Shown here: positions 1 through 64,000 of the stretch, one piece after another | Layout: each line of letters opens with the position of its first letter | How positions within the stretch are numbered: position 1 is the stretch's first letter | DNA from: Nitrospirota bacterium | GTDB taxonomy: Bacteria; Nitrospirota; UBA9217 | Reading direction: 5' to 3' | Assembly: GCA_963751455.1 (NCBI GenBank) | Contig: CAVVUN010000008.1 | Coordinates: 256,001-320,000 of the forward strand | Length of the DNA: 64,000 nucleotides | Made by a program: the position numbers and the translations under genes | The notes under the pieces: model-generated | Seen by the model: the letters and a program-made list of their open reading frames with translations, nothing else | The model's database searches: none | Told to the model about the DNA's origin: nothing

Positions 1-537
1 GATCTGCGCTTCATTACCGCAACCAACCGTGATCTGAAGACGGCATGCAGCCGCAGCAACTTTCGTGAGGACCTGTACTACCGTCTGAACGTCATTAATG
101 TGCATCTGCCCCCTCTTCGGGAACGGATGGAGGATGTTCCGCTCCTGGCAAAGCACTTTGTCCAGAAACACGCGCCGAAAAGAAAAGACATCCTGATCAA
201 GTGCTTAAGCGGCGAGGCTATGAGCGTTCTGCTCGAGCATGCCTACCCTGGTAATGTCCGGGAACTTGAAAACATCATCGAGAGGGCGATCTCGTTCGCT
301 AATACCTCCGAAGTCCTGCCGTCTGACCTGCCTGCCTCTCTCCGGGAGACCCCGCCTGTGTTCAGGCCGAGGCCTGCAGCAACCCGCTTGAAAGAAGCGT
401 TGTCCAATGTTGAGAAAGAAACAATCTCCACCGCCCTCCTTGAAGCAAAAGGCAATATTTCCCGCGCAGCTTCCGCTCTTGGCATGTACCGTCAGCAACT
501 CCAGCGAAAAATCAAACAATACAAGATAGCTTTATAG
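1..537 (+). CDS. sigma54-dependent Fis-family activator, C-terminal part (5' truncated by window edge)
   Basis: Frame open from base 1: DLRFITATNRDL...[11 protein letters not shown]...[10 protein letters not shown], then Fis-type HTH (GNISRAASALG). Confidence 0.93.
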   Translation, partial: DLRFITATNRDLKTACSRSNFREDLYYRLNVINVHLPPLRERMEDVPLLAKHFVQKHAPKRKDILIKCLSGEAMSVLLEHAYPGNVRELENIIERAISFANTSEVLPSDLPASLRETPPVFRPRPAATRLKEALSNVEKETISTALLEAKGNISRAASALGMYRQQLQRKIKQYKIAL

Positions 538-855
538 TCATTGATTCCCCTTTCGTGTATATCAGCGAAAGGGTACGACAACGAGTCTACGCCTCACCTT
601 GATTCCCGTCTCCCGCTCCTCAGGGAGATGGTAGGTAAAGGGTCTAAGCCTCTCCTTGTCCTTGATTCCTTCGTCTCTTAGAATAAGGGTAGGACACTAA
701 GATCTTTTTTTCGTTCCCCTGGCCTTTCACCCCTAACTCCCATGACTCTCTTTTACCCTCTACTTAGAACCGTTAGAGGGTGAAGCAAGAAGAGCAACAT
801 AATATTATTGCCGCATTTAATTGTTGCACCATAAACCGCGCTAAGCGTGGTTTAT

Positions 856-1019
856 CCTAAAAACGGCATTTGGACACGGATGAACACGGAAATAACGGAT
901 AAAAACAGTGCGCTAGAACAAAATAACATCTCGCCCTTTTGGAGAATTATGAAAGAGTTGTATATCTTTGTAAATACGTGTTAATCAGATTTTATCCGTG
1001 TCCAAAAGCTCTTTTCAGG
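856..1019. mobile_element. 164-bp MITE, CCT...AGG family (CACGGAT arms)
   Basis: Imperfect ~26-bp terminal inverted repeats; flanked by TTTAT (851-855, 1020-1024); identical to 27867-28030. Confidence 0.9.
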
Positions 1020-1102
1020 TTTATTTGTTTTTAAGTGCACGATTGAATTGCACCATTCAAATAAATTATAATTTTATTGTGCTTTTTCAATTAGTTACTT
1101 AT

Positions 1103-1118
1103 TGGCATCGCTCTTGTA
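1103..1118 (+). promoter_or_regulatory. putative sigma54 -24/-12 promoter
   Basis: TGGCAT-CGCTC-TTGTA versus consensus TGGCAC-N5-TTGCA with correct spacing; flanked by sigma54 activator genes. Confidence 0.55.
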
Positions 1119-1183
1119 AATACAATGTCAACGACTCGAACACAGCAAACCAGAAATAATCGAAATCAAAAAACGGAGGGAGC

Positions 1184-1360
1184 ATGAGAAAACTCATGAA
1201 AAAGCTTGAAGACATGATGGTTGCGGTGACCTTCGCAGAATCCGGTGAATATGATGACGCAGCACGATATTTGGGAGATTCTGACTCTCGTTCGGATGAG
1301 GAAACCGGAAAGCATATGCATGATGTGAAAAAACCTGCGTACGAAGTTCCGCGTAAGTAA
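1184..1360 (+). CDS. 58-aa small protein (MRKLMKKLEDMMVAVTFAESGEYDDAARYL...)
   Basis: GGAGG RBS, ATG 1184, TAA 1358-1360; below the length cutoff of the ORF track. Confidence 0.7.
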   Translation: MRKLMKKLEDMMVAVTFAESGEYDDAARYLGDSDSRSDEETGKHMHDVKKPAYEVPRK

Positions 1361-1453
1361 TAGTAGTCTTCGGTCACAAAATCACTCATACGGGAATCAA
1401 TTGAAACCCGTTTTTTTTACAAGTTTAAAAAGATTATAAGGACATAAAGAACT

Positions 1454-2218
1454 ATGCATATGACAATGCAAAAGATGGTAGACAGGGATGGTCTGCAAAA
1501 GCTTTACGTCCAGATGTTTTCAATAATCAAGGAAAAAATAGAAAAGCGGGAATGGCCGGACGGTTCGCAGATCCCGACTGAAGATGAACTCTGTAAAGCG
1601 TACGACATCAGCAAAGCAACCGTGCGCATGGCTGTTTCGGAACTGGTCAGAAAAGGCTTTCTGAAAAAACAGCAGGGAAAAGGCACGTTCGTTACTCATG
1701 GCCAGCAGGACTTGGGCGTTACGATGAAGACGAAGCTGACCGAAGACATGTTTGGAGAGGGGGTGAAGACGAGGAAGGAAATGCTTTCAAGAGGAATTAA
1801 AGATACACCTGACGAAATGAAGAAGTTTCTTTCATCAGCGGGGAATGGGAATGAGGTAAAGGAGCTGTTCTACGTTCTCTGCAGGAGAGTCGTCAACGGC
1901 GAGACGGCCTATCTTGAAGAGTCGTACATCCCGACAGCTGTGTTTCCGGGGATCGAGCATGAAGATATTTGCCAAAGACCTTTTTACGATCTGATCCAGG
2001 AAAAAGGGGTCAGGAAGATTTCCAAAGTGGTGCAGACAATCGAGGTGTCGGAAGCTCGCGGCGAGACCGCAGCCCTCTTGAAGGTTCCGGAGGGGTCGCC
2101 GGCACTCCTGCTTCACCGGCTGCTTATGGGATCGGATTCGACCCTGATCGCTTACACCAGGCTTCTCGGTATCGGAACGAAATATAAAATTCAGACGGAG
2201 TTTGAACGAATAAAATGA
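1454..2218 (+). CDS. GntR family regulator, HutC/UTRA subfamily
   Basis: IPTEDELCKAYDISKATVRMAV...QGKGTFV winged helix plus C-terminal UTRA-like domain; exact start uncertain. Confidence 0.92.
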   Translation: MHMTMQKMVDRDGLQKLYVQMFSIIKEKIEKREWPDGSQIPTEDELCKAYDISKATVRMAVSELVRKGFLKKQQGKGTFVTHGQQDLGVTMKTKLTEDMFGEGVKTRKEMLSRGIKDTPDEMKKFLSSAGNGNEVKELFYVLCRRVVNGETAYLEESYIPTAVFPGIEHEDICQRPFYDLIQEKGVRKISKVVQTIEVSEARGETAALLKVPEGSPALLLHRLLMGSDSTLIAYTRLLGIGTKYKIQTEFERIK

Positions 2219-2349
2219 AGGTTTCGCAGAAAATGAAAAGCCGTCAACCTTTGACAAGCTCATGAAGAAACTGTGAGCGAAAGCCAAAGGTCCTTCAAAC
2301 GACTGAGCACAAATCCATTGAGAATTAATTAACTATAAAGGAGGGTATC

Positions 2350-3633
2350 ATGAATGTAGCACGAAGGGTATTTGAGTTTTTAAAGTTGTCCTCCCAGGCG
2401 CATGCGCGCTGGGACTATGAAGTGTCCATGAGCATCATTCACAACAGGAAGAGGCTCCTGATCTTTCTCGCTGCGCTGCTGCCGATTGCACTCGTCATGT
2501 TTGCAGAAGCGGGTGACATGATCGGAAGCAAGACTGCGTATGCACCCGCATTCTACTCAACGAACATCTTCCTGGTCTCGATTGCGATCGGCCTTTGTGC
2601 AGGTTTGATCACGGGCTGCATCGGCGCGGGCGGAGGTTTCATCATCACGCCGGCGCTCATGGCCGCGGGCGTAAAAGGTATTCTTGCGGTTGGAACAGAC
2701 CTCTTCCACATATTCGCAAAAGCGATCATGGGAACGACGGTCCATAAAAAGCTCGGCAACGTCTCGGTTAAGCTTGCTGTCGCGTTCCTGGTCGGCTCGG
2801 CCGGCGGCACCTTCATCGGCGGGTATATCAATAAGACGCTCTATGACAGTGACCCGCTGCTGTCCGAAGCTTTCATCAGCCTGGTCTATGCGATTCTGCT
2901 CGGGTTTCTCGGCTTCTACGCGCTTATAGACTTTCTGAAGTCCCGCAAGGGCAAGGACTCGGGGGACGCTCATGGCGGATCCTCAGGCATGACCGATCTT
3001 TCACGCAAGGTCCAGAACATCAAGATGCCGCCCCAGATCACCTTTGATGAGGACTACGTGCCCGGCGGCAGAAAAATATCCGGCGTCATTGTGGCTCTCG
3101 GCGGCATCGTCGTCGGTCTTTTGGCCGCGATTATGGGCGTCGGCGGCGGGTTCGTCACCTTCCCGATGTTCGTCTATGTCTTCGGCGTTTCCTCCATGAC
3201 GACCGTGGGAACCGACATTCTGCAGATCATCTTTACAGCCGGCCTTGCCGCGATCTCCCAGTACGCAATCTACGGCTACGTGTTCTACACTTTGGCCATG
3301 GGAATGCTGCTCGGTTCTCTGATCGGGATCCAGGTAGGCGCACTGACAACCAAGGTAGTGAAGGGCATACACATCCGCGGCTTCTATGCGGTTTCAATCA
3401 TTGCCGGCTTTATCAACCGCGCCGCAACGCTTCCCAAGAAGATGGTGGAACTCGAGATGATCAACGTGTCACAGCCTGTGGTCAAGGGCATTGAGACCGC
3501 GGGTAACGTCATATTCTGGATAGTAGTAAGTCTATTCGCAGCCTGGGTCATTGGAAAGTTCATTGCCAATATCGACAAACTTCGTGGTGAGGATGAACAC
3601 GCTGCACCAGTGCTGGCAAAGGAGGAGGCGTAA
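2350..3633 (+). CDS. TauE/SafE (TSUP) family membrane transporter
   Basis: Duplicated GAGGGF / GVGGGF and AVGTD / TVGTD motifs, many TM segments, RBS AGGAGG. Confidence 0.9.
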   Translation: MNVARRVFEFLKLSSQAHARWDYEVSMSIIHNRKRLLIFLAALLPIALVMFAEAGDMIGSKTAYAPAFYSTNIFLVSIAIGLCAGLITGCIGAGGGFIITPALMAAGVKGILAVGTDLFHIFAKAIMGTTVHKKLGNVSVKLAVAFLVGSAGGTFIGGYINKTLYDSDPLLSEAFISLVYAILLGFLGFYALIDFLKSRKGKDSGDAHGGSSGMTDLSRKVQNIKMPPQITFDEDYVPGGRKISGVIVALGGIVVGLLAAIMGVGGGFVTFPMFVYVFGVSSMTTVGTDILQIIFTAGLAAISQYAIYGYVFYTLAMGMLLGSLIGIQVGALTTKVVKGIHIRGFYAVSIIAGFINRAATLPKKMVELEMINVSQPVVKGIETAGNVIFWIVVSLFAAWVIGKFIANIDKLRGEDEHAAPVLAKEEA

Positions 3634-3634
3634 C

Positions 3635-4345
3635 ATGTTGATCAGAAATCCAAAGATGTTCAATCTAGGAGCATTATTTGCGGTCACCTTTTTGGGGGTG
3701 CTTTTCACGATCTTTTCCCCGGTGTTTGAGGGAAAAAACGGGCTGCAATTCGCGGATGAAAGCTTTAACAAGCTGGCGAAAGGCTCCTCGTATTTCATCC
3801 CGAAGGTCGCAAGATCCGTCCAGGAGTTCAGCGGTAAACCGATGACAGTCAGCATAACTCTTGATAAGAGCGAGGACGCCGTTAATGCCGAGAAGATCCT
3901 GAGCGTTGCCGGCGCAAAAGTGACCCGCAACAATTCAGCACTTACGGTGGAAGGCGATGTCGCAATAATCTTGAGAAGCGCGCTCAGGGACGCTGATGCC
4001 ATGTACAACAATGACGGCAAGGCCGTGAATGAGCGCTACGGAATGGACGAAAAACAGGCGCTCAAGTCCTGGTGGACTACGTTGGGCAAGATCGAGAAAC
4101 AGATGAAAAAAGACAAAAATATCGAAACCGCTAGGGTCATTTCTGAGGTGAATAAAAAAGCGGTGGAACCCGGCTACAACTTCTACAAAGTAGAAGCCAA
4201 CAAGGTTATAGACCACGCGGGGATGTTGTCAGGCCTCCTCGTCTTCTATGTCGCCTATACGATGTGGTGGGGCTTCGCCATTTTCTATCTCTTCGACGGG
4301 ATCGGCCTGACCATGAAGAAGGCCAAGGTCAAGAAAGAGGCGTAA
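3635..4345 (+). CDS. conserved membrane protein coupled to the TauE gene
   Basis: ATG 1 nt after the upstream stop with GGAGG RBS; N- and C-terminal TM helices around a soluble loop. Confidence 0.8.
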   Translation: MLIRNPKMFNLGALFAVTFLGVLFTIFSPVFEGKNGLQFADESFNKLAKGSSYFIPKVARSVQEFSGKPMTVSITLDKSEDAVNAEKILSVAGAKVTRNNSALTVEGDVAIILRSALRDADAMYNNDGKAVNERYGMDEKQALKSWWTTLGKIEKQMKKDKNIETARVISEVNKKAVEPGYNFYKVEANKVIDHAGMLSGLLVFYVAYTMWWGFAIFYLFDGIGLTMKKAKVKKEA

Positions 4346-4378
4346 TTGAAACATACACGTCTTTAAGCTAAAATGCTC

Positions 4379-4413
4379 CAGGAGCCTGGTTAACCAGGCT
4401 CCTGTTTATTTTT
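4379..4413 (+). terminator. intrinsic terminator
   Basis: Palindrome CAGGAGCCTGGTTAACCAGGCTCCTG followed by a T-rich tract. Confidence 0.75.
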
Positions 4414-4547
4414 AGACCGGCTTAAGTTGATCGCAGTGGTTTTCGTGCCGTGCTACGAAATGATCGAGCTCCAATTGAGAGCAGTTCGAAACGCCTCTTT
4501 GGCCCACCTTTCGCTTGGATTGCGTCAATAGCCAAGCCCCTTAATTT

Positions 4548-4577
4548 TTGACTTTTTCGCCGTTTGTGGGCTATAAT
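4548..4577 (+). promoter_or_regulatory. sigma70 promoter
   Basis: TTGACT-N18-TATAAT. Confidence 0.6.
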
Positions 4578-4586
4578 CAGTCCTGT

Positions 4587-6254
4587 ATGAAAATACGGGA
4601 CAAACTGCTTCTCGGCTTCGGCTTGTATATCCTTCTTGCTGTGGTATTAGGGTTTTTTACATATAAATCGCTCAAGTCGATCAGCACCAGCCTGGTCCTT
4701 CTCGAAACGGCAGATGATATCACCAACAATATGCTCGAGGTGCGCAGATACGAAAAAAATTACCTTCTGTATAAAAAGCAGCGGGACTTCGAAGAGCTCA
4801 AAAACTATCTCGGGGTCCTGAAAAAATCGATAGACAATATCAGGGCGGAAATCATCATTGAAATTCAGGAACCCAACTATGAGGCCGTGAAAAAGTCTAT
4901 TGCCCACTACGAGGCATTAATTGACCAGCTTTCTCAAAATTATGCATCGCAGGCGGAATTCGTGTCCCGCGCTATCCCGACCGGAAGAAACATTGAACGG
5001 CAGTTGGTGACCAGAGCAGACCTGGTGGCATTTCTCACCCTGAGGCGGCATGAACGCAACGTGATGCTGTACCGGAACACGGCTTCCTGGGAAGCGTTTT
5101 CGCGAGAGGCAGCATCTGCTGCTCTCAGCAAAGTTCCAGAAATGGGGCGCTATCGCACCCTGGTCCGTAATCTCTACCTGCTTTATCAAAACGAAAATGA
5201 ATCCGTGGAGAAGATGCGCCTGACCGCACGCGAGATACAGTCATTCACAGAGAATCTCGCCAAAGAAGAACGGGAAAAAATCCATACGATGGTCAGGATG
5301 TCGATTCAGCTCCTGCTCATCGCACTTGCATTGATCCTTGTCTTCGGTACGATTATCAACGTAAAGCTTGCGACCAGCATCGCGAATCCCATCAGGATGC
5401 TTGAAAAAATAGCAAAGAAGATCGCCGAAGGCGATTTCTCCGAAGCAATCGAGGTCAAGGGTAAAGACGAACTGGCATCGCTCAAGATAGCCTTTAACCA
5501 GATGGAGGATCGGCTCAAGAGCGCGCTCTGGTCTCTTGAACATACCATCAATAAATTGAGGGAGAAGCAGTCGCAGCTAGTCGAGGCTGAGAAGCTGGCA
5601 TCCGTGGGTAAGCTTGCTGCGGGGATCGCGCATGAGATAAACAACCCGCTTACTGCCGTATTGACCTTCTCCAACCTCATGCTGGAACAATGTCCGCCAA
5701 GCGATCCGCGGCATGGAAAGCTCAAATTGATGGTACGGGAGACCGACCGGGCGCGAAATATTGTGCGACAGTTGCTCAACTTCGGGCGCGAAATCGTTAT
5801 AAAGCCTGTACGGATCAACATCAATCAGCCAATTTCGGAAATCGCGGACTCCCTTGCAGCGCAAGACGCTTTCAAGGGCCTCGAGCTCAGAATGAACTTG
5901 GCCGATAATCTGCCGGAAATCAACGCAGATCCTCCTCAAATCGGTCAAGTGGTGATGAATATTCTCCTGAACGCGATCCACGCCATTACCCCGCCGGGCA
6001 CAATCGAGATCAACACGCGGTTGAATGGGAGTGACGTTGAAATCGCTTTTTCGGATACGGGCAGCGGCATCGCCGAGGAGCATGTCCACAAGATATTTGA
6101 TCCTTTTTTTACCACAAAGGGCGTGTCAAAGGGAACGGGCTTGGGGCTTGCCGTAAGCTATGGTATTGTCAAGAAACATGGCGGGGATATCGAGGTCTCG
6201 AGTAAAGTGGGAAAAGGAACGACGTTTACGGTGAGACTGCCGGTAACTGCGTAA
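4587..6254 (+). CDS. membrane sensor histidine kinase (HAMP, HisKA, HATPase)
   Basis: Two TM helices, HAMP, H-box AHEINNPL, N/G1/F/G2 boxes (DTGSGI, FDPFFTTK, GTGLGL). Confidence 0.95.
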   Translation: MKIRDKLLLGFGLYILLAVVLGFFTYKSLKSISTSLVLLETADDITNNMLEVRRYEKNYLLYKKQRDFEELKNYLGVLKKSIDNIRAEIIIEIQEPNYEAVKKSIAHYEALIDQLSQNYASQAEFVSRAIPTGRNIERQLVTRADLVAFLTLRRHERNVMLYRNTASWEAFSREAASAALSKVPEMGRYRTLVRNLYLLYQNENESVEKMRLTAREIQSFTENLAKEEREKIHTMVRMSIQLLLIALALILVFGTIINVKLATSIANPIRMLEKIAKKIAEGDFSEAIEVKGKDELASLKIAFNQMEDRLKSALWSLEHTINKLREKQSQLVEAEKLASVGKLAAGIAHEINNPLTAVLTFSNLMLEQCPPSDPRHGKLKLMVRETDRARNIVRQLLNFGREIVIKPVRININQPISEIADSLAAQDAFKGLELRMNLADNLPEINADPPQIGQVVMNILLNAIHAITPPGTIEINTRLNGSDVEIAFSDTGSGIAEEHVHKIFDPFFTTKGVSKGTGLGLAVSYGIVKKHGGDIEVSSKVGKGTTFTVRLPVTA

Positions 6255-6272
6255 TTGTAGGGACGTTTCGCT

Positions 6273-6342
6273 GAGTTCGGAGCGGCGAGTGCAGAGTGCG
6301 GAATGAAAAGTCGTTACAAGGCACAAGCTACGAGCTATAGCG
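6273..6342. repeat. degenerate 7-bp-period intergenic array
   Basis: GAGTTCG GAGCGGC GAGTGCA GAGTGCG GAATGAA, then TACAAGG CACAAGC TACGAGC TATAGCG. Confidence 0.55.
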
Positions 6343-6357
6343 ACCGGAGGCCGGCTT

Positions 6358-7749
6358 ATGGACAAATTTAAAGCAATCGTAGTGGATGACGAACCTGGCG
6401 TGTGCGAGGCGGTCAAGGCGATCCTGGAGATCGAAGGGATCGATGTAGTCACTTTTCTTGACAGTGTCGCTGCAGCTGACCAAATCAGGAACAATGCATA
6501 CGATCTGATCATCTCGGACCTCAAGATGCCGAAAATGGATGGGCTTCAACTGTATGATGCGATCAAGGACGCTTCTCCAAGCAGCACCTTCATCATCATA
6601 ACCGCTTTTGGAACGATTCCTTCCGCGGTAGACGCGATCAAGAAAGGCATCTACGATTACATTCCAAAACCCTTCACTCCGGATGAAGTGAGAATACCGA
6701 TCAGGCGGGCACTTCAGAAACGACGGTTGGAGCGGGAAAATCTGACGCTCAAGAGCCAGATCGAAAGCAGGTATTCCTTTCAGAATATCATAGGCAACAG
6801 CGCCGAGATCCGTGAGACGTTCCGGGTTATGCGGCATGCCGCGTCAAGCGAGAGCAATGTGCTTATAACCGGCGAAAGCGGGACCGGCAAGGAGCTGGTC
6901 GCCCGTGCCATCCATTCCAACAGTGTGCGGGTCAGGCGAAAATTCATCATTGTGAACTGCGGCGCCCTGCCGGAGGGTCTCATCGAATCCGAGCTGTTCG
7001 GCCATGTGAAAGGATCATTCACGAACGCGATTGCCGATAAAAAGGGTCTTGTCGAGGAAGCAGACAAGGGCACTCTGTTTTTGGACGAGATCGGGGAGCT
7101 TTCCGCGCCGCTTCAGGTAAAACTGCTGCGTGTTCTGCAGCAAGGCGAGTTCACCCGCATCGGCGAGACCCAGACCCGGAGCGTAAATGTCCGGGTCATC
7201 GCGGCAACGAATAAGAACCTCAAGAAGGGCATCGCGGACAAGTCCTTCCGGGAAGACCTTTATTACCGCCTCAACGTGATTCCGATAGAGCTACCCACAT
7301 TGAGAAGGAGGCAGGAGGATGTTCCGCTCCTGGTGAACCATTTCATAGAGAAGCACAAATCACGCGCTCCGGAAAAGAAAATTACGGGAATTGCCAAGGA
7401 GGGGATGCAGGCGCTCCTCAACTACCACTTTCCGGGCAATGTACGGGAACTTGAGAACTGCATCGAGTACGCCGTCGCTTTTACCGCGGGCCCCATTGTG
7501 CTCAGAGAGGACCTGCCCAGGTACATCCTCGAGGAGAGGAAACTCGGACAGGAAGCGCAGGCAATACCGATCATGCCTTTGAAGGACGCGAAAGGTCAGT
7601 TCGAGAAAAGCCTTATCATCGCAGCGCTGGTTGAATCAGGCGGGAATATATCCGAGGCAGCCCGCCTGCTGAATGTTCATCGGCAGAACCTCCAGCAGAA
7701 GATTCATCTGCTCGGCATCGATCTCTCCTCGATTTCACCGTCGCGGTGA
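6358..7749 (+). CDS. NtrC-family sigma54 response regulator
   Basis: REC domain (DD, DLKMP), [22 protein letters not shown], Fis HTH. Confidence 0.95.
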   Translation: MDKFKAIVVDDEPGVCEAVKAILEIEGIDVVTFLDSVAAADQIRNNAYDLIISDLKMPKMDGLQLYDAIKDASPSSTFIIITAFGTIPSAVDAIKKGIYDYIPKPFTPDEVRIPIRRALQKRRLERENLTLKSQIESRYSFQNIIGNSAEIRETFRVMRHAASSESNVLITGESGTGKELVARAIHSNSVRVRRKFIIVNCGALPEGLIESELFGHVKGSFTNAIADKKGLVEEADKGTLFLDEIGELSAPLQVKLLRVLQQGEFTRIGETQTRSVNVRVIAATNKNLKKGIADKSFREDLYYRLNVIPIELPTLRRRQEDVPLLVNHFIEKHKSRAPEKKITGIAKEGMQALLNYHFPGNVRELENCIEYAVAFTAGPIVLREDLPRYILEERKLGQEAQAIPIMPLKDAKGQFEKSLIIAALVESGGNISEAARLLNVHRQNLQQKIHLLGIDLSSISPSR

Positions 7750-7756
7750 AGTCTAT

Positions 7757-8030
7757 ATCCGCAGATTCCGCTGATTTCACAGATTAAACCCGCAAAAATG
7801 GGAACCAAACCGCTCAGCCACAGAGCGTATAAGGGACACCGAGAAGAAACAAAACTATGTTGGGACGCAGATGAACGCAGGTTGGCGCAGATAAATAAAG
7901 TCCTTTGAAAAGCGATTAAATATTCCTGCTTTATCTGCGTTTATCCGATTTTTCTGCGTCCCAATGTCTTTTTAGAATATTGATAGTTGGGTATTTATTT
8001 GGGATTTGTTATTTAGGATCCGGAATTTTT
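7757..8030. repeat. cluster of repeat remnants: CGCAGAT half-arm, CACAGAG remnant, CCT-family-like palindrome (~7850-7975), 7-mer array
   Basis: TTGGGACGCAGATGAACGCAG...TCTGCGTTTATCCGATTTTTCTGCGTCCCAA matches the right arms at 21075-21252 and 61594-61793. Confidence 0.7.
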
Positions 8031-8848
8031 CTATCCCAGTCTCTCGAAACCAGTTTAACAGCATTCGCACCGCAGGCTGTCCGGCACAAACCGCATCCAA
8101 AACATTTGGAGGAATCTACGCGGGCGGGAGAGCCCGGCGTCCGTGCAACACTATCGATTGCATGAAAATGGCACCGCTCGGCGCAAAGGCCGCACCCCGT
8201 GCATAAGGCAGTATCAATGCTTGCCGTGAATTCGGCCCGCTCCATGGTTTCAACACCCGCACCGGACAGGGTCCTCATCGCAAGACAGTCCGCCGGAGAA
8301 CAGTTGCAGATAGCTCCGATAAAGGGCGTCATCATGGTCCATATGGTATGGACCGATCCCCGTGCCTCCATCGCTTCCATCTGGGCTATCGCCTCACTCG
8401 GCGCGAGTGACTCAAGTCCGGCATCCGGCGCTGTCCCAAAGTAACTCATGTCGATCCGGTTATACCACGCTTCGGAGCCATAGCTGACAGCATAGCAGCA
8501 TCGTTCTTCTTTTTTACCGATATTCCACCTGCACGCACACGGCATGCGCACGACAGTCTGTGCCTTCCGGACCACGGCGCCGATCTCTTCCATGGGCAGC
8601 ACCTGGCCGAAGTGCTCCTTCCTGGCCTTGGCAATGATGGCTTTTGCTACGGCATCCGGAAGTTTTCCTTTTTTCCGGTAAATTGTTTCAAGCCTGCCTA
8701 GCGCCTGGAAGCCCTCCTGGAACGCGGACGTAAGAAAGTTTTCCACATAACGGCGACGCTCAAGATCGGCAAGAAGGTCCTGGGCATAATTTTTCGCATT
8801 CTTATACCAGGTTTTCCCTTCGCCGTGCTGTGTACATAAATCGCACAT
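8009..8848 (-). CDS. 4Fe-4S ferredoxin-domain protein
   Basis: Two CxxCxxCxxxC motifs at the C-terminus, plus CACR and CNC motifs. Confidence 0.88.
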   Translation of the reverse strand: MCDLCTQHGEGKTWYKNAKNYAQDLLADLERRRYVENFLTSAFQEGFQALGRLETIYRKKGKLPDAVAKAIIAKARKEHFGQVLPMEEIGAVVRKAQTVVRMPCACRWNIGKKEERCCYAVSYGSEAWYNRIDMSYFGTAPDAGLESLAPSEAIAQMEAMEARGSVHTIWTMMTPFIGAICNCSPADCLAMRTLSGAGVETMERAEFTASIDTALCTGCGLCAERCHFHAIDSVARTPGSPARVDSSKCFGCGLCRTACGANAVKLVSRDWDRKIPDPK

Positions 8849-8990
8849 AAAGTGGCTCCCGATCAAAAATTTCAGCCTTCCGCCGAGAAATATCCGCCGG
8901 AACTCCGGACGAAATCCCTTTACGTTGTACTATAAAACAGTGCGAAAAACAAGAGCCGCCTCATAGTCTGTCTGCATCTGTTTCATACTT

Positions 8991-9121
8991 GATGATTTCG
9001 TAAAAAAGCAAATTTTCACACGGAGCCACAAAGATCACAAAGAAAATCATCTTAGAATTAAAGCTTTTCCCCTTCGTGACTTCGTGGCTTTGTGTGAGAC
9101 ATGACTTTTTACGACTTTACT
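8991..9121. mobile_element. 131-bp MITE with ends like the adjacent IS
   Basis: GATGATTTCGTAAAAAAG...CTTTTTACGACTTTACT, flanked by ATACTT (8985-8990, 9122-9127); internal CACAAAG-type 9-bp arms. Confidence 0.8.
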
Positions 9122-9128
9122 ATACTTT

Positions 9129-11001
9129 GATGAATTCGTAAGAAGTCAAACGGCGTAAAGTACCTTAAACTGCATAATCAGCGGCCGGAGACTGATCCAG
9201 CGCCCGATGGCGGCTGAAACATTCTGCACTCGTTCTTTGACAGCACAAAATAGCAATGAAAGGGCGGCTATGAGGGCCGATTCCTCTTCCTTTTCCCGTT
9301 TGCGGAATGCCGCCGCCCGGATAATGTTGATTCCGGCAGCCTTCAAGTACGCGGCGAAGCTCACGGCGGACAGTCCTCGTACGCGCAAGTTCTTGAAGCC
9401 GGTTATTCGGTCAAGCTGAGACATGGTTCCTTCGACCCCTGCACGGAAGCGGTACCTGTCCCGAAACTCGGGAGTGTCTTCCTGAGCCCGTCGCTGGGCC
9501 AGACGGATCGCTTTATCGTCGTATCGGAGATAGCGGCCCTTTTTGCCGGGCAGCGTCGGACATGTGTTCTTTCGGGAACAACCACGGCACGCTTTTTTTG
9601 AAAAGAGCGCGGAGTGATTGTCGTCTTTGCTCCGGGTTTTGAGAGGAGCGCGTCCCTCGGGGCATAAGGTGATTTCGTTTTCGCTGTTCATGGTGAATGC
9701 CGTGAATGGCACGCTGTCTTCGCCGAGGTTGCCCATGACCGGGGAAACGACTTCAACTCCCATGGTCTTTGCCTTCTCGCAGTTCTCGTCGCTGCCATAG
9801 GGGGTGTCGGCAATGACCGCTTCCGGTTTCAGACCCAACTTCTCCGTTGATTCGATAAGCGGAATAGTGGCATGGGTGTCGTGCTTGTGGGCAGGTTCTA
9901 CGATCACACTGGTGATCAAATTCAGGGTGTTGGTATCCTCGGACGTGCCGTAGCTTTCGGCGACCTGCACCTGGTAGCCCTTGCCCTTGTGGCCGTCATA
10001 CCCGGCGTCGGGGTCGGAAGGGTTTTGCAGAGAATCGGAAGGCACGTCCTTGTTGGCCTTGACCGAGACCAGGGTTGTATGCGTATCAACGCGTTCCACG
10101 ATGCATTGTTCCTTAAGCAGCCGGACAAGGAGCTGATAGGTGTTCATGGTGGTAATTGGCTCGTTTCCTCTGAACCGTTCCACCAGGCTGAACACGTCGT
10201 TGGCCAGCGTCCTTAGCGTGTTTATCGATTCCGAGGGTCTGACCATCGAGAAGACGGCATCTCCCTGTTTGGTCATGTACCGGTCGGTGATGGCCGTCTC
10301 TAATGATTCATAGAGGTCTTTATGGTGACGCTTGAGGTTCACCAGGAACTTCTTAATAGTCTTTACGAACAGGCCGAGCCGGCCCAAGTGGCGCATATTG
10401 GAGTAGATGTGGACCGAGTCGAAGCGCTGCTTGGCGACATCGACTTTGAATACATCGGCAAGCATCGTGACGACTTCTTCAAAGATAACTTGGTAGAGGT
10501 TCCGTTCGATCAGTAGGTCGCGCATGTTCCAGAGGGTCTTGGGGCTGACATAAGCGGCGGTGTCCGCCGCGCTTGTGATGTTCAGGGCATAATGCCACTG
10601 GAGATTATAGGCAAACTGGTCTACGGCTTCTTCGTCGGTCAGGTCGTTCATCTGCTGGAGGACCATGAGGCCGATCATGGAATAGAGTTCCTTGGTCGGC
10701 GCTCCGAAAACCGGATCGTATTTTGAGAAAATTTTCTCGACTGGCAGCGTGGTAAGAATATGCTCCCGAAATACCTTTGCCCAGGACCCCTCGATGCGCT
10801 GTTTACGTTTAGGTCCCAGGAAGGGAAAGGGATCGAACATGTCGGGGGTTTTGTGATCCTTGATGTGGATCATTCTGGCTCCTTGATTGCGATAGGTGAT
10901 GCTGTTGTGTATCACAAAACCCCTTGTACTGCAAAGGAAATATGATGTTTTGCGCGATTTATTTTGGCTGAATCACGACAGTTCGTTCTTACGAGATCAT
11001 C
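9129..11001 (-). mobile_element. complete insertion sequence, IS1182/IS5-like
   Basis: TIRs GATGAATTCGTAAGAA / TTCTTACGAGATCATC; 7-bp duplication ATACTTT (9122-9128, 11002-11008). Confidence 0.9.
9146..10873 (-). CDS. DDE transposase (IS1182/IS5-like)
   Basis: RFDSVH, SDPDAGY, ADTPYGS, YRFRAGVEG motifs and a Cys-rich insertion; lies between the TIRs. Confidence 0.9.
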   Translation of the reverse strand: MIHIKDHKTPDMFDPFPFLGPKRKQRIEGSWAKVFREHILTTLPVEKIFSKYDPVFGAPTKELYSMIGLMVLQQMNDLTDEEAVDQFAYNLQWHYALNITSAADTAAYVSPKTLWNMRDLLIERNLYQVIFEEVVTMLADVFKVDVAKQRFDSVHIYSNMRHLGRLGLFVKTIKKFLVNLKRHHKDLYESLETAITDRYMTKQGDAVFSMVRPSESINTLRTLANDVFSLVERFRGNEPITTMNTYQLLVRLLKEQCIVERVDTHTTLVSVKANKDVPSDSLQNPSDPDAGYDGHKGKGYQVQVAESYGTSEDTNTLNLITSVIVEPAHKHDTHATIPLIESTEKLGLKPEAVIADTPYGSDENCEKAKTMGVEVVSPVMGNLGEDSVPFTAFTMNSENEITLCPEGRAPLKTRSKDDNHSALFSKKACRGCSRKNTCPTLPGKKGRYLRYDDKAIRLAQRRAQEDTPEFRDRYRFRAGVEGTMSQLDRITGFKNLRVRGLSAVSFAAYLKAAGINIIRAAAFRKREKEEESALIAALSLLFCAVKERVQNVSAAIGRWISLRPLIMQFKVLYAV

Positions 11002-11064
11002 ATACTTTGGTTGCGTAAAAAGTTCTCGATAAGTGTTGAGTGGATAAGGAGCGAAGATGAAAGG

Positions 11065-11394
11065 TCAGAACTCGGGGAAAAGTCTCAGGGTAACGGTCTT
11101 GCCGTTCGGCAAACGGGTAGAGGCGCTGAGGATGCCGCCTTCAATATATTCCAGGTTGAAATTCCGGTATCCTGCCGATACGAGGTCCTTGGCGTTTGCC
11201 GGGCATCCAGCTTCGCACCCGGCAATGCCTTTGACCATGCGTGGTAAAAGTCCGCGAACGTCCGTGCCGTTGAGCGTTCCCCTTGATTGAACGAACCCTT
11301 CTATCCTTGAGACCATGGAATCCAGATCAAGATGAAAAGGATCGGCAATAGTGATTGAAATTGATTCTTTATCAACCCGAACATCAAGTTCCAT
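11065..11394 (-). CDS. hypothetical protein (109 aa, GCEAGCPA motif)
   Basis: AGGAGG RBS before ATG 11394. Confidence 0.7.
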   Translation of the reverse strand: MELDVRVDKESISITIADPFHLDLDSMVSRIEGFVQSRGTLNGTDVRGLLPRMVKGIAGCEAGCPANAKDLVSAGYRNFNLEYIEGGILSASTRLPNGKTVTLRLFPEF

Positions 11395-11654
11395 TCTGCT
11401 GGACCCTCCTAAAAAATGCCCGGTTCGCCAATGCGAATTCAGCCGGGTATCATCAAAAAACGGCATCTCAGGTCTAGTATAGAGAATTGGCGCGTGAGTA
11501 GCTACAAACAATACTATAAAAACCAATAAAAGGCAAGGAGATTGGATCGTGGGCGATCGTGGGTGTCAAGGATGGATATTCCGGGGATAAGCAGGACTGA
11601 TTGTGAGCGGCAAGCGCAGCTGTTTTGAGGATGGGCAGGTTTTATAAATCCAAT

Positions 11655-12140
11655 TTATAAACGAATGTCATCGATCTGTTTTTTGAGCAGCTTAATGAGA
11701 ACTACGCCGGTGCCGGTATTGAACAACAGCTTTCGGCCGTTTTTGCCCCCGGTATCCTCGCTGATAATGGGGATTTTGGCGTCAGAAAGGAGGTCCCTGG
11801 CCAGTTCGATGTTTCGCTGACCGATACTGATGAAACCGTTGCTGGTAATGACATCACCCCCGCCGAAGACCTTCGCCCTGATGTTTTCCTGGTCTGCTCC
11901 GAGGCCGGTCACCTTCTGTATCAGTTTAGCAATTGCGATGTTGCCGTACCGGGGCGAGGCAAGACCTTCTCCGTTCCACAATGGAAGCATGAAGTGATTG
12001 ATGCCGCCGATCTTTTGCACCGGGTCCCAGAGGCACACGGAAATGCATGAGCCGAGCACCGTAGTAACCAGGTGTTCACATTCGTGCGCAAAGAGCCCTC
12101 CGGGCAGGAGGTAGTGGCTTTTAGTCTCATTACCATTCAT
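11655..12140 (-). CDS. cheD: chemoreceptor glutamine deamidase CheD
   Basis: TTVLGSCISVCLWD, GGINHFMLP, AKVFGGG, IGQRN, EDTGG motifs. Confidence 0.93.
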   Translation of the reverse strand: MNGNETKSHYLLPGGLFAHECEHLVTTVLGSCISVCLWDPVQKIGGINHFMLPLWNGEGLASPRYGNIAIAKLIQKVTGLGADQENIRAKVFGGGDVITSNGFISIGQRNIELARDLLSDAKIPIISEDTGGKNGRKLLFNTGTGVVLIKLLKKQIDDIRL

Positions 12141-12161
12141 CGCGTTATTTTCCTGGAGGGC

Positions 12162-13046
12162 TCAAAAGGTGCTCCCGCAGTCGAAAAGAAACTCGTTTCC
12201 ATCCTCAGCCAAAACGTCGGTTTCTTCCGCCGCATCGGGCACAGCTATTCTAAAGATGCATCCTCCCCCCGGAGCGTCGGCGAACGTCAGGGTGCCTCCA
12301 AACATCGCTATCAGGGCCTGGGTTATGCTCAGGCCGAGACCATGACCGCGATGTTTTTTCCTCGGCCCCGAGTCGATCTGACGAAAACGCTCGAACAGGC
12401 GTTCCCGGTCTTTCTCCGGAATGCCGATTCCTTCATCCACAATAGACACCTGCAGGACCGCCCCTTCTTTGCAGAGTTCGATGGTCACGGTTTTGTCGGG
12501 CCGGTTGAACTCGATCGCATTGGCCAGGAGGTTCGCCAGTACGCGGTGAAGTTTTTCCGCGTCGCCGCGGAACGGCACCTTTGCATCGGCCTCTTCCCCC
12601 GCAAACTGTATTGTCACTCCTTTTTCCCGGGCCCGGTGTGCAAATGAGCCGATCACACTCCGTATGAGCGCGGCAGCATCCAGTTGCGCGATATTCAACC
12701 GGGTCTCGCCTGCCTCGAGTTCAGCTGCAATGAAGATGTTCTTGAGCTGGAAGTCGAGTTCGAAGGCTTCCTGGTAGATCATCCGTGCCATACGTTCTCT
12801 CGTTTGCTCGTCCGTTGCCGTTTTCGTCAGTTCCTGGGCAATCCCGAGGATCGATGCGAGCGGGTTGTTGATTTCGTTCCTGATGTTCGAGAGGAAATTG
12901 GTCTTGAGCCGCTCCGACTCAGTCAGCCTCTGGTTCAGCTTCTCTATCTTTTCTTTCATGATCGTTATGTCGTGAAGCGCCTTCCTGGTGTCGAGAAACC
13001 GTCTCTTCAGTTCCTGGAGCAATATGTCGTCGCTCATCATGTCCAT
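12162..13046 (-). CDS. soluble histidine-kinase-like protein with Asn in place of the H-box His
   Basis: FLSNIRNEINNPL; intact NLLANA, DEGIGI, FERF, GHGLGL. Confidence 0.88.
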   Translation of the reverse strand: MDMMSDDILLQELKRRFLDTRKALHDITIMKEKIEKLNQRLTESERLKTNFLSNIRNEINNPLASILGIAQELTKTATDEQTRERMARMIYQEAFELDFQLKNIFIAAELEAGETRLNIAQLDAAALIRSVIGSFAHRAREKGVTIQFAGEEADAKVPFRGDAEKLHRVLANLLANAIEFNRPDKTVTIELCKEGAVLQVSIVDEGIGIPEKDRERLFERFRQIDSGPRKKHRGHGLGLSITQALIAMFGGTLTFADAPGGGCIFRIAVPDAAEETDVLAEDGNEFLFDCGSTF

Positions 13047-13152
13047 GTCTTTCCTCCTGCAGCTCTTTGCGTACCGGAAAAAATATTATGATTTCTTATC
13101 GGACTTTTTCGGATTTTCTTTAATGAGGACAAGGTTTCGGAATTCTCGGCCG

Positions 13153-14454
13153 TTATCGGTAAGGGTAGAAAATATAGAAAAGCAGCGAGAGCGCCGCAAA
13201 GACCCACATGCCGGCATTGACTTCGCGGACCCTGCCCGCAAGGACCTTTAGCACCGGATACATCAGCAGCCCCGCCGTCATGCCCACACCGATGTTAAAT
13301 GTGAAGATCATAAGCACAATGGTCAGAAAAGCCGGTATGAGCTCGGTGTAATCGCTGAAGTTGATCCTGGTAATCGGATTAATCATAAAAATACCTATTA
13401 TGATCAGGGCTGCGCCGTACGCATGCGGCGGCACAACGGTCAGGAGCGGGGCGAAGAAGAGCGCAAGCAGAAATAGTGCCGCCACAACAACAGAGGTAAA
13501 GCCGGTACGCCCGCCTTCCTCGATTCCGGCTGCGGATTCGATATATACTCCCGTAGTGGTAGTGCCGAGCGCGGGGGCGGCCAGATTCGCGACAGCATCG
13601 GCAAGCATAGGCTTTTCAATCTCGGGCAGGTTGCCGTTCTTATCGAGAAAGCCCCCCCGGGCCGAAAGGCCGATAAGCGTTCCGACCGTATCTACAAAGG
13701 CCATGATGAAAATGATGAACGCGATTGGCAGATTCTTCGGACTGAAGGCGCCGGGGATATCGAGCTGCAGGAAAATCGGGCCAATCGACGGCGGCATGCT
13801 TACGAATGAATCGGGTATGGGTGTAATCCTGAACAGAAAGGAAAGGAGCGTTATGGCCAGCACGCCGATAATGACAGCCCCCCGCACGCGCCTGATCATC
13901 AGCCACGCTATCAAAAGAAAGCCGAACAAGGCAAGCAGCGTCGTAGGCTGCGTAATCCGGCCCAGGGTCACCGGAGCGCCGGGCACGCCGATGGCAACGA
14001 ATCCAATTTCATTCAAGCCGATGAACGTCAAAAACAGGCCAATCCCCACGCCAAAGCTGTACTTAAGCGACTGGGGGAGGGTGCTCGCAAGCCAGCCGCG
14101 CACCTTCGTGACCGTAAGAAGCGTAAACAGGACGCCTGCAACGAAGATAGCGCCGAGTGCCGTTTGCCATGGATAGCCGAGCGCCTTCACCACGGTAAAG
14201 GCGATAAAGGCATTTTCTCCCATGTAGGGCGCCAGAGCAAAGGGACGTTTGGCATACACACCCATGAGCAGCGAGCCGAACGCGGCCGCGAGGATCGTGG
14301 CGGTCATTGACGGACCCTTCGGAATACCCGCGGCACTCAGGATCGCCGGGTTCACGACGACGATATAGGCCATGGTCAGAAACGTCGTAATCCCCGCAAC
14401 CGTTTCCTTTTTATAGTCCGTGTTATGCTTTGCAAACTCGAAATAGGTTTTCAT
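13153..14454 (-). CDS. NCS2/AzgA-family purine permease
   Basis: GITTFLTMAYIVVVNP, APYMGENAF, YIESAAGIEEGGRTG. Confidence 0.93.
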   Translation of the reverse strand: MKTYFEFAKHNTDYKKETVAGITTFLTMAYIVVVNPAILSAAGIPKGPSMTATILAAAFGSLLMGVYAKRPFALAPYMGENAFIAFTVVKALGYPWQTALGAIFVAGVLFTLLTVTKVRGWLASTLPQSLKYSFGVGIGLFLTFIGLNEIGFVAIGVPGAPVTLGRITQPTTLLALFGFLLIAWLMIRRVRGAVIIGVLAITLLSFLFRITPIPDSFVSMPPSIGPIFLQLDIPGAFSPKNLPIAFIIFIMAFVDTVGTLIGLSARGGFLDKNGNLPEIEKPMLADAVANLAAPALGTTTTGVYIESAAGIEEGGRTGFTSVVVAALFLLALFFAPLLTVVPPHAYGAALIIIGIFMINPITRINFSDYTELIPAFLTIVLMIFTFNIGVGMTAGLLMYPVLKVLAGRVREVNAGMWVFAALSLLFYIFYPYR

Positions 14455-14543
14455 GCTACCCTTGGTTCCCCTCTCCGGCTTCTCAGCGAGAGGGCATATA
14501 ATGGGGTAATATATTTTTTCTCAAACGAAAAAATCCGCAACCA

Positions 14544-16022
14544 TCACGTTGCCTTCAGCAGTTCGGGATTGGTATGCGGAATAAATACCGCTCCCAGGTA
14601 TTCCTTCATGAACTCGGGGTCGTCGTGCATATGTTTATAGGTGATCCTTGCCGTAACGGAGTTTATGACGGAAAGCAATTCTGCGTTCTTAAGCAGCATC
14701 CGCGCTCCCTCGAGCGACGTGTTGCCGAGCGGCCTGATGATCGACGACGGCCATTCGGGAAGCATACCGATCGCGGCGGCCTTTCGAGCGTCAATCCCGC
14801 TTCCCAGTGCGCCCGATACGCAAACGCTCGTGATGTCCCTGAACGTGATTCCGAGGGACCGGGTCAGCACCAGGAGAAGCGTGAACATGGCCGCCTTTGA
14901 TTTCATGAAGTTGTGGATCTCACTCTGGCGTACGGTAAGCGGTTCGTCGCGGCCGCAGTGGAGTGCATACGCCAGCTCGTCTTCAAGGACGATTACGTTT
15001 TTACCGCCCGTCCTCAGCATGCCGTTCCGGTCGATGCTCCCATCTTCATAGAGCGCATAGAGAAGACTTACCATGCCCGAACCGCAGATTCCCTGCGCCG
15101 GAGCGTTGTCGAAGGTTTTGCAGGAAGGTGCGCCATTGCTGATTTCCAGGTCATAGATAATGCCGTTGGTTGCCCGCTTTCCGATCCGGCAGATACCTTC
15201 CTCGAGCGCAGGGCCGGCTGCGCCGGCCCCAACCAGCATCCACTCCTTATTTCCGATTACGATCTCCGCATTGGTGCCGACATCAATCAGCACCGAAAGC
15301 GAATCACGGTTATGAATATCTGCCGCAAGTATGCCGGCGACAATGTCCCCCCCGACATAACTGCCTGCATTCGGAAATACATAGACGAGCGCCTCGGGAT
15401 TCAAGTCCAGCGAAAGGTCGCGTGCCGCGAAGAAACCAGGCGTTCTTACTACGGGAACGAACGGGGCCATCGGAATGCTGCTGATGTCCAGGCCGAGAAA
15501 AAAATGACTCATTATGGTGTTGCCTGCTGCTGTCATAGCGTGAATATCATGGGGCTTAATTCCGGCCCTCTCGCAGAGCATTCTGACAACCAGGTTTACG
15601 CCGTCCGTGAGGGCCGCGTAGATATCCCTTTCCCGGTCTGACATTGCATAATGCGCGCGGGTCAATATGTCCGAACCGAACGCTATCTGCGGGTTTTCGA
15701 TGCTCGCCTCGAGAACGGTCGTCTGTCCGACATTGTCGTAGAGTATCGCAGCAATATTAGTAGTACCAAGGTCGAGGGCCACCGCATAAGAGCGTTCCTT
15801 TCCGATGTCGATCAGGGTATATCCGTTTTCAGTTCGTCCGATAATGCAGCTTAGTAAACGCTGGTCGGCTTCTACGTGCGCCGGGATTCGCTTCATTACG
15901 GACAGAGGTATTACAAGCGGACCCAGTGCCGCTGTGTCCCTGATGCGCTGGTCGTACGCGCGCCTGTCATTATCGTCCGGTTCGGGCAAGTGCAGCTTTT
16001 TTTTAAAAATCAGAGAAGACAT
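14544..16022 (-). CDS. ASKHA ATPase of the RACo/RamA (DUF4445) corrinoid-reactivator type
   Basis: DLGTT, NPQIAFGSDI, GGDIVAG, DVGTNAE, AGPALE, GICGSG. Confidence 0.85.
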   Translation of the reverse strand: MSSLIFKKKLHLPEPDDNDRRAYDQRIRDTAALGPLVIPLSVMKRIPAHVEADQRLLSCIIGRTENGYTLIDIGKERSYAVALDLGTTNIAAILYDNVGQTTVLEASIENPQIAFGSDILTRAHYAMSDRERDIYAALTDGVNLVVRMLCERAGIKPHDIHAMTAAGNTIMSHFFLGLDISSIPMAPFVPVVRTPGFFAARDLSLDLNPEALVYVFPNAGSYVGGDIVAGILAADIHNRDSLSVLIDVGTNAEIVIGNKEWMLVGAGAAGPALEEGICRIGKRATNGIIYDLEISNGAPSCKTFDNAPAQGICGSGMVSLLYALYEDGSIDRNGMLRTGGKNVIVLEDELAYALHCGRDEPLTVRQSEIHNFMKSKAAMFTLLLVLTRSLGITFRDITSVCVSGALGSGIDARKAAAIGMLPEWPSSIIRPLGNTSLEGARMLLKNAELLSVINSVTARITYKHMHDDPEFMKEYLGAVFIPHTNPELLKAT

Positions 16023-16565
16023 AGCAAACACCAAACTGATTAAAGTAGCTCCGAAATGTGCGCTTTCTAAAAATAGTACAAATTACGCGAAAAGGCAATC
16101 GCAAATATGCAAGCACAAAGGATGGCGAACCAAAGATTTCGTCCACCGCGTGCTCTCTGCATATCGACCTCTTTCACTTCGTGCTTGAGCTTGCAGCAGC
16201 TTCGCTTATTATCTAAAAGTTTTTCAGCGTTCTCGACTAAAGTTGCATGCACCCCGTTTATCGTACCGGGGACTGATGTGCATATGTCGGGAAAAAATAC
16301 GGCCGCTTGACAATTGAGGAATATTTGTTAAGTTTATAAACAGAAGTTAAGGAAACGGTGAAATACTATTAAGCGGCCTCGTACTGCACCCAGAGAACCG
16401 TTCACTGACCGGACTCACCGGTGTGCTGATGAATAAATAAAACTCTCCGATTTCAGCTGCATTTTCTCACTTATTAATGTGCCAAATCGTCCGAGGCTGT
16501 CGGTCTGCGGCATGCGCATTCGATACCGGAAAGGCTCACTGTCCGCCTGATTGAGAATCTTCATC

Positions 16566-17576
16566 ATGAATGAACTTTCCTTTTCCACCGACAGAAAATT
16601 ATTTATCCGTTCATGGCAAGAAGCAACTCCGCCGATCAACGGGCACAGCCCGCGCGATGTAATTGGGAAAAAGTACTATGACATATTTCCTCGAATATTT
16701 TTAAGAGACAACGATGCGCTTCTTGAAGCCGCCCGAAGAAAGAAGCCGCTTCTGCTCGAGCACTATTCCCTGCCGTGTCTCCATACCAGTATCCGTGCTG
16801 ACATAACGATCGAGCCGATAATGTCCGGCAAGGGTATACAGAGCGAGATAAGGGTAACCGTTCGCCCGCGTACCAGCTGCGCTGTGGCCAAGAAGCTCAG
16901 CGATTCTCAGAGATTGATCGACATCGGCACGGTAGCCTCCACCCTGGCCCACGGCGTACGAAATCCGCTCAATGCAATCAAAGGGGCAGTCGTATATCTC
17001 CGGGGGAAATACGACCGGGAAGCGCCGCTCATCGAGTTCACGAAAATCATGGAAGATGAGATTTCGCGGCTGGAAAACTTCATCTCCGCGTTTCTCAGTT
17101 CCTCGCTTTCGGATACAGACCGTTCGGCAACCGACATCAACCAGCTGCTTCGCCGGATCGGCGTCTTTACCGCATTCCAGCTCTCGGCAGCAAGCATCAC
17201 GCCGGTGTTTGAACTGGGCGATATTCCGGCGGCTGAAGTAAACGCCTTCCATCTGGAACAGGCCATTCTAAACGTCGTCAACAACGCGATCGAAGCAATG
17301 AGCAGGGGCGGCACTCTCAAAATCAGGACTTTCAGGGACACCCTCCGCGATTCGGATTTTCTTGTAATTGAAATTGCGGACTCAGGACCCGGAATGTCCG
17401 AGCTCAGTATCGCGGCGCGATCCGGCGCCCGCGGCAGGGGCTTCGGCCTCTTTATCGCTTATGAAGTCCTGAAATACTACAAAGGCCACTTGACGATTGA
17501 AAGCAAGAAGAATGAAGGAACAACAGTCCGGCTTTCCCTTCCCTTGAGCCGGCCGGAAACGGGAACGGAACGATGA
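16566..17576 (+). CDS. soluble sensor histidine kinase with PAS-like N-terminus
   Basis: LAHGVRNPL, NVVNNAIEA, DSGPGM, GRGFGL. Confidence 0.9.
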   Translation: MNELSFSTDRKLFIRSWQEATPPINGHSPRDVIGKKYYDIFPRIFLRDNDALLEAARRKKPLLLEHYSLPCLHTSIRADITIEPIMSGKGIQSEIRVTVRPRTSCAVAKKLSDSQRLIDIGTVASTLAHGVRNPLNAIKGAVVYLRGKYDREAPLIEFTKIMEDEISRLENFISAFLSSSLSDTDRSATDINQLLRRIGVFTAFQLSAASITPVFELGDIPAAEVNAFHLEQAILNVVNNAIEAMSRGGTLKIRTFRDTLRDSDFLVIEIADSGPGMSELSIAARSGARGRGFGLFIAYEVLKYYKGHLTIESKKNEGTTVRLSLPLSRPETGTER

Positions 17577-18940
17577 ATAAAGGAACCGTATTGATCGTTG
17601 ACGACGAACCGAATGCCTTGCGGGTTCTTTCCGCCATTCTGAAGGAAGAAGGCTATTCCATCCGGGAATCCATGGATGTGGACCAGGCGATCGGGGTGCT
17701 TATGAGCGGCCAGGTGGACGCGGTGATTACGGATGTGAAAATGCCCGTCCGGGACGGGTTCGACCTGTTTTATTATATTCACCGGCACCACGGCGGCCTT
17801 CCTGTCATGTTCCTCACTGCTCACGGAAGCGTCGAGTCTGCCGTCGATGCGATGACGAATGGAGCCGCATACTACTTCATCAAGCCTCCGGATTACGGGA
17901 AACTGAAAACAGTGCTGCAGCAGGCGCTCGAGCGGCGCAGCCAGCAGCGGTCCGATGGAGCGCAGCGTCCCGCCATAGAAGATTCATGCCGCATCATCGG
18001 CGTGACTCCTCCCATCAATCGGATACGGAATATAATTGATGCCGTAAAGGAGTCCGCGAGCAACATCCTGATCCAGGGCGAGACCGGTACCGGCAAGGAA
18101 GTAATCGCATGCAATATCCATTACCGCAGTAAACGCTCGGCGCTGCCCTTTATTGCGGTTAACTGCGCAGCCATTCCCCGCGAACTGATCGAATCGGAAC
18201 TGTTCGGATATGAAAAAGGGGCGTTTACCGGCGCCGCCGGCAGCAGAGTCGGCAAGTTTGAGGAAGCCGCGGGAGGAACTCTCTTTCTCGATGAGATCGG
18301 CGAACTGGAGCTCTCGCTTCAGTCAAAACTGCTTCGTGTTCTGCAAGAGCGCACGATCGAACGGCTCGGAAGCAATCGCAGGATCAAGGTCGACTTCAGA
18401 CTCATTTCGTCCACAAACCGCAACCTTAAAAATGAGATTGCCTCCGGCGGATTCCGGGAAGACCTTTTTTACCGCATCAACGTGGTCCAGATTGATGCGC
18501 CGCCCCTGCGTGACCGGCCCGGTGACATCCCGCTTCTCGCTGCCGAATTCACCCGACAGTTTTGCGCACGAGAGAGAAAACTGCTTGCGCTTTCCGATGA
18601 AGTGCTCGACGCCTTCAGGCATTTTCCCTGGCCGGGAAACGTCCGTCAACTCAAGAACGTAATCGAGCGCGCTGTTGTGCTCGCCTGCGGCAAGCGGATC
18701 ACGCTTGATGAACTTTCGGACGATTTCCGCACAGATATTCCGGACGACCGGACCGTTCACTCTATAACACCGCTCAAGGCGCTGGAACTCCAGGCAATAC
18801 GCGATGCGCTCACTGACTGCAGCGGGAATAAATCCAAGGCCGCACGCAAGCTCGGGATATCGCGCAAAGCCCTCTACAAAAGGTTGAACGACTCCTGCTC
18901 TTCGGACCTGGGCAACGCTGCCCCTCTTAGCGCTCAGTAA
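17573..18940 (+). CDS. NtrC-family sigma54 response regulator
   Basis: REC domain, [25 protein letters not shown]; 4-nt overlap with the kinase. Confidence 0.95.
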
Positions 18941-19072
18941 TATAACCAATTCTCCCGCATAATTCAGCCTTCCAAAAAATTATTTCAGGATACGTGCGTG
19001 AAAAGGCAATTTATCCGCGGGGAGCGCAGGAACGCTGAGAGACAATTGAAGGATACAATTACACTCCGTTGA

Positions 19073-19152
19073 CCCTTCGACTGGCTCAGGGCGAACGGAG
19101 GGAAGCTTGAAATCATGAGGCTTTATCCGTTCGTGGTGAGCCTGTCGAACCA
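19073..19152. repeat. REP-like inverted doublet
   Basis: CCCTTCGACTGGCTCAGGGCGAACGG...CCGTTCGTGGTGAGCCTGTCGAACC. Confidence 0.75.
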
Positions 19153-19169
19153 CTCCAAACACTAGTTTC

Positions 19170-19495
19170 GTAAATCCGTGTTAATCGGATTTTTTCCGCG
19201 TCCAACTGCTCTTTAAAAACCTTTACTTCGCATTATCTTTAAATTTGAATCAAGTTTTTGAGAAGCTAAAAAGCATTTACCGCGAAGGCGCGAGGAGTGC
19301 GAAGGAAACCATGCGACAAAATCTTATTTCTGGTTTAAACCCGTTTCAATTCCTGCTTTCCTCGCGTCCTTCGCGCCTTCGCGGTTCCAAGGTATTTTTT
19401 TCATCGGTCTGAGGCCTTGCCTCGTTAAAGTTTATTAGTTCTTTGCGTTCTTTTGCGGCAAAATAGATTTGCTTCCGGCTTATCAGGGTTTTAGG
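19170..19495. repeat. repeat cluster: CCT-family right-end remnant, CGCGAAG palindrome (~19279-19386), degenerate TTCCGGCTTATCAGGG end
   Basis: ACCGCGAAGGCGCGAGGAGTGCGAAGG...CCTCGCGTCCTTCGCGCCTTCGCGGT; similar to 59975-60106 and 61481-61572. Confidence 0.75.
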
Positions 19496-19610
19496 TAAGA
19501 GAAAACCGGTTTCCAGGCGGGAAAAAGAACAGCGGAAGAAGATAGGGGGCTGACTGCATATGCAGTCAGTTTTTTTTGAAGGTATTCCGGTTTAATCCTG
19601 GGCAGTTCTG

Positions 19611-20354
19611 CTAGAACGAGATAGATTCGAATTCCGGCCGCAGCTGAATAAATTTGTTCTTGAGGATCTGGATTTCTCCGGCCTTCTGCCATTTGTCAAG
19701 TACGCGGGTAACGGTTTCCCGGGTGAGGCCCGTCATGTCGGCTATGTCCTGGTGGATCAGCTTGATTCCAAGAACGATTCCCTGAGGTGTCTCTTTCCCG
19801 TATGTTTCGGACAGCATAAGAAAGAGCATTTTTATCCTCTGCGCGGCATCGTTGAAATTAAGCATCTGGATCCGCTTCCATGAATCCCGAAGACGCGAAC
19901 TGAGGATATTAAGCAGGTTTTCAAGTACTTTTTTCTGGTTGAACAGAAGCGCAAAAAAGTCTTTCTTCGAAATGAGAGCCGTAACCGAATCGCGCGTTGC
20001 CTTGACGGTCGCGGGCGCCGTCTTCCCGTCGATCAGGGACAATTCTCCGAAGAAGTCCCCGGTCCTGTGGATGGTGACTATTATTCCCTTGCCTTCGCCG
20101 GTCACCTGGATCACCTTGGCCTCCCCATCGAGAATAATGTACATATAGTCGTTCGTATTTTCCTCGTGAAGTATCACTTCATTCTTCTTGAACTTCTTGA
20201 TCATCACCTTTTCCCTGACCTGGCGCAGTTCCTCCGGGCTTAGAGACGAAAAAAGCTCGGTTTGATTTATAGCTTGATCTTCCACTGTAATATTCACCAT
20301 ACGCCGTGAAGGCCGTTTCCTGCCGGTTTTGCCCGGTTTCCCGGGCTTCGACAT
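19611..20354 (-). CDS. Crp/Fnr family transcriptional regulator
   Basis: cNMP-binding barrel (GDFFGELSL) and HTH HQDIADMTGLTRETVTR; GAGGTG RBS before ATG 20354. Confidence 0.93.
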   Translation of the reverse strand: MSKPGKPGKTGRKRPSRRMVNITVEDQAINQTELFSSLSPEELRQVREKVMIKKFKKNEVILHEENTNDYMYIILDGEAKVIQVTGEGKGIIVTIHRTGDFFGELSLIDGKTAPATVKATRDSVTALISKKDFFALLFNQKKVLENLLNILSSRLRDSWKRIQMLNFNDAAQRIKMLFLMLSETYGKETPQGIVLGIKLIHQDIADMTGLTRETVTRVLDKWQKAGEIQILKNKFIQLRPEFESISF

Positions 20355-20452
20355 TATACGGTCACCTCGATTTGTTGCAATAACATTCTTATGTATTCCC
20401 TTATTTCTTTTCATATTAGTACTTTAATATCAAAAAATTAATAAATGAGCGA

Positions 20453-20495
20453 TGTGAGGATGGTCACATATTCCATCTTAGTTCATTTGTATTAT
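20453..20495 (+). promoter_or_regulatory. CRP box with class-II-spaced -10 element
   Basis: TGTGA-GGATGG-TCACA, then TATTAT 21 nt later. Confidence 0.8.
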
Positions 20496-20552
20496 AGACT
20501 ATCACAAAACAGCACCGCCGGTTCGCCGGTATTGCGCGAAGGAGGAAATAGT

Positions 20553-20960
20553 ATGAGGAGCAAGCGGTTTGGTTATGTTTTTGCGATAGTGTTTTTGCTT
20601 CTGATTTTAGGAGGGTGCGGCGGCGGATCGAGCGCCGTTCCGGGCGACCAGACATCCGCAGGCAGCGGCTACGGTGTTTTACCTGGCGGGAGCAGCGACT
20701 CGGAGGCAACCGGGATGGCAGCGCTTACCTGGGAAGCACCTACCACAAATGTCGATGGAACGGCCCTGACAAAGGTCGTCGGATACAGGATATATTACGG
20801 GTCGGCGCCCGGAGCATATAAAGGATACCTGGATGCCGGCAGCAGGCTTGACTTCTCGATCAGTGTCGCCCCCGGGACATACTATTTCGCTGTCAGTGCA
20901 TATAACAGCTCCGGCGGTGAGAGTATTCCTTCAAACGAAGTCAGCAAGACAGTATTATAA
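20553..20960 (+). CDS. lipoprotein with fibronectin type III-like domain
   Basis: Lipobox LGGC (Cys22), G/S linker, LTWEAP...GYRIYYG...GTYYFAVSAYN...ESIPSNEVSK. Confidence 0.88.
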   Translation: MRSKRFGYVFAIVFLLLILGGCGGGSSAVPGDQTSAGSGYGVLPGGSSDSEATGMAALTWEAPTTNVDGTALTKVVGYRIYYGSAPGAYKGYLDAGSRLDFSISVAPGTYYFAVSAYNSSGGESIPSNEVSKTVL

Positions 20961-21001
20961 TGATTGACAGGCTTTGACCCGCTGTTCGATAGCGCGGTCA
21001 T

Positions 21002-21036
21002 GGACGAATGAAATCTTCTCATTCGTCCTTTTTTTT
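21002..21036 (+). terminator. intrinsic terminator
   Basis: GGACGAATGA-loop-TCATTCGTCC followed by T8. Confidence 0.8.
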
Positions 21037-21074
21037 GCCTTTTTTCTCCATCAGATTAGCATAAACGTATTACC

Positions 21075-21252
21075 CCTAAAAACTGCAGTTGGACGCAGAT
21101 GAACGCAGATAACCGCAGATCAAACAAAAGAATTTTTAGAGAAAAAAATTCACCCGCTGGGTGGACTGCTTTTACGATACAGGAACGTTTTTTATCCGAC
21201 TTTATCTGCGTTTATCCGATTTTTCTGCGTCCCAAATGCTTTTTTTTACAGG
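21075..21252. mobile_element. CCT...AGG MITE (CGCAGAT subtype)
   Basis: Near-identical to 61594-61793 and to the reverse complement of 56933-57075; no clear target duplication. Confidence 0.85.
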
Positions 21253-21278
21253 TCTCTGGCAGCCACTCCGCTTCGACA

Positions 21279-22661
21279 TTATTGATGACTTGCGATGTGG
21301 TACAATCCATGCTTCTTCATGATGTCATAAAAAGTCGGGCGGCTGATGCCCAGGTCCTCTGCGGCTTGAGCGATATTTCCCTTATGCCGGTCCATCGCCC
21401 GCATGATCATATCCCGCTCTACCCGGTCTCTGGCATCCCGGAGTGTCCTGCTGTCGGGGACAAGCGAAACAGGTATTGACGGTTTCGATGAGAAACCAAG
21501 GTCATGCGGCTCGATGAGGGCGCTTTCCGAAAGAATGACTGCGCGTTGTATCTTGTTTTCAAGTTCACGCACGTTGCCCGGCCAGCCGTAGGACTCCATC
21601 ATTTCGAGCGCCGCTGCACTGAATCCTTTTATCCGTTTCTTGAATTCTTCGCCGAACTGCCGCAGGAATACGGTGGCCAGGAGTGCAATGTCTCCTTTCC
21701 TGTCCCGCAGAGGCGGAAGAGGGACTGTCACGACCCCGATACGGTAGTATAAATCTTCACGGAACCGGCCGCACTTGATCTCTTCAGTGATATTTTTGTT
21801 CGATGCCGCGATAATCCTGGCATCGACATTGATGTCACCCCTGCCGCCGAGCCTCTGGATCGTCTTCTCCTGAAGAAAACGGAGGAGCTTTACCTGGAGG
21901 GCGTGCGGCAGCTCACCGATCTCATCCAGAAATAGTGTGCCGCTATGCGCGAATTCGAACTTGCCCTGCACCTTGGCATGCGCCCCTGTGAACGCGCCTT
22001 TTTCGTGACCGAAAAGCTCCGACTCAAGCAGATTTTCCGGGATCGCACCGCAGTTGATCGGGATAAATTCTTTTTCCCGACGCTGACTGAGAGTGTGAAT
22101 GGCGCGGGCGACAAGCTCTTTTCCCGTTCCGCTTTCTCCCTGGATCAGCACTGCAGCTTCTGAAGCCGCCACCTTTCTTACCGTAGCAAATACTTCCAGC
22201 ATGGCCGGGCATTGTCCGATGATGCCGGTCAGTGCGCCGCTTTTTTTATTCAGCGTCGTTCGTAAACGGCGGTTTTCCTCCTCCAGCAGGTAAAGATGGA
22301 ACGCGCGCTTCACAATGACTTTTAACTCGGAAAGATCGATGGGTTTTTGGAGAAAATCATATGCCCCGTTCTGCACTGCACGCACGGCATTCGCCTTTTC
22401 CCCGCTGCCCGTCACAATGATAATCTTGGCAAACTGCTGAGTTGAAAGCATTTCTTGAAGACAGCGGAACCCCTCATCAGTTCCCTCTGCATGGGGAGGC
22501 AGACCCAGATCGAGCACTACGACTTTGGGCCGATGCTTCAGAAAAAGGGCGAGAGCTTCTTTCCCGTCACCGGAGGACAGCACGGTGTATTCTGTGCTGA
22601 AACCCCACTTCAACTGTTTCCGGATGTCTTCAGAATCGTCAACAATAAGCAGTTTTTCCAT
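21279..22661 (-). CDS. prsR: PEP-CTERM-box response regulator PrsR
   Basis: MEKLLIVDD...QLKW...LDLGLPP, GAFTGA, HTH; adjacent to prsK and an exosortase. Confidence 0.88.
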
Positions 22662-22821
22662 TGCATGGTACTCCTTTTTCTTTAGTGCCGAAAAACTTAG
22701 TAGTGCGCGTGAAAGCGGGCTGCACGCAGGGACGGCACGGACCATCTGACCAAGAGGCAAAGCTTCCCTATACGATACATAACCAAGTGTCAGTTTTTGC
22801 TTTTCGTCGACGCTTGGGCCG

Positions 22822-24934
22822 CTAAATTTTGATTTGCTGCGGCCGAGGCAACGATGCAGAATAAGCGCTGTCCAGCGCATACCGCAGTGTGCGGTCAGCG
22901 GCCGGAAGGCGGACGGTAAAACTGGAGCCCTTCCCACTCTCGCTCGACACTTCGATTGTGCCGCCAAGCGACTCGACGATCTTCTTGCATTGGTAGAGGC
23001 CGATACCCAGCCCTGTCTTTTTGGTGGTTCGGAACGGCTTGAAAAGCTGGTGCTGCATGAAGGCTCTGGTCATTCCGGACCCGCTGTCGGTAATCGTCAG
23101 GCACACACTGCCGTTTTGCCAGCCGGTTTCTATCGTGACCTGTGCCCGTTCTCCGCCCGCCTCAAGCCCGTTTTGAACGAGATTGATGATCACCTTCTTT
23201 AGTTCACCTGTGTCGATAAGGGCAGGCGCCGGTTCTCCGCGGCAGACGATATCCGCATCAGGCCTTGCCTTCCTCATCTCCTCTACGACCTCCGAGGACA
23301 AATCACGGATGTCGTGTCGTTCCATGCGCGACGCTCCGCCTTGGTCAACCACCTTCAGCTTTTGCGTCAGTTGTTTCATATTCTTCGAGCGCATTGCGGA
23401 TCGCTGTTATCATATCGCGCTGAAATTGCATATTTCCTATGTGTTCTTCGGCATTGTGCGTCATCAGCGCGAGGGTATAGGCAAGATTCTTCAAATCGTG
23501 GACAACAAAGGACGATAGACGGGCAGTGGCGGCAAGTTCCCGGGTTTCTATCAATTCCTCGGAAAGACGAAGATTATTGAGCAGCAGAGCGGCTTGCCGG
23601 GCCACGATCTTCATCAGGTCATAGTCCTCGTAAGTGAACGGCTCCTCCCCTATCGGCTCTCCGAAGACAACCACGCCTTCGGTCTTCCGGTTGCAAACCA
23701 GCGGAACGACCAGCCGCGCACGCGAAGTGCTGATAAACGAGATCTCTTCGTCATCGGGTTCGTATTCACCGTCAAACGGGTTCCATACGCGGTTCCGGTC
23801 GCAGAAATACGACTGCAGAGCCTCTGAGGGAATAAACCCGGTATCGGGACCGGCAACCTGATGCTGTCCCGCCGGCAGATACCTGCCGCTCGTTCGATTG
23901 AACAGGTACAGGAATGCGCTGCGAAGACCGAAGATTTCGCGGTAGGCTGCCGGGATTGCTTTTTCCATGTCGCAGACCGTCATGCAGGAGGCCAGCCGGC
24001 TGCTCAAATCGAGCCAGGTGTGGCGATAGTCGTGCTTGTGCTCGAAAAAATGCTTGCTCAGGAAGACCATCAGCGACCGCCGGAGCGTCTCCGAGAGGAT
24101 TGCGATTAAAAGGGCGATGCCGCCCGCAAAAGACAGGAAAATGGTCAGGTACCTGCCGAAGGACACATCGAAATACCGGATGCCTTCTCCGATAGTGCCC
24201 AATAGAACGAAGTAGATTCCGGCACCGAGCAGTGTAAGCGAACGGTACATCATATACCGGGAGACGGTAACGTTGATGCCGCTGCCGCGAACCAGTTTTG
24301 AGAACAAGATGAGGCACGATGCAATGATGAAAAAACCGGCCCTGACCGGCTGCAGTTGGGCAATTGTTGCGGGGTACAGCATCGCCTGGCTGAAAGTGAA
24401 GATCAGCACCGTCAGGATGCTGCCCGCTCCTATTACTTCGTACTTGATCTTGTCTCGGTCGGCCGCAGCGGTGGAAACGAATGTCGCCTCGAGGTTCATC
24501 AGGGCAACGATGAAGAAGACCTGAGCGGCCAGAGAGTACAGGGACCCGCCCCCGCCGGGGAAAAGCGCCACTGCGGCGCCGGGGTGGTTCAAAAGATCGA
24601 TCAGGGGAAAAACGATAGCCACGGCAGGCAGGAGAACAACGGCCGAGAGAAGGACGACTCCGCGCCGGGAAAAAACCGAGACCGATTCGCTTCGCGCAAA
24701 GGTTAAGCTGTACCACAGCAGGCACGCGGGCAGAAAAGCTGCAAAAACAATCCCAAGCGCTTTGTACTGGGAATAAGAGCCTCCGCCGTATTGTTCCGCA
24801 GCCTCGATTGCGGCGAGGCAAAGAGCGCTCAGCGCAAGGGCAATATCGGATGAGCTTTTCCGCTTTCCTATGCTGAGCGCGAAGACACAAAGAAGTGAGA
24901 AAATCGCGAGCGTTGAGAGGATTATTGGGTTCAT
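22822..24934 (-). pseudogene. prsK: PEP-CTERM system histidine kinase PrsK, split by a frameshift near 23390
   Basis: Multi-TM N-terminus, KHFFEHKHDYR, GAF, SSFVVHDLKN in one frame; HATPase (LFKPFRTTK, GLGIGL) in the other. Confidence 0.85.
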
Positions 24935-24937
24935 GGT

Positions 24938-26251
24938 CTAGGCCTTTATCAGGGTGCAGTGCCCGTTTTTATGTGAGCCGTTGGTCGCATTCCGTGTATC
25001 GACGACGAGAGGCGCGTGATTAAGGATAAAATCATAGTCATAGCAGGAGTGGTCAGTAGCTACGACAACGCAATCGTAGGTCTTCAGCGCCTTTTCCGTC
25101 AACGCCACGGAACTTTTTTTGAAGTCGTACATCCGCATCTTCCTGGTTTTCGGGATATACGGATCGTTAAAATCCACCTGTGCGCCTTTTTCGGCGAGGA
25201 GGTCCATGATCTTGAGAGAAGGCGATTCCCGCGTGTCGTCAATGTCCTTCTTATAGGCCAGGCCGAGAATAAGAATTTTGGAAGCCCGTATCGGCTTGTT
25301 CTTCGTATTAAGAGCGCCGATTATTTTGTCGACGACATAATATGGCATATGGGTGTTGATCTCGCCGGCGAGTTCGATGAATTTCGTGTGAAAATCGTAT
25401 TCGCGGGCCTTCCAGGTCAGGTAGAAAGGATCGATGGGAATGCAATGACCTCCCAGGCCAGGCCCGGGATAAAAGGCCTGAAAGCCGAACGGCTTTGTCT
25501 TGGCAGCCTCTATTACTTCATAAATATCGATGCCCATCCTGTCGAACAACATCTTCAGTTCGTTGACCATTGCTATGTTTACCGCCCGGTAAATATTCTC
25601 GAGCAGCTTGGCCGCCTCGGCCACCTTCGTCGAGGAAACCGGAACGGTCTTGTTGACAACCGAGCTATAGAGCGCATCCGCCAGCTTAAGGCAATTCTTT
25701 GTATATCCTCCCACGATCTTCGGTATTGTGCTCGTGGAATAGTGTTTGTTGTTCGGGTCCTCCCGCTCCGGTGAAAAAGCAAGATAGAAATCCTGACCGG
25801 CCTTGAGACCGTTCTTTTCGAGAATCGCTTTCATGTCCCCGTCGGTGGTACCCGGGTAAGTCGTCGACTCCAGCACCACGAGATGGCCTTTTTTGAGATA
25901 CTTTGCAACCGTCTCGGTCGTATTGAGCACATACGAGAGGTCGGGCTCGCGGTGTTCATTGAGCGGGGTAGGAACGCAGATGATGATGCAGTCCGTCTCT
26001 CGCAGCTGTGAAAAATTGGTGGTTGCTTTGAAGCTGGTATTGTTTTTGAGGAGATTCACTTCCTCAGGAAGTATATGCTTGATATAGGTTTTGCCCTCCT
26101 GCAGGCATTTTATCTTTTCGGGATCTATGTCGAAGCCGATTGCCTCAAATCCCGCTTTTACGAACTGGATGATGAGGGGAAGTCCTACATAACCGAGTCC
26201 GATGATTCCTACCGTTGCACTTCGTTTTTGAATTTTGTCCAGAAGCGTCAT
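24938..26251 (-). CDS. UDP-N-acetylhexosamine 6-dehydrogenase (WbpA/TviB-like)
   Basis: GLGYVG, CVPTP, ESTTYPGTT, SPEREDP, GGHCIPID. Confidence 0.93.
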   Translation of the reverse strand: MTLLDKIQKRSATVGIIGLGYVGLPLIIQFVKAGFEAIGFDIDPEKIKCLQEGKTYIKHILPEEVNLLKNNTSFKATTNFSQLRETDCIIICVPTPLNEHREPDLSYVLNTTETVAKYLKKGHLVVLESTTYPGTTDGDMKAILEKNGLKAGQDFYLAFSPEREDPNNKHYSTSTIPKIVGGYTKNCLKLADALYSSVVNKTVPVSSTKVAEAAKLLENIYRAVNIAMVNELKMLFDRMGIDIYEVIEAAKTKPFGFQAFYPGPGLGGHCIPIDPFYLTWKAREYDFHTKFIELAGEINTHMPYYVVDKIIGALNTKNKPIRASKILILGLAYKKDIDDTRESPSLKIMDLLAEKGAQVDFNDPYIPKTRKMRMYDFKKSSVALTEKALKTYDCVVVATDHSCYDYDFILNHAPLVVDTRNATNGSHKNGHCTLIKA

Positions 26252-26290
26252 AGTTGTCTCCTTTGCGTCAATGTGTTAAATATGTTAAGC

Positions 26291-26348
26291 AGTTGAGTTG
26301 TTGAGTTATCCGGTTTCTCAACTACTCATCCGCTGAACGACTCAACGG
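26291..26348. repeat. 8-bp-period inverted arms
   Basis: AGTTGAGT TGTTGAGT TATCCGGT / CTCAACTA CTCATCCG CTGAACGA CTCAACGG. Confidence 0.6.
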
Positions 26349-26358
26349 ATTCCGGAAC

Positions 26359-26787
26359 CTATTTACTGACCTCGTTCGAAAAAAAACTCTCTACTCCCGA
26401 CGCATCGTATGCCTTTACTGCGAAATAATGGGTTCCCGTATCGAGACCATGAACCGTATATGAGCATTCAGTTCGGCCGGGGCCTCCTTCCTGAGCATCG
26501 CTTTTCCTGCACGATAAATCGGGACTATCAAGCGGAATCTTTATGACCCGGTCATGCTTTTGGGGCGAGTTCCCATAATAAATCTTGTATCCTGCCAGGC
26601 CGGCTTTTCCGGTTCTATTCCTGGCGGGCTCGTTCCAGGTCAATACAACACTGCCTCGGCCTGCAGGGGGCGCATTACTTCTGCACCCGATCACTGCCGC
26701 GAGCAGGAGTACCATGCTGAAGCAGGTAATCCTGAAGAAAAATGAGATAAGCGTAATCTTTGTTTTATTTTCGTTCAAGAAATGCAT
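26359..26787 (-). CDS. FN3-like lipoprotein, related to 20553-20960
   Basis: VIGC lipobox-like motif, LTWNEP...GYKIYYG...HYFAVKAYD...ESFFSNEVSK; start uncertain. Confidence 0.82.
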   Translation of the reverse strand: MHFLNENKTKITLISFFFRITCFSMVLLLAAVIGCRSNAPPAGRGSVVLTWNEPARNRTGKAGLAGYKIYYGNSPQKHDRVIKIPLDSPDLSCRKSDAQEGGPGRTECSYTVHGLDTGTHYFAVKAYDASGVESFFSNEVSK

Positions 26788-26837
26788 GAGATATTCCTTT
26801 TTAGTGACAAGTCCCTCTTCTGCTTGTCCGGTTCAGG

Positions 26838-27764
26838 TCATTTCCGCCTGAACCAGCCGTCAAGACGCTGGTCCTGACCGGATCTTTTTTCAAATTTTCT
26901 GAGGAGCACAATAAGGCCGCCCACAATAAACAGGGAGAGCATGAAAAAAAGAATTCCCATTCGGCTATGCAATGTGCTTTCCGTGAGCATCCTGCTGTCG
27001 ACATAGACGCCCAGTATGGAAAGGACGAATATCCTGAGGCCGTTTTTCACTATCGTGATCGGAACTGCCGCAATCACGAGAACTGCCCTTGACCATCCGG
27101 AACGCAGAAAAAAGCTGCCTGCAAACAGGGCCGTAATTACCAGGGAGAGGCCTGCGCGGACTCCGCTGCATTCCTTAGCAACTTCTATATCGAGCGTCGG
27201 CAGGTGAAAGACAAAGCCTTCCCTTCCGAATGGGGTGCCGGCTGCAATAAAGAACACGTGAACGGCTGCGGAGGACCACTGCCGGAGAAAAAGGATACAG
27301 TGCTCGAGCAGCGAATCCGGCAGGGGGACTGCCAGGAACAGGAACAACACGGGAAACGCTGCTTCCCGGAGCGAATCCACGCCGTACAGGACCGTAAATC
27401 CCGAAATCCAGAGCACAACAAGTGAAAGAGCCATGAGAGATTGATAATTGCTCCGGTTGAACAGGATGTGCGCCTGATCGGCGGCGATGAAGAACACCGC
27501 AGCGGCGCCTGCAAGTAAGATCGCGGCCTGCCGGGAAGAAGGGGGGCAAGAAAAAATCTTTTTTCTGTTCATGAAAAGAAGATACGCCGTAATGATCGGG
27601 ACAAGCGGAACATACGAGAAGTACGGGCTCTTCCAGCACGTCTGCATCAACTCCCGGAGCTGCGGAAAGAAAAAAACTGCGAAGGCCGCATTCCAGAGGA
27701 GAAAAAGCAGGTTCCGGTGGAGCACTCCCTTGAGAAGCGGATAGCTCGTTTGCTGTTTGTTCAT
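26838..27764 (-). CDS. exosortase (EpsH/Xrt family)
   Basis: About 8 TM helices; catalytic Cys (VAKECSG), Arg (NGLRI) and His (LHSRMG). Confidence 0.9.
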   Translation of the reverse strand: MNKQQTSYPLLKGVLHRNLLFLLWNAAFAVFFFPQLRELMQTCWKSPYFSYVPLVPIITAYLLFMNRKKIFSCPPSSRQAAILLAGAAAVFFIAADQAHILFNRSNYQSLMALSLVVLWISGFTVLYGVDSLREAAFPVLFLFLAVPLPDSLLEHCILFLRQWSSAAVHVFFIAAGTPFGREGFVFHLPTLDIEVAKECSGVRAGLSLVITALFAGSFFLRSGWSRAVLVIAAVPITIVKNGLRIFVLSILGVYVDSRMLTESTLHSRMGILFFMLSLFIVGGLIVLLRKFEKRSGQDQRLDGWFRRK

Positions 27765-27793
27765 GACTGCTGAACCCGGCTGTTGAAGAGTAT

Positions 27794-28214
27794 CCTGAAA
27801 AAAACATTTAGGACACGGATAAAATCCGATTAACGCGGATTTATAAAGACATTAAACCTTTATAATCCTAAAAACGGCATTTGGACACGGATGAACACGG
27901 AAATAACGGATAAAAACAGTGCGCTAGAACAAAATAACATCTCGCCCTTTTGGAGAATTATGAAAGAGTTGTATATCTTTGTAAATACGTGTTAATCAGA
28001 TTTTATCCGTGTCCAAAAGCTCTTTTCAGGATAATTCACCCAAAGGGCGAAATGTTACTTTATCTATCGCGCTGTTTTTAATCCGTAGGCGCCTGCACCC
28101 ACCGATTACGAGCCTGCGGCCAGCGATTATGCGTGCGAAGCGCAAATGCAGGCTGTGAGCATGCGCGAGTGCAGGGCGTTCCGTGTTCATCCGTGTCCAG
28201 TTTCTCTTTTTAGG
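27794..28214. mobile_element. older CCT-family MITE in reverse orientation with two nested insertions
   Basis: CCTGAAAAAAACATTTAGGACACGGAT...ATCCGTGTCCAGTTTCTCTTTTTAGG; interrupted at 27867-28030 and ~28087-28178. Confidence 0.8.
27867..28030. mobile_element. 164-bp CCT-family MITE
   Basis: Identical to 856-1019; flanked by ATAAT duplication. Confidence 0.92.
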
Positions 28215-29938
28215 TCATGAATAGTGCCGCTCTCAGGAGAGGAAGCCATTAACGTGCTGCGTTCTCTCGTTACGAAAGCATTGACGGTGACGCCATTTTG
28301 AGCTGAGGAAGGAACAGCCGAAGCTACAGGTCTACCGATGTCTCCGCTGTTGATGTTTTTTTCGTGGTCGTCCTTCAGTGTCTTTTTGTCGGTCTTGCCG
28401 TTCGCCGATTTCGGGAGTCGGTCGACAAATATAACGTGTTTCGGAACCATGAACGATTGAAGGCGGTCTGCACAGTGCTTCAATACTTCCCGGATTTGAG
28501 GCCGGACCTCGCCGGGGCATACCACGCATGCCACAACCGCCTGACCCAGTATTTCATCCGGCACACCGAAGACAGCCGCTTCCAGTATCCCCTCCATGGC
28601 ACACAGCACGTTTTCAACTTCCCGGGGGCTTACCCGCTCACCCCTGGTCTTTATCATATCGTCCTTCCTGCCGACAAAGTAAAGAAATCCTGCCTCGTCT
28701 TTCCTGAACAGGTCACCCGTGTAGAGCAGGCGCTCGCCGGGCAGGCGGCCGGGACGAAAGGTCTTTGCTGTCAGCTCCGGCGCGTTCCAGTAGCCGCGCA
28801 TGACATGCGAGCCCCTGATGACCAGCTCGCCGACCTCGCCTGGCAACGCCTCGTCCCCGGACTCGTTTACGATAAAGACCTCGGTATTGGGTATAGCCTT
28901 TCCAACCGACGCCGGCCTCCGGGAAAGCTCTTCGGGCGGAAGATAGGAGACACGCTTGCACTCTGTCAGCCCGTACATAGAAAAAAGCCGTGCTTTCGGC
29001 AGGAGCACAGCAAGCTTCCGTATATATTCTACAGGCAGGGCCGCCGCCGTATTGGTCACGTAGCGAAGCGAGCTGAGATCATACCGATCAAGGTTTTTCA
29101 TTTTCAGAAGCAGAAACGCCGCGATGGTCGGAACCAGCGGGAACCCGGTGGCGCGCTCCCGTTCAATGCGTTCGAGAATTTTAACGGGATAGAGGAAGGC
29201 CTTTTCGAGAACAACCGTTCCCCCGAACATCACGGCCATGATTACCTGGTACAGGCCGTAATCGAATGAAAGCGGAAGCACACTTACGATAATGTCGTCG
29301 GGCGTATTCCCGATATACTGAATAATGCTTCGCGCTGCGGAGATAACGTTGTGGTGCGTGGACATGACTCCTTTGGGCTCCCCGGTTGAACCAGAGGTGT
29401 AGATGAGTGCCGCAAGGTCCTGATCAATGCACGCTGCCGTATGCACTGCCGGCGGGTCGGCAGTCAGTTTATCCTCCCGCAGTACTTCGGCCCAGGATAA
29501 CCGGGGACCCGGAAGCGTCTGCGGCACGTACTCGCTATCGCCCACCCATAGTGTAGTGCATTCCCGGCCGAGTCCGGCAAGGGCCTCCTTCACCACATCG
29601 GCCTTACCGGTATCGGTTATAAGAACGGTGGCTCCAGAGTCCCGGACGATATAGCCCAGCTTGCCGGCTTTCATGGTACTGTCAAGGATCACAAAGACCG
29701 CGCCTGCCTTCAGAACGCCGTACATTGAGATCACTGCTTCGATCGAATTATCCAGGAAAATGATTACGCGGTCACCCCGTTTCAATCCGAGAGACAACAA
29801 AGCATCGGAGAGGCGGGCTGAAGAGTATTCCAGCGCCCGGTAGCTCAGGCGTCCTTCGCCGCAAATGACGGCGTTCTTGTCCGGGAACTCAGCGGCCGTA
29901 CGGGACAAATATTCATGCACTAAGACGGGGCTGAACAT
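28187..29938 (-). CDS. class I adenylate-forming enzyme (acyl-CoA/ACP ligase type)
   Basis: YTSGSTGEPKG, LSFDYG, MYGLTE, TGD, GRKDDMIK, PKSANGK. Confidence 0.92.
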   Translation of the reverse strand: MFSPVLVHEYLSRTAAEFPDKNAVICGEGRLSYRALEYSSARLSDALLSLGLKRGDRVIIFLDNSIEAVISMYGVLKAGAVFVILDSTMKAGKLGYIVRDSGATVLITDTGKADVVKEALAGLGRECTTLWVGDSEYVPQTLPGPRLSWAEVLREDKLTADPPAVHTAACIDQDLAALIYTSGSTGEPKGVMSTHHNVISAARSIIQYIGNTPDDIIVSVLPLSFDYGLYQVIMAVMFGGTVVLEKAFLYPVKILERIERERATGFPLVPTIAAFLLLKMKNLDRYDLSSLRYVTNTAAALPVEYIRKLAVLLPKARLFSMYGLTECKRVSYLPPEELSRRPASVGKAIPNTEVFIVNESGDEALPGEVGELVIRGSHVMRGYWNAPELTAKTFRPGRLPGERLLYTGDLFRKDEAGFLYFVGRKDDMIKTRGERVSPREVENVLCAMEGILEAAVFGVPDEILGQAVVACVVCPGEVRPQIREVLKHCADRLQSFMVPKHVIFVDRLPKSANGKTDKKTLKDDHEKNINSGDIGRPVASAVPSSAQNGVTVNAFVTRERSTLMASSPESGTIHDLKRETGHG

Positions 29939-29989
29939 GCGGTCACCTCCTGAGGACGGCCAAATTAAAAACGGCAACGTGCAAAAAAT

Positions 29990-30116
29990 GTAGATATCCG
30001 GAAAAAAGGATCCATCCGCAGATTTCGCAGACGGACGCAGATTTTAAAATCATTTCTGGTTTACATAATCTGTGGCATCTGCGTAATCTGCGGATAAATA
30101 ATGACTGAGTAGTTAC
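29990..30116. mobile_element. degenerate MITE ending CTGAGTAGTTAC with CGCAGAT arms
   Basis: Right end matches 56869-56880; internal ATCCGCAGATTTCGCAGA...TCTGCGTAATCTGCGGAT. Confidence 0.65.
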
Positions 30117-30149
30117 ATTGCTTTAACGATAAAATGAAATTCTTTTTAT

Positions 30150-30313
30150 CCTAAAAACGGCATTTGAACACGGATGAACATGGAAACAGCGGATCAAAAC
30201 AATGTGATAGAGCAAAAAGCCATCTCGCCTTTTGGGTGAATCCATTACTGTTCGTAACTTCCTATAAATCCGTGTTGATCAGATTTTATCCGTGTCCAAC
30301 TGCTTTTTTCAGG
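30150..30313. mobile_element. 164-bp CCT-family MITE (diverged copy)
   Basis: Same ends and length as 856-1019; TTTAT duplication (30145-30149, 30314-30318). Confidence 0.9.
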
Positions 30314-30314
30314 T

Positions 30315-32309
30315 TTATTTGGACTTTGCATCCCTACCGCTTCTCCGGTCGAAAACGACGTCCGGACCGGTCGGGATGAGCAATTCTAATGAAAAGTTCG
30401 CGATAAACCGGTCATAGATGATCTGCGAAGACAGAATGCCGGCAAGCGCCATGCCTTCGACTTCGCTGACCTGCTTGACCGAGTCCAGCTTGTTCAGCAG
30501 GACTTTAACCTTTGCCGGATCGAACAGGCCCGCGTCCGAGATCGCGGCTCCGGAAAGGAAGATCTCCCGGTGAAGAGCGGAGGCGTGCAGGAGACTCTCT
30601 CTGATCGGGGCCCTATACGGATGTTTGGGACGGCCCACGATCTTTTTGGGCACTATCTCCTCAAAAACTTTTTTCAGCAGGTATTTCTCATTCAAGCCCC
30701 TGATCTTCAGCTTTGCGGGAACCCGTCCCATGAACTCGATGATCCTGTGGTCCAGGTACGGCGGTCTGACCTCAACCCCGTTTCCCATCGAAACCCGGTC
30801 TCCCTGCGAAGAGAGCAGATAGGTGCTCAAAAAGATGATCGATTCCAGGTACTGCGCCTGCGCAAGAGCGTCCCACGTGCCGTAGGCCTCCGGCAGGTTT
30901 TTTTGTAAGTCGTCCAGGCAGGAATAAGCGCCGATCTTCTCCTTCAATTCCTGTGAAAAAAATATTTTAATCTTAGATGTATTCTGCCAGCGTATGGCAT
31001 GCGAATACAGGGGGTCGTCCGTTCTCTCCAGCCCGGCCCCGAAGAAGGACTGCAGAAAAAACTTGGGCCGGGGGTTGTTCTTGAAGATATACGGATAGAG
31101 TCTTGCTACCAGAAGCGGACGGGATTTGGATCCCGGTTGACTGGCCCAAAACCTTCTGATTTTCGCTTCCCGGAAAACGTTGTACCCGGCAAATATCTCG
31201 TCGGCCCCCTCTCCGGTAAGCACAACCTTGAACCCGTTGTCTGCCACAAACCGCGACAGCAGGAACAGCGGAACCGGAGCGGTCCTCAGGAGCGCCTTTT
31301 CGCAATGCCACAGTACCGTGCGGAAATGTTCTCCGATCTTTTCGTTGGTGGCCTGAATGCCGATATGGTCCGTCTGGAGAAAACCGGCCATATACTGCTG
31401 AAACTCACCTTCGTCAAAGTCGCCCTCATCGAACCGTATACCGAACGTCCTGAGCCGGTTGTTGAAGTTCTTTTTTGCAACGGTGGTTATACCCGATGAA
31501 TCGAGGCCGCCGCTCAGGTAGCAGGCGACCGGCACATCAGCCCTGAGCCGAATTCTGACCGCATCATGGATCAGTTCCTTCAACCCGTTTTCAATTTCCT
31601 CCGTCGGCCACGTTAACTGCTCATCAGGACGGCTGAAGGGAAGATCCCAATATTTTCGAACAGCGATTTTGCCGCCGGAGAGCTTCAGATAGTGGCCAGG
31701 CTGCAGTTCATAAATGTCCTTGAAAAGCGTACGGCCGGGCAGGGTCGTCCAGAACGTGAATATCTGGTCCAGGGCCAGAGCATCGATGACGCGTTCCACC
31801 TCCGCTGCCATGAAGATCGATTTTATTTCGGAAGAAAAGAGCAGTCGGCCGCGGTTGACCGTATAATGCAGCGGCAGAATGCCTACCCGGTCGCGGGCGA
31901 GGAACAATTCCTTTTCGCGCGAGTCCCATATGGCGAATGCAAATTGGCCGTTCAGCTCCTCGACGCACCGGATCCCGCGGTCCTCATAGAGGTGAAGAAT
32001 GACCTCGGTGTCTGTCGAGGTGGAAAAACGATGACCGCGGCGTATCAGCGCGTGGCGCAGCTCCGGATAGTTGAATATCTCGCCGTTATAAACGATCCAG
32101 AGCGTCTCATCCTCATTATGAATCGGTTGAGCGCCGCCCGAAAGGTCTATGATGCTGAGCCTGGTATGGCCGAGCCCCACCCAATCGTCGAGGTAGACGC
32201 CCGAACCGTCCGGTCCGCGGTGCCTGATAACGCCCGTCATGCGGTTAATCATTTCAGGGGAAACAGGACCGGGTCCCGACAGGTAGCACATGCCCGTTAT
32301 ACCGCACAT
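30315..32309 (-). CDS. asnB: asparagine synthase-like glutamine amidotransferase
   Basis: MCGI N-terminus, HRGPD, RLSIID, NGEIFN, LSGGLDSS, TGEGADE. Confidence 0.93.
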   Translation of the reverse strand: MCGITGMCYLSGPGPVSPEMINRMTGVIRHRGPDGSGVYLDDWVGLGHTRLSIIDLSGGAQPIHNEDETLWIVYNGEIFNYPELRHALIRRGHRFSTSTDTEVILHLYEDRGIRCVEELNGQFAFAIWDSREKELFLARDRVGILPLHYTVNRGRLLFSSEIKSIFMAAEVERVIDALALDQIFTFWTTLPGRTLFKDIYELQPGHYLKLSGGKIAVRKYWDLPFSRPDEQLTWPTEEIENGLKELIHDAVRIRLRADVPVACYLSGGLDSSGITTVAKKNFNNRLRTFGIRFDEGDFDEGEFQQYMAGFLQTDHIGIQATNEKIGEHFRTVLWHCEKALLRTAPVPLFLLSRFVADNGFKVVLTGEGADEIFAGYNVFREAKIRRFWASQPGSKSRPLLVARLYPYIFKNNPRPKFFLQSFFGAGLERTDDPLYSHAIRWQNTSKIKIFFSQELKEKIGAYSCLDDLQKNLPEAYGTWDALAQAQYLESIIFLSTYLLSSQGDRVSMGNGVEVRPPYLDHRIIEFMGRVPAKLKIRGLNEKYLLKKVFEEIVPKKIVGRPKHPYRAPIRESLLHASALHREIFLSGAAISDAGLFDPAKVKVLLNKLDSVKQVSEVEGMALAGILSSQIIYDRFIANFSLELLIPTGPDVVFDRRSGRDAKSK

Positions 32310-32321
32310 AGATTATGGTTT

Positions 32322-32392
32322 CGGAAGGCGGGAGAGCGTAGGGTGAGCGGTAACTCTTTACCCCCTCCCGACTTCCGCCTTACGCCTTCCGT
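32322..32392. repeat. 7/8-bp-period inverted arms
   Basis: CGGAAGGCGGGAGAGCGTAGG...CTCCCGA CTTCCGC CTTACGC CTTCCGT. Confidence 0.55.
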
Positions 32393-32406
32393 AATTCCAC
32401 TCAGTA

Positions 32407-32679
32407 CTAGGCGGTCATACCCGGTTTATCCGGACATTCGCTGACTTTTTGTTCCAGAAAGCGTTCGATATTCTTCAAGGTGTCCAGGTTTTCCGGCAGC
32501 AGCTCATCATCGCTGATAGATATGCCATAGGTCGCCTCCAGAAAACTTACGAGCTCGAGGATGCCTGTGGAATCGATGATCCGTGTTCCCAGAAACGAGG
32601 TGTCGTCTTTGATATAGCCGTTATCTCCGAATAGAAAATTTTGCACTATGAATTCACGCACTGCAAATATATAGCCCAT
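32407..32679 (-). CDS. acyl/aminoacyl carrier protein
   Basis: IIDSTGILELV phosphopantetheine Ser motif; PENLDTL. Confidence 0.9.
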   Translation of the reverse strand: MGYIFAVREFIVQNFLFGDNGYIKDDTSFLGTRIIDSTGILELVSFLEATYGISISDDELLPENLDTLKNIERFLEQKVSECPDKPGMTA

Positions 32680-32721
32680 GGTTTCCTCCCCTTTATTGGA
32701 TTTCGGTTGTTCCATACTCAC

Positions 32722-33744
32722 CTACAAACCCAGCTGTTCCCTAACCTGCGCGCGTACCGTTTCATCCGGCCTTTCCGAAAGTTTGGCCAGTCCTTCTTCC
32801 CGCTTCATACAGCCGGCCCTGACCAGGCCCGCGATTTCCCGGGCATAGGGATGAAACCGATGCCGCTCCAGGTGCGTTTCGTTGGCGAAGCCGTTCAGCA
32901 GGCAATTCGTCGAGTTGGCATCCGTATCTTTCGGCTTCTCCCATCCGAGGGTTCTGATCTCTTCTATCACGCTTTGTTCATCATAGGGCAGGAATGCCAG
33001 GGGATTCACGTTGAAAAAAAAGAGCGGTCGTCCGGACGATTCCTGCTCGAGCAGCCGGTAATGGCGCTCCTGTAAAATGAAGGACTGCAGCTCTTCTCCC
33101 ATGACAGGGAGCAGGATGTCCCTGACGGCGTCCTGGGTCTGGCGGATCATGGAGATGTTGAGCCTGATCATCGAGGACTGCACCGGCGCCTGCCCGGGCG
33201 ACCAGCCGTATACCATGAACGGGATCCGCATTTCTATCGCGGTTTTCAAAATGAAGGACTTGACCAGATGCATGCAGGTATTACAGATGGAGCTTGCCCG
33301 CTCGAGCGCCTTCAGCGGATACAGTTCTTCGCTGATCGACCGCCTGAATGCGTGAATAAGAGCTTCGCGCTTCGGAGATACCATGAGATGGGACACATTG
33401 AGCGTTTGGGTCACACGTTGGATATTGGTCAAGGCCTGGGGAGAGACAAAACCATGATTGAAGGTGATTGCCAGCACGCTCAGGCCATACTTTTCTTTCA
33501 AAAGCTTCAGGGTGTAGGAGCTGTCTTTGCCGCCGCTATAGGCAATGATGACGTCATAGGGGGCCTTGTATTCCTGTTTACGCTGCTTGAGAAAGTGATC
33601 GAACTTACTTCTATATTTTTCCCTGTCAGCCCCGGATATCGTGCTTTGCGTTTCGCTGTGCCGGCAATAGTTGCAAACGCCGTCCCGGTCAAAGCGAATG
33701 CCGGGGAAGGTCTCAGGAAGAACACACTTTAGGCAAATATTCAT
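32722..33744 (-). CDS. PP-loop N-acetyl-sugar amidotransferase-like protein (WbpG-like)
   Basis: CLKCVLP...CNYC, YSGGKDS, CNTC, STNC. Confidence 0.8.
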   Translation of the reverse strand: MNICLKCVLPETFPGIRFDRDGVCNYCRHSETQSTISGADREKYRSKFDHFLKQRKQEYKAPYDVIIAYSGGKDSSYTLKLLKEKYGLSVLAITFNHGFVSPQALTNIQRVTQTLNVSHLMVSPKREALIHAFRRSISEELYPLKALERASSICNTCMHLVKSFILKTAIEMRIPFMVYGWSPGQAPVQSSMIRLNISMIRQTQDAVRDILLPVMGEELQSFILQERHYRLLEQESSGRPLFFFNVNPLAFLPYDEQSVIEEIRTLGWEKPKDTDANSTNCLLNGFANETHLERHRFHPYAREIAGLVRAGCMKREEGLAKLSERPDETVRAQVREQLGL

Positions 33745-33745
33745 T

Positions 33746-34731
33746 TTATTTGGACTCCTTTTGCTGGTCATCGAAGAGAAAAAAACATTTACAACTCCTC
33801 AGGCCGCTGAGCACGGATACACTCCTTTTTGTTTTCTGTTCACTGATGAGACTGAGCAAATACCGTCCATAGCCGTTTTTTCTCAACGGCTCCGCAAGGC
33901 TGCGACACACGCTCCGCATCGATATAGCCCATGCGATAGGCAACCTCTTCTATACAGGCAACCTTGAGTCCCCGCCGCTTTTCAATAGATTCTATAAAAG
34001 TGCTTGCCTCGAGCAGCGACTCATGGGTGCCCGTATCCAGCCACGCGAATCCGCGGCCCAGGAGCTCGACACTCAGCTGTCCCCGCATTAAATATTCAGA
34101 GATTACATCGGCAATCTCAAGTTCACCGCGGGCTGACGGCTTGAGACGCGATGCGATTGCAACAGCGTCATTGTCGAAAAAATACAAGCCAGGAACAGCG
34201 AAATTCGACTTTGGTTTTTCCGGTTTTTCCTCTATGCTCAGGACTTTTCCGTAAGCGTTGAACTCCACGATCCCGTATCGCTCCGGATCTCTTACCTCGC
34301 AGCCGAAGATAAGACCACCCCTTCTCAACCCGTACTGCTCTCTGCAGGATTTCCGGCAGGCCGTGCCCGTAAAAAATGTTATCGCCGAGGACCAGGCAGA
34401 CATTATCCGCGCCGATGAAGTCTCTGCCGATGATAAAAGCCTGTGCGAGACCTTCGGGCCGCGGCTGCACTGCGTAGGAAAATCGAAGACCGAGCGAACA
34501 ACCGTCGCCGAACAGACGCTCGAAATTGGGGAGGTCCCCGGGAGTGGAAATGATAAGTATTTCGCGAATGCCCGCCAGCATGAGCACCGAGAGCGGGTAA
34601 TAGATCATCGGCTTGTCGTACACGCTCAGCAGTTGTTTATTTACCGCCAGTGTGATCGGATACAGTCTTGTACCTGCTCCGCCCGCAAGGATGATCCCCT
34701 TCCATCGGCAATGGTCTTGTTCGCTTTTCAC
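33746..34731 (-). pseudogene. rfbA: glucose-1-phosphate thymidylyltransferase with two frameshifts
   Basis: [14 protein letters not shown]...GDNIFYG, then EEKP...WLDTGT in a second frame, then KNGYGRYL in a third. Confidence 0.9.
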
Positions 34732-34749
34732 GATTATAGGCTCATCATG

Positions 34750-35976
34750 TCAACGCCGGGGGCGATAATATTTCCGCTGAATAATTCTTCGGGCTGTACC
34801 CAGAATTGAGCGAGTTTTTTCTTTTAACGATAATTTTAACCAGTTATCAAAGAGAGAGAACCCAACGAGTCGGGGTGTTGGCACGCCCAATGTTTTCATA
34901 CTCAGCAGTCTTCCCCAGATTGCTCCTCTTTTTGAAAGCAGGTTCTGCTGGGACGCTCTCAATATTTCAGCGTTGGCGCGTTCGAGCGAGATATAGCCTG
35001 CTTTGAGAGCTCCATGAAGAATCCGGCGGCCCCTTTCCGTTCTTACAAGAACGAGGGAATGACCCTGCTCGCCTTCTTTGATTCGCCGATACCAGGGATC
35101 TCCACAGGAGATATCTGCGAACTCACTGGTCCCGTCTGGGCAAAGGTAACACCGAAACGGTCTGTATTTTTGCACAAAACCCCATGATTGCTTATAGGAA
35201 ACCTGATGAGAAGGTGTTTTCTCTCCTTTTAACGTCACCGTTGCCATGCCCGGCCAGCCTTTTCCCCTATAGCGAATTTCCTGAACCTCCTCAGGAGATA
35301 TATGGAATTGATTGAGCAAGTCCAATGTCCCCTGAGTGGACGGTGTGCCTGCGCAAAATATTCCGATTGCAACTCCGGTTTTCTTATCAAGCTCCGGTCG
35401 TAGACGTTGGGCCTTCCTCAAAGCCGCCACATCGCACGGTTTTCCCATAAATACACACTCGCGCGCAGCAGCTTCTATCTGATGCAGGCCATCGCAAGGG
35501 GAAGCGGGAGAATACCGTGAACCCGTTCTGGAGAGAATATCCGCCCGGTTTTGACTAAAGGCAGTCTTATTTTTATACGGCCTCGTTTTATCCGGTCCTG
35601 CATGGAGCACACCTGCCATTCTTTCTTTTTCGAGGCAATACAGCGCAAGAGCACTGGCAATACCCCCGGAAGATCCTTGAAATCGAATCTCCGCGTCACG
35701 TGCATATCCTTCCCATATTTCGAGAATACATCCCCACTCTTTTGAACTTGTTACTAAACCGTCAAGGAGATTTCCGTCATAAGCCGTCTCATATCCCGGA
35801 CAAACCTTAAGGCATTCATTACAGCCACTACACCTGCCGGCATCAAGAACAGGCCTGATCCCGTCGCCGGTAATATCCATAAGGGAAATATTTTTTTGGG
35901 GACAAATGGATGCGCAAGCGCCGCAGCCGACACAGAGTCGCCAATTCGATATGTCCCGAACAGTAAGTAACTGCAT
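34750..35976 (-). CDS. FrhB/FdhB-family Fe-S protein (polysaccharide-locus type)
   Basis: Two ferredoxin motifs, SSGG, GSRY, GKPC, FCAG, ADISCGDPW. Confidence 0.88.
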   Translation of the reverse strand: MQLLTVRDISNWRLCVGCGACASICPQKNISLMDITGDGIRPVLDAGRCSGCNECLKVCPGYETAYDGNLLDGLVTSSKEWGCILEIWEGYARDAEIRFQGSSGGIASALALYCLEKERMAGVLHAGPDKTRPYKNKTAFSQNRADILSRTGSRYSPASPCDGLHQIEAAARECVFMGKPCDVAALRKAQRLRPELDKKTGVAIGIFCAGTPSTQGTLDLLNQFHISPEEVQEIRYRGKGWPGMATVTLKGEKTPSHQVSYKQSWGFVQKYRPFRCYLCPDGTSEFADISCGDPWYRRIKEGEQGHSLVLVRTERGRRILHGALKAGYISLERANAEILRASQQNLLSKRGAIWGRLLSMKTLGVPTPRLVGFSLFDNWLKLSLKEKTRSILGTARRIIQRKYYRPRR

Positions 35977-35978
35977 GC

Positions 35979-37289
35979 CTATTTGCCCCTCACCAGTGAT
36001 CCTATTTCGTTGAATAGATTAAGTACGGTTTCCTTCACGTGCGGCATCTTTTTTTCCAAATGTCTTTTTAATGATGCTCTTTGCTCGAAAGCATCGTCTA
36101 TTATTCCGAGAATCTCTTCTTTTTCGAGTTTACGAGGATCTGCGACAAGCTCTGCAACTCCGATGGTTTGCATGACCCCGATAAATTTTCTGCTATAGGC
36201 AATAGATACCGTCGGCGTATTTTGAGAAAGCGCCGCTATGCACGCATGCATTCGCGAGCCGATAAAGAAATCGCATAACCCGATTACATGCTTGATTTCA
36301 TTCTGGTTGTATTCGCCTCGTGCTATAAGAAGTCGCTCGTGGTAATGCCCCTTCAGGGAAGCATAGACCTTTTCGCAAACGACGGAATCACTTTCCTTGT
36401 GTGTCCCGAACACGTGGGGAACCAGCATCACGGTGGCATTTTTTTTTCTGATCATGAAATGGATGAGCTCCGGGATGAATTCCTTATAATCAATTTTGAG
36501 CCCGAACATGTTATTTCCGGTGTAGCCGCCCCGGTACAGCAAGCCGCTTACATTAAGACCAACAAGCGGTGAATTTACCTTCACTTCGTCAGTCAAGTTA
36601 CCGGGAGCTGCTTTGTATGGCTTTACCGGATCAAGGATAAAACCGACATCGTAGCAAAAGCGGATCTTCTCTGATTTTTCGGGAGATTCGAGCATTTTTC
36701 TCGTCTCCATGATACCGTCGTAGTCTCTAGAATAAACAACCTTCGCTTTGTTCATGATGTATTTTGCTATCGTTCTTGCTGTCCGTGACCGGAATGGGCC
36801 GAGTGTCTGCGGCAGTAAAACAAGATCTTTACCCAAGAGCAGAACGAGTAGTTGAGGTAAGGAAACATAGAGGAGTCTGCCGAGGCCGTAGATATCGCTG
36901 AAGCTGTCGCCGCCTGAGATCGACACTGCGATATCCGCGTCAAAAACATGAGCGAGACAGTTGTTCCGTTTAATGAATTCATCTTTCAATTTTTTAGAAG
37001 GGATCAGCCTTAATATCAAGGCTGTGAGAATCAACAGTGCGACATTGTTTTTCAAATAGATTTTCTTTGAAAATCGCATATTCACCAGATGAACGGGAAT
37101 GGTGTGTCCGTTCGCCGGGAAATGATACGTAATGCTTTCTTTTCCATAATCCAGCAGAAATATTTCGGCCTCGGGATATTGACGAAGAACAGCTTTAATG
37201 GAGCCGGCCGTCAATGCCCCTACCCCCAGATTATGGGTATTAAATGAAGCTCCTAGAAGGGCGATTTTCATTTTGTACTTTGAATCCAT
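35979..37289 (-). CDS. polysaccharide pyruvyl transferase family protein (WcaK-like)
   Basis: NLGVGAL, GGDSFSDIYG, PQTLGPF, GSRMHACIAA, AYSRK. Confidence 0.88.
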   Translation of the reverse strand: MDSKYKMKIALLGASFNTHNLGVGALTAGSIKAVLRQYPEAEIFLLDYGKESITYHFPANGHTIPVHLVNMRFSKKIYLKNNVALLILTALILRLIPSKKLKDEFIKRNNCLAHVFDADIAVSISGGDSFSDIYGLGRLLYVSLPQLLVLLLGKDLVLLPQTLGPFRSRTARTIAKYIMNKAKVVYSRDYDGIMETRKMLESPEKSEKIRFCYDVGFILDPVKPYKAAPGNLTDEVKVNSPLVGLNVSGLLYRGGYTGNNMFGLKIDYKEFIPELIHFMIRKKNATVMLVPHVFGTHKESDSVVCEKVYASLKGHYHERLLIARGEYNQNEIKHVIGLCDFFIGSRMHACIAALSQNTPTVSIAYSRKFIGVMQTIGVAELVADPRKLEKEEILGIIDDAFEQRASLKRHLEKKMPHVKETVLNLFNEIGSLVRGK

Positions 37290-37294
37290 CCGCG

Positions 37295-38707
37295 TTAAGC
37301 CCGGGAATGTGCTCTGCGCGCCACTACGAGATAGCGTGCTGCGACAAGACCCCTGAGCATTCCCGGTGTTATGTGCGCAATCCGTTGTAAGCGCCCTTCG
37401 AAACCATAGAAGGAATGGACGGCTTCCAGGTTGCATTGTTTCAGCCATTTTGTAACTTTTCTTTTCGTGGTGAAATGAAGCCCCGTTTTATCAAAATCGT
37501 TCATATTTCCTGATAAAGTTCTCTCTAAGGCTAACTCTCTGCGAATTTTTATATTATTAAAATTAGGCACGCTGATGATTATAATCCCTTCTTCGGTCAG
37601 CACGTCTGCATGTCTGGATAGTATCCTCACGGGATCGTGAAGATGCTGCAGTACTTCGGAGAAAATCATGCAATCAAATCGCTTGCCGGATATGGTTTCG
37701 TATGCCTTTTCGAAGTCAGGACAGATGACCTCAGCCCCTTTGGCCTCAGCGCAGGCGCCGATGATCGCGTCCAGCGGAATAACAACGACCTTATGCCCCT
37801 TTTGAACCAAGGCCTCCTCTGTTGCTCCCCATCCGCAGCCGATGGAAAGAACATTTTTCAGATCACCGGGAATCAATGCGATGATGTCGTTTCTGCATTT
37901 TTCGTAGTAGCTTTTGCTCCAGCGCGCCTGTCTGAGCCTGGTCTCTATCGGAAAAAGCGGCCCACGGGAATCCCCGTTGCCCGCGTTCTTGAGCAGGGCT
38001 TCTATCTGCCGGCGAAATTCACCATCTGCCAGCCCCAGCTTTCTGATGTAAACGCCGGGCAGATGGTGGATCTCAAAATCCTTCAGATGGGAGATGCATA
38101 TCGCTTTCGATAGGCCGCACTGCGTATAGGGATCTGTCGCCGCCGTCACCAGGAGGTCATATCGCTCATCATGGGGGCCTACCAGATATCCTCCGGAATC
38201 GATCGCCATTTTCAATTGCTTCCTGGTCAGGATATAACAGGCGGAATGATCATTGGTGAAACGGGCAAAGGTATAATCGCCGATCGACTTGACAGAGCCC
38301 GGAACCCAATGGAAATGAGAATGCACGGTTGAATAATATTTCTTCCCGAGCGAGTCCTTTTCGTACCGCAGAAACCCGGCAAGCTCATGTTCAGGAAGAA
38401 TGCGGGTCACGTCCAGGAAAGCCCGAATATTATTTTGCGTTACCAGCGTGTCATCCTCTGAATAGATAAAGAGGTCATAATTATTCGCTCTTTCGGCAAA
38501 CAATTTTTTATGCCCAAAAGGGAGCGACCAGGGGTTTCTGGAAGGAAGTCCTACCTTGACTTCGATTCCCGGACCAAGCTTTTTTGGAATATTCGACAGC
38601 ACAACTATGTCTATTCGATACGGCATCGACTGGTATTCCTTGATAACGGCACTAAGGAATCCCATGTTCTTGCTTCCGTAATTTGCGATAGCGACTAGAA
38701 TTTTCAT
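37295..38707 (-). CDS. GT-like N-terminal domain fused to class I SAM methyltransferase
   Basis: LFIYSEDD in the N-terminal half; VLSIGCGWG, EVLQHLHDP, SVPN in the C-terminal half. Confidence 0.75.
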   Translation of the reverse strand: MKILVAIANYGSKNMGFLSAVIKEYQSMPYRIDIVVLSNIPKKLGPGIEVKVGLPSRNPWSLPFGHKKLFAERANNYDLFIYSEDDTLVTQNNIRAFLDVTRILPEHELAGFLRYEKDSLGKKYYSTVHSHFHWVPGSVKSIGDYTFARFTNDHSACYILTRKQLKMAIDSGGYLVGPHDERYDLLVTAATDPYTQCGLSKAICISHLKDFEIHHLPGVYIRKLGLADGEFRRQIEALLKNAGNGDSRGPLFPIETRLRQARWSKSYYEKCRNDIIALIPGDLKNVLSIGCGWGATEEALVQKGHKVVVIPLDAIIGACAEAKGAEVICPDFEKAYETISGKRFDCMIFSEVLQHLHDPVRILSRHADVLTEEGIIIISVPNFNNIKIRRELALERTLSGNMNDFDKTGLHFTTKRKVTKWLKQCNLEAVHSFYGFEGRLQRIAHITPGMLRGLVAARYLVVARRAHSRA

Positions 38708-38888
38708 CTTTAAGACAGCTCGCTCAGTCGAATTTTGTATTTATAAAATTACTACAGAATAAACAATTTCACATCATACTCATGGTTTGTTATGAGGCTA
38801 GATAAACGGAACAGCCCGTGTCTCCTTCAGGCTCTCTCGTCAGAAAAAAAGGGATGCATTGTGGAAAGTATATTAATAAAAACAACAG

Positions 38889-40208
38889 TCATCTCGTCGT
38901 ACCCAATTGCTCCGGGGAAAGTCGTTCAATGGCTGCTGCCTCGTGAACGTTCCCAACCGGAACTGTTGCAGACCATACGGAGGCTATGGCCGCAAGGCTC
39001 AGGTAAAGGAAGAGAAACGACTGGTCGAAGTAGGAAACACCTATAAAGGTGACGACGTGTGCGAAAAGCGACGCCCCAAGCGCCCATATCATGAAGCGAG
39101 ACTGCGATGACAACTCAGGCATCTGCCGCAGTGTCTGACCTACGAAGGAAAACCCCTTGGCCAAGACGGCAATGAACAGCAGCATTAAAGGCAGCCCCCC
39201 TGTTACTCCCATGTGAAGGTAATAATTTGTGATATCACTGTGATCCGCACTCCAGCCGACGCCGGTAACCATCCAATCGCGGGTGTAATCCGTCCCAGCC
39301 AGCCACCAATCAGAGAGCTGCTCGAAAGCAGACTGAATAAGCCTTGATCGGTGATATCCTGTGCTCCCGCCGGTTAAATCAATGCGCGCTATGAGATAAT
39401 AGGCCGGCGCCTTCATAATCAATTCCAGGCCGATGTAGCCGAGAACTGCAAGCCATCGGACAAGCCGCATCCGATGGCGGTAGCGCCACATGAATAATGC
39501 TCCGATAGCTGCCATGAAGCTCAAAATCGGCCCGCTTGAGGAGGCGGCAAATATCATTATCAAACAGGCTCCGACTCCTATGAGTGCCGCTTTTCGGGAC
39601 CGATTCCACAGGACGATCACAAGCGGCAGACAGACTGCTCCGACCGTTCCTGCCAGAATGGAATGGGCAAAAGGACCTTGGGCGCGGAGCCGGCCGACGC
39701 GGATAGTCGGACTTTCCGAAACACCGCCCAGCAGAGAGAAAAGATTATGCGCTGTAAGTTTTTCATAGAGCATCTCAATTGCCAGCGGTACAAGCAGGAT
39801 CGCTGTAACGCGACACAGGGCAACCACATCATCGAATGATTGACAAAAAATTCGAAGAAGGAAGTAGATTCCACATGCATTGTAAACAAGACCAAGCCGG
39901 CTTATGAATGCCTTTGAGGGCTCATCGTGGAAGAAGCTGCTCAACAGCGCCCAGGCAGCCCATATCACCATCAGCCGGTCCATTGCATTTAATCCGCCGG
40001 CCAACCGCTCACCTCTTGCGATCACGCGCACAACACCAGCGGCCACCAACATTCGGATCACGGTGAATGTAAACGGTCCTATCTCGATTCCCTGTCCCAG
40101 AGTCATGTAACAGGCTCCGAGCAATAGAGGCACGGGCGCCCAGCGACGTGGCAGCGCGAGGAGCGCTACGGTACTTAGCATCACAAATATTACAGCAATG
40201 AAGGTCAT
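38889..40208 (-). CDS. Wzy/O-antigen ligase-like membrane protein
   Basis: Multi-TM, RAQGPFAHSI, STGYHR, DITNYYL. Confidence 0.8.
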   Translation of the reverse strand: MTFIAVIFVMLSTVALLALPRRWAPVPLLLGACYMTLGQGIEIGPFTFTVIRMLVAAGVVRVIARGERLAGGLNAMDRLMVIWAAWALLSSFFHDEPSKAFISRLGLVYNACGIYFLLRIFCQSFDDVVALCRVTAILLVPLAIEMLYEKLTAHNLFSLLGGVSESPTIRVGRLRAQGPFAHSILAGTVGAVCLPLVIVLWNRSRKAALIGVGACLIMIFAASSSGPILSFMAAIGALFMWRYRHRMRLVRWLAVLGYIGLELIMKAPAYYLIARIDLTGGSTGYHRSRLIQSAFEQLSDWWLAGTDYTRDWMVTGVGWSADHSDITNYYLHMGVTGGLPLMLLFIAVLAKGFSFVGQTLRQMPELSSQSRFMIWALGASLFAHVVTFIGVSYFDQSFLFLYLSLAAIASVWSATVPVGNVHEAAAIERLSPEQLGTTR

Positions 40209-40470
40209 CCGGTCTCTTGGATTGGTCTAGCCGTGATCTGCTTTACATTCCACTGTCGATCTCTGTTATCCTGAAACTTAGAAGCGGCAGTGCTTTCAGA
40301 AGAAGCCTAAAGGAGGAGCCGTTTTGGCTTAATGCTTGCGCGACGATTCATTGGGTCTTTGATAAACCAATTATTACGTTTGTGGTCTGAATCACAGATA
40401 ATTACTTTGAACAATACGAATATACAACTAGTGAAAAAAGTATTATTAATTTTCAATTTCACGATCGTAT

Positions 40471-40513
40471 CGTGAGCTAAATCACATATCGTAAGCATTA
40501 ACTATGATAAGCT
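40471..40513 (+). promoter_or_regulatory. CRP box with extended -10
   Basis: CGTGA-GCTAAA-TCACA, then TGaTAAGCT (hexamer 21 nt after the box); second box TGTGG-N6-TCACA at 40381-40396. Confidence 0.7.
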
Positions 40514-40567
40514 TTAACTAGTGATTAGGTTTCTAGTCGCTATAGAATACAATCGAGGGGGTCAATT

Positions 40568-41944
40568 GTGAAAAAAACAATGTGGAGTCTGGTCAGTTTA
40601 GTTGTGTTCATTCTGTGTCCGACTTTTTTATGGGCAGCTACTATTTACGTCTCGCCCACAGGCGCCGGGAGCAAAACCGGTAGTGATTGGAACAATGCTT
40701 ACCAGGGTCTTCCTTCATCAATGGTAAGGGGAAATACGTATGTGATAACGGGAGGAAGTTATTCTGCAAAGTCATTTAGTGACGCTCAAAGTGGTTCTAC
40801 GGTAATTACCATTAGAAAAGCATCTTCTCTTCCGCAGTATAGAGACGATCTTATAGCCGGGTGGAATTCAAACTACGAGAGAGATCAAGCTGTTTTTACC
40901 GGCCAGAGTACTTTTAATACCGGATATTACATTATTGACGGCATAACTCCCTCAACGGGCCACTGGCAAACTTCCGGTTATGGAATAAAATTTCGTGCGA
41001 CGAGTTCCGGAACCAAGTACCTGGTCACGACGGGGTCCAGCAGCGTAAATTATGTCACGCTTAAACATATAGAATATCAGCATCTTGGGTCTAGCTCGGA
41101 CACGCAGCAATTTGCGATACATCCCGGCCTTGACGGTACCTTTGATTCATGGACAGTTGCGAATAGTTATTTTCATGAGTTACAGGTGTTCATGAAACTG
41201 TCTGGCTATGCTCCCAAGGGGTGGATCATCGAACACAACTATTTTGGGATTAACTGGAGTTCCTCGACCAATCACGGAGAACAACTTTCCTTTTCCCATC
41301 TGGGGGGTTCTACACCGCATCACGTCAGATATAATTGGTTTGAACCTTTTAGAGGCACCGGATCATTGATTTATCTCTGGTATCAGAACAAGACTGCAAA
41401 CGACATTTCAATCTATGGAAACGTCTGGCATAATCCCCCATCCGGCGGTAATGGAGTGATTGGGACTGGAAGCACCGGTAATTCGCCTTTGAACTATGAC
41501 AACTGGAAAATCTACAACAACACTTTTATCAACGGCACTGCTCAAATAGCGATAGGTTTTGCCGACTCTCCGCCTACTGGCTGGGAAATAAGAAACAATG
41601 TGTTTTATAACTGTCAAGCTAGATACATGTTTGGTGCTCCGAACGGAGTGATCAGCAACAACTACCGCAACGGAGGCTCATGGGGATTGGGAACCTGCAC
41701 GAATTGTGTGACTTCTGCCGAACCGGTTTCAACGCTTTTCCCGAATTACAGCAGCGGAGATTACCGTATAGGGTCAAATTCCCAGGCAATAGATGCGGGG
41801 TTCAGTTTAAGTTCCCCCTACAATCTAGATCCCGTCGGTACTTCACGCCCGCAATCCACGGCGTTTGACATGGGAGCCTATGAGTTCTCAACGGGCAGTG
41901 CCTTAGCGATGCCAAATCCTCCTACTAACTTACGCATTAACTGA
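40568..41944 (+). CDS. secreted right-handed beta-helix-like protein, paralog 1
   Basis: Signal peptide (LWA/A), [14 protein letters not shown] / IRNNVF repeats, AIDAG...DMGAYE. Confidence 0.82.
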
Positions 41945-42598
41945 GATATTGTTCCGGTCAATCTCCGCTCTTACGGGAGATTGACCGGACTTCAATATGA
42001 TGCCACGCTGCGTGAGCAGGCTGATAACACGTTCCACGCAATCTTCAACAGGAGTGAAGGCGGTATCAACCACAAGGTCCGGCTGCGTAGGCTCCTCGTA
42101 GGGTGATGACACCCCCGTAAATTCCTTGATCTCTCCTGCCCTGGCCTTTTTGTAATGGCCCTTTACGTCCCTTTGCTCACAGATCTCGATTGAACATTTG
42201 CAATATATTTCGACGAAGTCCCCGGAGCCCAGCAGCTCCCGGAGCCGTTGTCGGTCAGCCCGAAAAGGCGATATAAAGGCCGTAATTGCAATAACTCCCG
42301 CATCTACGAACAGCTTGGCCATTTCCCCTATGCGCCTGATGTTCTCGGTTCGGTCTTCCTTGGAAAAGCCGAGGTCCGAGCAGAGCCCATGGCGGACGTT
42401 GTCGCCGTCAAGCACGTACGTGCGGCAGCCCATGTTGTGCAGCTTTTCCTCCAGCGCATGCGCTACCGTGGATTTTCCGGCGCCTGAAAGGCCCGTAAAC
42501 CACAGACAGATGCTCCGATGTTCATTTATTTTTTCCCGTCGTATACGGGTAACCGTTGCGTGATGCCACAGTATATTATTAATGTTTCCGGTAATCAT
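41930..42598 (-). CDS. cysC: adenylyl-sulfate kinase
   Basis: [38 protein letters not shown]. Confidence 0.95.
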
Positions 42599-42728
42599 AG
42601 TCAATTGCTCCAAAGTTGAGACCACTGATGCCAGCCGTTCGCTGCCTGGTCGCCTGTTAGCCATCTTTCACCTGCCTGGTGTTCGGACACATCGGATTTC
42701 CCGGTTTTTGTGTATAGCCGCAAAGACA

Positions 42729-43652
42729 TTACTGAAAAACCGGATGAATATGCGGGTCATATTCAAATCGTTTCATACTGTTTAACGTCATACTGGTAAT
42801 AAATTTTTCCTCATAGGGATGAATAGACTCTTTCCAATGTTTTGCTGCTTTTTTATTGAAGCCTTCAGAAGTTTTTCCTGTTACACTGGATGCCTGCCCC
42901 GCTTTTGGGTAGAGCATTTCGGGAATAAAATCAATCTCCGTAAACTCGCACAGTCTCCTGATGGTTTTTTCAGGCTCTGCAACAAGATCCTCGAACTTAA
43001 AAAGAGCATAATTTTTTATTCCTTTATATTTCGAATGCAATTTTGATGTCCACATATATTCAAGGATTACGTAATTTATCATCATCTGCCTTATTGCAAA
43101 TCTCAAATGGGGATGTTTTTGCATTCTTATCTTCGTGCCACCTGGATCATTTGTTTTGGATATTGCAATTGCTCTTGGATCGCGTGTTATGTGTATTATC
43201 TTGCATTCGGGATACCACTCAAGTAATTTTGGAACATAATTTACGGAAACGGGAAACTTCATACAACATCGGCCGCACCCTTTAAATTCCGTAATTTCCT
43301 CTATTATTATTTTAAATATGCTTTCTAATGATTTATTTGACTTCATAAGCCTGTTACGAAGTACAGTTTTAAACTCATTATTATTGACTTTTTCTATATC
43401 ATAGAACCAGAATGGATTAGCAAGTCCAGGTTCCAACCGACGCGAGAACATAGCCTCTATCATTTTATCAATATTATTTTCATTCGATAAATCCCCCACT
43501 GTATGCCGTAAAAAAAACCTGAAATCTTTTCTCCATTGATTGAGATAAAACATCTCACCCATTCTATAGATTTCAGGATGCTGTGCAAAAATGTTGAGCC
43601 ACAGAGTACTGCCGGACCTGCGAAGACCAACGATAAAAATGGGATTTTTCAA
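42729..43652 (-). CDS. sulfotransferase family protein
   Basis: 5'-PSB GLRRSGST and 3'-PB RDPRAIAIS, FEDLV; AT-rich. Confidence 0.9.
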   Translation of the reverse strand: MKNPIFIVGLRRSGSTLWLNIFAQHPEIYRMGEMFYLNQWRKDFRFFLRHTVGDLSNENNIDKMIEAMFSRRLEPGLANPFWFYDIEKVNNNEFKTVLRNRLMKSNKSLESIFKIIIEEITEFKGCGRCCMKFPVSVNYVPKLLEWYPECKIIHITRDPRAIAISKTNDPGGTKIRMQKHPHLRFAIRQMMINYVILEYMWTSKLHSKYKGIKNYALFKFEDLVAEPEKTIRRLCEFTEIDFIPEMLYPKAGQASSVTGKTSEGFNKKAAKHWKESIHPYEEKFITSMTLNSMKRFEYDPHIHPVFQ

Positions 43653-43760
43653 TTTAGCACCTCATTATTTATTATGAAATTGCCGATACCGGCTTATCTT
43701 TTCGAATCAGCTTTGCCATGAAACTGCGCCAATAGTATTAATATAATTAAAACAAGGAGT

Positions 43761-43804
43761 TGTGAGATGAATCACATACGATGAGCCCTCTCGTTTGTTA
43801 AAGT
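43761..43804 (+). promoter_or_regulatory. CRP box with extended -10
   Basis: TGTGA-GATGAA-TCACA, then TGtTAAAGT (hexamer 22 nt after the box). Confidence 0.78.
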
Positions 43805-43867
43805 AATCAACTCACAGCTTGATCAATGCAGCATGTTTTAATTTTGATGTAACCTGGACGGTATACG

Positions 43868-45241
43868 ATGAAAAAAACGATTATGATTTACAGTTTCTTT
43901 ATGTTCATTCTATTTCCGGCTTTTTCATGGGCCGCTACTCATTATGTCACTCCAACAGGAGCCGGGAGCCTGGATGGAAATGATTGGACTAATGCCTACA
44001 ACGGATTACCGGCAAATTTAACGAGGGGAGACACCTATGTTGTGGCAGGCGGAAATTATTCTTCTAAGAGCTTCAACGATGCTGAAAGCAGTTCAACCGT
44101 AATCACCATTAGAAAAGCATCTTCTCTTCCACTGTATAGAGACAATCTCATAGCCGGATGGAATCCGGGCTACGAAACAGAGCAAGCTGTTTTTTCAGGT
44201 CAGTCCGTCTTTATGACGGGATATTACACTATCGATGGCGTAAATCCTTCGACGGGCCATTTGCAAACTTCGGGTTATGGAATAAAATTTTGTGCGACAA
44301 GTGCCGCAACCCGCTACGTGGTTTCGACCGGGCCTAACAGCGTAAACTATGTGACGCTCAAACATATGGAATTCCACCATCTTGGGTCAGGCTCTGATAC
44401 TGAGCAGTTTGGGATACATACCGACCTGTCGGCCACTTACGATTCGTGGATAATTTCTCATAACTATTTTCACGATTTACAAGTGTTCATGAAAATAGCG
44501 GGCTATGCTCCTAAGGGTTGGATGATAGAACACAACTATTTTGCGAGTAACTGGAGTTCTTCGGCTCATCATGGAGAACAAATTTCCTTTGCCGGGCTGG
44601 GCGCTTCTACGCCGCATCAAATCAGATATAATTGGTTTGAACCTTATCATGGAACCGGGTCATTGATTTATCTCTGGTATATGGACAAGACTGCAAACGG
44701 CATTTCGATCTATGGAAACGTCTGGCATAATCCGCCATCCGAGGGCAATGGAGTGATCGGAACCGGAGATACCGGCGAATCCAGCTTGTCTTATAACAAC
44801 TGGAAAATATACAACAACACTTTTATCGGCGGTACTGCTCAAATAGCTATAGGTTTTGCCGGCTCTCCGCCTACTGGCTGGGAAATAAGAAATAATGTGT
44901 TTTATAATTGTACAACTCAATACATGTTCGGTGCTCCGGGCGGAGTGATCAGCAATAACTACCAGAACGGAGGCTCTTGGGGATGGGGAACCTGCACGGA
45001 TTGTGTAACTTCAACTGAAGACGTTTCAACCCTTTTCCGGAATTATAGCAGCGGGGATTATCACCTAGGGCCAAGCTCTCAGGCGGTAAATTCCGGGTTC
45101 ACGTTAAGTTCACCCTACAATGTAGATGCAGACGGTGTTTCTCGTCCGCAGGGGCCCGCGTGGGACATCGGAGCGCACGAAGTCGCAGCAGGCAGTACAA
45201 CTACAATACCAATGCCCCCAACGTTGCTGCGTGTTAATTGA
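43868..45241 (+). CDS. secreted beta-helix-like protein, paralog 2
   Basis: Colinear and highly similar to 40568-41944 over its full length. Confidence 0.82.
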   Translation: MKKTIMIYSFFMFILFPAFSWAATHYVTPTGAGSLDGNDWTNAYNGLPANLTRGDTYVVAGGNYSSKSFNDAESSSTVITIRKASSLPLYRDNLIAGWNPGYETEQAVFSGQSVFMTGYYTIDGVNPSTGHLQTSGYGIKFCATSAATRYVVSTGPNSVNYVTLKHMEFHHLGSGSDTEQFGIHTDLSATYDSWIISHNYFHDLQVFMKIAGYAPKGWMIEHNYFASNWSSSAHHGEQISFAGLGASTPHQIRYNWFEPYHGTGSLIYLWYMDKTANGISIYGNVWHNPPSEGNGVIGTGDTGESSLSYNNWKIYNNTFIGGTAQIAIGFAGSPPTGWEIRNNVFYNCTTQYMFGAPGGVISNNYQNGGSWGWGTCTDCVTSTEDVSTLFRNYSSGDYHLGPSSQAVNSGFTLSSPYNVDADGVSRPQGPAWDIGAHEVAAGSTTTIPMPPTLLRVN

Positions 45242-45261
45242 CGTACAACCGGGTTGCTGCC

Positions 45262-45290
45262 CCCTCTTCCGCAGTGACTGCGGAAGAGGG
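45262..45290. terminator. hairpin between convergent genes
   Basis: CCCTCTTCCGCAGT-G-ACTGCGGAAGAGGG; no clear T tract. Confidence 0.55.
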
Positions 45291-45350
45291 CTGGTGCACT
45301 GAAATATCAGAAAAGACCGCGGATGTATCGCGACCGAGTATATTGAAATT

Positions 45351-47219
45351 TTAACTATTCGACCTTAGCCATTCTTCAAAGACTACGAGGCTGAATAATA
45401 TTTTATGATTGTCATTCTGCCCGGATATATGTTCTTTAAGAAGTTTATTTACCCTCTCGGGGCGCAGATACTGATACATTTTGGAACCATGATCAGAAAG
45501 GAAACCATTCATTTTTTGACTCAACGAGTCACGAAACCAATCATCAACCACATTGACTGCAAAGCCTCTTTTTTTCCTGTTCACAATCGTACCTGGTAAA
45601 AAATTCTTGCACACCTGGCGATGAAGCCGTTTCCTGAGACCATTTCTGACTTTAAAATCTGCGGTTAGCCTTTGAACATATTCTACGACCTCACGGTCAA
45701 GATAGGGCACTCTGATCTCAAGGCTGTGCGCCATCGAAAGCTTGTCTGCATACATGAGCAATTCATCGGGGAGAGAAGACCGAATCTCAAGAAACTGAAA
45801 TCCTCCGAGCTCGTCGCTGTCCTCAATGAAGGGTTTCAGGTCTCCCCAGCATTCCAGGATGCTGTCCCCTGCGTCAGCCGGCAACATTCCTTCCTGAAAG
45901 AGGGCATCAATGGTGTCTCCCGGCATGATGGAAAAAACATTCTGGTATCGCTTCATTTTGTCTCTGATGCCCAGAGAATAAGCACCCCGCTTAAGCGCTT
46001 CATTGTTCGGCAGCGATTTTATGACTGAAGAGAGCGAACCACGGACCCAATCAGGCAATTTTCTCCAATAAGAGCCGTAGTGGACGCCGAAGTGACGAGT
46101 ATATCCTCCAAAGAGCTCATCGGGTCCCTGTCCCATGAGCGCAACCTTTACCTTCCGGCGGGCGCCTTCACAGACAAAGTACATAGGCACAATCGAAGAC
46201 GAAGCGATCGGTTCCTCCAGGCAGGAGACAATTTTTGGCAATGTTGCCTCAAAGGTTTCTCTTCTTATCTCAATGGAAGCATTTTCGGCGGAATACAATG
46301 TCGCTGTATCAGCCGCATAAGTAAGCTCATCATCTTTAAAGCTGTTTCCGTATCCGACGGAATAGGTCGGCCAGGCTTCTCCGTAGAGCCTCATCAATCC
46401 GAGCAGCAACCCCGAGTCCATGCCGCCGCTCAACAATAACCCGACAGGAACATCGCTCAGAAGGTGTCTCTTGACAGCCCGTTTATAAATTTCGAGCAAT
46501 TCTTCTTCTGCCTGCGCAAAAGTCGGCATGTTTGAAAACGGCATTGGCCTGAATTTATACCACCGTTCCAGGCGACTTGAACCTTTTTCAAATATCAACA
46601 TGGTGCCCGGCGCGAGTTTTTTTATTCCTCTAAATAACGTCAGCGGGGACGGCGTATAGCGATAACGCAAAAAAAGATTTAATGCTGTCGGATCGACCCG
46701 GGGTTTTTCGCCGGTACCCGCAAGAATGGCGCGAATCTCGGACCCGAATAACATCCGGTCCGATTCTATCTTGTAATAGATCAATTTTATCCCCATGGGG
46801 TCGCGCGCCAGGATCAGTTTCTTTTTCAGGTCGTCCCAGATCGCAAGTCCGAACATGCCGTTCAGATGATTGAAAACATCCTCTCCCCATTGTTTATAAC
46901 CGTGAACAATCACTTCTGTGTCGGATTTGGTATGAAATACGTGGCCGTTGCTTTCGAGCTCCTTCTTGAGCTCAGGGAAATTGTATATCTCGCCGTTGAA
47001 TACAACCCAGACCGATTTTTCCCGGTCCGACATGGGCTGGTGTCCGCTTTTAAGATCGATAATGGAGAGCCGCCTGAAGCCGAAGCCAAGCGGTCCTGAA
47101 ACATAAAAACCTTCATCATCCGGTCCCCTGTGGACCAGCGTAGTCGTCATTTTCTCTATTGTTTTCCTGACGACCGGCAACGGGTTTTTATAGTTGTACT
47201 GTCCGCAAATTCCGCACAT
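45351..47219 (-). CDS. asnB: second asparagine synthase-like amidotransferase
   Basis: MCGICG, HRGPD, RRLSIID, LSGGMDS, GQGPDE. Confidence 0.93.
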   Translation of the reverse strand: MCGICGQYNYKNPLPVVRKTIEKMTTTLVHRGPDDEGFYVSGPLGFGFRRLSIIDLKSGHQPMSDREKSVWVVFNGEIYNFPELKKELESNGHVFHTKSDTEVIVHGYKQWGEDVFNHLNGMFGLAIWDDLKKKLILARDPMGIKLIYYKIESDRMLFGSEIRAILAGTGEKPRVDPTALNLFLRYRYTPSPLTLFRGIKKLAPGTMLIFEKGSSRLERWYKFRPMPFSNMPTFAQAEEELLEIYKRAVKRHLLSDVPVGLLLSGGMDSGLLLGLMRLYGEAWPTYSVGYGNSFKDDELTYAADTATLYSAENASIEIRRETFEATLPKIVSCLEEPIASSSIVPMYFVCEGARRKVKVALMGQGPDELFGGYTRHFGVHYGSYWRKLPDWVRGSLSSVIKSLPNNEALKRGAYSLGIRDKMKRYQNVFSIMPGDTIDALFQEGMLPADAGDSILECWGDLKPFIEDSDELGGFQFLEIRSSLPDELLMYADKLSMAHSLEIRVPYLDREVVEYVQRLTADFKVRNGLRKRLHRQVCKNFLPGTIVNRKKRGFAVNVVDDWFRDSLSQKMNGFLSDHGSKMYQYLRPERVNKLLKEHISGQNDNHKILFSLVVFEEWLRSNS

Positions 47220-47324
47220 TAATAATTCTCCGGAAACAGGTACCGCGACACCGCAAGACTTTCTCAGTTAAATCACGAGACACAGATCTTTAAAATGCCG
47301 CAGTTCTTCAAGCTTAATTCGCCT

Positions 47325-48308
47325 TTACGAACGATGCACATTTCGCAACCCGATAGACCAGAGGAACAGGTTAATATACTTACCGAAAACATCGAAACTC
47401 ACCGTATCGGGTCTGGATTGAATTAAAAATGGCGACAATAAAACCAGCAGGGATAATCTGATGATGGAGCCGAAGCCGACAGCAGCCTTAAATTCCAGCG
47501 CCTTAAGAGAGCCGAAGTGTTTCGTGAAGTAATAGTAATTGGAATCCCGCTGCATCAGTGCGCTGAAATACTTGTTTTGTTTTTTTTTGGAGCTCGCCCC
47601 TTCGTGATGGAATATGCTTTCCGCGGCAAGATAATAAATTTTCCATCCTTCCTTCCTGATCCTGTAGCATAAATCAACGTCCTCGGCATACATAAATATA
47701 TTTTCATCGAATCCGTTCTGGGTATCGATGATGTGCTTTCGGGCAAGCATGCATGCGCCGGAAAGACACTCTATTTCCCTGCTGTCTGCATGGTCCCAGT
47801 AATTCATATCTGATGCGCTGAAATACCTTGACCGGGGAAACAACCTATTGAGCATGGCTAAAAAGCTGAACTGGTTGAACGGGGTAGGGAAGGCACGTGC
47901 GCATGTGAATTGGATCTGTTCATCAGAAGTCACCAGCGTGCATCCTACAGCACCGAAATCGGCATTTTTTTCTAAAAAAAGAAACATGCCGTATATTGCA
48001 TTTGTTCTCAGTTCCGTATCCGGATTCAGATACAATATATATTTCCCCGACGCTTTTTTGGCCGCCTCATTATTGCCCTTTGCAAAACCCAGGTTTTTCT
48101 TGCTTTCTATGAGCAGGCATTCGGGATGGTCTCGCTTGAGCATCAGCACGCTGTCATCCGATGAATTATTATCCACAATGATAATTTCATAGGTCAACCC
48201 ATGGGTCTTTTCATTAATGGATTTTATGCATTTTTGCAGCAGCTCTTTTGTATTCCAATTTACAATACATATGGAGACATCTATTTTTGTTAATGGTGCG
48301 TAAGCCAT
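47325..48308 (-). CDS. GT2 glycosyltransferase (WbbL-like)
   Basis: IVNWN, VDNNSSD, NLGFAKGNN, LNPD, FMYAEDVD. Confidence 0.92.
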   Translation of the reverse strand: MAYAPLTKIDVSICIVNWNTKELLQKCIKSINEKTHGLTYEIIIVDNNSSDDSVLMLKRDHPECLLIESKKNLGFAKGNNEAAKKASGKYILYLNPDTELRTNAIYGMFLFLEKNADFGAVGCTLVTSDEQIQFTCARAFPTPFNQFSFLAMLNRLFPRSRYFSASDMNYWDHADSREIECLSGACMLARKHIIDTQNGFDENIFMYAEDVDLCYRIRKEGWKIYYLAAESIFHHEGASSKKKQNKYFSALMQRDSNYYYFTKHFGSLKALEFKAAVGFGSIIRLSLLVLLSPFLIQSRPDTVSFDVFGKYINLFLWSIGLRNVHRS

Positions 48309-48333
48309 GCTCTTTCTGTTCTTCTCCGCTCGT

Positions 48334-49260
48334 TTAGAAATATCTCCGTAGTCCTTGCAGCAGATTGGACATCTCAATTGAATTTATCTTGAGTTTATTC
48401 ATCATTCTCTTATTCAGCAGTTTCCTGTAATAATCGGCTTCTGTGTCGCTTACCAGGAGCTTTTTACCCTTTATGAAGGAACTGAGATAACCAAGGAGCA
48501 TCATAATGCCGCCGATCAAAAAGGGATTACCGAACAGCATTCGGTGCGCAACTTTTAAAAAGAAAAAGAGTGTGCTTCCTCCCGTTAAATAATATATTTC
48601 ACCATGCATTTTATTTGTTCGAACAGAGCCGATTCCGGTCCCTTCATTTTTCAAATGATAAAAGAGGATCTCCTTGAAATGACCGGTTTTCCAACCCCGC
48701 ACCTGGGCCTTTATTTCATCAACAGTATCCCAGCCCTTTTCAGGAGTAAAGCCTCCTATCGACCTGAAACATTCCCATCTGAGAACTTTGGAGGCGCCCG
48801 CAGCGTGGTACTCGGGCATCTTCACTGCCAGGAAACCTTTTCCCCTGTTCTCAAGGTATACACCCGACGCAATCCCCAGCGTGGCATCATCTTTGAATTT
48901 CAATAACAATGTTTCGAAATATTCGGGCCCAAACCTCACATCACAGTCTAATTTCACGATAAAATCGAATTTATAATCGTTAATCAGTTCATAGCCTTTA
49001 TTGAACGCGTGAATAACAGAGGAGCCCGGCTGTCTTTTCGCTTCTTTGTCTAACCGTACTACTTTAATCCAGTCATATTTGCGGCTATACGCATCTAAAA
49101 TGCCGGCTGTTCCGTCGTGGGAACCATCATCTATAATCAGCCATTGAGCAGGTTTTGCCGTCTGGCTGATTACAGATTGAATGGCGCTCTCAAGGTACTT
49201 TTCTTCATCTTTTACCGGTGAAATAATGATATAGTTCGGGACAAACGCACTTTGGACCAT
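48334..49260 (-). CDS. GT2 glycosyltransferase
   Basis: SPVKDE, DDGSHD, KLDCD, GWDTVD. Confidence 0.9.
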   Translation of the reverse strand: MVQSAFVPNYIIISPVKDEEKYLESAIQSVISQTAKPAQWLIIDDGSHDGTAGILDAYSRKYDWIKVVRLDKEAKRQPGSSVIHAFNKGYELINDYKFDFIVKLDCDVRFGPEYFETLLLKFKDDATLGIASGVYLENRGKGFLAVKMPEYHAAGASKVLRWECFRSIGGFTPEKGWDTVDEIKAQVRGWKTGHFKEILFYHLKNEGTGIGSVRTNKMHGEIYYLTGGSTLFFFLKVAHRMLFGNPFLIGGIMMLLGYLSSFIKGKKLLVSDTEADYYRKLLNKRMMNKLKINSIEMSNLLQGLRRYF

Positions 49261-50460
49261 TTACCTTTCTCCGATCGAGGAAACACCAGCGTCGTGGAAA
49301 TTTCTGGACGTTGCCGAAGCAGCAGCCAAGGCGTTGTCGAAGACGGTTTTCTCATGGTCTAAATAATCATGGATCGCTTCAGCAACATAACGTATCTGGT
49401 CTTTTTCCAGCTCCGGATACATCGGTAAGGACACGATCTCCTGAGATGCCTTCGTTGCCTCCGGGAAATCATTGCCCTTATAATTCAGATATGAGTAAGC
49501 CTTCAGGTTCGGCAATGCAATAGGATAATGAATACCGCTGGCAATGCCTTTTGATTTGAGATGATCCTGAAGTTTTTTTCGCACGTCCTTTTTTGTCCGC
49601 ACAACGTAAAGATGATATACTGCTTTCACCTCTTTTATCTCTCGTGGCGTTACCAGGTCCGTTCCCTTCAGATAATGATCATACAGTTCGGCGTTCTTTC
49701 TGCGCGCCTCAGACCATTCGTCAAGATGTTTTAACTTGACCCCGAGTATGGCTGCCTGGAGACCGTCCATGCGACTGTTGATTCCTTCCATTTCATGGTC
49801 ATATTTGTCAACTCGTCCATGATTAGCGAACATACGGGCCTTATTGGCAAGCACGTCGTCACCGGTCACTATTGCGCCGGCATCACCGTAGGCGCCAAGG
49901 TTTTTCCCGGGATAGAAGCTGAAACAGGCCATGTCGCCTATGGAACCGATGGTTTTCCCCTTATAGACTGCGCCATGTGCCTGTGCCGCATCCTCGATGA
50001 TTTTTAAATTATACTTTTTCGCCAGGGCAATAATCGGGTCCATATCAGCAGGCTGCCCGTAAAGATGGACGGGGATGATAGCCTTGGTTTGCGAGGTGAT
50101 TTTTTCCTCGATCTTGTTCGTGTCTATGTTGTACGTCCTCGGATCTATGTCGACGAAGACGACTCTCGCGCCCGTCTGCGTTATTGCTTCAGAGGTTGCG
50201 ATGAAGCTGTTCGCTACAGTGATGACCTCATCGCCAGCGCCGATACCAAGTGTTTTTAATGCGATGAATAATGCATCCGTGCCGTTACCGACCCCGACAC
50301 AATGTTTCACACTGCAGAACCTTGCGAACGCTTCTTCGAATTTTTTCAGGCGCTGACCTCCAATGAAGGCCGTTTCCGCAAGGACCTCCTTAATTGCTGA
50401 ATCTATTTCGTCTTTAATCGTTTCATATTGGGCTTTTAAATCGACAAGTTGAATATTCAT
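49261..50460 (-). CDS. DegT/DnrJ/EryC1/StrS aminotransferase
   Basis: NGTDAL, PVHLYG, EDAAQAHG, SFYPGKNLG. Confidence 0.94.
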   Translation of the reverse strand: MNIQLVDLKAQYETIKDEIDSAIKEVLAETAFIGGQRLKKFEEAFARFCSVKHCVGVGNGTDALFIALKTLGIGAGDEVITVANSFIATSEAITQTGARVVFVDIDPRTYNIDTNKIEEKITSQTKAIIPVHLYGQPADMDPIIALAKKYNLKIIEDAAQAHGAVYKGKTIGSIGDMACFSFYPGKNLGAYGDAGAIVTGDDVLANKARMFANHGRVDKYDHEMEGINSRMDGLQAAILGVKLKHLDEWSEARRKNAELYDHYLKGTDLVTPREIKEVKAVYHLYVVRTKKDVRKKLQDHLKSKGIASGIHYPIALPNLKAYSYLNYKGNDFPEATKASQEIVSLPMYPELEKDQIRYVAEAIHDYLDHEKTVFDNALAAASATSRNFHDAGVSSIGER

Positions 50461-51464
50461 GCTTCCTCCATAGCTGTCTTTAATTTAGAAATTGCCCTGC
50501 TATTATCAAAATCAAATCCCGTCTTTAAACTATTCAAATCTATTATGGCTTTTTCCAACTCACTGGCATTTTTCACGACTTTTGTATAGCCCAATTCTTC
50601 AAGTCGGTAATGTAAATCCTCTTTCATATCGCTTTTGGTTGGGAGTTCTCCGTATCGATAATCTCTCGGCATGACCATAAACCTTGTTCTATATTTCAGG
50701 CATTGGGTGCCGATGCCTGCGCTCTCCTGCGTGATGACATACCGTGCATTCAGGATCAGCTCATCTATTTTTTCCGGCGCGCAAAAATCAAACACCTCGA
50801 CATAGTGCGAGTTGTATTTTGTATGTCCTGCCTGAATGATGACCTTTTCTTTTATAACGCCTTTTTTGACTAAATCTTCGACCGTTTTTACCAGCCTTGT
50901 AAACGGTTCTTCTCTTGTGCCTGCCGTGACAAATACATAGTTCAAGTCATGCCGTTTTGTATACATGTTCTGAGGCTTGAATATCGGTCCGATATAGATG
51001 GTATTTTGATTGTGTGGATTTTCCCATTGTGAATATATATTGTTCTTCGTCTTGAGCAAAAATGTACCGAACTTTGAATGGCCGTGCACCCGTGAAAAGG
51101 TGTCGATGTAAAGGAATTTTATGTTTAGAAGCCGCGATAGCAAAAAAGGGACAAAAGCCGTTCTCCCTGATCCTGTCGAAAGCACGTGCGTGGGCCTTTC
51201 CCTGCTGAATATTTTCAGGACCGGCGCTACCTGGTATAAATAGGTCCAGGGCTTTTTAAAGTGAGCCATTTCAATGTAGTACACTCGCTCTTTCTTCAGT
51301 TCGCTCTCAGTCTGCTTATTTTTGTTGGTTATCCAGAAATGGTTGTAGCAGCTGAAAAAGTCGGACAGATTGGCCATCTGTTCGAAATGGCCGCCTTTTG
51401 TGCAAACAAGGGCCAATTTCTTTTTTTGATCCTTCATCGATCTTTTGCTCTTCAGTTCCATCAT
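50457..51464 (-). CDS. fused Alg14/Alg13-like (PssD/PssE) glycosyltransferase
   Basis: KGGHF...STG...IDTFSR...QW, followed by VFVTAGT...FTRL...IQAG...MPR. Confidence 0.82.
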   Translation of the reverse strand: MMELKSKRSMKDQKKKLALVCTKGGHFEQMANLSDFFSCYNHFWITNKNKQTESELKKERVYYIEMAHFKKPWTYLYQVAPVLKIFSRERPTHVLSTGSGRTAFVPFLLSRLLNIKFLYIDTFSRVHGHSKFGTFLLKTKNNIYSQWENPHNQNTIYIGPIFKPQNMYTKRHDLNYVFVTAGTREEPFTRLVKTVEDLVKKGVIKEKVIIQAGHTKYNSHYVEVFDFCAPEKIDELILNARYVITQESAGIGTQCLKYRTRFMVMPRDYRYGELPTKSDMKEDLHYRLEELGYTKVVKNASELEKAIIDLNSLKTGFDFDNSRAISKLKTAMEEA

Positions 51465-52463
51465 TTATGCCGCCACCATCGCAGTGTTGACGGTGGAAAG
51501 GATCTCAACCACATTCTTGGCGTGCTCGACGCCGGTCAGGCATGTTGTCCCGTTTTCGATACAGTCCAGAAAATGATCGATCTCAACCTTCAGCGGTTCC
51601 TTGAAATCTATCTTCGGCTGCAGTACGTCTCCGGAACGGTGATCAAAGGCCTGCTGCAGACTGCTGCGGTCGCCGTTTGCGGACGGTTTTCTGTCTATCC
51701 CTTTATCGTAAATAGTAATCTTGTTATCCGCCATGTCATCGTACACAACCATTTTTTTGGAACCCGCTGCGACCATCATACGGACTTTCAGAGGATCCAG
51801 CCAGCTGACGTGGATATGGGCCATGATCTTTTTTGGGTACATGATGCTCATGAAAACGACGTCATCGATATTCTCCTGAATGAAATCGGCTCCGCTCCTT
51901 ATGACGGAGAGCGGCTTCGGATCGCCAAGCCAGTATTGTATGATGCTGATATCATGTGGCGCCAGATTCCACAGCGAATCAACGTCGGACCGGATCTTGC
52001 CGAGATTCAATCGTTGACTGTAGATGTACCGGATATCACCAAGCTCCCCTGAATCGATCAGTTTCTTGACGTAGCGTACCGCATTGTTAAAGAGAAACGT
52101 GTGCCCGACCATCGCAACAAGATTCTTTTCGGCCGCGAGCCTTCCGATCTGATCCACCTCTTGGACGCTCCGTGCCATCGGCTTTTCGACTAAGATGTGC
52201 TTCCCTGCAGCAAGCGACCGCATAGCCAGATCAAAATGGGTCGCTACAGGCGTTGCAATTACCACTGCCTCGACGTCGGGATCTCGGATCACTTCTTCAA
52301 CGTCCTCAATGACCCGTACTGCAGGATAGAGGCCGCGCACATATTCTCTCCTTTCGGGTGATAGGTCCGCCACCGCTGATATCTTGCATTTTTTGTTTGC
52401 CACAAGGTTCCTGAGAAGATTCGGTCCCCAGTAACCCACGCCGATTTGTGCTATATGTACCAT
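51465..52463 (-). CDS. Gfo/Idh/MocA oxidoreductase
   Basis: GVGYWG, GKHILVEKP, LAPHD. Confidence 0.92.
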   Translation of the reverse strand: MVHIAQIGVGYWGPNLLRNLVANKKCKISAVADLSPERREYVRGLYPAVRVIEDVEEVIRDPDVEAVVIATPVATHFDLAMRSLAAGKHILVEKPMARSVQEVDQIGRLAAEKNLVAMVGHTFLFNNAVRYVKKLIDSGELGDIRYIYSQRLNLGKIRSDVDSLWNLAPHDISIIQYWLGDPKPLSVIRSGADFIQENIDDVVFMSIMYPKKIMAHIHVSWLDPLKVRMMVAAGSKKMVVYDDMADNKITIYDKGIDRKPSANGDRSSLQQAFDHRSGDVLQPKIDFKEPLKVEIDHFLDCIENGTTCLTGVEHAKNVVEILSTVNTAMVAA

Positions 52464-52543
52464 GTCACTACCTCCCTGGACTATGATTGCCCTCGTTGCT
52501 GTTGCAAAGCGGTTATTTTATTAGGGCGTCGCCTGTTTTCATC

Positions 52544-53539
52544 CTACGCCCATTGACTATGTTTTTTTCTAAACAGGTTACGGCATATAACTGCGAGACG
52601 AAGCGGATAATGAAACATCGGATTTTTGGCTCCATAATAGAGAAGCCATTCTTCCGGCGTGAATGTATTTTTCTTGCTTCGAGCCTCATCTGCCAATTGC
52701 TTATTTCGCGTATGAAAAGCAAGTCGCAAAGAGCATTCCGCAAAGTATATTTCATACTTCTGCTTTAACCGTTGTGGAAGATTATACTTGTTGCAAAGAT
52801 AGAGAAAAAGTTCCGCATTTGAAATTGAGAACCGCAATGCCTTTGTGACGTTCTTGCTTCTGGTAGCTGATTCATCGGTGATGTTATGAGTAGCCAGCGA
52901 CTCAGGGATAAAATAAAGACGGGCCTTAGTTGCCATCTCCGCCCAGAGTTGGGTATCACCCATGAGAAAATGGCCGCTTTTGTGAAGGTAAGGATCGGCT
53001 TCAATGATCTGCTCACAAAGAACCCGGCGCACCATAACGGTACAGGTGAGAGGTGCGCCCTTGCCGCCGACAATATCGGATATACCGGGGTTTTCCGGCA
53101 TCTTCCGCTTTCGGTATTTTATAAAATCATTTATCTTCTGCTTAGAGCTGACATGATACACGTCATAACTGGAATACACCAAGCCACACTCCGGATGACG
53201 TTCGAGGTAATCTGCCTGTTTTTGCAGTTTGTGAGGACTCTGCCAGTAGTCATCACCTTCGCAAAAGGCAATGTACTTTCCTTGACAGGCTCTCGTGGTG
53301 CGGTATCCGTTATTTTTCATTCCGACATTCTTTTCCGACGCGATCACTCGAATGATATCCGGATATTTTTTTTGATATTCAAAGACAATTTCCCGTGTAC
53401 CATCGATAGAGCAGTCCTCTCCGATGACCAGCTCGAAGGGAAAATCCGTTTTCTGCTGTAAAACTCCCTCGATAGCCTGGACGATAAAAGGCGCGTGGTT
53501 GTATGTGGTCATGTGGATGCTTACCAGAGGCTCTGTCAT
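52544..53539 (-). CDS. GT2 glycosyltransferase
   Basis: TYNH, GEDCSIDGT, CEGDDYW. Confidence 0.92.
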   Translation of the reverse strand: MTEPLVSIHMTTYNHAPFIVQAIEGVLQQKTDFPFELVIGEDCSIDGTREIVFEYQKKYPDIIRVIASEKNVGMKNNGYRTTRACQGKYIAFCEGDDYWQSPHKLQKQADYLERHPECGLVYSSYDVYHVSSKQKINDFIKYRKRKMPENPGISDIVGGKGAPLTCTVMVRRVLCEQIIEADPYLHKSGHFLMGDTQLWAEMATKARLYFIPESLATHNITDESATRSKNVTKALRFSISNAELFLYLCNKYNLPQRLKQKYEIYFAECSLRLAFHTRNKQLADEARSKKNTFTPEEWLLYYGAKNPMFHYPLRLAVICRNLFRKKHSQWA

Positions 53540-53551
53540 GTTTTAGAAACT

Positions 53552-53674
53552 CCCAACCCGGACAAGCCGGGATATTTGCCACAGAGCACACAGAGGGCAC
53601 AGAGAAAACCAAGAAGCGTCTAGTTCAACTCTTTAAAAGATTTTCTCTGTGTTCTCGGTGACCTCTGTGGCAAA
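53552..53674. repeat. CCCAACCCGGACAAGCCGG end plus CACAGAG palindrome
   Basis: TTTGCCACAGAGCACACAGAGGGCACAGAGAAAA...TTTTCTCTGTGTTCTCGGTGACCTCTGTGGCAAA; the end is the reverse complement of ~60088-60106. Confidence 0.78.
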
Positions 53675-53720
53675 AAGCTTTTCAAGATTTTGATTTGTAA
53701 CTTACTAACTCTGATGAAAG

Positions 53721-53788
53721 TAGTTCTTAGCTCATGGCTCGTAGCTCGTAGTAAAAAGTCCAGACTAAGAGCTATCAGCTACGAGCTG
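53721..53788. repeat. 7-bp-period inverted arms
   Basis: TAGTTCT TAGCTCA TGGCTCG TAGCTCG TAG / CTAAGAG CTATCAG CTACGAG CT. Confidence 0.7.
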
Positions 53789-55255
53789 CTATTCTGCTGT
53801 TCCTGCCTTCACCAACGGCATTCTATTCCACATCGCCTGCCAGATTTCCATAAAAGCCTTCAGACGAAAAGCGCGGCACAGGGAAACATAGACGATAATC
53901 CCCGTGATAATTTGCACCAAGAGCATGAACCAATTGCCCGGAAACTGCAGCAATCCAGCTGCATATACCCCGCTGCCCATCAGTACTGCCACGATGAGAT
54001 ACGGGAACAGGTCAAGCACCTGCTCCTTGATCGGGTAACTGATCAGAATTCCGTTGTAATAACTGTTCAGATAATAACCGATGACCGAACTTACGATCAT
54101 GCCGTAGATCATTGCCGAGATGCCCCACCGCCATGTGATCGCTATATTGATCCCGATCATGACTTTTTTTATGATTTCCAGGCGTAAAAACAAGTCGGAC
54201 CGCCCCATGGCTTGCAGCACATTCAAGTTCATCAGGTGCAACGGAAACAGCAAGCCGGCCACACAGAGCAGCTGCAAATAGGGAACACACGGCAACCATT
54301 TTTCAGTCAACAGCACCAGCACCAATGGACGCGCGATAATTGCCAAACCGAGCATCATCGGGAAATTCACCAGAACCAGAGCAGTCAAGGCCTTTTTCAG
54401 TCCTCTTTTCAAGCGCGCACGATCATCCTGGATGGTGGAAAAAACGGGAAAAGTGACCCGTCCTACGATTCCCGACAAGGTTTGAGAGGGAAGATCATTC
54501 AAGGTCTTGGCGCGTGTAAAAAAACCCAGATCGGATGCTGAAAAGAACTTGCCGATGACCAGCAGATAGATGTTATCAAAAATCTGGTTAAGGATACCCG
54601 AAAACAGCAGACGCGAGCCGAAGCCGAACATTTCGCGCAGGGCATGAAAGCTGAAGATCAGTGCCGGCCGCCAGGGACTGAAAGACCAGAGAGAGATGGT
54701 TAAAAAAAGCGCGGCAGATACTTGCTGAACAACCAGGCTCCATACACCAAAACCAAGGGCCGCCAGGGTAACTCCGGTCACGCCCGACAGAGCACCGGCA
54801 ATCAGATTTGCCTTGGTCAGAGTCTTAAAGTTGATTTGTCTGGTCAGGACAGTGTTCTGAATCAAGCCGAAGGAATTGATCACGATGGTCAGCGACAAGG
54901 CTCGCGTCATTGGAGTCAGGACAGGCTGTTTATAGAAAGCGGCAATCCAGGGAGCGGCCATGCACAGGAAGCCCGCAGCAGCCAGCCCTACCAATATATT
55001 AAAATAGAAAATCGAACAGGTATCGGTTTGCGTTATTTCCCGTTTCTGAATCAGGGCGGCGCCGAATCCGCTGTCAAGGAACGTTCGGATGACGGCAATG
55101 AAGATGGTCAGCATCCCGATCAGGCCGAATTGCTCGGGAAACAGCAGTCGCGCCAAAACAATCCCGATGACGAATTGCACGCCGCGTTGTGCAACAGACT
55201 CGAGAAAACTCCATACGAGGGCATGAACTGTTTTCTGATGAAGATCGTCCGCCAT
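53789..55255 (-). CDS. wzx: Wzx flippase (WzxC-like)
   Basis: LARLLFPEQFG, DSGFGAALIQ, many TM helices. Confidence 0.92.
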   Translation of the reverse strand: MADDLHQKTVHALVWSFLESVAQRGVQFVIGIVLARLLFPEQFGLIGMLTIFIAVIRTFLDSGFGAALIQKREITQTDTCSIFYFNILVGLAAAGFLCMAAPWIAAFYKQPVLTPMTRALSLTIVINSFGLIQNTVLTRQINFKTLTKANLIAGALSGVTGVTLAALGFGVWSLVVQQVSAALFLTISLWSFSPWRPALIFSFHALREMFGFGSRLLFSGILNQIFDNIYLLVIGKFFSASDLGFFTRAKTLNDLPSQTLSGIVGRVTFPVFSTIQDDRARLKRGLKKALTALVLVNFPMMLGLAIIARPLVLVLLTEKWLPCVPYLQLLCVAGLLFPLHLMNLNVLQAMGRSDLFLRLEIIKKVMIGINIAITWRWGISAMIYGMIVSSVIGYYLNSYYNGILISYPIKEQVLDLFPYLIVAVLMGSGVYAAGLLQFPGNWFMLLVQIITGIIVYVSLCRAFRLKAFMEIWQAMWNRMPLVKAGTAE

Positions 55256-55269
55256 GTTGTCCGTAATGC

Positions 55270-55344
55270 AGGGTCGAGGGTCCCGGCAGCCGGGGTCAAG
55301 AGACTGCATCACCCCGGACCCCGGACCTGGTCCCTGTAACCTCG
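55270..55344. repeat. 7-bp-period inverted arms
   Basis: AGGGTCG AGGGTCC CGGCAGC CGGGGTC / CACCCCG GACCCCG GACCTGG TCCCTGT AACCTCG. Confidence 0.65.
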
Positions 55345-55374
55345 CCGCGCTTTATGGTCACCCCTGGATCTGTT

Positions 55375-55824
55375 CTACTGAACTACTACCGTCCCCTTCA
55401 CCCAATCTGCACAATGGTAACCATATGTTCCGGGGACCGGAAATCGGAGACAGACGGAATTTCCCGGCTTAATAACGGGAGGAGTAGACCACGACTTGTT
55501 ATCGCTGATGATCTCCCACCACCAATACGGGTCTGTATCGGTGATGCCATCAGTCCATTTTACAATCCCGTTGACAGGAATGGTAACGGAGTTCGGCGAA
55601 AAGTACTCAACAGTGCGGGAATCCTTAATCAGGGCTGTCGCCGACATTGAGACCTTGCTTACCAGGTTGTCATCCGTCGGGCAAGGATACACTTCTTCAA
55701 CCGTTTTTACTGTCCCGATCACGTTTGGCGCGGGTGCCGGGCTGTTTTTGTCTCGTCCACAGGAAGTGATGAACACAAGAACAAGCATTGTTAAAAGAGC
55801 TGTAATCATCGCTATTGGCTTCAT
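55375..55824 (-). CDS. lipoprotein with cupredoxin-like fold
   Basis: Lipobox ITSC; FSPNSVTI...VKW...PGTYGYHC...GTVVV. Confidence 0.75.
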   Translation of the reverse strand: MKPIAMITALLTMLVLVFITSCGRDKNSPAPAPNVIGTVKTVEEVYPCPTDDNLVSKVSMSATALIKDSRTVEYFSPNSVTIPVNGIVKWTDGITDTDPYWWWEIISDNKSWSTPPVIKPGNSVCLRFPVPGTYGYHCADWVKGTVVVQ

Positions 55825-55939
55825 TTTTTTTCTCCTTTCATATCAGTTGTACTTATAATGGGCTCTGGAACCTCGGGGATTCAGCCACTAGGCACTGTTG
55901 CCCGACCCGTACACGCTGGTGAAAATCTCCCAACCCTTT

Positions 55940-56611
55940 TCACTTCGTTCTATACCATCCCGCATCCCGGGTCTTAATTACCTTTCCCGGGACCCCTACC
56001 ACCGTGGTATTGGGCGGTACATCGCGAATAATCGTGCACCCTGCTCCTATCACAGACCATTCCCCAATGCGCACTTTTTCGATGATGTCGGCTCCGGTTC
56101 CAATGAATGTGCCCATGCCTACGGTGACATCACCGGATACGTTTACCCCTGGAGACAATGTCACAAAATCTTCTATGAGGGTTTTTTCGCCAATGGTGCA
56201 GTCCATGTTTACGATGACGTGATTGCCGATGCCGTTCTGATTAGACAAAATACAGCCCGCGTGCATTATCACGTCTTCCCCAACGGACATGTTCCGCGTT
56301 AATATGGTGTCCGGATGGATAATATTACAAAAGCGGATCCCTCGCTCTTTCGCTTTTTCAACCAGGTGAAATCTTGCGTCCGGAGCGGCAACGGCCGTAA
56401 TCGCAAATACTTCTTCCTGGCAGGTGTCAAACCAGTCGAGGTCGCCGAGAACCCGGAATCCGTTTATCTCAACGCCGGGCTTCTCCCACATGGAATCCAC
56501 AATGTACCCAAGAATTTCATATCGCGGCCCTGAATGGTTACAGGCCTCAAGGATATCCAGCACCTGACAGGATAATCCACCGGCTCCGATAATTACGATC
56601 CTGCGGTTCAA
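55940..56611 (-). CDS. NeuD/PglB-family sugar acetyltransferase
   Basis: IIGAGG, IIHP, hexapeptide repeats, VVGVPGK; TTG start. Confidence 0.9.
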   Translation of the reverse strand: MNRRIVIIGAGGLSCQVLDILEACNHSGPRYEILGYIVDSMWEKPGVEINGFRVLGDLDWFDTCQEEVFAITAVAAPDARFHLVEKAKERGIRFCNIIHPDTILTRNMSVGEDVIMHAGCILSNQNGIGNHVIVNMDCTIGEKTLIEDFVTLSPGVNVSGDVTVGMGTFIGTGADIIEKVRIGEWSVIGAGCTIIRDVPPNTTVVGVPGKVIKTRDAGWYRTK

Positions 56612-56666
56612 ATTTATTTCTCCCCATGCTGTTAAGGTACTTTACAAAATCAAGATAGTTAATTTT

Positions 56667-56933
56667 GATGAAGTCGTAAAAAAGCGGATTTTACCACAGA
56701 GGCACGGAGGTCACGGAGGAAAGCTCTTTAATTCTAAAGATTTTTTGTATCTACTCAGGTCCGATTTTAAAAGCCTTTGTAGGGCAACCCTTTAGGGTTG
56801 CGCCCAACATGCGAACTGGCGCGGACCGCATGAATGCAAGGCTAAAGCCTTGCCCTACATTAAACTACCTGAGTAGTTACGATTTTTTCTCCGTGTCTCT
56901 GTGCCTCCGTGGTAGATTTTGACTTTTTACGAG
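56667..56933. mobile_element. GATGA-type MITE (IS1182-like ends) with nested elements
   Basis: GATGAAGTCGTAAAAAAG...GACTTTTTACGAG; colinear with 8991-9121 once 56747-56888 is removed. Confidence 0.8.
56747..56880. mobile_element. 134-bp MITE with GTA(T/A)CTACTCAGG ends, containing a REP doublet (56778-56859)
   Basis: 13-bp TIR with one mismatch; 8-bp duplication GATTTTTT (56739-56746, 56881-56888). Confidence 0.88.
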
Positions 56934-57075
56934 CGGATAAACGCAGATAAGGTCGGATAAAAAAACGTTCTTGTATCGTAAAAGCAATCACCCTGCGGGT
57001 GAATTTTTTTCTCTAAAAATTCTTTTGTTTGATCTGCGGTTATCTGCGTTCATCTGCGTCCAACCCATATTCAGG
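56933..57075. mobile_element. truncated CCT-family MITE (CGCAGAT subtype, reverse orientation)
   Basis: Reverse complement of most of 61594-61793. Confidence 0.82.
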
Positions 57076-57120
57076 TTCAAAGATTTTGGTTTCGTTTTAT
57101 CGGTCTGAGGTAGAGCGTCG

Positions 57121-58301
57121 CTAAGTAGTAATATCTCGCTGAACAAAATCAATAAGGGAATATTTCTTGTCAGTTGCATTGTTCCAGTGGTCCCGTGTTC
57201 CCTGGTTTGCATTGGCAGCCAGGACCAGATAGGTTTCGTCTTGCGCGGTAAGGTTCTGCTTCTGCCACTGAAGAAAATCATACATAACGCAGTCTACAGC
57301 CACCGGGTCTGTGGATAAAAAAATCCTTTTGGGCCAGGCATCATTCCCAAACACACTCCATCGAGAGGTTGCGGTATAATTAGTCATCCAGTTCCCATAA
57401 ATGCCGTCACCGATGAATAAGAGCGGTTTTACCCTCCACATTGCTATTTGCATAAATTTCAACGAGAGGGTTGTTCCTTGTTTTAAAAAAGGAGTTTGTG
57501 AAATTTCGGGATTGTCGACTTTTCAAACAGGCCCGAAGAGGTTTTTATAGGTTAATGTGATTCCTGCCATTCCATGCGCTTTCAGATTGGCATATGAATG
57601 AAGTAGGTTGAAGAGCCGAGTTGGTCCGGCAATTGTGAATTGCTTATATCGGCATCGCCGTGGTCGTATTGTGAGACCGGGATCTGATGAGTGAAGGTGC
57701 AGGCGGAACTATACGCTGTCGCAGAGCGCCGAAAAGGAAACCCCGGGATACGCTTCCTTTACAGGTTGCGCTACTCTATCATCGATCTTCCGGGAAGGTT
57801 CCAGAAACCAGATATCCGACTCGTCAACTCCTCCGGCTTTCAGTCCCTTCACCAGGGCCTTGAGGAGCTGCGGCAGGGGATCGATGAGATCACCGCCGAT
57901 TCCGCATTGTTCGCGTTCAGTTTAACGGAAATTTTTTTGCCTGACCTATAGTTTGGAATAACGCTGATTCCACGCGTCGGTTTCTGCAGCTTGACCTGTT
58001 AATGTCGTGACGCCTTCTTTAACCATTTCATCAACACGGACCTGATTGACAAAACTGTCAGAACCATACCAGGTTTTACTCCCGTCCCATGTCGTTACAG
58101 TATTGTCATTCACGGCCACAACTCTGCTGCGCAGTGGGAGGAGCAGCCGGAGGAGGCGGAGGAATTATGTTCGACGAGTCCTCGATGCTATCGTTCTTAC
58201 TGTCCCTGCATCCGGCCAAAAACATGGCCGGTCGCAGCTCCTGCGCATTTAAGAAACGTGCGCCTGGAACAGACCGTACATGCATCAAGCTCGTCTGTCA
58301 T
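57121..58301 (-). pseudogene. Tat-signal DUF362-like protein with several frameshifts
   Basis: SRRTFLK signal; fragments KISVKLN, LKAHGMAGITLTYKNLFG and STDPVAVDC in different frames. Confidence 0.72.
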
Positions 58302-58572
58302 GTGCGTATTCACTCCTTCTTCCTGACCCGAATAGCACCGACTCGCGTCGGGACAGGCCGGGACCAAAACATTGAAACGACAAAACGCCAAGGACAGGCG
58401 AAGATTTTTTAACCTAAAACGGCAGTTGCTTTTGTTTGGCCGCAAAGAACGCAAAGAAAATCAATAAAAATCTAAAAGCGTTCACCTTCTCGGTGATACG
58501 GCTTTTTATTCCAAATGTTTGATTTTTCTCTGCGATCTTTGCCTGCGCCCAGCGGATAGAATTATCCTTGTC

Positions 58573-59864
58573 TGTGCAACATGCACATGGGTTACATTTT
58601 AACCTATGGACATGGGTTACACTTTTCTTAACTTAGGCTCCACTTTCCCGAGCCTTCACGTCGAGTATGCCGATAGGATGGAAACCGAAGCGGATTTCGT
58701 ATTTTCCATCTGCTGCCTCGACAAGACCGACTCTTTCTCCGGCCAGAAGCTCGGAGATGAAGTAGTAGGTTCTCGTTAAACCGGATTTCGCCGTTGATGG
58801 CGGACCGTTCGAACCTCGACGCCGTGATCGTACTCAGGTTCGCGGAGTTTTTCCGGGAACCTCCTGGGTGACGGCTCGTAAACGCTCGCGGGCGTCTTTT
58901 TGTCGAGCGCCTCATGCGGGCGGTCGTAATTGTATTCGTGCCGGAACTCATCGAACCGGATTTGTTGGCGGTTCATGTCCGCCTTGGGCGGCTTGGCCGT
59001 GTCCTGCTTCAGGGTACGGTGCATCCGCTCATGACGCCCGTTTTGCTGGGGCTTGCCGGATTCTATCCGTTCCGGCCTGATGCCGAGCTTGATCCACCAG
59101 ACCGACAACCGGCTGAGGCCGGTTACCCCGCGCCCGGCGAACGGCGTCCCGTTGTCGGTGCGTATGGCCTCCGGCAGGCCGAATTCGCGGAACGCCCACT
59201 CGAACCATGGCCGGGTGTCCGCGTGGCAAGGAGAATAAAGGCCCTTGCACGTAAGCAGGTAACGGCTCATGTTGTCGGTGATGGTCAGAGGATAGCACCA
59301 TCGGCCATCGCCGGTCTTGAACTGGCCCTTGTAGTCTGCGCTCCAGACCTTGTTCGGCGCGTCGCAGGCCAGAAAAGGTTCACTGTATTTCGGCGTCCTC
59401 TTGCGCAGCCGCCGATCCTTGACAAGGCCCCGTCTTTTGAGCCATTTCTCGGCGGTACAGACAGAGGGCCATTTGATCTGGGGCTGGTCGCACGGTTTAA
59501 GAAGTCTAACAGCTTCTTGGGACCCCAGGTCATATGCAACTGCTTTGCTTCAACCAGACGGTCGATGATTTCCTCGTCGGTCTGGTTCGGATGATTGACC
59601 GGAGCGCGGCAAAGTTCTTTTAGGCCATCCTGGCCGAGCCTGTCGTAACGCTCGGTCCATTTGTAAATGGTCTTGCGGCTTACTCCGTAGATCACAGACA
59701 GCTCGGTGATACTGTAACCGGTAAGCCAGTCGGCTATTAACTTTAAACGCTCTTCCATGGGCTCCGTCTTTCTCCAGGGCATAGGATAATCCTCCTAGCC
59801 CTGCAGTTTAACGTGTTACCCATGTCCATAGGTTAGTTTGTTACCTATGTTAGCAGGTTGTACC
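58573..59864 (-). mobile_element. IS481-family element with frameshifted transposase (59782 to ~58628)
   Basis: TGT left end, repeated subterminal GTTACCCATGT-like boxes, MPW start, IRTDNGTPF, KPQQNGRHERMHRTLK, YNYDRPHEAL. Confidence 0.9.
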
Positions 59865-59974
59865 GTCCACTAGCCCCTCTCCTTCAAGGGGACGGGTGAG
59901 GATGGGTTTTTATAAACGAGTGCAGGGTGAGTTCTCTGCGGTTAACTGCTCTTTTTAGATGGAAAGAAAATTTC

Positions 59975-60106
59975 ACCGCGAAGGCGCAAGGAACGCAAAG
60001 GAAATCCTTAAATTTTAATTCTGGGTTAGAGCTTTAAACCTTCGCGACCTTCGCGCCTTGGCGGTTCAAAGGTTTTTGATTTTGGTTCCGGCTTGTCCGG
60101 GTTAGG
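59975..60106. repeat. CGCGAAG palindrome plus TTGGTTCCGGCTTGTCCGGGTTAGG end
   Basis: ACCGCGAAGGCGCAAGGAACGCAAAGG...CCTTCGCGACCTTCGCGCCTTGGCGGT. Confidence 0.78.
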
Positions 60107-60115
60107 TTTAAGGCT

Positions 60116-61340
60116 TTAAACTCGCGAAGCTATGCTTTTCTTAGTGTCGTCCTTCGCATCTGCGCGGTAACTGCTTTGAGGCTTCTCGGTTATTGGCTGC
60201 ATCCAGTGCCCAAGGACCCTCGCGCGTCCGTTGTCTTTGGCTGCAAGGGTCTTTGCAAGCCCGGATTCGATGGCCGCTTGCGCCTCGCGGCCTCGCAGGT
60301 ACAGCTCCCACACCGGAGTTCCGTGAAGCGCGCTCGACGCGCCCATGGCCTTGGCCATAGAGAGCCGGTCCACCATCTCATCGTATCTCGCGATCTCCTG
60401 CTGGTGAGTTTCGTATGCCATGGTTCCAAGCACCTGCGACAGGGGTTCGTAGTCGCTGTACTCTCCGGGCCTGTGGCGCTCCACACCCGTGGGCGCCGGA
60501 TCAAACAGGCAGAAGAGCGTCACATGGCCGTCAGCGATGTAGACTTCGTGTTTATTGCGAAGGAATTCGCGGGGTCCCGGTCATTTCGTCGCAGCGGCGT
60601 TCTTCTTCGGGGCTCCCGGCGGCCTCGTTCAAGTGATAGGTTGAGTCGCCGTCGAGCGGCAGCCATGGGCCCCAGAGTCTGTTGCGCCTCCTGGTACGGG
60701 TGTTGAGCCATGCGCACGCGTGCTGTTCCTTTCACGTCGTAGCAGACGTTGAACTCTGTTCGGGAATTGTAGGACATTTTGAACACAGGCTCTCCGTCTT
60801 CGTTTCCGGGAAGTCCTGCTACGTCGAACATCGTGGTCCGGAACCAGGAGACAGGATTCCCTGATCTTGGACAGCAGGATCGGATCGTGGTGCAGAAAGA
60901 TCCGGCGGCTCAAGTACTGGGGTGTAAGAATCCACCGAAGCGACTGGGAGCCGGAAGCACAGGCTGCAAGAAATGTTCTCGTCGCGAAGCAGCAGCCGCT
61001 TGCCGCGCGCCTGCGAGGCCGATGCGCTCGACACGCGCAAAAGTTCGGTCCCCGGTTCCGCGTCAAGAACGCTTTCCAGGCTGGGCGGGAGATAAAGGTG
61101 GACGCCTGCCTCCACGTGAAAGGACTGTCTGTTGTCACCCGACACGTGAAGTCTTCCGCTTCCCCGATGAACGCTGATGATGTGACCGACGCTCCGTTCC
61201 GGGGCGAGGCTCCCTGCCTCGAAAAACCGGATCCGATCGACGTCCAGGCCTTCGGGATGGATCTCGTGACTCAGGATCTTAGCTGTGGCGAACGGCTTCC
61301 CGGATTCGCGATGCCAGTTGTTCTTGATGAGCTTTTGCAT
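60116..61340 (-). pseudogene. GC-rich hypothetical (cupin-like) gene split by about three frameshifts
   Basis: GGAGG RBS before ATG 61340; overlapping ORF fragments join into one protein-like sequence. Confidence 0.55.
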
Positions 61341-61480
61341 GGACTCAGCCTCCTCCCGGTAAACGGAACCAAACTGCTGAGACGAGAGATTTATCCGCAG
61401 ATTACGCAGATCCGCGGATTTTTTACGGATGCTTTACTTCGTCTCCTATTGAATTTTGTACATCCCAAATCAAAAGCCAT

Positions 61481-61572
61481 TAACCGCCAAGACGCTAAGA
61501 ACGCGAAGGAGATCACAAATCAGGAATTCAAATCTTGAATCTTTTCTTAGCGTCCTTCGCGCCTTCGCGGTT
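61481..61572. repeat. CGCGAAG-type palindrome
   Basis: AACCGCCAAGACGCTAAGAACGCGAAGG...CTTAGCGTCCTTCGCGCCTTCGCGGTT. Confidence 0.78.
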
Positions 61573-61593
61573 CCATAGTGTTGGTCTTTTCAT

Positions 61594-61793
61594 CCTGAAA
61601 ACGGCAGTTGGACGCAGATGAACGCAGACTTCGGCGTGAGCTCAGTCGAACGATAACCGCAGATCAAACAAAAGAATTTTTAGAGAAAAAAATTCACCCG
61701 CAGGGTGACTGCTTTTACGATACAAGAACGTTTTATTATCCGACCTTATCTGCGTTTATCCGATTTTTCTGCGTCCCAAATGCTTTTTTTAGG
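61594..61793. mobile_element. CCT-family MITE (CGCAGAT subtype) with a 25-bp insertion
   Basis: TTCAT duplication (61589-61593, 61794-61798). Confidence 0.9.
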
Positions 61794-61797
61794 TTCA

Positions 61798-63591
61798 TTA
61801 GTCTGGGGCCTCGTTAATATTTAATCTGCGCCATCTGCCTGTGCCCGCGTTTTGGCTTGTCCCCGCGCTATCGCAAGGGGCAACAGCAGGGTAAGAAATC
61901 TGCGGATAGTCTTTTTGATCACTCAACTTTTTTCTATCAACCTTTCCGGATGAAGTGGCGGGCAGAGAGTCGCGGAATTCAATAATCTCAGGTATCATGT
62001 ACCTCGGCAGTTGTTTTGAGCAACACTGGAGAATATCCTCCTTCTCAATTTTGCCGGGTGTCAAGGGAACGACGATTACCGAAATTCTATTCCCTATGAG
62101 CTCGTCCGGAATCGGGATGACGACAGCGTTCTTGATTTCCGGATGATTGCACAATACTGTTTCTATTTCGCCGATCTCGATCCTGTATCCCCGGCTCTTT
62201 ATCATGTGGTCCTTCCGGCCCAGGAATACATAGTTGCCGTCAGAATCCAGATGGACCAGGTCCCCGGTCTTATAAACTCTCTCATTCAGGTCAGGCTTAA
62301 GAGGGTTTTTCACAAAAGACTTTTCTGTTTTTTCAACGTCACCCCAATACCCTAGCGCAACGGTGGCCGCCCTCACATAGAGTTCACCTTCTTGTCCGCC
62401 TTGTCCGCGTTTGCTCACCTGTTTGCCGGCTTCGTCCAGGGCGAAAACTTCGAAATTCGGCAGCGATCTGCCGATGGGAAGTGATGCGTTGGCGTCTGAG
62501 GGGAGCTGGTCAACCCAATAATACGTTGAAGAATTTGCTTCCGTCTGACCATACATGTTGCAAAACCGTGCTCCGGGAACAGCTTCCTTGAGTCGCCGCA
62601 GATATTTCAGGGGAAATAGTTCTCCCGCGAAAAGAATCAATCGCAGATTTGACAAATCATGGCTGTCCAGATTCCTATATGCAGCCAAAAGAGAAAGTGC
62701 TGACGGCACGGAATTCCACACCGATATTCTGTTCTTCGCAATGACCTCGGCCAATTTTACCGGAAAAGTGGTAATGGTCTCCGGGATGATGACCACAGTA
62801 GCTCCTGCCTTGAATGCGACGAAGAGGTCGAAAACGGACATATCGAAGTGCAGGGGGCAGATATTCGAAAATCTATCATTCATTTTTATCTGGAAGAAGT
62901 CATGTGCCGAGTTTATAAAGGTCAAAGAGTTCAAGTGCGACAGCATGACCCCCTTGGGAGTGCCTGTCGAGCCCGAAGTAAACAGGATATACGCCAAATC
63001 CGAGTCGATCGTATTCACACAGGGAGCATCTTCTTTTGCGGCCCCTCGTACCTCTTGCCAGTCGATTAATTTCGCAGGTCCGTGTGGTTTCGTAGCTGCA
63101 TTTGTAGGGCAACCCTTCAGGGTTGCGGTTTTTCGGCAGTCAGCAAGGCTAAAGCCTTGCCCTACAGACCCGGGCGATCCGGAGCCTGACTTCTGGCCGT
63201 TCATCACAAGAATGCTTTCCAGCGGAGAGTTTGCAGGAAACGCTTGCTCTATATTTGTTATTTTTCCTTGTGAAGTCAGCAGGGATTTTATTCCACACTT
63301 GTTCACAATGTAGTTGAGACGGCCTGGTGGGCACATGGGATCTATGGGAACATACGTTGCTCCTGCTTTCAGGATCCCAAAAACCCCGATTATTGAGGTT
63401 ATGCCCCTGTTCATATAAATTCCAGCCCGCGCTCCTCTTTCTATCCCGCTTTCTGAGAGAACATAAGCCAATTTGTTGCTTTCCCTCTCCAAATCGGCAT
63501 ACGTAATTCTATCGTTTTGAAAAACTAATGCCTCTTTGTCAGGATATTTCGCTGCACTTTCTGACAATAATTGGTGCAGTACGTAGGCCAT
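61798..63591 (-). CDS. stand-alone amino acid adenylation domain protein (DltA-like)
   Basis: YVPIDP, FTSGSTGTPKG, HFDMSVFD, FAGE, NMYGQTE, YKTGD, RGYRIEIGEIE, SGKVDRKKL. Confidence 0.92.
   Translation of the reverse strand: MAYVLHQLLSESAAKYPDKEALVFQNDRITYADLERESNKLAYVLSESGIERGARAGIYMNRGITSIIGVFGILKAGATYVPIDPMCPPGRLNYIVNKCGIKSLLTSQGKITNIEQAFPANSPLESILVMNGQKSGSGSPGSVGQGFSLADCRKTATLKGCPTNAATKPHGPAKLIDWQEVRGAAKEDAPCVNTIDSDLAYILFTSGSTGTPKGVMLSHLNSLTFINSAHDFFQIKMNDRFSNICPLHFDMSVFDLFVAFKAGATVVIIPETITTFPVKLAEVIAKNRISVWNSVPSALSLLAAYRNLDSHDLSNLRLILFAGELFPLKYLRRLKEAVPGARFCNMYGQTEANSSTYYWVDQLPSDANASLPIGRSLPNFEVFALDEAGKQVSKRGQGGQEGELYVRAATVALGYWGDVEKTEKSFVKNPLKPDLNERVYKTGDLVHLDSDGNYVFLGRKDHMIKSRGYRIEIGEIETVLCNHPEIKNAVVIPIPDELIGNRISVIVVPLTPGKIEKEDILQCCSKQLPRYMIPEIIEFRDSLPATSSGKVDRKKLSDQKDYPQISYPAVAPCDSAGTSQNAGTGRWRRLNINEAPD
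63103..63166. repeat. REP doublet (GTAG family) inside a CDS
   Basis: TGTAGGGCAACCCTTCAGGGTTGC...GCAAGGCTAAAGCCTTGCCCTACA; same arms as 56778-56859. Confidence 0.9.
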
Positions 63592-63605
63592 TCTAATAAC
63601 CTCCA

Positions 63606-64000
63606 TCACTCAATTATAAAGGTCTGGGCATTAGAGGTACCGCCACCCGGTGCGGGACTGAACACTGTCACCTGGGCCGTCCCTGCCGCTGCTATGTCCG
63701 CTGCCGGTATTGCCGCTGTCAACTGGCTCGAAGATACATACGTCGTTGTACGACTCTCTCCATTCCATTGCACCACAGAATCGGCAGCGAAACCGCTGCC
63801 GTTGACTGTCAGCGTGAAGTCCGCTTCTCCATACGTCTTGCTCGCGGGCAAGATGTCCGTAAGGGTCGGAATCGGGTTGTTCACTGTAAAGCTGTTGCTC
63901 TCCCCGGCCTCCGTCCCTCCGGTCTTGGCGGCGGTGATGGTAAAACTGCCCGCATTCAAAATCGCTAGACTGTGAGACGTCAACATCCCATTGGTAAAAG
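63606..64000 (-). CDS. Ig-like IPT/TIG-domain protein, C-terminal part (truncated by window edge)
   Basis: [11 protein letters not shown]...LTVNGSGF...[11 protein letters not shown]...[10 protein letters not shown]; frame open to the window end. Confidence 0.8.

Follow-up and report, generated by a model that had tools for sequence, protein, structure and literature searches.

The window, a stretch of 64,000 nucleotides from a contig of a Nitrospirota bacterium, carries a gene for a Crp/Fnr-family transcription factor (crp; its product is called the window Crp here), and a ribosome-binding site is present for its start at 20354. The same locus holds prsR, prsK, an exosortase gene and polysaccharide genes, and a frameshift splits prsK. 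Gene calling in the window gives only three confident plus-strand genes past 20.4 kb (20553–20960, 40568–41944 and 43868–45241). Weaker plus-strand calls at 34363, 58606 and 60867 are short or overlap minus-strand genes, and the minus-strand reading is favoured at 60.8 kb. The original prediction that all three plus-strand genes after 20.4 kb lie behind CRP-type boxes is in agreement with these gene calls. The crp gene, the boxes, the -10 hexamers and the three genes are arranged as follows.

19611–20354, minus strand: gene for a Crp/Fnr-family transcription factor, with PF00027 (cNMP_binding), PF13545 (HTH_Crp_2) and PF00325 above cut-off.
20453–20468: perfect box TGTGA-N6-TCACA (0 mismatches) between the lipoprotein gene and the divergent crp gene, centred at -41.5 for the plus-strand lipoprotein gene.
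20490–20495, plus strand: -10 hexamer TATTAT, 21 nt past the box, with a predicted start at about 20502.
20553–20960, plus strand: gene for a predicted lipoprotein of 135 aa with a lipobox-like LGGC and one FN3-type domain.
40381–40396: additional box (1 mismatch) lying 90 bp upstream of the class II box; a -10 hexamer at 20–22 nt is missing.
40471–40486: box with 1 mismatch, centred at -41.5.
40508–40513, plus strand: -10 hexamer TAAGCT, 21 nt past the box, with a predicted start at about 40520.
40568–41944, plus strand: gene for a predicted secreted right-handed beta-helix protein of 458 aa with a choice-of-anchor Q domain (NF041518 above cut-off).
43761–43776: perfect box (0 mismatches), centred at -42.5.
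43799–43804, plus strand: -10 hexamer TAAAGT, 22 nt past the box, with a predicted start at about 43811.
43868–45241, plus strand: gene for a beta-helix paralog of 457 aa, 71% identical to the 40568 protein.

The box centres were computed by setting each -10 hexamer at -12 to -7. By this geometry, which is measured against the -10 hexamers and predicted starts, three boxes lie near -41.5/-42 in place of the -35 element, as in class II promoters, and none of these three has a -35 match. Thus, the three boxes, their hexamers and the class II spacing had been predicted correctly, whereas the fourth box at 40381–40396 had been missed. This fourth box has no counterpart upstream of the beta-helix paralog gene and is possibly an auxiliary site. 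The boxes of the two beta-helix genes probably stem from one duplication, and so they are not independent of each other. The box count of the window is marginal when taken alone, with four boxes against a shuffle mean of 1.23 and at least four in 7 of 100 shuffles.

Genome-wide, all 12 perfect boxes are intergenic, where 0.66 would be expected, and none is found within genes, where 1.1 would be expected; every other spacer length gives 0–5 sites. TAnnnT is found at 20–22 nt after 21 of the 51 intergenic boxes with at most one mismatch, compared with 2/23, 4/33, 4/28 and 3/18 for control spacers of 4, 5, 7 and 8, respectively. Only three of these 21 class II-type boxes are inside the window and 18 are outside, so the genome-wide box scan that had been proposed along with the original prediction contradicts its claim of a local regulon. 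A box model built solely from other genomes has 23 matches in this genome, all 23 of which are intergenic and face a gene in the sense direction (background share, 0.53). By a crude hydrophobicity rule, 15 of the 23 model targets look exported, compared with 351 of 1500 background genes. Repeats dominated a ranking of all inverted 5-mer pairs, which was hence uninformative.

The relatives were compared at 80 loci of Crp relatives, mostly from Nitrospirota. A class II -10 hexamer follows 51 of the 96 boxes at these loci, with 41 offsets at 21 nt and 11 at 22 nt, whereas it follows wrong-spacer controls in only 3/31, 0/20 and 4/18 cases (7/69 in total). Of 76 loci, 24 have a box in the 900 bp upstream of crp; a -10 hexamer lies at 21–22 nt on the side away from crp in 22 of these 24, against none at 20–22 nt on the crp side. 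When Crp sequences are clustered at 80% identity, 28 of 53 clusters have a box plus a -10 hexamer; a box with a -10 hexamer at 21–22 nt is absent from 34 of the 80 ortholog loci in the DNA examined. The box and a divergent FN3-type gene occur together at 7 of 10 orthologous loci. Judged from these comparisons of sequence, conservation of the class II layout extends to the loci of the Crp relatives, in which FN3 lipoproteins and other secreted proteins are the usual targets.

The FN3-type lipoprotein encoded at 20553 appears to be a conserved core target, its FN3 label being based on an earlier note and sequence likeness, with no Pfam match at 1e-5. The nearest named Atlas clusters of the 40568 protein are beta-helix/Pel9A-like, and the protein is 34% identical to the product of a gene that has a box and lies near a second crp ortholog. 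No close beta-helix ortholog is found among 40 relatives, and the fold prediction for the beta-helix protein (pLDDT 45.5) is too poor for a structure search. The box of a sigma-factor gene in this genome is present in none of 22 relatives with upstream DNA; these relatives mostly have a plain TTGAC...TATAAT promoter, and a cascade through this sigma-factor paralog was rejected as a conserved feature. When searched as DNA, the sigma promoter matches only the second copy in the same genome, and the sigma genes divergent from crp at 10 other loci belong to a different paralog with 38–55% identity to the sigma factors of this genome. A NuoE-like gene was likewise rejected as a conserved target (box in 0/17 relatives), and the box of a REC-PilZ gene is kept at 1 of 27 homolog loci.

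The predicted structure of the window Crp (pLDDT 84.8) matches CRP-family proteins in Foldseek and consists of an N-terminal cNMP-type beta-barrel and a C-terminal Crp winged HTH, as in the Crp/Fnr superfamily, and its score for the NCBIfam CRP model (NF008732) is 89.9 bits against a cut-off of 266. Alignment with E. coli CRP shows that the recognition helix RETVTR keeps R180, E181 and R185, as do 79 of 79 relatives. Helices of the FNR/Dnr type have E-x-x-x-R without R180, and so the window Crp, which has R180, is not of this type; none of the nine TTGAT-N4-ATCAA (FNR/Dnr-type) sites in the genome is intergenic. According to PMC11253593, the cAMP contacts are R82, S83, T127 and S128, and in cAMP-independent DdrI the pocket is filled by Tyr at position 128. 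The corresponding residues of the window Crp are A, P, S and W, whereas two further cAMP contacts, E72 and R123, are retained in it. R82 is found in none of the 79 relatives, P at position 83 is found in 69 and W at position 128 in 61, and the cAMP arginine is absent from the entire clade of 115 sequences collected here. Since R82 and S83 are missing and Trp occupies position 128, the window Crp is probably not a cAMP sensor. At the sequence level its pocket is of the SdrP/DdrI type, with the cAMP contacts gone and a bulky residue at position 128. Therefore, the predicted assignment to a CRP-type factor with RETVTR stands for DNA reading and fails for the cAMP pocket. Most of the clade appears to come from Nitrospirota, and its outliers belong to Geobacter-like and Syntrophales-like genomes.

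These observations lead to an explanation that we consider fairly probable as a whole, namely that a cAMP-less Crp carries out class II activation of a genome-wide surface-protein regulon including the three window genes. A dimer of the neighbouring Crp-family protein would bind to the three boxes at -41.5/-42.5 before three predicted secreted-protein genes, thereby recruiting sigma70-type RNA polymerase to promoters without a good -35 element. The three promoters would belong to a genome-wide regulon of about 20 promoters, many of whose products are exported or envelope proteins, and its core in relatives would consist of FN3/Ig lipoproteins and secreted beta-helix-type proteins encoded within or close to polysaccharide loci. 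Like SdrP and DdrI, the factor would most likely act without cAMP; either the amount of the factor itself or an unknown ligand would then set its output.

G71, E72 and R123 are retained in 79 of 79 relatives and the substitutions are stereotyped (x-P at positions 82–83 and W at 128), suggesting selection on the pocket. Moreover, targets in relatives are tied to cyclic-dinucleotide riboswitches, as 18 of the 29 riboswitch matches in relatives come after a class II box. There is accordingly some prospect, though an unlikely one, that the factor is not constitutive and binds a ligand such as c-di-GMP, cGAMP, cGMP or a metabolite in a remodelled pocket, like Clp or NtcA. However, the cavity is filled in ligand-free members, and a protein responding to the same signal would leave less need for a riboswitch layer. 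In addition, the cassette Arg-Gly motif is common to CRP, NtcA and Clp according to PMC12937710, whereas the window Crp clade lacks the Arg.

As for the factor that reads the boxes, patterns of co-occurrence point to the neighbouring Crp as the likely binder of those in the window. The FN3 domain (E<=1e-20) is found in 9 of 9 family genomes with a Crp ortholog and 0 of 15 without, by a profile whose alignment included members from some of the tested genomes and with a threshold set after the fact; outside the family, three genomes have the FN3 domain and no Crp ortholog. FN3 genes away from crp have a box plus a -10 hexamer in 8 of 15 loci of ortholog genomes and 0 of 6 loci of others. Perfect-box counts separate the two groups poorly, with 25 boxes in 9 family genomes with the ortholog and 24 in 15 without (N7 control, 7 and 13), and G002, an 89% complete genome in which the ortholog was not found, has 7 boxes. 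It is conceivable, but rather improbable, that the neighbouring Crp acts only on the FN3, beta-helix and a few distant secreted-protein genes and that the REVVSR (C12) or REAVSK (C15) paralog acts on most other boxes, a proposal that overlaps the best explanation and differs in scope alone. The genome has four Crp/Fnr factors, the three besides the window Crp being encoded at C1:293207, C12:214277 and C15:73954 and two of them also having R180/E181, and five class III cyclases. In genomes without a detected ortholog, 15 boxes were checked; 4 of them have a class II -10 hexamer, and one of these boxes precedes a REC-PilZ homolog of this genome's targets. The three window boxes rank only 19th, 22nd and 23rd of 23 in the box model and, unlike most other boxes, have a G in common after TGTGA/CGTGA, and some distant boxes may be sites of another Crp. 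Such a division is countered by the absence of perfect boxes from 5 of 6 relatives that have the cAMP-type REAVSK paralog without the window Crp ortholog, by the absence of any box in 7–11 kb around the other three crp genes of this genome, and by the FtsH-paralog box being kept in G009, a genome with the Crp ortholog.

A box over the -35 region can repress as well, the PrsR protein encoded nearby scores above its family cut-off, and a GG-N10-GC site lies at 40325–40339 on the plus strand upstream of one beta-helix gene. Nevertheless, it is very improbable that the boxes serve as enhancers for PrsR (sigma54) or as operators for a repressor instead of class II activator sites, because the sigma54 pattern occurs at chance level (15 versus a mean of 18.1), just 7 of the 44 long ortholog loci contain a close PrsR match (at least 55% identity), and the fixed gap of 21–22 nt to a sigma70-type -10 hexamer without a -35 match at the three window sites fits activation. 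Sigma54 control of crp itself, an idea with an MrpABC-like precedent, was rejected, since 3 of the 76 regions upstream contain the pattern, compared with 5 when the opposite strand is read. The PrsR site, as given in PMC1569441, is a TTTACA-containing motif about 63 nt before the -24/-12 site and is unlike the box. No PEP-CTERM substrate was found, one of the searches being blank together with its control. Thus, the predicted separate module inside a PrsR/sigma54 locus is supported as far as separate control is concerned, and its PrsR side is weakened by the absence of a detected substrate and by the frameshifted prsK. Chance matches in AT-rich intergenic DNA, to which the shuffles of the window would point, are hardly credible, since the intergenic enrichment and the sharp 21–22 nt peak over flat controls here and at 80 other loci refute chance for the motif as a class, and single one-mismatch sites may be chance.

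In many relatives of the cAMP-less Crp, a c-di-GMP-I riboswitch would act as a second check after the promoter. This layer appears to be absent in this genome: neither Rfam nor a custom HMM detects a riboswitch in the window, and none of the six RF01051 matches in the genome has a box within 300 nt upstream. A bolder and tentative reading, which we hold to be somewhat less probable than even, is that the Crp clade has exchanged its cAMP pocket for the x-Pro...Trp signature and is a master switch of a surface/biofilm programme. This programme would cover FN3/Ig lipoproteins and wall enzymes as well as secreted glycan-processing proteins of the beta-helix kind, and certain lineages would add a further RpoD-like sigma factor; the riboswitch would be a second input in many genomes, whereas here, with the riboswitch missing, the regulon would have expanded to about 20 promoters, possibly with a new ligand. 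A literature search, with most subscription journals outside its reach, found nothing on such a regulon in Nitrospirota or on this Crp clade. For surface-protein genes of Nitrospirota, the analysis supplies a regulator, a site and a class of promoter that lend themselves to testing, and the clade bears on the loss or change of ligand among CRP-family factors. The gain is moderate, since class II activation by a dimer of the CRP family is a textbook mechanism.

The layout resembles that of E. coli CRP class II promoters, whose site lies near -42 (PMC1635313), and the box TGTGA-N6-TCACA and R180/E181/R185 are the same. However, the window Crp is only 26% identical to E. coli CRP, with R82, S83, T127 and S128 replaced, and exported and envelope proteins take the place of catabolic genes among its candidate targets. 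The PrsK/PrsR regulon of PEP-CTERM systems shares prsR, prsK, the exosortase and polysaccharide genes with the window locus, but its motif and polymerase (PMC1569441) differ from those predicted here, and no PEP-CTERM tail was found on the window targets. In Vibrio cholerae gbpA, as described in PMC4545359, a c-di-GMP-I riboswitch (Vc1) comes after the CRP-family promoter of a surface-protein gene, as at many loci of the relatives; it is cAMP-dependent, and the window has no riboswitch. Sinorhizobium meliloti Clr is the best PDB sequence match of the window Crp (E 2.8e-24) and is active at class I and II distances according to PMC10127613. Unlike the window Crp, Clr has an R-S cassette, needs cAMP or cGMP and recognises GTNNC-N4-GNNAC. 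Deinococcus DdrI and Thermus SdrP/TTHB099 are ligand-free, and their cAMP pocket is changed in a similar way, position 128 being aromatic (Tyr in DdrI), although SdrP (PDB 2zcw, so named in PMC11253593) matches the window Crp in sequence at only E 5.5e-11. DdrI keeps R82 and lacks R185, whereas the window Crp clade shows the reverse, with Trp at position 128. DdrI binds to TGTGA-N6-TCACA without cAMP (PMC11253593).

The three TGTGA-N6-TCACA boxes of the original prediction are found in the window, and a motif scan of the window finds a fourth with one mismatch:

19611-20354, minus strand, Crp/Fnr-family factor with recognition helix RETVTR (the neighbouring Crp)
20453-20468, box
20553-20960, plus strand, FN3-type lipoprotein gene
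40381-40396, fourth box
40471-40486, box
40568-41944, plus strand, first beta-helix gene
43761-43776, box
43868-45241, plus strand, second beta-helix gene

As predicted, a -10 hexamer (TAnnnT) follows the three boxes at 21, 21 and 22 nt, so that the box centres, reckoned from these hexamers, lie at -41.5, -41.5 and -42.5. The available text of PMC1635313 places class II CRP sites near -42, and the -35 positions of the three promoters have no likeness to TTGACA. The three box-preceded genes are indeed the sole confident plus strand genes past 20.4 kb, and their predicted leaders are only 48–57 nt long. Within the window alone, the box count is marginal, at least four matches occurring in 7 of 100 shuffles. 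The two beta-helix genes share 71% identity, and their upstream DNA is mostly diverged, the box being its best-conserved stretch; read from sequence, this conservation is a footprint, but one of a single event, not two. A sigma54-like GG-N10-GC sequence lies upstream of the first beta-helix gene (40325-40339, plus strand), and the window-wide count of this pattern equals chance.

The regulon had been thought local, but a box scan of the 5.72 Mb genome, window included, shows that the motif is spread, with only 3 of 21 class II-type boxes in the window. All 12 perfect boxes of the genome are intergenic (0.66 expected) and none lies inside a gene (1.1 expected), with genes defined by our own gene caller, and the palindrome with other spacer lengths gives 0–5 sites each. 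TAnnnT lies at 20–22 nt from 21 of 51 intergenic boxes with up to one mismatch, against 2/23, 4/33, 4/28 and 3/18 for wrong-spacer controls. A box-plus--10 model trained on other genomes only gives 23 matches at 21 boxes (two near-duplicate pairs), every one of them intergenic and oriented toward a sense gene, and shifted spacings give 12, 10 and 4; the three sites of the window come 19th, 22nd and 23rd among the 23. By a crude hydrophobicity rule, 15 of the 23 matches face an exported-looking gene, compared with 351 of 1500 background genes. Boxed genes elsewhere in the genome encode a Big_2 lipoprotein with the same FN3-type domain, an Ig/FN3 secreted protein, a DUF4382 lipoprotein, lytic transglycosylases, two D-Ala-D-Ala carboxypeptidases, an OmpA-domain lipoprotein, an FtsH paralog, two PilZ proteins, a bactofilin and a duplicated RpoD-like sigma factor.

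The two copies of this 450-aa sigma factor (L009:3047-4399 and L010:2067-3416) are 96% identical, and one may be contamination (5.4% reported). It is present at 77–90% identity in all 24 family relatives; the box-like site upstream of both copies is absent there. The intergenic DNA of this genome is also rich in inverted repeats, among them a CCCCG-N6-CGGGG palindrome with about 150 copies; they may be CRISPR repeats or REP-like elements.

Nitrospirota assemblies contain the closest relatives of the neighbouring Crp (up to 83% identity), and most of the 80 relative loci are Nitrospirota by title, about a dozen being others such as Desulfuromonadales, Geobacter, Syntrophales and Deferribacteres. 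The genome itself is therefore probably Nitrospirota. An ortholog above 50% identity occurs in 10 of 40 relatives, and at 7 of these 10 loci the box precedes a divergent FN3-type lipoprotein gene. Of the 80 loci, 76 include upstream DNA; a box lies near crp in 24 of these, 22 of the 24 having a -10 at 21–22 nt on the side away from crp. Over their whole 1.2 Mb, a class II -10 is found at 51 of 96 boxes versus 7 of 69 controls, and 46 of 80 loci, or 28 of the 53 clusters obtained when the Crps are grouped at 80% identity, have at least one box with a -10 at 21–22 nt. Most targets have signal-peptide-like N-termini as judged by eye, and one, behind a perfect box with a -10 at 22 nt, is 34% identical to a window beta-helix protein. 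Ten boxed targets are an RpoD-like sigma factor divergent from crp and different from that of this genome, making a Crp-to-sigma cascade possible there. These loci (L093, L095, L100, L105, L107, L110, L112, L114, L115 and L123) have a class II box, and several are labelled Thermodesulfovibrionales or Ca. Sulfobium. Tandem boxes 24–34 bp apart, with a -10 only at the gene-proximal box, occur at L024:2343-2391, L026:1821-1869, L247:3881-3920 and L248:642-691, which suggests two dimers per promoter.

The genome encodes four Crp/Fnr factors; boxes adjoin the orthologs of the neighbouring Crp, and none is found in the 7–11 kb around each of the other three crp genes. The FN3 family (E<=1e-20) is present in 9/9 family genomes with the ortholog and 0/15 without, a partly circular comparison of related, hence non-independent, genomes at a threshold chosen afterwards. 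Where FN3 genes lie away from crp, a box with a -10 is present at 8 of 15 loci of ortholog genomes versus 0 of 6 others, one of the six having an FN3 frame that the script did not recover. Of six relatives shown with a cAMP-type paralog and lacking the ortholog, five have no perfect box. The 9 genomes with the ortholog have 25 perfect boxes in total and the 15 without it have 24 (7 and 13 for a wrong-spacer N7 control). Of the boxes checked, 4 of 15 have a class II -10 in non-ortholog genomes versus 2 of 5 in ortholog genomes. The box of this genome's sigma gene is kept in 0/22 relatives (one locus without upstream DNA dropped), that of its NuoE-like gene in 0/17 and that of its REC-PilZ gene in 1/27 (one locus left out); the sole relative with the FtsH paralog retains its box. 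The perfect boxes and class II -10s of non-ortholog genomes and the lack of conservation of these three distant boxes speak against the neighbouring Crp being the exclusive factor. The core targets are therefore well tied to it, and the periphery less so.

In the proposed mechanism, a Crp dimer would sit at -41.5, substitute for the -35 element and recruit a sigma70-type polymerase, so that surface and envelope genes would be switched on independently of PrsR/sigma54. Such separate control was part of the original prediction; we infer it because the sigma54 pattern count in the window is at chance level and the PrsR motif, in the available text of PMC1569441, is unlike the box. The minus strand of the window is a polysaccharide locus in which PrsR, PrsK and the exosortase all score above family cut-offs. 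An FN3 domain occurs in 28 of the 80 loci, and 20 of the 44 longest carry a polysaccharide or Prs marker, so the Crp/box system is often, though not always, associated with the PrsR locus. Judging only from their Atlas neighbours and position, the beta-helix proteins are candidates for processing this locus's polysaccharide.

The prsK gene (22822-24934, minus strand) is broken into two frames near 23400, being a single 692-aa gene in a close relative, and is either a pseudogene or an assembly error. A crude pattern search found no PEP-CTERM protein, and an HMM search was empty, as was its control. Behind the exosortase gene lies a second FN3-type lipoprotein gene (26359-26787, minus strand), 38% identical to that at 20553 and with no box of its own. 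Broken genes at 33840-34750 and 58776-61340 comprise a nucleotidyl-transferase fragment, a split integrase-core transposase and gene pieces that form one 404-aa frame in a relative (G011). The stretches 28187-33771, 41930-43652 and 61798-63609 of the polysaccharide locus encode two AMP-ligases, an acyl-carrier-like protein, two asparagine-synthase-like amidotransferases, a WbuX-like protein, an APS kinase and a sulfotransferase, suggesting that the glycan is acylated, amidated and sulfated. Genes for a histidine kinase and an NtrC-type regulator (16551-18940, plus strand) are convergent toward crp; in two relatives (G014 and G023) a comparable pair, there separated by an additional large gene, lies downstream of crp.

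Cyclic-dinucleotide riboswitches give 9 Rfam matches in 8 of 20 loci, and in the 80 loci 18 of 29 riboswitch HMM matches lie downstream of a class II box, 3 of the 13 HMM training sequences coming from the same loci. Neither Rfam nor the HMM finds a riboswitch in the window, and of the six RF01051 matches in the genome none is downstream of a box. The nearest published promoter/riboswitch pairing is that in the accessible part of PMC4545359.

Class II activation is already known, as are ligand-free Crp factors, and a literature search, with most subscription journals and supplements outside it, found nothing on this clade or regulon. This window adds the genome-wide extent of the regulon and the phylogenetic tie between the factor and its core target, together with a pocket signature shared across the clade and an instance of the system that lacks riboswitches. 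Compared with E. coli CRP, the neighbouring Crp keeps G71, E72, R123, R180, E181 and R185 and has A, P, S and W at positions 82, 83, 127 and 128; its structure model (pLDDT 84.8) supports the fold only. The accessible part of PMC11253593 gives R82, S83, T127 and S128 as cAMP contacts of CRP. R82 is present in none of 79 relatives (one of 80 being too short), P83 in 69 and W128 in 61. In a FastTree tree rooted on E. coli CRP, the relatives group with representative-library matches, of which 98 out of 150 passed a length filter, in a putative clade of 115 sequences (support 0.999); R82 occurs in none of the 115 and W128 in 86. We infer from these residues that cAMP is probably not the signal of the neighbouring Crp; another, non-cAMP ligand is possible. 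The output of ligand-free CRP-family factors probably tracks their concentration, according to the available portion of PMC12937710, which also has the cassette arginine retained in Clp and NtcA, whereas this clade lacks R82. In DdrI, which binds the same box without cAMP, Tyr at 128 helps to fill the pocket (PMC11253593, same part); an aromatic residue at 128 is thus common to both, Tyr in DdrI and W in this clade.

Follow-up and report, generated by a model that had tools for sequence, protein, structure and literature searches.

Results

Two incomplete FN3 lipoproteins and two tailed secreted proteins

The window, the whole 64,000-nucleotide stretch of Nitrospirota DNA analysed here, encodes two predicted lipoproteins with an FN3 domain (putative acceptors, P0001 and P0002) and two predicted secreted paralogues (putative cargo, P0003 and P0004; 71% identity). 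Acceptor-to-cargo distances are 14–23 kb. The P0002 gene comes after an exosortase gene, in a gene group that sits inside a PEP-CTERM/exopolysaccharide locus (Table 1).

Table 1. Positions in the window of the putative acceptor and cargo genes and of associated features
Feature	Position	Strand	Description
CRP/FNR-family regulator	19611..20414	-	Divergent from acceptor 1
Perfect CRP-type box	20453..20468		In the gap that separates acceptor 1 from the divergent crp-family gene
Acceptor 1, P0001	20553..20960	+	Predicted lipoprotein, 135 aa; Cys22, Gly/Ser linker, FN3 strands B–G at about 20709–20957
Context genes	21279..27764	-	Exosortase, acceptor 2, a presumably nucleotide-sugar dehydrogenase-like gene, split prsK, prsR
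Acceptor 2, P0002	26359..26787	-	Predicted lipoprotein, 142 aa; Cys35, 10-residue linker, FN3 strands B–G at 26362–26658
Two one-mismatch CRP-type boxes	40381–40396, 40471–40486		Upstream of cargo 1
Cargo 1, P0003	40568..41944	+	Signal peptide and predicted parallel beta-helix, then choice-of-anchor Q (residues 400–440), a linker and the strand-A tail
Strand-A tail of cargo 1 (10 residues)	41912..41941	+	Stop codon next
Perfect CRP-type box	43761..43776		Upstream of cargo 2; common to the divergent sulfotransferase gene
Cargo 2, P0004	43868..45241	+	Paralogue of cargo 1, same architecture
Strand-A tail of cargo 2, PMPPTLLRVN	45209..45238	+	Stop codon next

An earlier note on this DNA described both lipoprotein FN3 domains as starting at the LTW strand, without strand A, and ending at or just after SNEVSK; coordinates and sequences proved to be as described. 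In P0001, the lipobox-like cysteine and linker are followed by the LTW strand, and the protein ends in SNEVSKTVL. In P0002, exactly 10 residues separate the cysteine from SVVLTW, the C-terminus is SNEVSK, and the FN3 part contains a two-cysteine insertion. Signal peptides and lipoboxes were called by eye, without a predictor. The Trp and Tyr columns typical of the FN3 beta-sandwich (Trp in strand B, Tyr in strands C and F) are invariant or near-invariant in the acceptors, and no strand A precedes the Trp strand in the same chain. The Pfam fn3 model matched P0002 at profile positions 13–80 of 84 only (E 5.7e-5; 23.7 bits, cut-off 25) and a Pfam scan of P0001 gave no match. The AlphaFold2 model of P0001 can be superposed on known FN3 structures (93 residues aligned, best Z 11.9, rmsd 2.3). 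Among solved structures, matches were ordinary FN3 domains, and none was a close member. Beyond what the earlier note describes, one more acceptor lipoprotein, preceded by a perfect CRP box, is encoded elsewhere in the genome (contig C1), and proteins with both halves exist.

P0003 and P0004 both score above the cut-off for choice-of-anchor Q (NF041518). That both end in a strand-A tail, with neither a transmembrane (TM) nor a PEP-CTERM anchor, was also confirmed: the two tails lack a PEP motif, and the PEP-CTERM model matched neither protein nor 15 other proteins of the system. PEP-CTERM/exosortase substrate status was rejected for the tailed cargo, whose tails have no TM segment. At the DNA level the tail pattern has a single match in the window and none in 100 shuffles; genome-wide, the strict tail pattern was found in 11 of 16,275 ORFs, among which only P0003 and P0004 looked like real secreted proteins, as judged by eye. 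Eleven non-self homologues of P0003 comprised five with a terminal tail, two without, one with a degenerate end, one broken and two others outside the count. In a structure model of the cargo (pLDDT 59), the C-terminal 55 residues all fall below 50 and the tail is unstructured; Foldseek with this model returned nothing at E up to 0.001, the best rows being weak matches to PL6 lyases (E 1.6e-3 or worse).

The CRP boxes tie one lipoprotein to both cargo genes, as the earlier note had claimed, with perfect boxes for P0001 and P0004 and one-mismatch boxes for P0003. No box was found upstream of P0002. The 5.7-Mb genome contains 12 perfect boxes, three of which precede genes of the system, including the acceptor on contig C1. 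In relatives, too, perfect or one-mismatch boxes are found upstream of acceptors and of one cargo gene. Boxes with two mismatches were not enriched (14 in the window versus a shuffle mean of 21.8), so only perfect and one-mismatch boxes were counted. The CRP/FNR-family regulator encoded beside acceptor 1 is likely to read these boxes, and acceptor 1 and the cargo are probably under common CRP-type control.

Most acceptor-family domains lack a strand-A motif

Among the loci examined, 146 of 150 distinct acceptor-family domains (at least 60 bits) have no strand-A motif upstream; two of the remaining four are ordinary FN3 domains and two look like false matches of the regular expression. Since members bearing strand A exist among high scorers (6 of 13 that reach at least 80 bits), uninspected profile matches are an imperfect proxy for acceptors. 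The domains occur in short lipoproteins, on Ig/BACON stalks, in a single-TM protein or straight after a signal peptide. By a crude heuristic, about 54 of them start directly after the hydrophobic signal and continue or leave the locus end, which leaves no residues to supply strand A in cis. P0005 and P0006 are tandem arrays in which strand A is absent from the first domain only, the later repeats being preceded by D-x-T-x-P-x-x-P segments resembling those ahead of tails, a pattern that identifies the tail as the strand A of this FN3 subfamily.

A search of proteins clustered at 50%, used as an internal control only, gave 89,377 proteins with an E of 0.001 or lower and 2,282 at 1e-30, the matches listed being mainly giant multi-repeat proteins. 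None of the Pfam, NCBIfam and PHROG models scanned describes the tail or the split domain, and an annotated phage collection yielded one weak match, to a minor tail protein.

Could the acceptor be self-sufficient, with six strands or its own linker, the tail being a remnant of a lost FN3 with no docking role and the two sharing loci merely because both are envelope genes? The earlier note held that folding of the FN3 with its own N-terminal residues would count against docking. In the AlphaFold2 model of P0001 (residues 23–135), six strands are predicted at high confidence and the linker forms a seventh (model residues 12–17); complete FN3 domains align with model residues 2–113, which shows that a model can accommodate the linker where strand A would sit. 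That much favours self-sufficiency, but the seventh strand has a pLDDT of only about 57, linkers vary between acceptors and shrink to the 10 residues of P0002, and many acceptors begin at the signal-peptide cut with no linker at all. We consider this explanation unlikely.

Tails are terminal and occur on unrelated secreted proteins

A real tail was present in 35 of 48 GTDB pattern loci (33 genomes, several phyla), on unrelated secreted proteins with beta-helix, PL14-like, LamG, kelch-like and caspase/Sel1 folds. Among 81 occurrences of the tail motif, the stop codon came 1–3 residues later in 68, at 8 residues in one and at 9–63 in none, which indicates that tails are terminal by design; pattern selection partly biases this clustering, yet 52 of 78 distinct tails differ from the GTDB scan peptide. 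Twelve occurrences are internal, and the Trp strand comes next in 11 of them. The last position is Val/Ile in terminal tails versus Ala in internal strands, a difference given no weight because the search patterns demanded Val/Ile. No TM segment (hydrophobic 19-mer above 1.6) was detected in any of the 78 tails.

Some loci carry many tails. One (L100) has a single acceptor lipoprotein followed by 15 tailed genes; another (L079) has eight tailed genes, and elsewhere in its genome (L114) a TM-anchored acceptor directly follows a further tailed gene. The retention of the same tail by fifteen tandem genes and the clustering of stops argue against a remnant, although some cargo homologues without a tail are what a remnant would leave.

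A further possibility is that the tail folds back in cis. It could cap a domain of the cargo itself or, where one protein has both halves, complete the FN3 of that protein by circular permutation. Proteins with both halves and long spacers do exist (L025, L138, L156 and L202). Against this, P0003 and P0004 gave no FN3 match, the same tail is found on unrelated folds, and in L175 and L102 only 3–4 residues lie between strand G and the tail, a gap that from FN3 topology would be too short to span the domain. We regard folding in cis as very improbable.

Most tail genomes have an acceptor, but many acceptor genomes show no tail

Co-occurrence of tails with FN3 domains lacking strand A, put forward in the earlier note as a check, held in one direction. 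An acceptor was found in 25 of the 33 tail genomes; the other eight (G207, G209, G210, G212, G213, G219, G223 and G239) have no clear acceptor and mostly ordinary FN3 domains. In a same-phylum sample of 201 genomes, all 10 with a real tail, which represent five genera with six genomes from one genus, fall within the 71 with an acceptor-family match. In a gammaproteobacterial sample, real tails occurred only in acceptor-positive genomes (0 of 10 negative controls). In the other direction, acceptors were more numerous than detectable tails: 16 of 20 acceptor-positive gammaproteobacterial genomes showed no tail by a loose pattern (one residue to the stop) together with flanks of up to 10 kb, a result that would suit a self-sufficient acceptor. 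The strict pattern was at control level in Gammaproteobacteria (10 genomes versus 12 control matches), and in Patescibacteria it matched 3 of 251 genomes, too few for a paired comparison, with a real tail only in the seed.

Acceptor and tail genes also lie close together. Nineteen pairs were found and two doubtful ones dropped; 15 of the 17 credible pairs are at most 600 nt apart on one strand, and the acceptor is the gene most often adjoining a tail gene. This adjacency bears on the proposal that another machine (a secretion channel, a protease or the neighbouring exosortase) reads the tail as a signal for export or processing, the acceptors being incidental. Like sorting signals, tails are C-terminal, many per genome and borne by signal-peptide proteins; the tail comes after choice-of-anchor Q in a PEP-CTERM locus, and the eight genomes without a clear acceptor would fit as well. 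Yet the commonest neighbour is the acceptor, tails lack a TM helix and a PEP motif, and they are found both in diderm lineages and in records from Patescibacteria, so that a single shared outer-membrane machine seems unlikely. We regard an export signal as improbable, though less so than folding in cis.

Discussion

On the sequence evidence, strand-A complementation in trans probably serves as a sortase-free anchoring tag. The docking proposed in the earlier note finds support in tails conserved at the ends of unrelated cargo, in the co-occurrence of tails with acceptors and the adjacency of their genes, in many-to-one arrays and in the shared CRP boxes. The split of the FN3 domain falls in the A–B loop. 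The cargo tail would insert into the open groove of the lipoprotein FN3 and complete its fold, and the completed domain would hold the exported cargo on the membrane with neither a sortase nor a TM anchor. Established FN3 topology places the entry of the lipid tether and the exit of the cargo at opposite poles of the domain, which would direct the cargo away from the membrane. As a module the system is generic, with the tail appended to many unrelated, often carbohydrate-active-like proteins. In this genome the tag is likely to keep two beta-helices, polysaccharide-binding or lyase-like, at the envelope close to the exopolysaccharide machinery, with CRP-type control common to the genes. The sequences, the missing and the orphan strand, their distribution, the gene order and the boxes are observed directly; from them we infer the binding, the export route, the periplasmic or surface site, the cargo activity and the co-regulation.

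Donor-strand complementation is well known from chaperone–usher pili. The two elements it requires are both present here, a beta-sandwich that lacks a strand and, on a second chain, an orphan strand that matches, and by this analogy the split-FN3 tag is likely to work as pilus complementation does without being a pilus. The donor is C-terminal, not N-terminal as in chaperone–usher systems, and by eye no usher or chaperone was recognised among the ORFs of the window. Type V pili (FimA/Mfa1) combine a C-terminal donor strand with lipoprotein anchoring, use strand exchange triggered by a protease and have tip pilins without donor strands (PMC13655056). In both pilus types, as proposed here, a terminal beta-strand of one chain completes the beta-sandwich of another, but the folds there are pilin folds and here FN3, no chaperone, usher or activating protease was found in the split-FN3 system, and the tail sits on many unrelated proteins. 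Compared with type V pili, the polarity of the anchor differs, since the lipoprotein would be the acceptor and the distal cargo the donor. Whereas the type V pilin has a two-domain transthyretin-like fold (PMC13655056), the acceptor consists of one FN3-type domain about 85 residues long.

Ordinary bacterial FN3 domains (PF00041; chitinase A1 FN3, 1k85) share strands B–G and the standard strand-A motif, but here the domain is divided between two genes. The gingipain ABM1/ABM2 pair forms an FN3-like domain in which ABM1 includes the Trp strand, whereas the donor here is strand A alone. These short motifs hold the enzyme non-covalently on the surface, ABM2 being described as what ‘may be’ the ABM1 partner (PMC10319874, PMC5266723); as described, they are released by proteolysis of one Porphyromonas polyprotein, which sets them apart from halves on separate genes. 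PilC/PilY1, a large secreted protein, is joined to an envelope structure through its last 10 or so residues, which add a beta-strand (PMC13711793), but that tail belongs to one adhesin family and extends the minor pilin complex in type IV pili, not an FN3.

A PEP-CTERM sorting signal consists of a PEP motif, a transmembrane helix and a basic cluster (PMC1569441). PEP-CTERM/exosortase, MYXO-CTERM and GlyGly-CTERM signals resemble the tag in being short, C-terminal, borne by many unrelated signal-peptide proteins, in a many-to-one relation with a dedicated partner, and linked to exopolysaccharide loci. They differ in that the tag has no TM helix, PEP motif or implied cleavage and that its proposed partner binds it where theirs is an enzyme. 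No description of a split-FN3 tag was found in the largely open-access literature listings and abstracts, or in the family libraries, that were searched.

A broader reading, which we offer tentatively and think rather less likely to hold than the tag itself, is a general, chaperone-free FN3 kit of anchored acceptors, extenders with both socket and plug, and interchangeable tagged cargo, assembling head to tail into non-covalent, enzyme-tipped fibres. The smallest socket-and-plug protein, in L175, has 114 residues, three of them between strand G and the plug. Such a kit would be a new class of sorting signal in phages as well as in Nitrospirota, Gammaproteobacteria and Patescibacteria, and would provide a natural peptide-tag/catcher pair.

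If correct, the tag would allow proteins to be sorted without a sortase and with neither a TM helix nor a lipid on the cargo, and its 10-residue tag and 85-residue catcher would suit a peptide-binding assay. It would account for thousands of ‘truncated FN3’ hypothetical lipoproteins and for orphan tails on secreted proteins of nitrifiers, other environmental bacteria and Patescibacteria. It would also predict which proteins are retained on the cell, and so bear on the placement of exopolysaccharide-acting enzymes in flocs and biofilms.

Acceptor domains without strand A

The four proteins had been described correctly in the earlier note: by prediction, P0001 and P0002 are lipoproteins (lipobox judged by eye) whose C-terminal domain begins at the Trp strand, and P0003 and P0004 are secreted proteins with a tail. 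The Pfam fn3 match of P0002 is confined to profile positions 13-80 of 84, and ordinary FN3 domains of this genome retain P-x-x-P-x-x-L ahead of the Trp strand. A third acceptor ends a lipoprotein on contig C1; the gene that follows encodes 1,052 aa with a choice-of-anchor-Q-like motif at the end and no tail. P0002 also carries a two-cysteine insertion, possibly a disulfide loop, that is absent from the other 34 aligned domains.

The P0001 domain was matched in 40 of 61 genomes, and 146 of 150 distinct domains (at least 60 bits, across the loci gathered) contain no strand-A motif. In the tandem FN3 arrays P0005 and P0006, strand A is missing from the first repeat and present in later ones, which follow a D-T-T-P-P-like linker also found ahead of many tails; complete family members score equally high in this comparison, so uninspected profile matches may include ordinary domains. 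Acceptors lie at the C-terminus of short lipoproteins, at the C-terminus of Ig/BACON stalks or straight after the signal peptide, which would make strand B the start of the mature chain. The 757-aa P0025, with six tandem acceptor-type domains separated by Pro/Ala/Ser linkers, is a possible multi-socket scaffold.

An AlphaFold2 model of P0001 residues 23-135 (127 sequences) has six confident strands and, across residues 2-113, matches the fold of complete FN3 domains (Z 11.9); a structure search found no close solved structure. The model shows a site able to take a strand. It also shows that the protein's own Gly/Ser linker can be modelled into the strand-A site as a seventh strand, which counts against docking in trans. 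Such self-completion, which the earlier note had set against its own proposal, is thus modelled, but only at a pLDDT of about 57. The linker is not conserved; P0002 has one of 10 residues, and signal-adjacent acceptors have none.

A strand-A-like tail on unrelated proteins

P0003 and P0004 are paralogues (71% identical), each with a signal peptide, a choice-of-anchor Q domain, a short linker and the tail P-x-x-P-T-x-L-R-[IV]-N at the stop. They are the only credible carriers among 11 strict-pattern matches in the genome (16,275 ORFs). The cargo was modelled with modest confidence as a parallel beta-helix that matches PL6 lyases weakly, and the model does not resolve the final 55 residues. Among 11 non-self homologues of P0003 (nine genomes), five end in the tail, two stop at choice-of-anchor Q, one has a degenerate end, one is broken and two were not inspected.

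Of the 48 loci that a GTDB scan for the tail pattern followed by a stop yielded, 35, in 33 genomes, were judged by eye to be in-frame ends of proteins, some of them partial; the other 13 are chance matches. The records are titled Nitrospira, Acidobacteriota, Rokubacteria, Gammaproteobacteria, Deltaproteobacteria, Gemmatimonadales and Patescibacteria, and the tails sit on unrelated folds. Relatives from the phylum of the window's genome have tail proteins that closely resemble those in records titled Nitrospira (L218 and L085), so that this phylum is probably Nitrospirota. At one locus (L100) an acceptor lipoprotein precedes 15 tailed genes; another (L079) has eight. The distance from motif to stop is bimodal (1-3 residues in 68 of 81, none at 9-63), which argues against random truncation, in a set chosen partly by the patterns themselves. 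As first noticed for the two cargo proteins, the tails have no membrane anchor (TM segment in 0 of 78).

Tails predict acceptors

Among the tail genomes, 33 in all, the best match is an acceptor in 23; divergent acceptors occur in two others, and mostly ordinary FN3 was found in the remaining eight. Within 201 genomes of the phylum, picked irrespective of tail or acceptor, the tail pattern occurs in 14 and is real in 10. All 10 fall among the 71 with an acceptor-family match, which three of the four genomes with only spurious tails lack. The hypergeometric value (5.5e-5, own genome excluded) is overstated because six of the nine tail genomes share one genus. A gammaproteobacterial sample gave acceptor matches in 22 of 300 genomes, one of them ordinary FN3; beyond the seed, real tails occurred in 4 of 20 acceptor-positives searched and 0 of 10 negatives. 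The patterns targeted terminal tails rather than internal strand-A repeats and permitted a single residue ahead of the stop codon. The co-occurrence anticipated in the earlier note therefore holds in one direction: tails imply acceptors well, and these samples do not establish the converse. Where loci contain both, 15 of 17 credible pairs lie less than 600 nt apart on one strand.

Proteins with both halves

Six loci (L025, L102, L138, L156, L175 and L202) encode proteins that combine an acceptor at the N-terminus with a tail at the C-terminus; no extender of this kind is encoded in the 64-kb window. Three residues lie between strand G and a shortened tail in L175. Since strand G of a standard FN3 domain ends at the pole opposite to the start of strand A, this spacing appears to rule out closure in cis; the most straightforward reading is a head-to-tail chain. 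The closest language-model look-alikes of this protein are viral clusters (score 0.95), and acceptors on viral contigs (L267, L268, L270) have tail-like ends or lie next to a tailed gene.

Regulation and genomic context

The 5.7-Mb genome has twelve perfect CRP boxes, all intergenic, of which three lie upstream of P0001, P0004 and the C1 acceptor (151 nt for the last). Upstream of P0003 are two boxes with one mismatch each (122 such sites in the whole genome), in keeping with the link that the earlier note drew between one lipoprotein and both cargo genes. Among 27 acceptor or cargo genes of this genome and its relatives, 13 have a box, allowing one mismatch, near the first start codon; three of the 13 are the window's own genes, and one box overlaps a start codon. 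Acceptors and cargo may thus be co-regulated. The crp-family gene divergent from the acceptor lipoprotein is kept in two same-family genomes (L055, L056).

Exosortase, PrsK and PrsR are encoded in the window, an exopolysaccharide locus that also has a CRP-family gene. The adenylyl-sulfate kinase and sulfotransferase genes between the cargo genes suggest that the exopolysaccharide is sulfated.

Coordinates of features (window positions unless a locus or contig is named)
Feature	Location	Strand	Description
P0001	20553-20960	+	acceptor lipoprotein
P0002	26359-26787	-	acceptor lipoprotein
P0002 insertion	26500-26570	-	~20 residues, two cysteines, between strands C' and E
P0003	40568-41944	+	tailed cargo
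P0004	43868-45241	+	tailed cargo
Third acceptor	G000:C1:194459-195895 (L001:11460-12920)		478-aa lipoprotein, Ig-like repeats, terminal FN3 without strand A
L175 protein	L175:1145-1489		minimal signal peptide, acceptor and tail
Patescibacteria acceptor	L114:1396-1773		N-terminal hydrophobic anchor replacing lipobox; directly after tailed gene
Sulfation genes	41930-43652	-	adenylyl-sulfate kinase, sulfotransferase
prsK	22822-24934	-	split over two frames (frameshift or assembly error); TIGR02916 spans profile 7-522 of 679 in first ORF
Split gene	33840-34731	-	two overlapping frames; presumably glucose-1-phosphate thymidylyltransferase-like
ORF	9146-10915		presumably transposase-like
Split ORF	58776-59782		presumably integrase-core transposase
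Edge ORF	63606-63986 and beyond edge	-	IPT/TIG, choice-of-anchor Z repeats (NF058597); probably end of larger surface protein

Proposed mechanism and known systems

Docking of the cargo tail on the acceptor as strand A, as originally proposed, is in our judgement a fairly probable reading, with binding, location and cargo activity all inferred. Cargo would first be exported by Sec; its last ten residues would then likely enter the acceptor groove as strand A and cover the conserved strand-B Trp, over which strand A packs in FN3 structures. The docked tail would tether the cargo with the correct outward polarity.

The gingipain motifs ABM1 and ABM2 are FN3-like. They come nearest in idea to the split-FN3 pair but are produced by proteolysis of one chain (PMC10319874, PMC5266723). 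In its action the pair would resemble the donor-strand complementation of type V pili (PMC13655056) and also the PilC tail (PMC13711793). It does not qualify as a member of the pilus families or of PEP-CTERM (PMC1569441). In line with the earlier note, no description of the pairing was found in the openly accessible literature searched or in Pfam/NCBIfam scans. Split-FN3 pairing is judged to be real and widespread, an apparently undescribed variant of a known mechanism.
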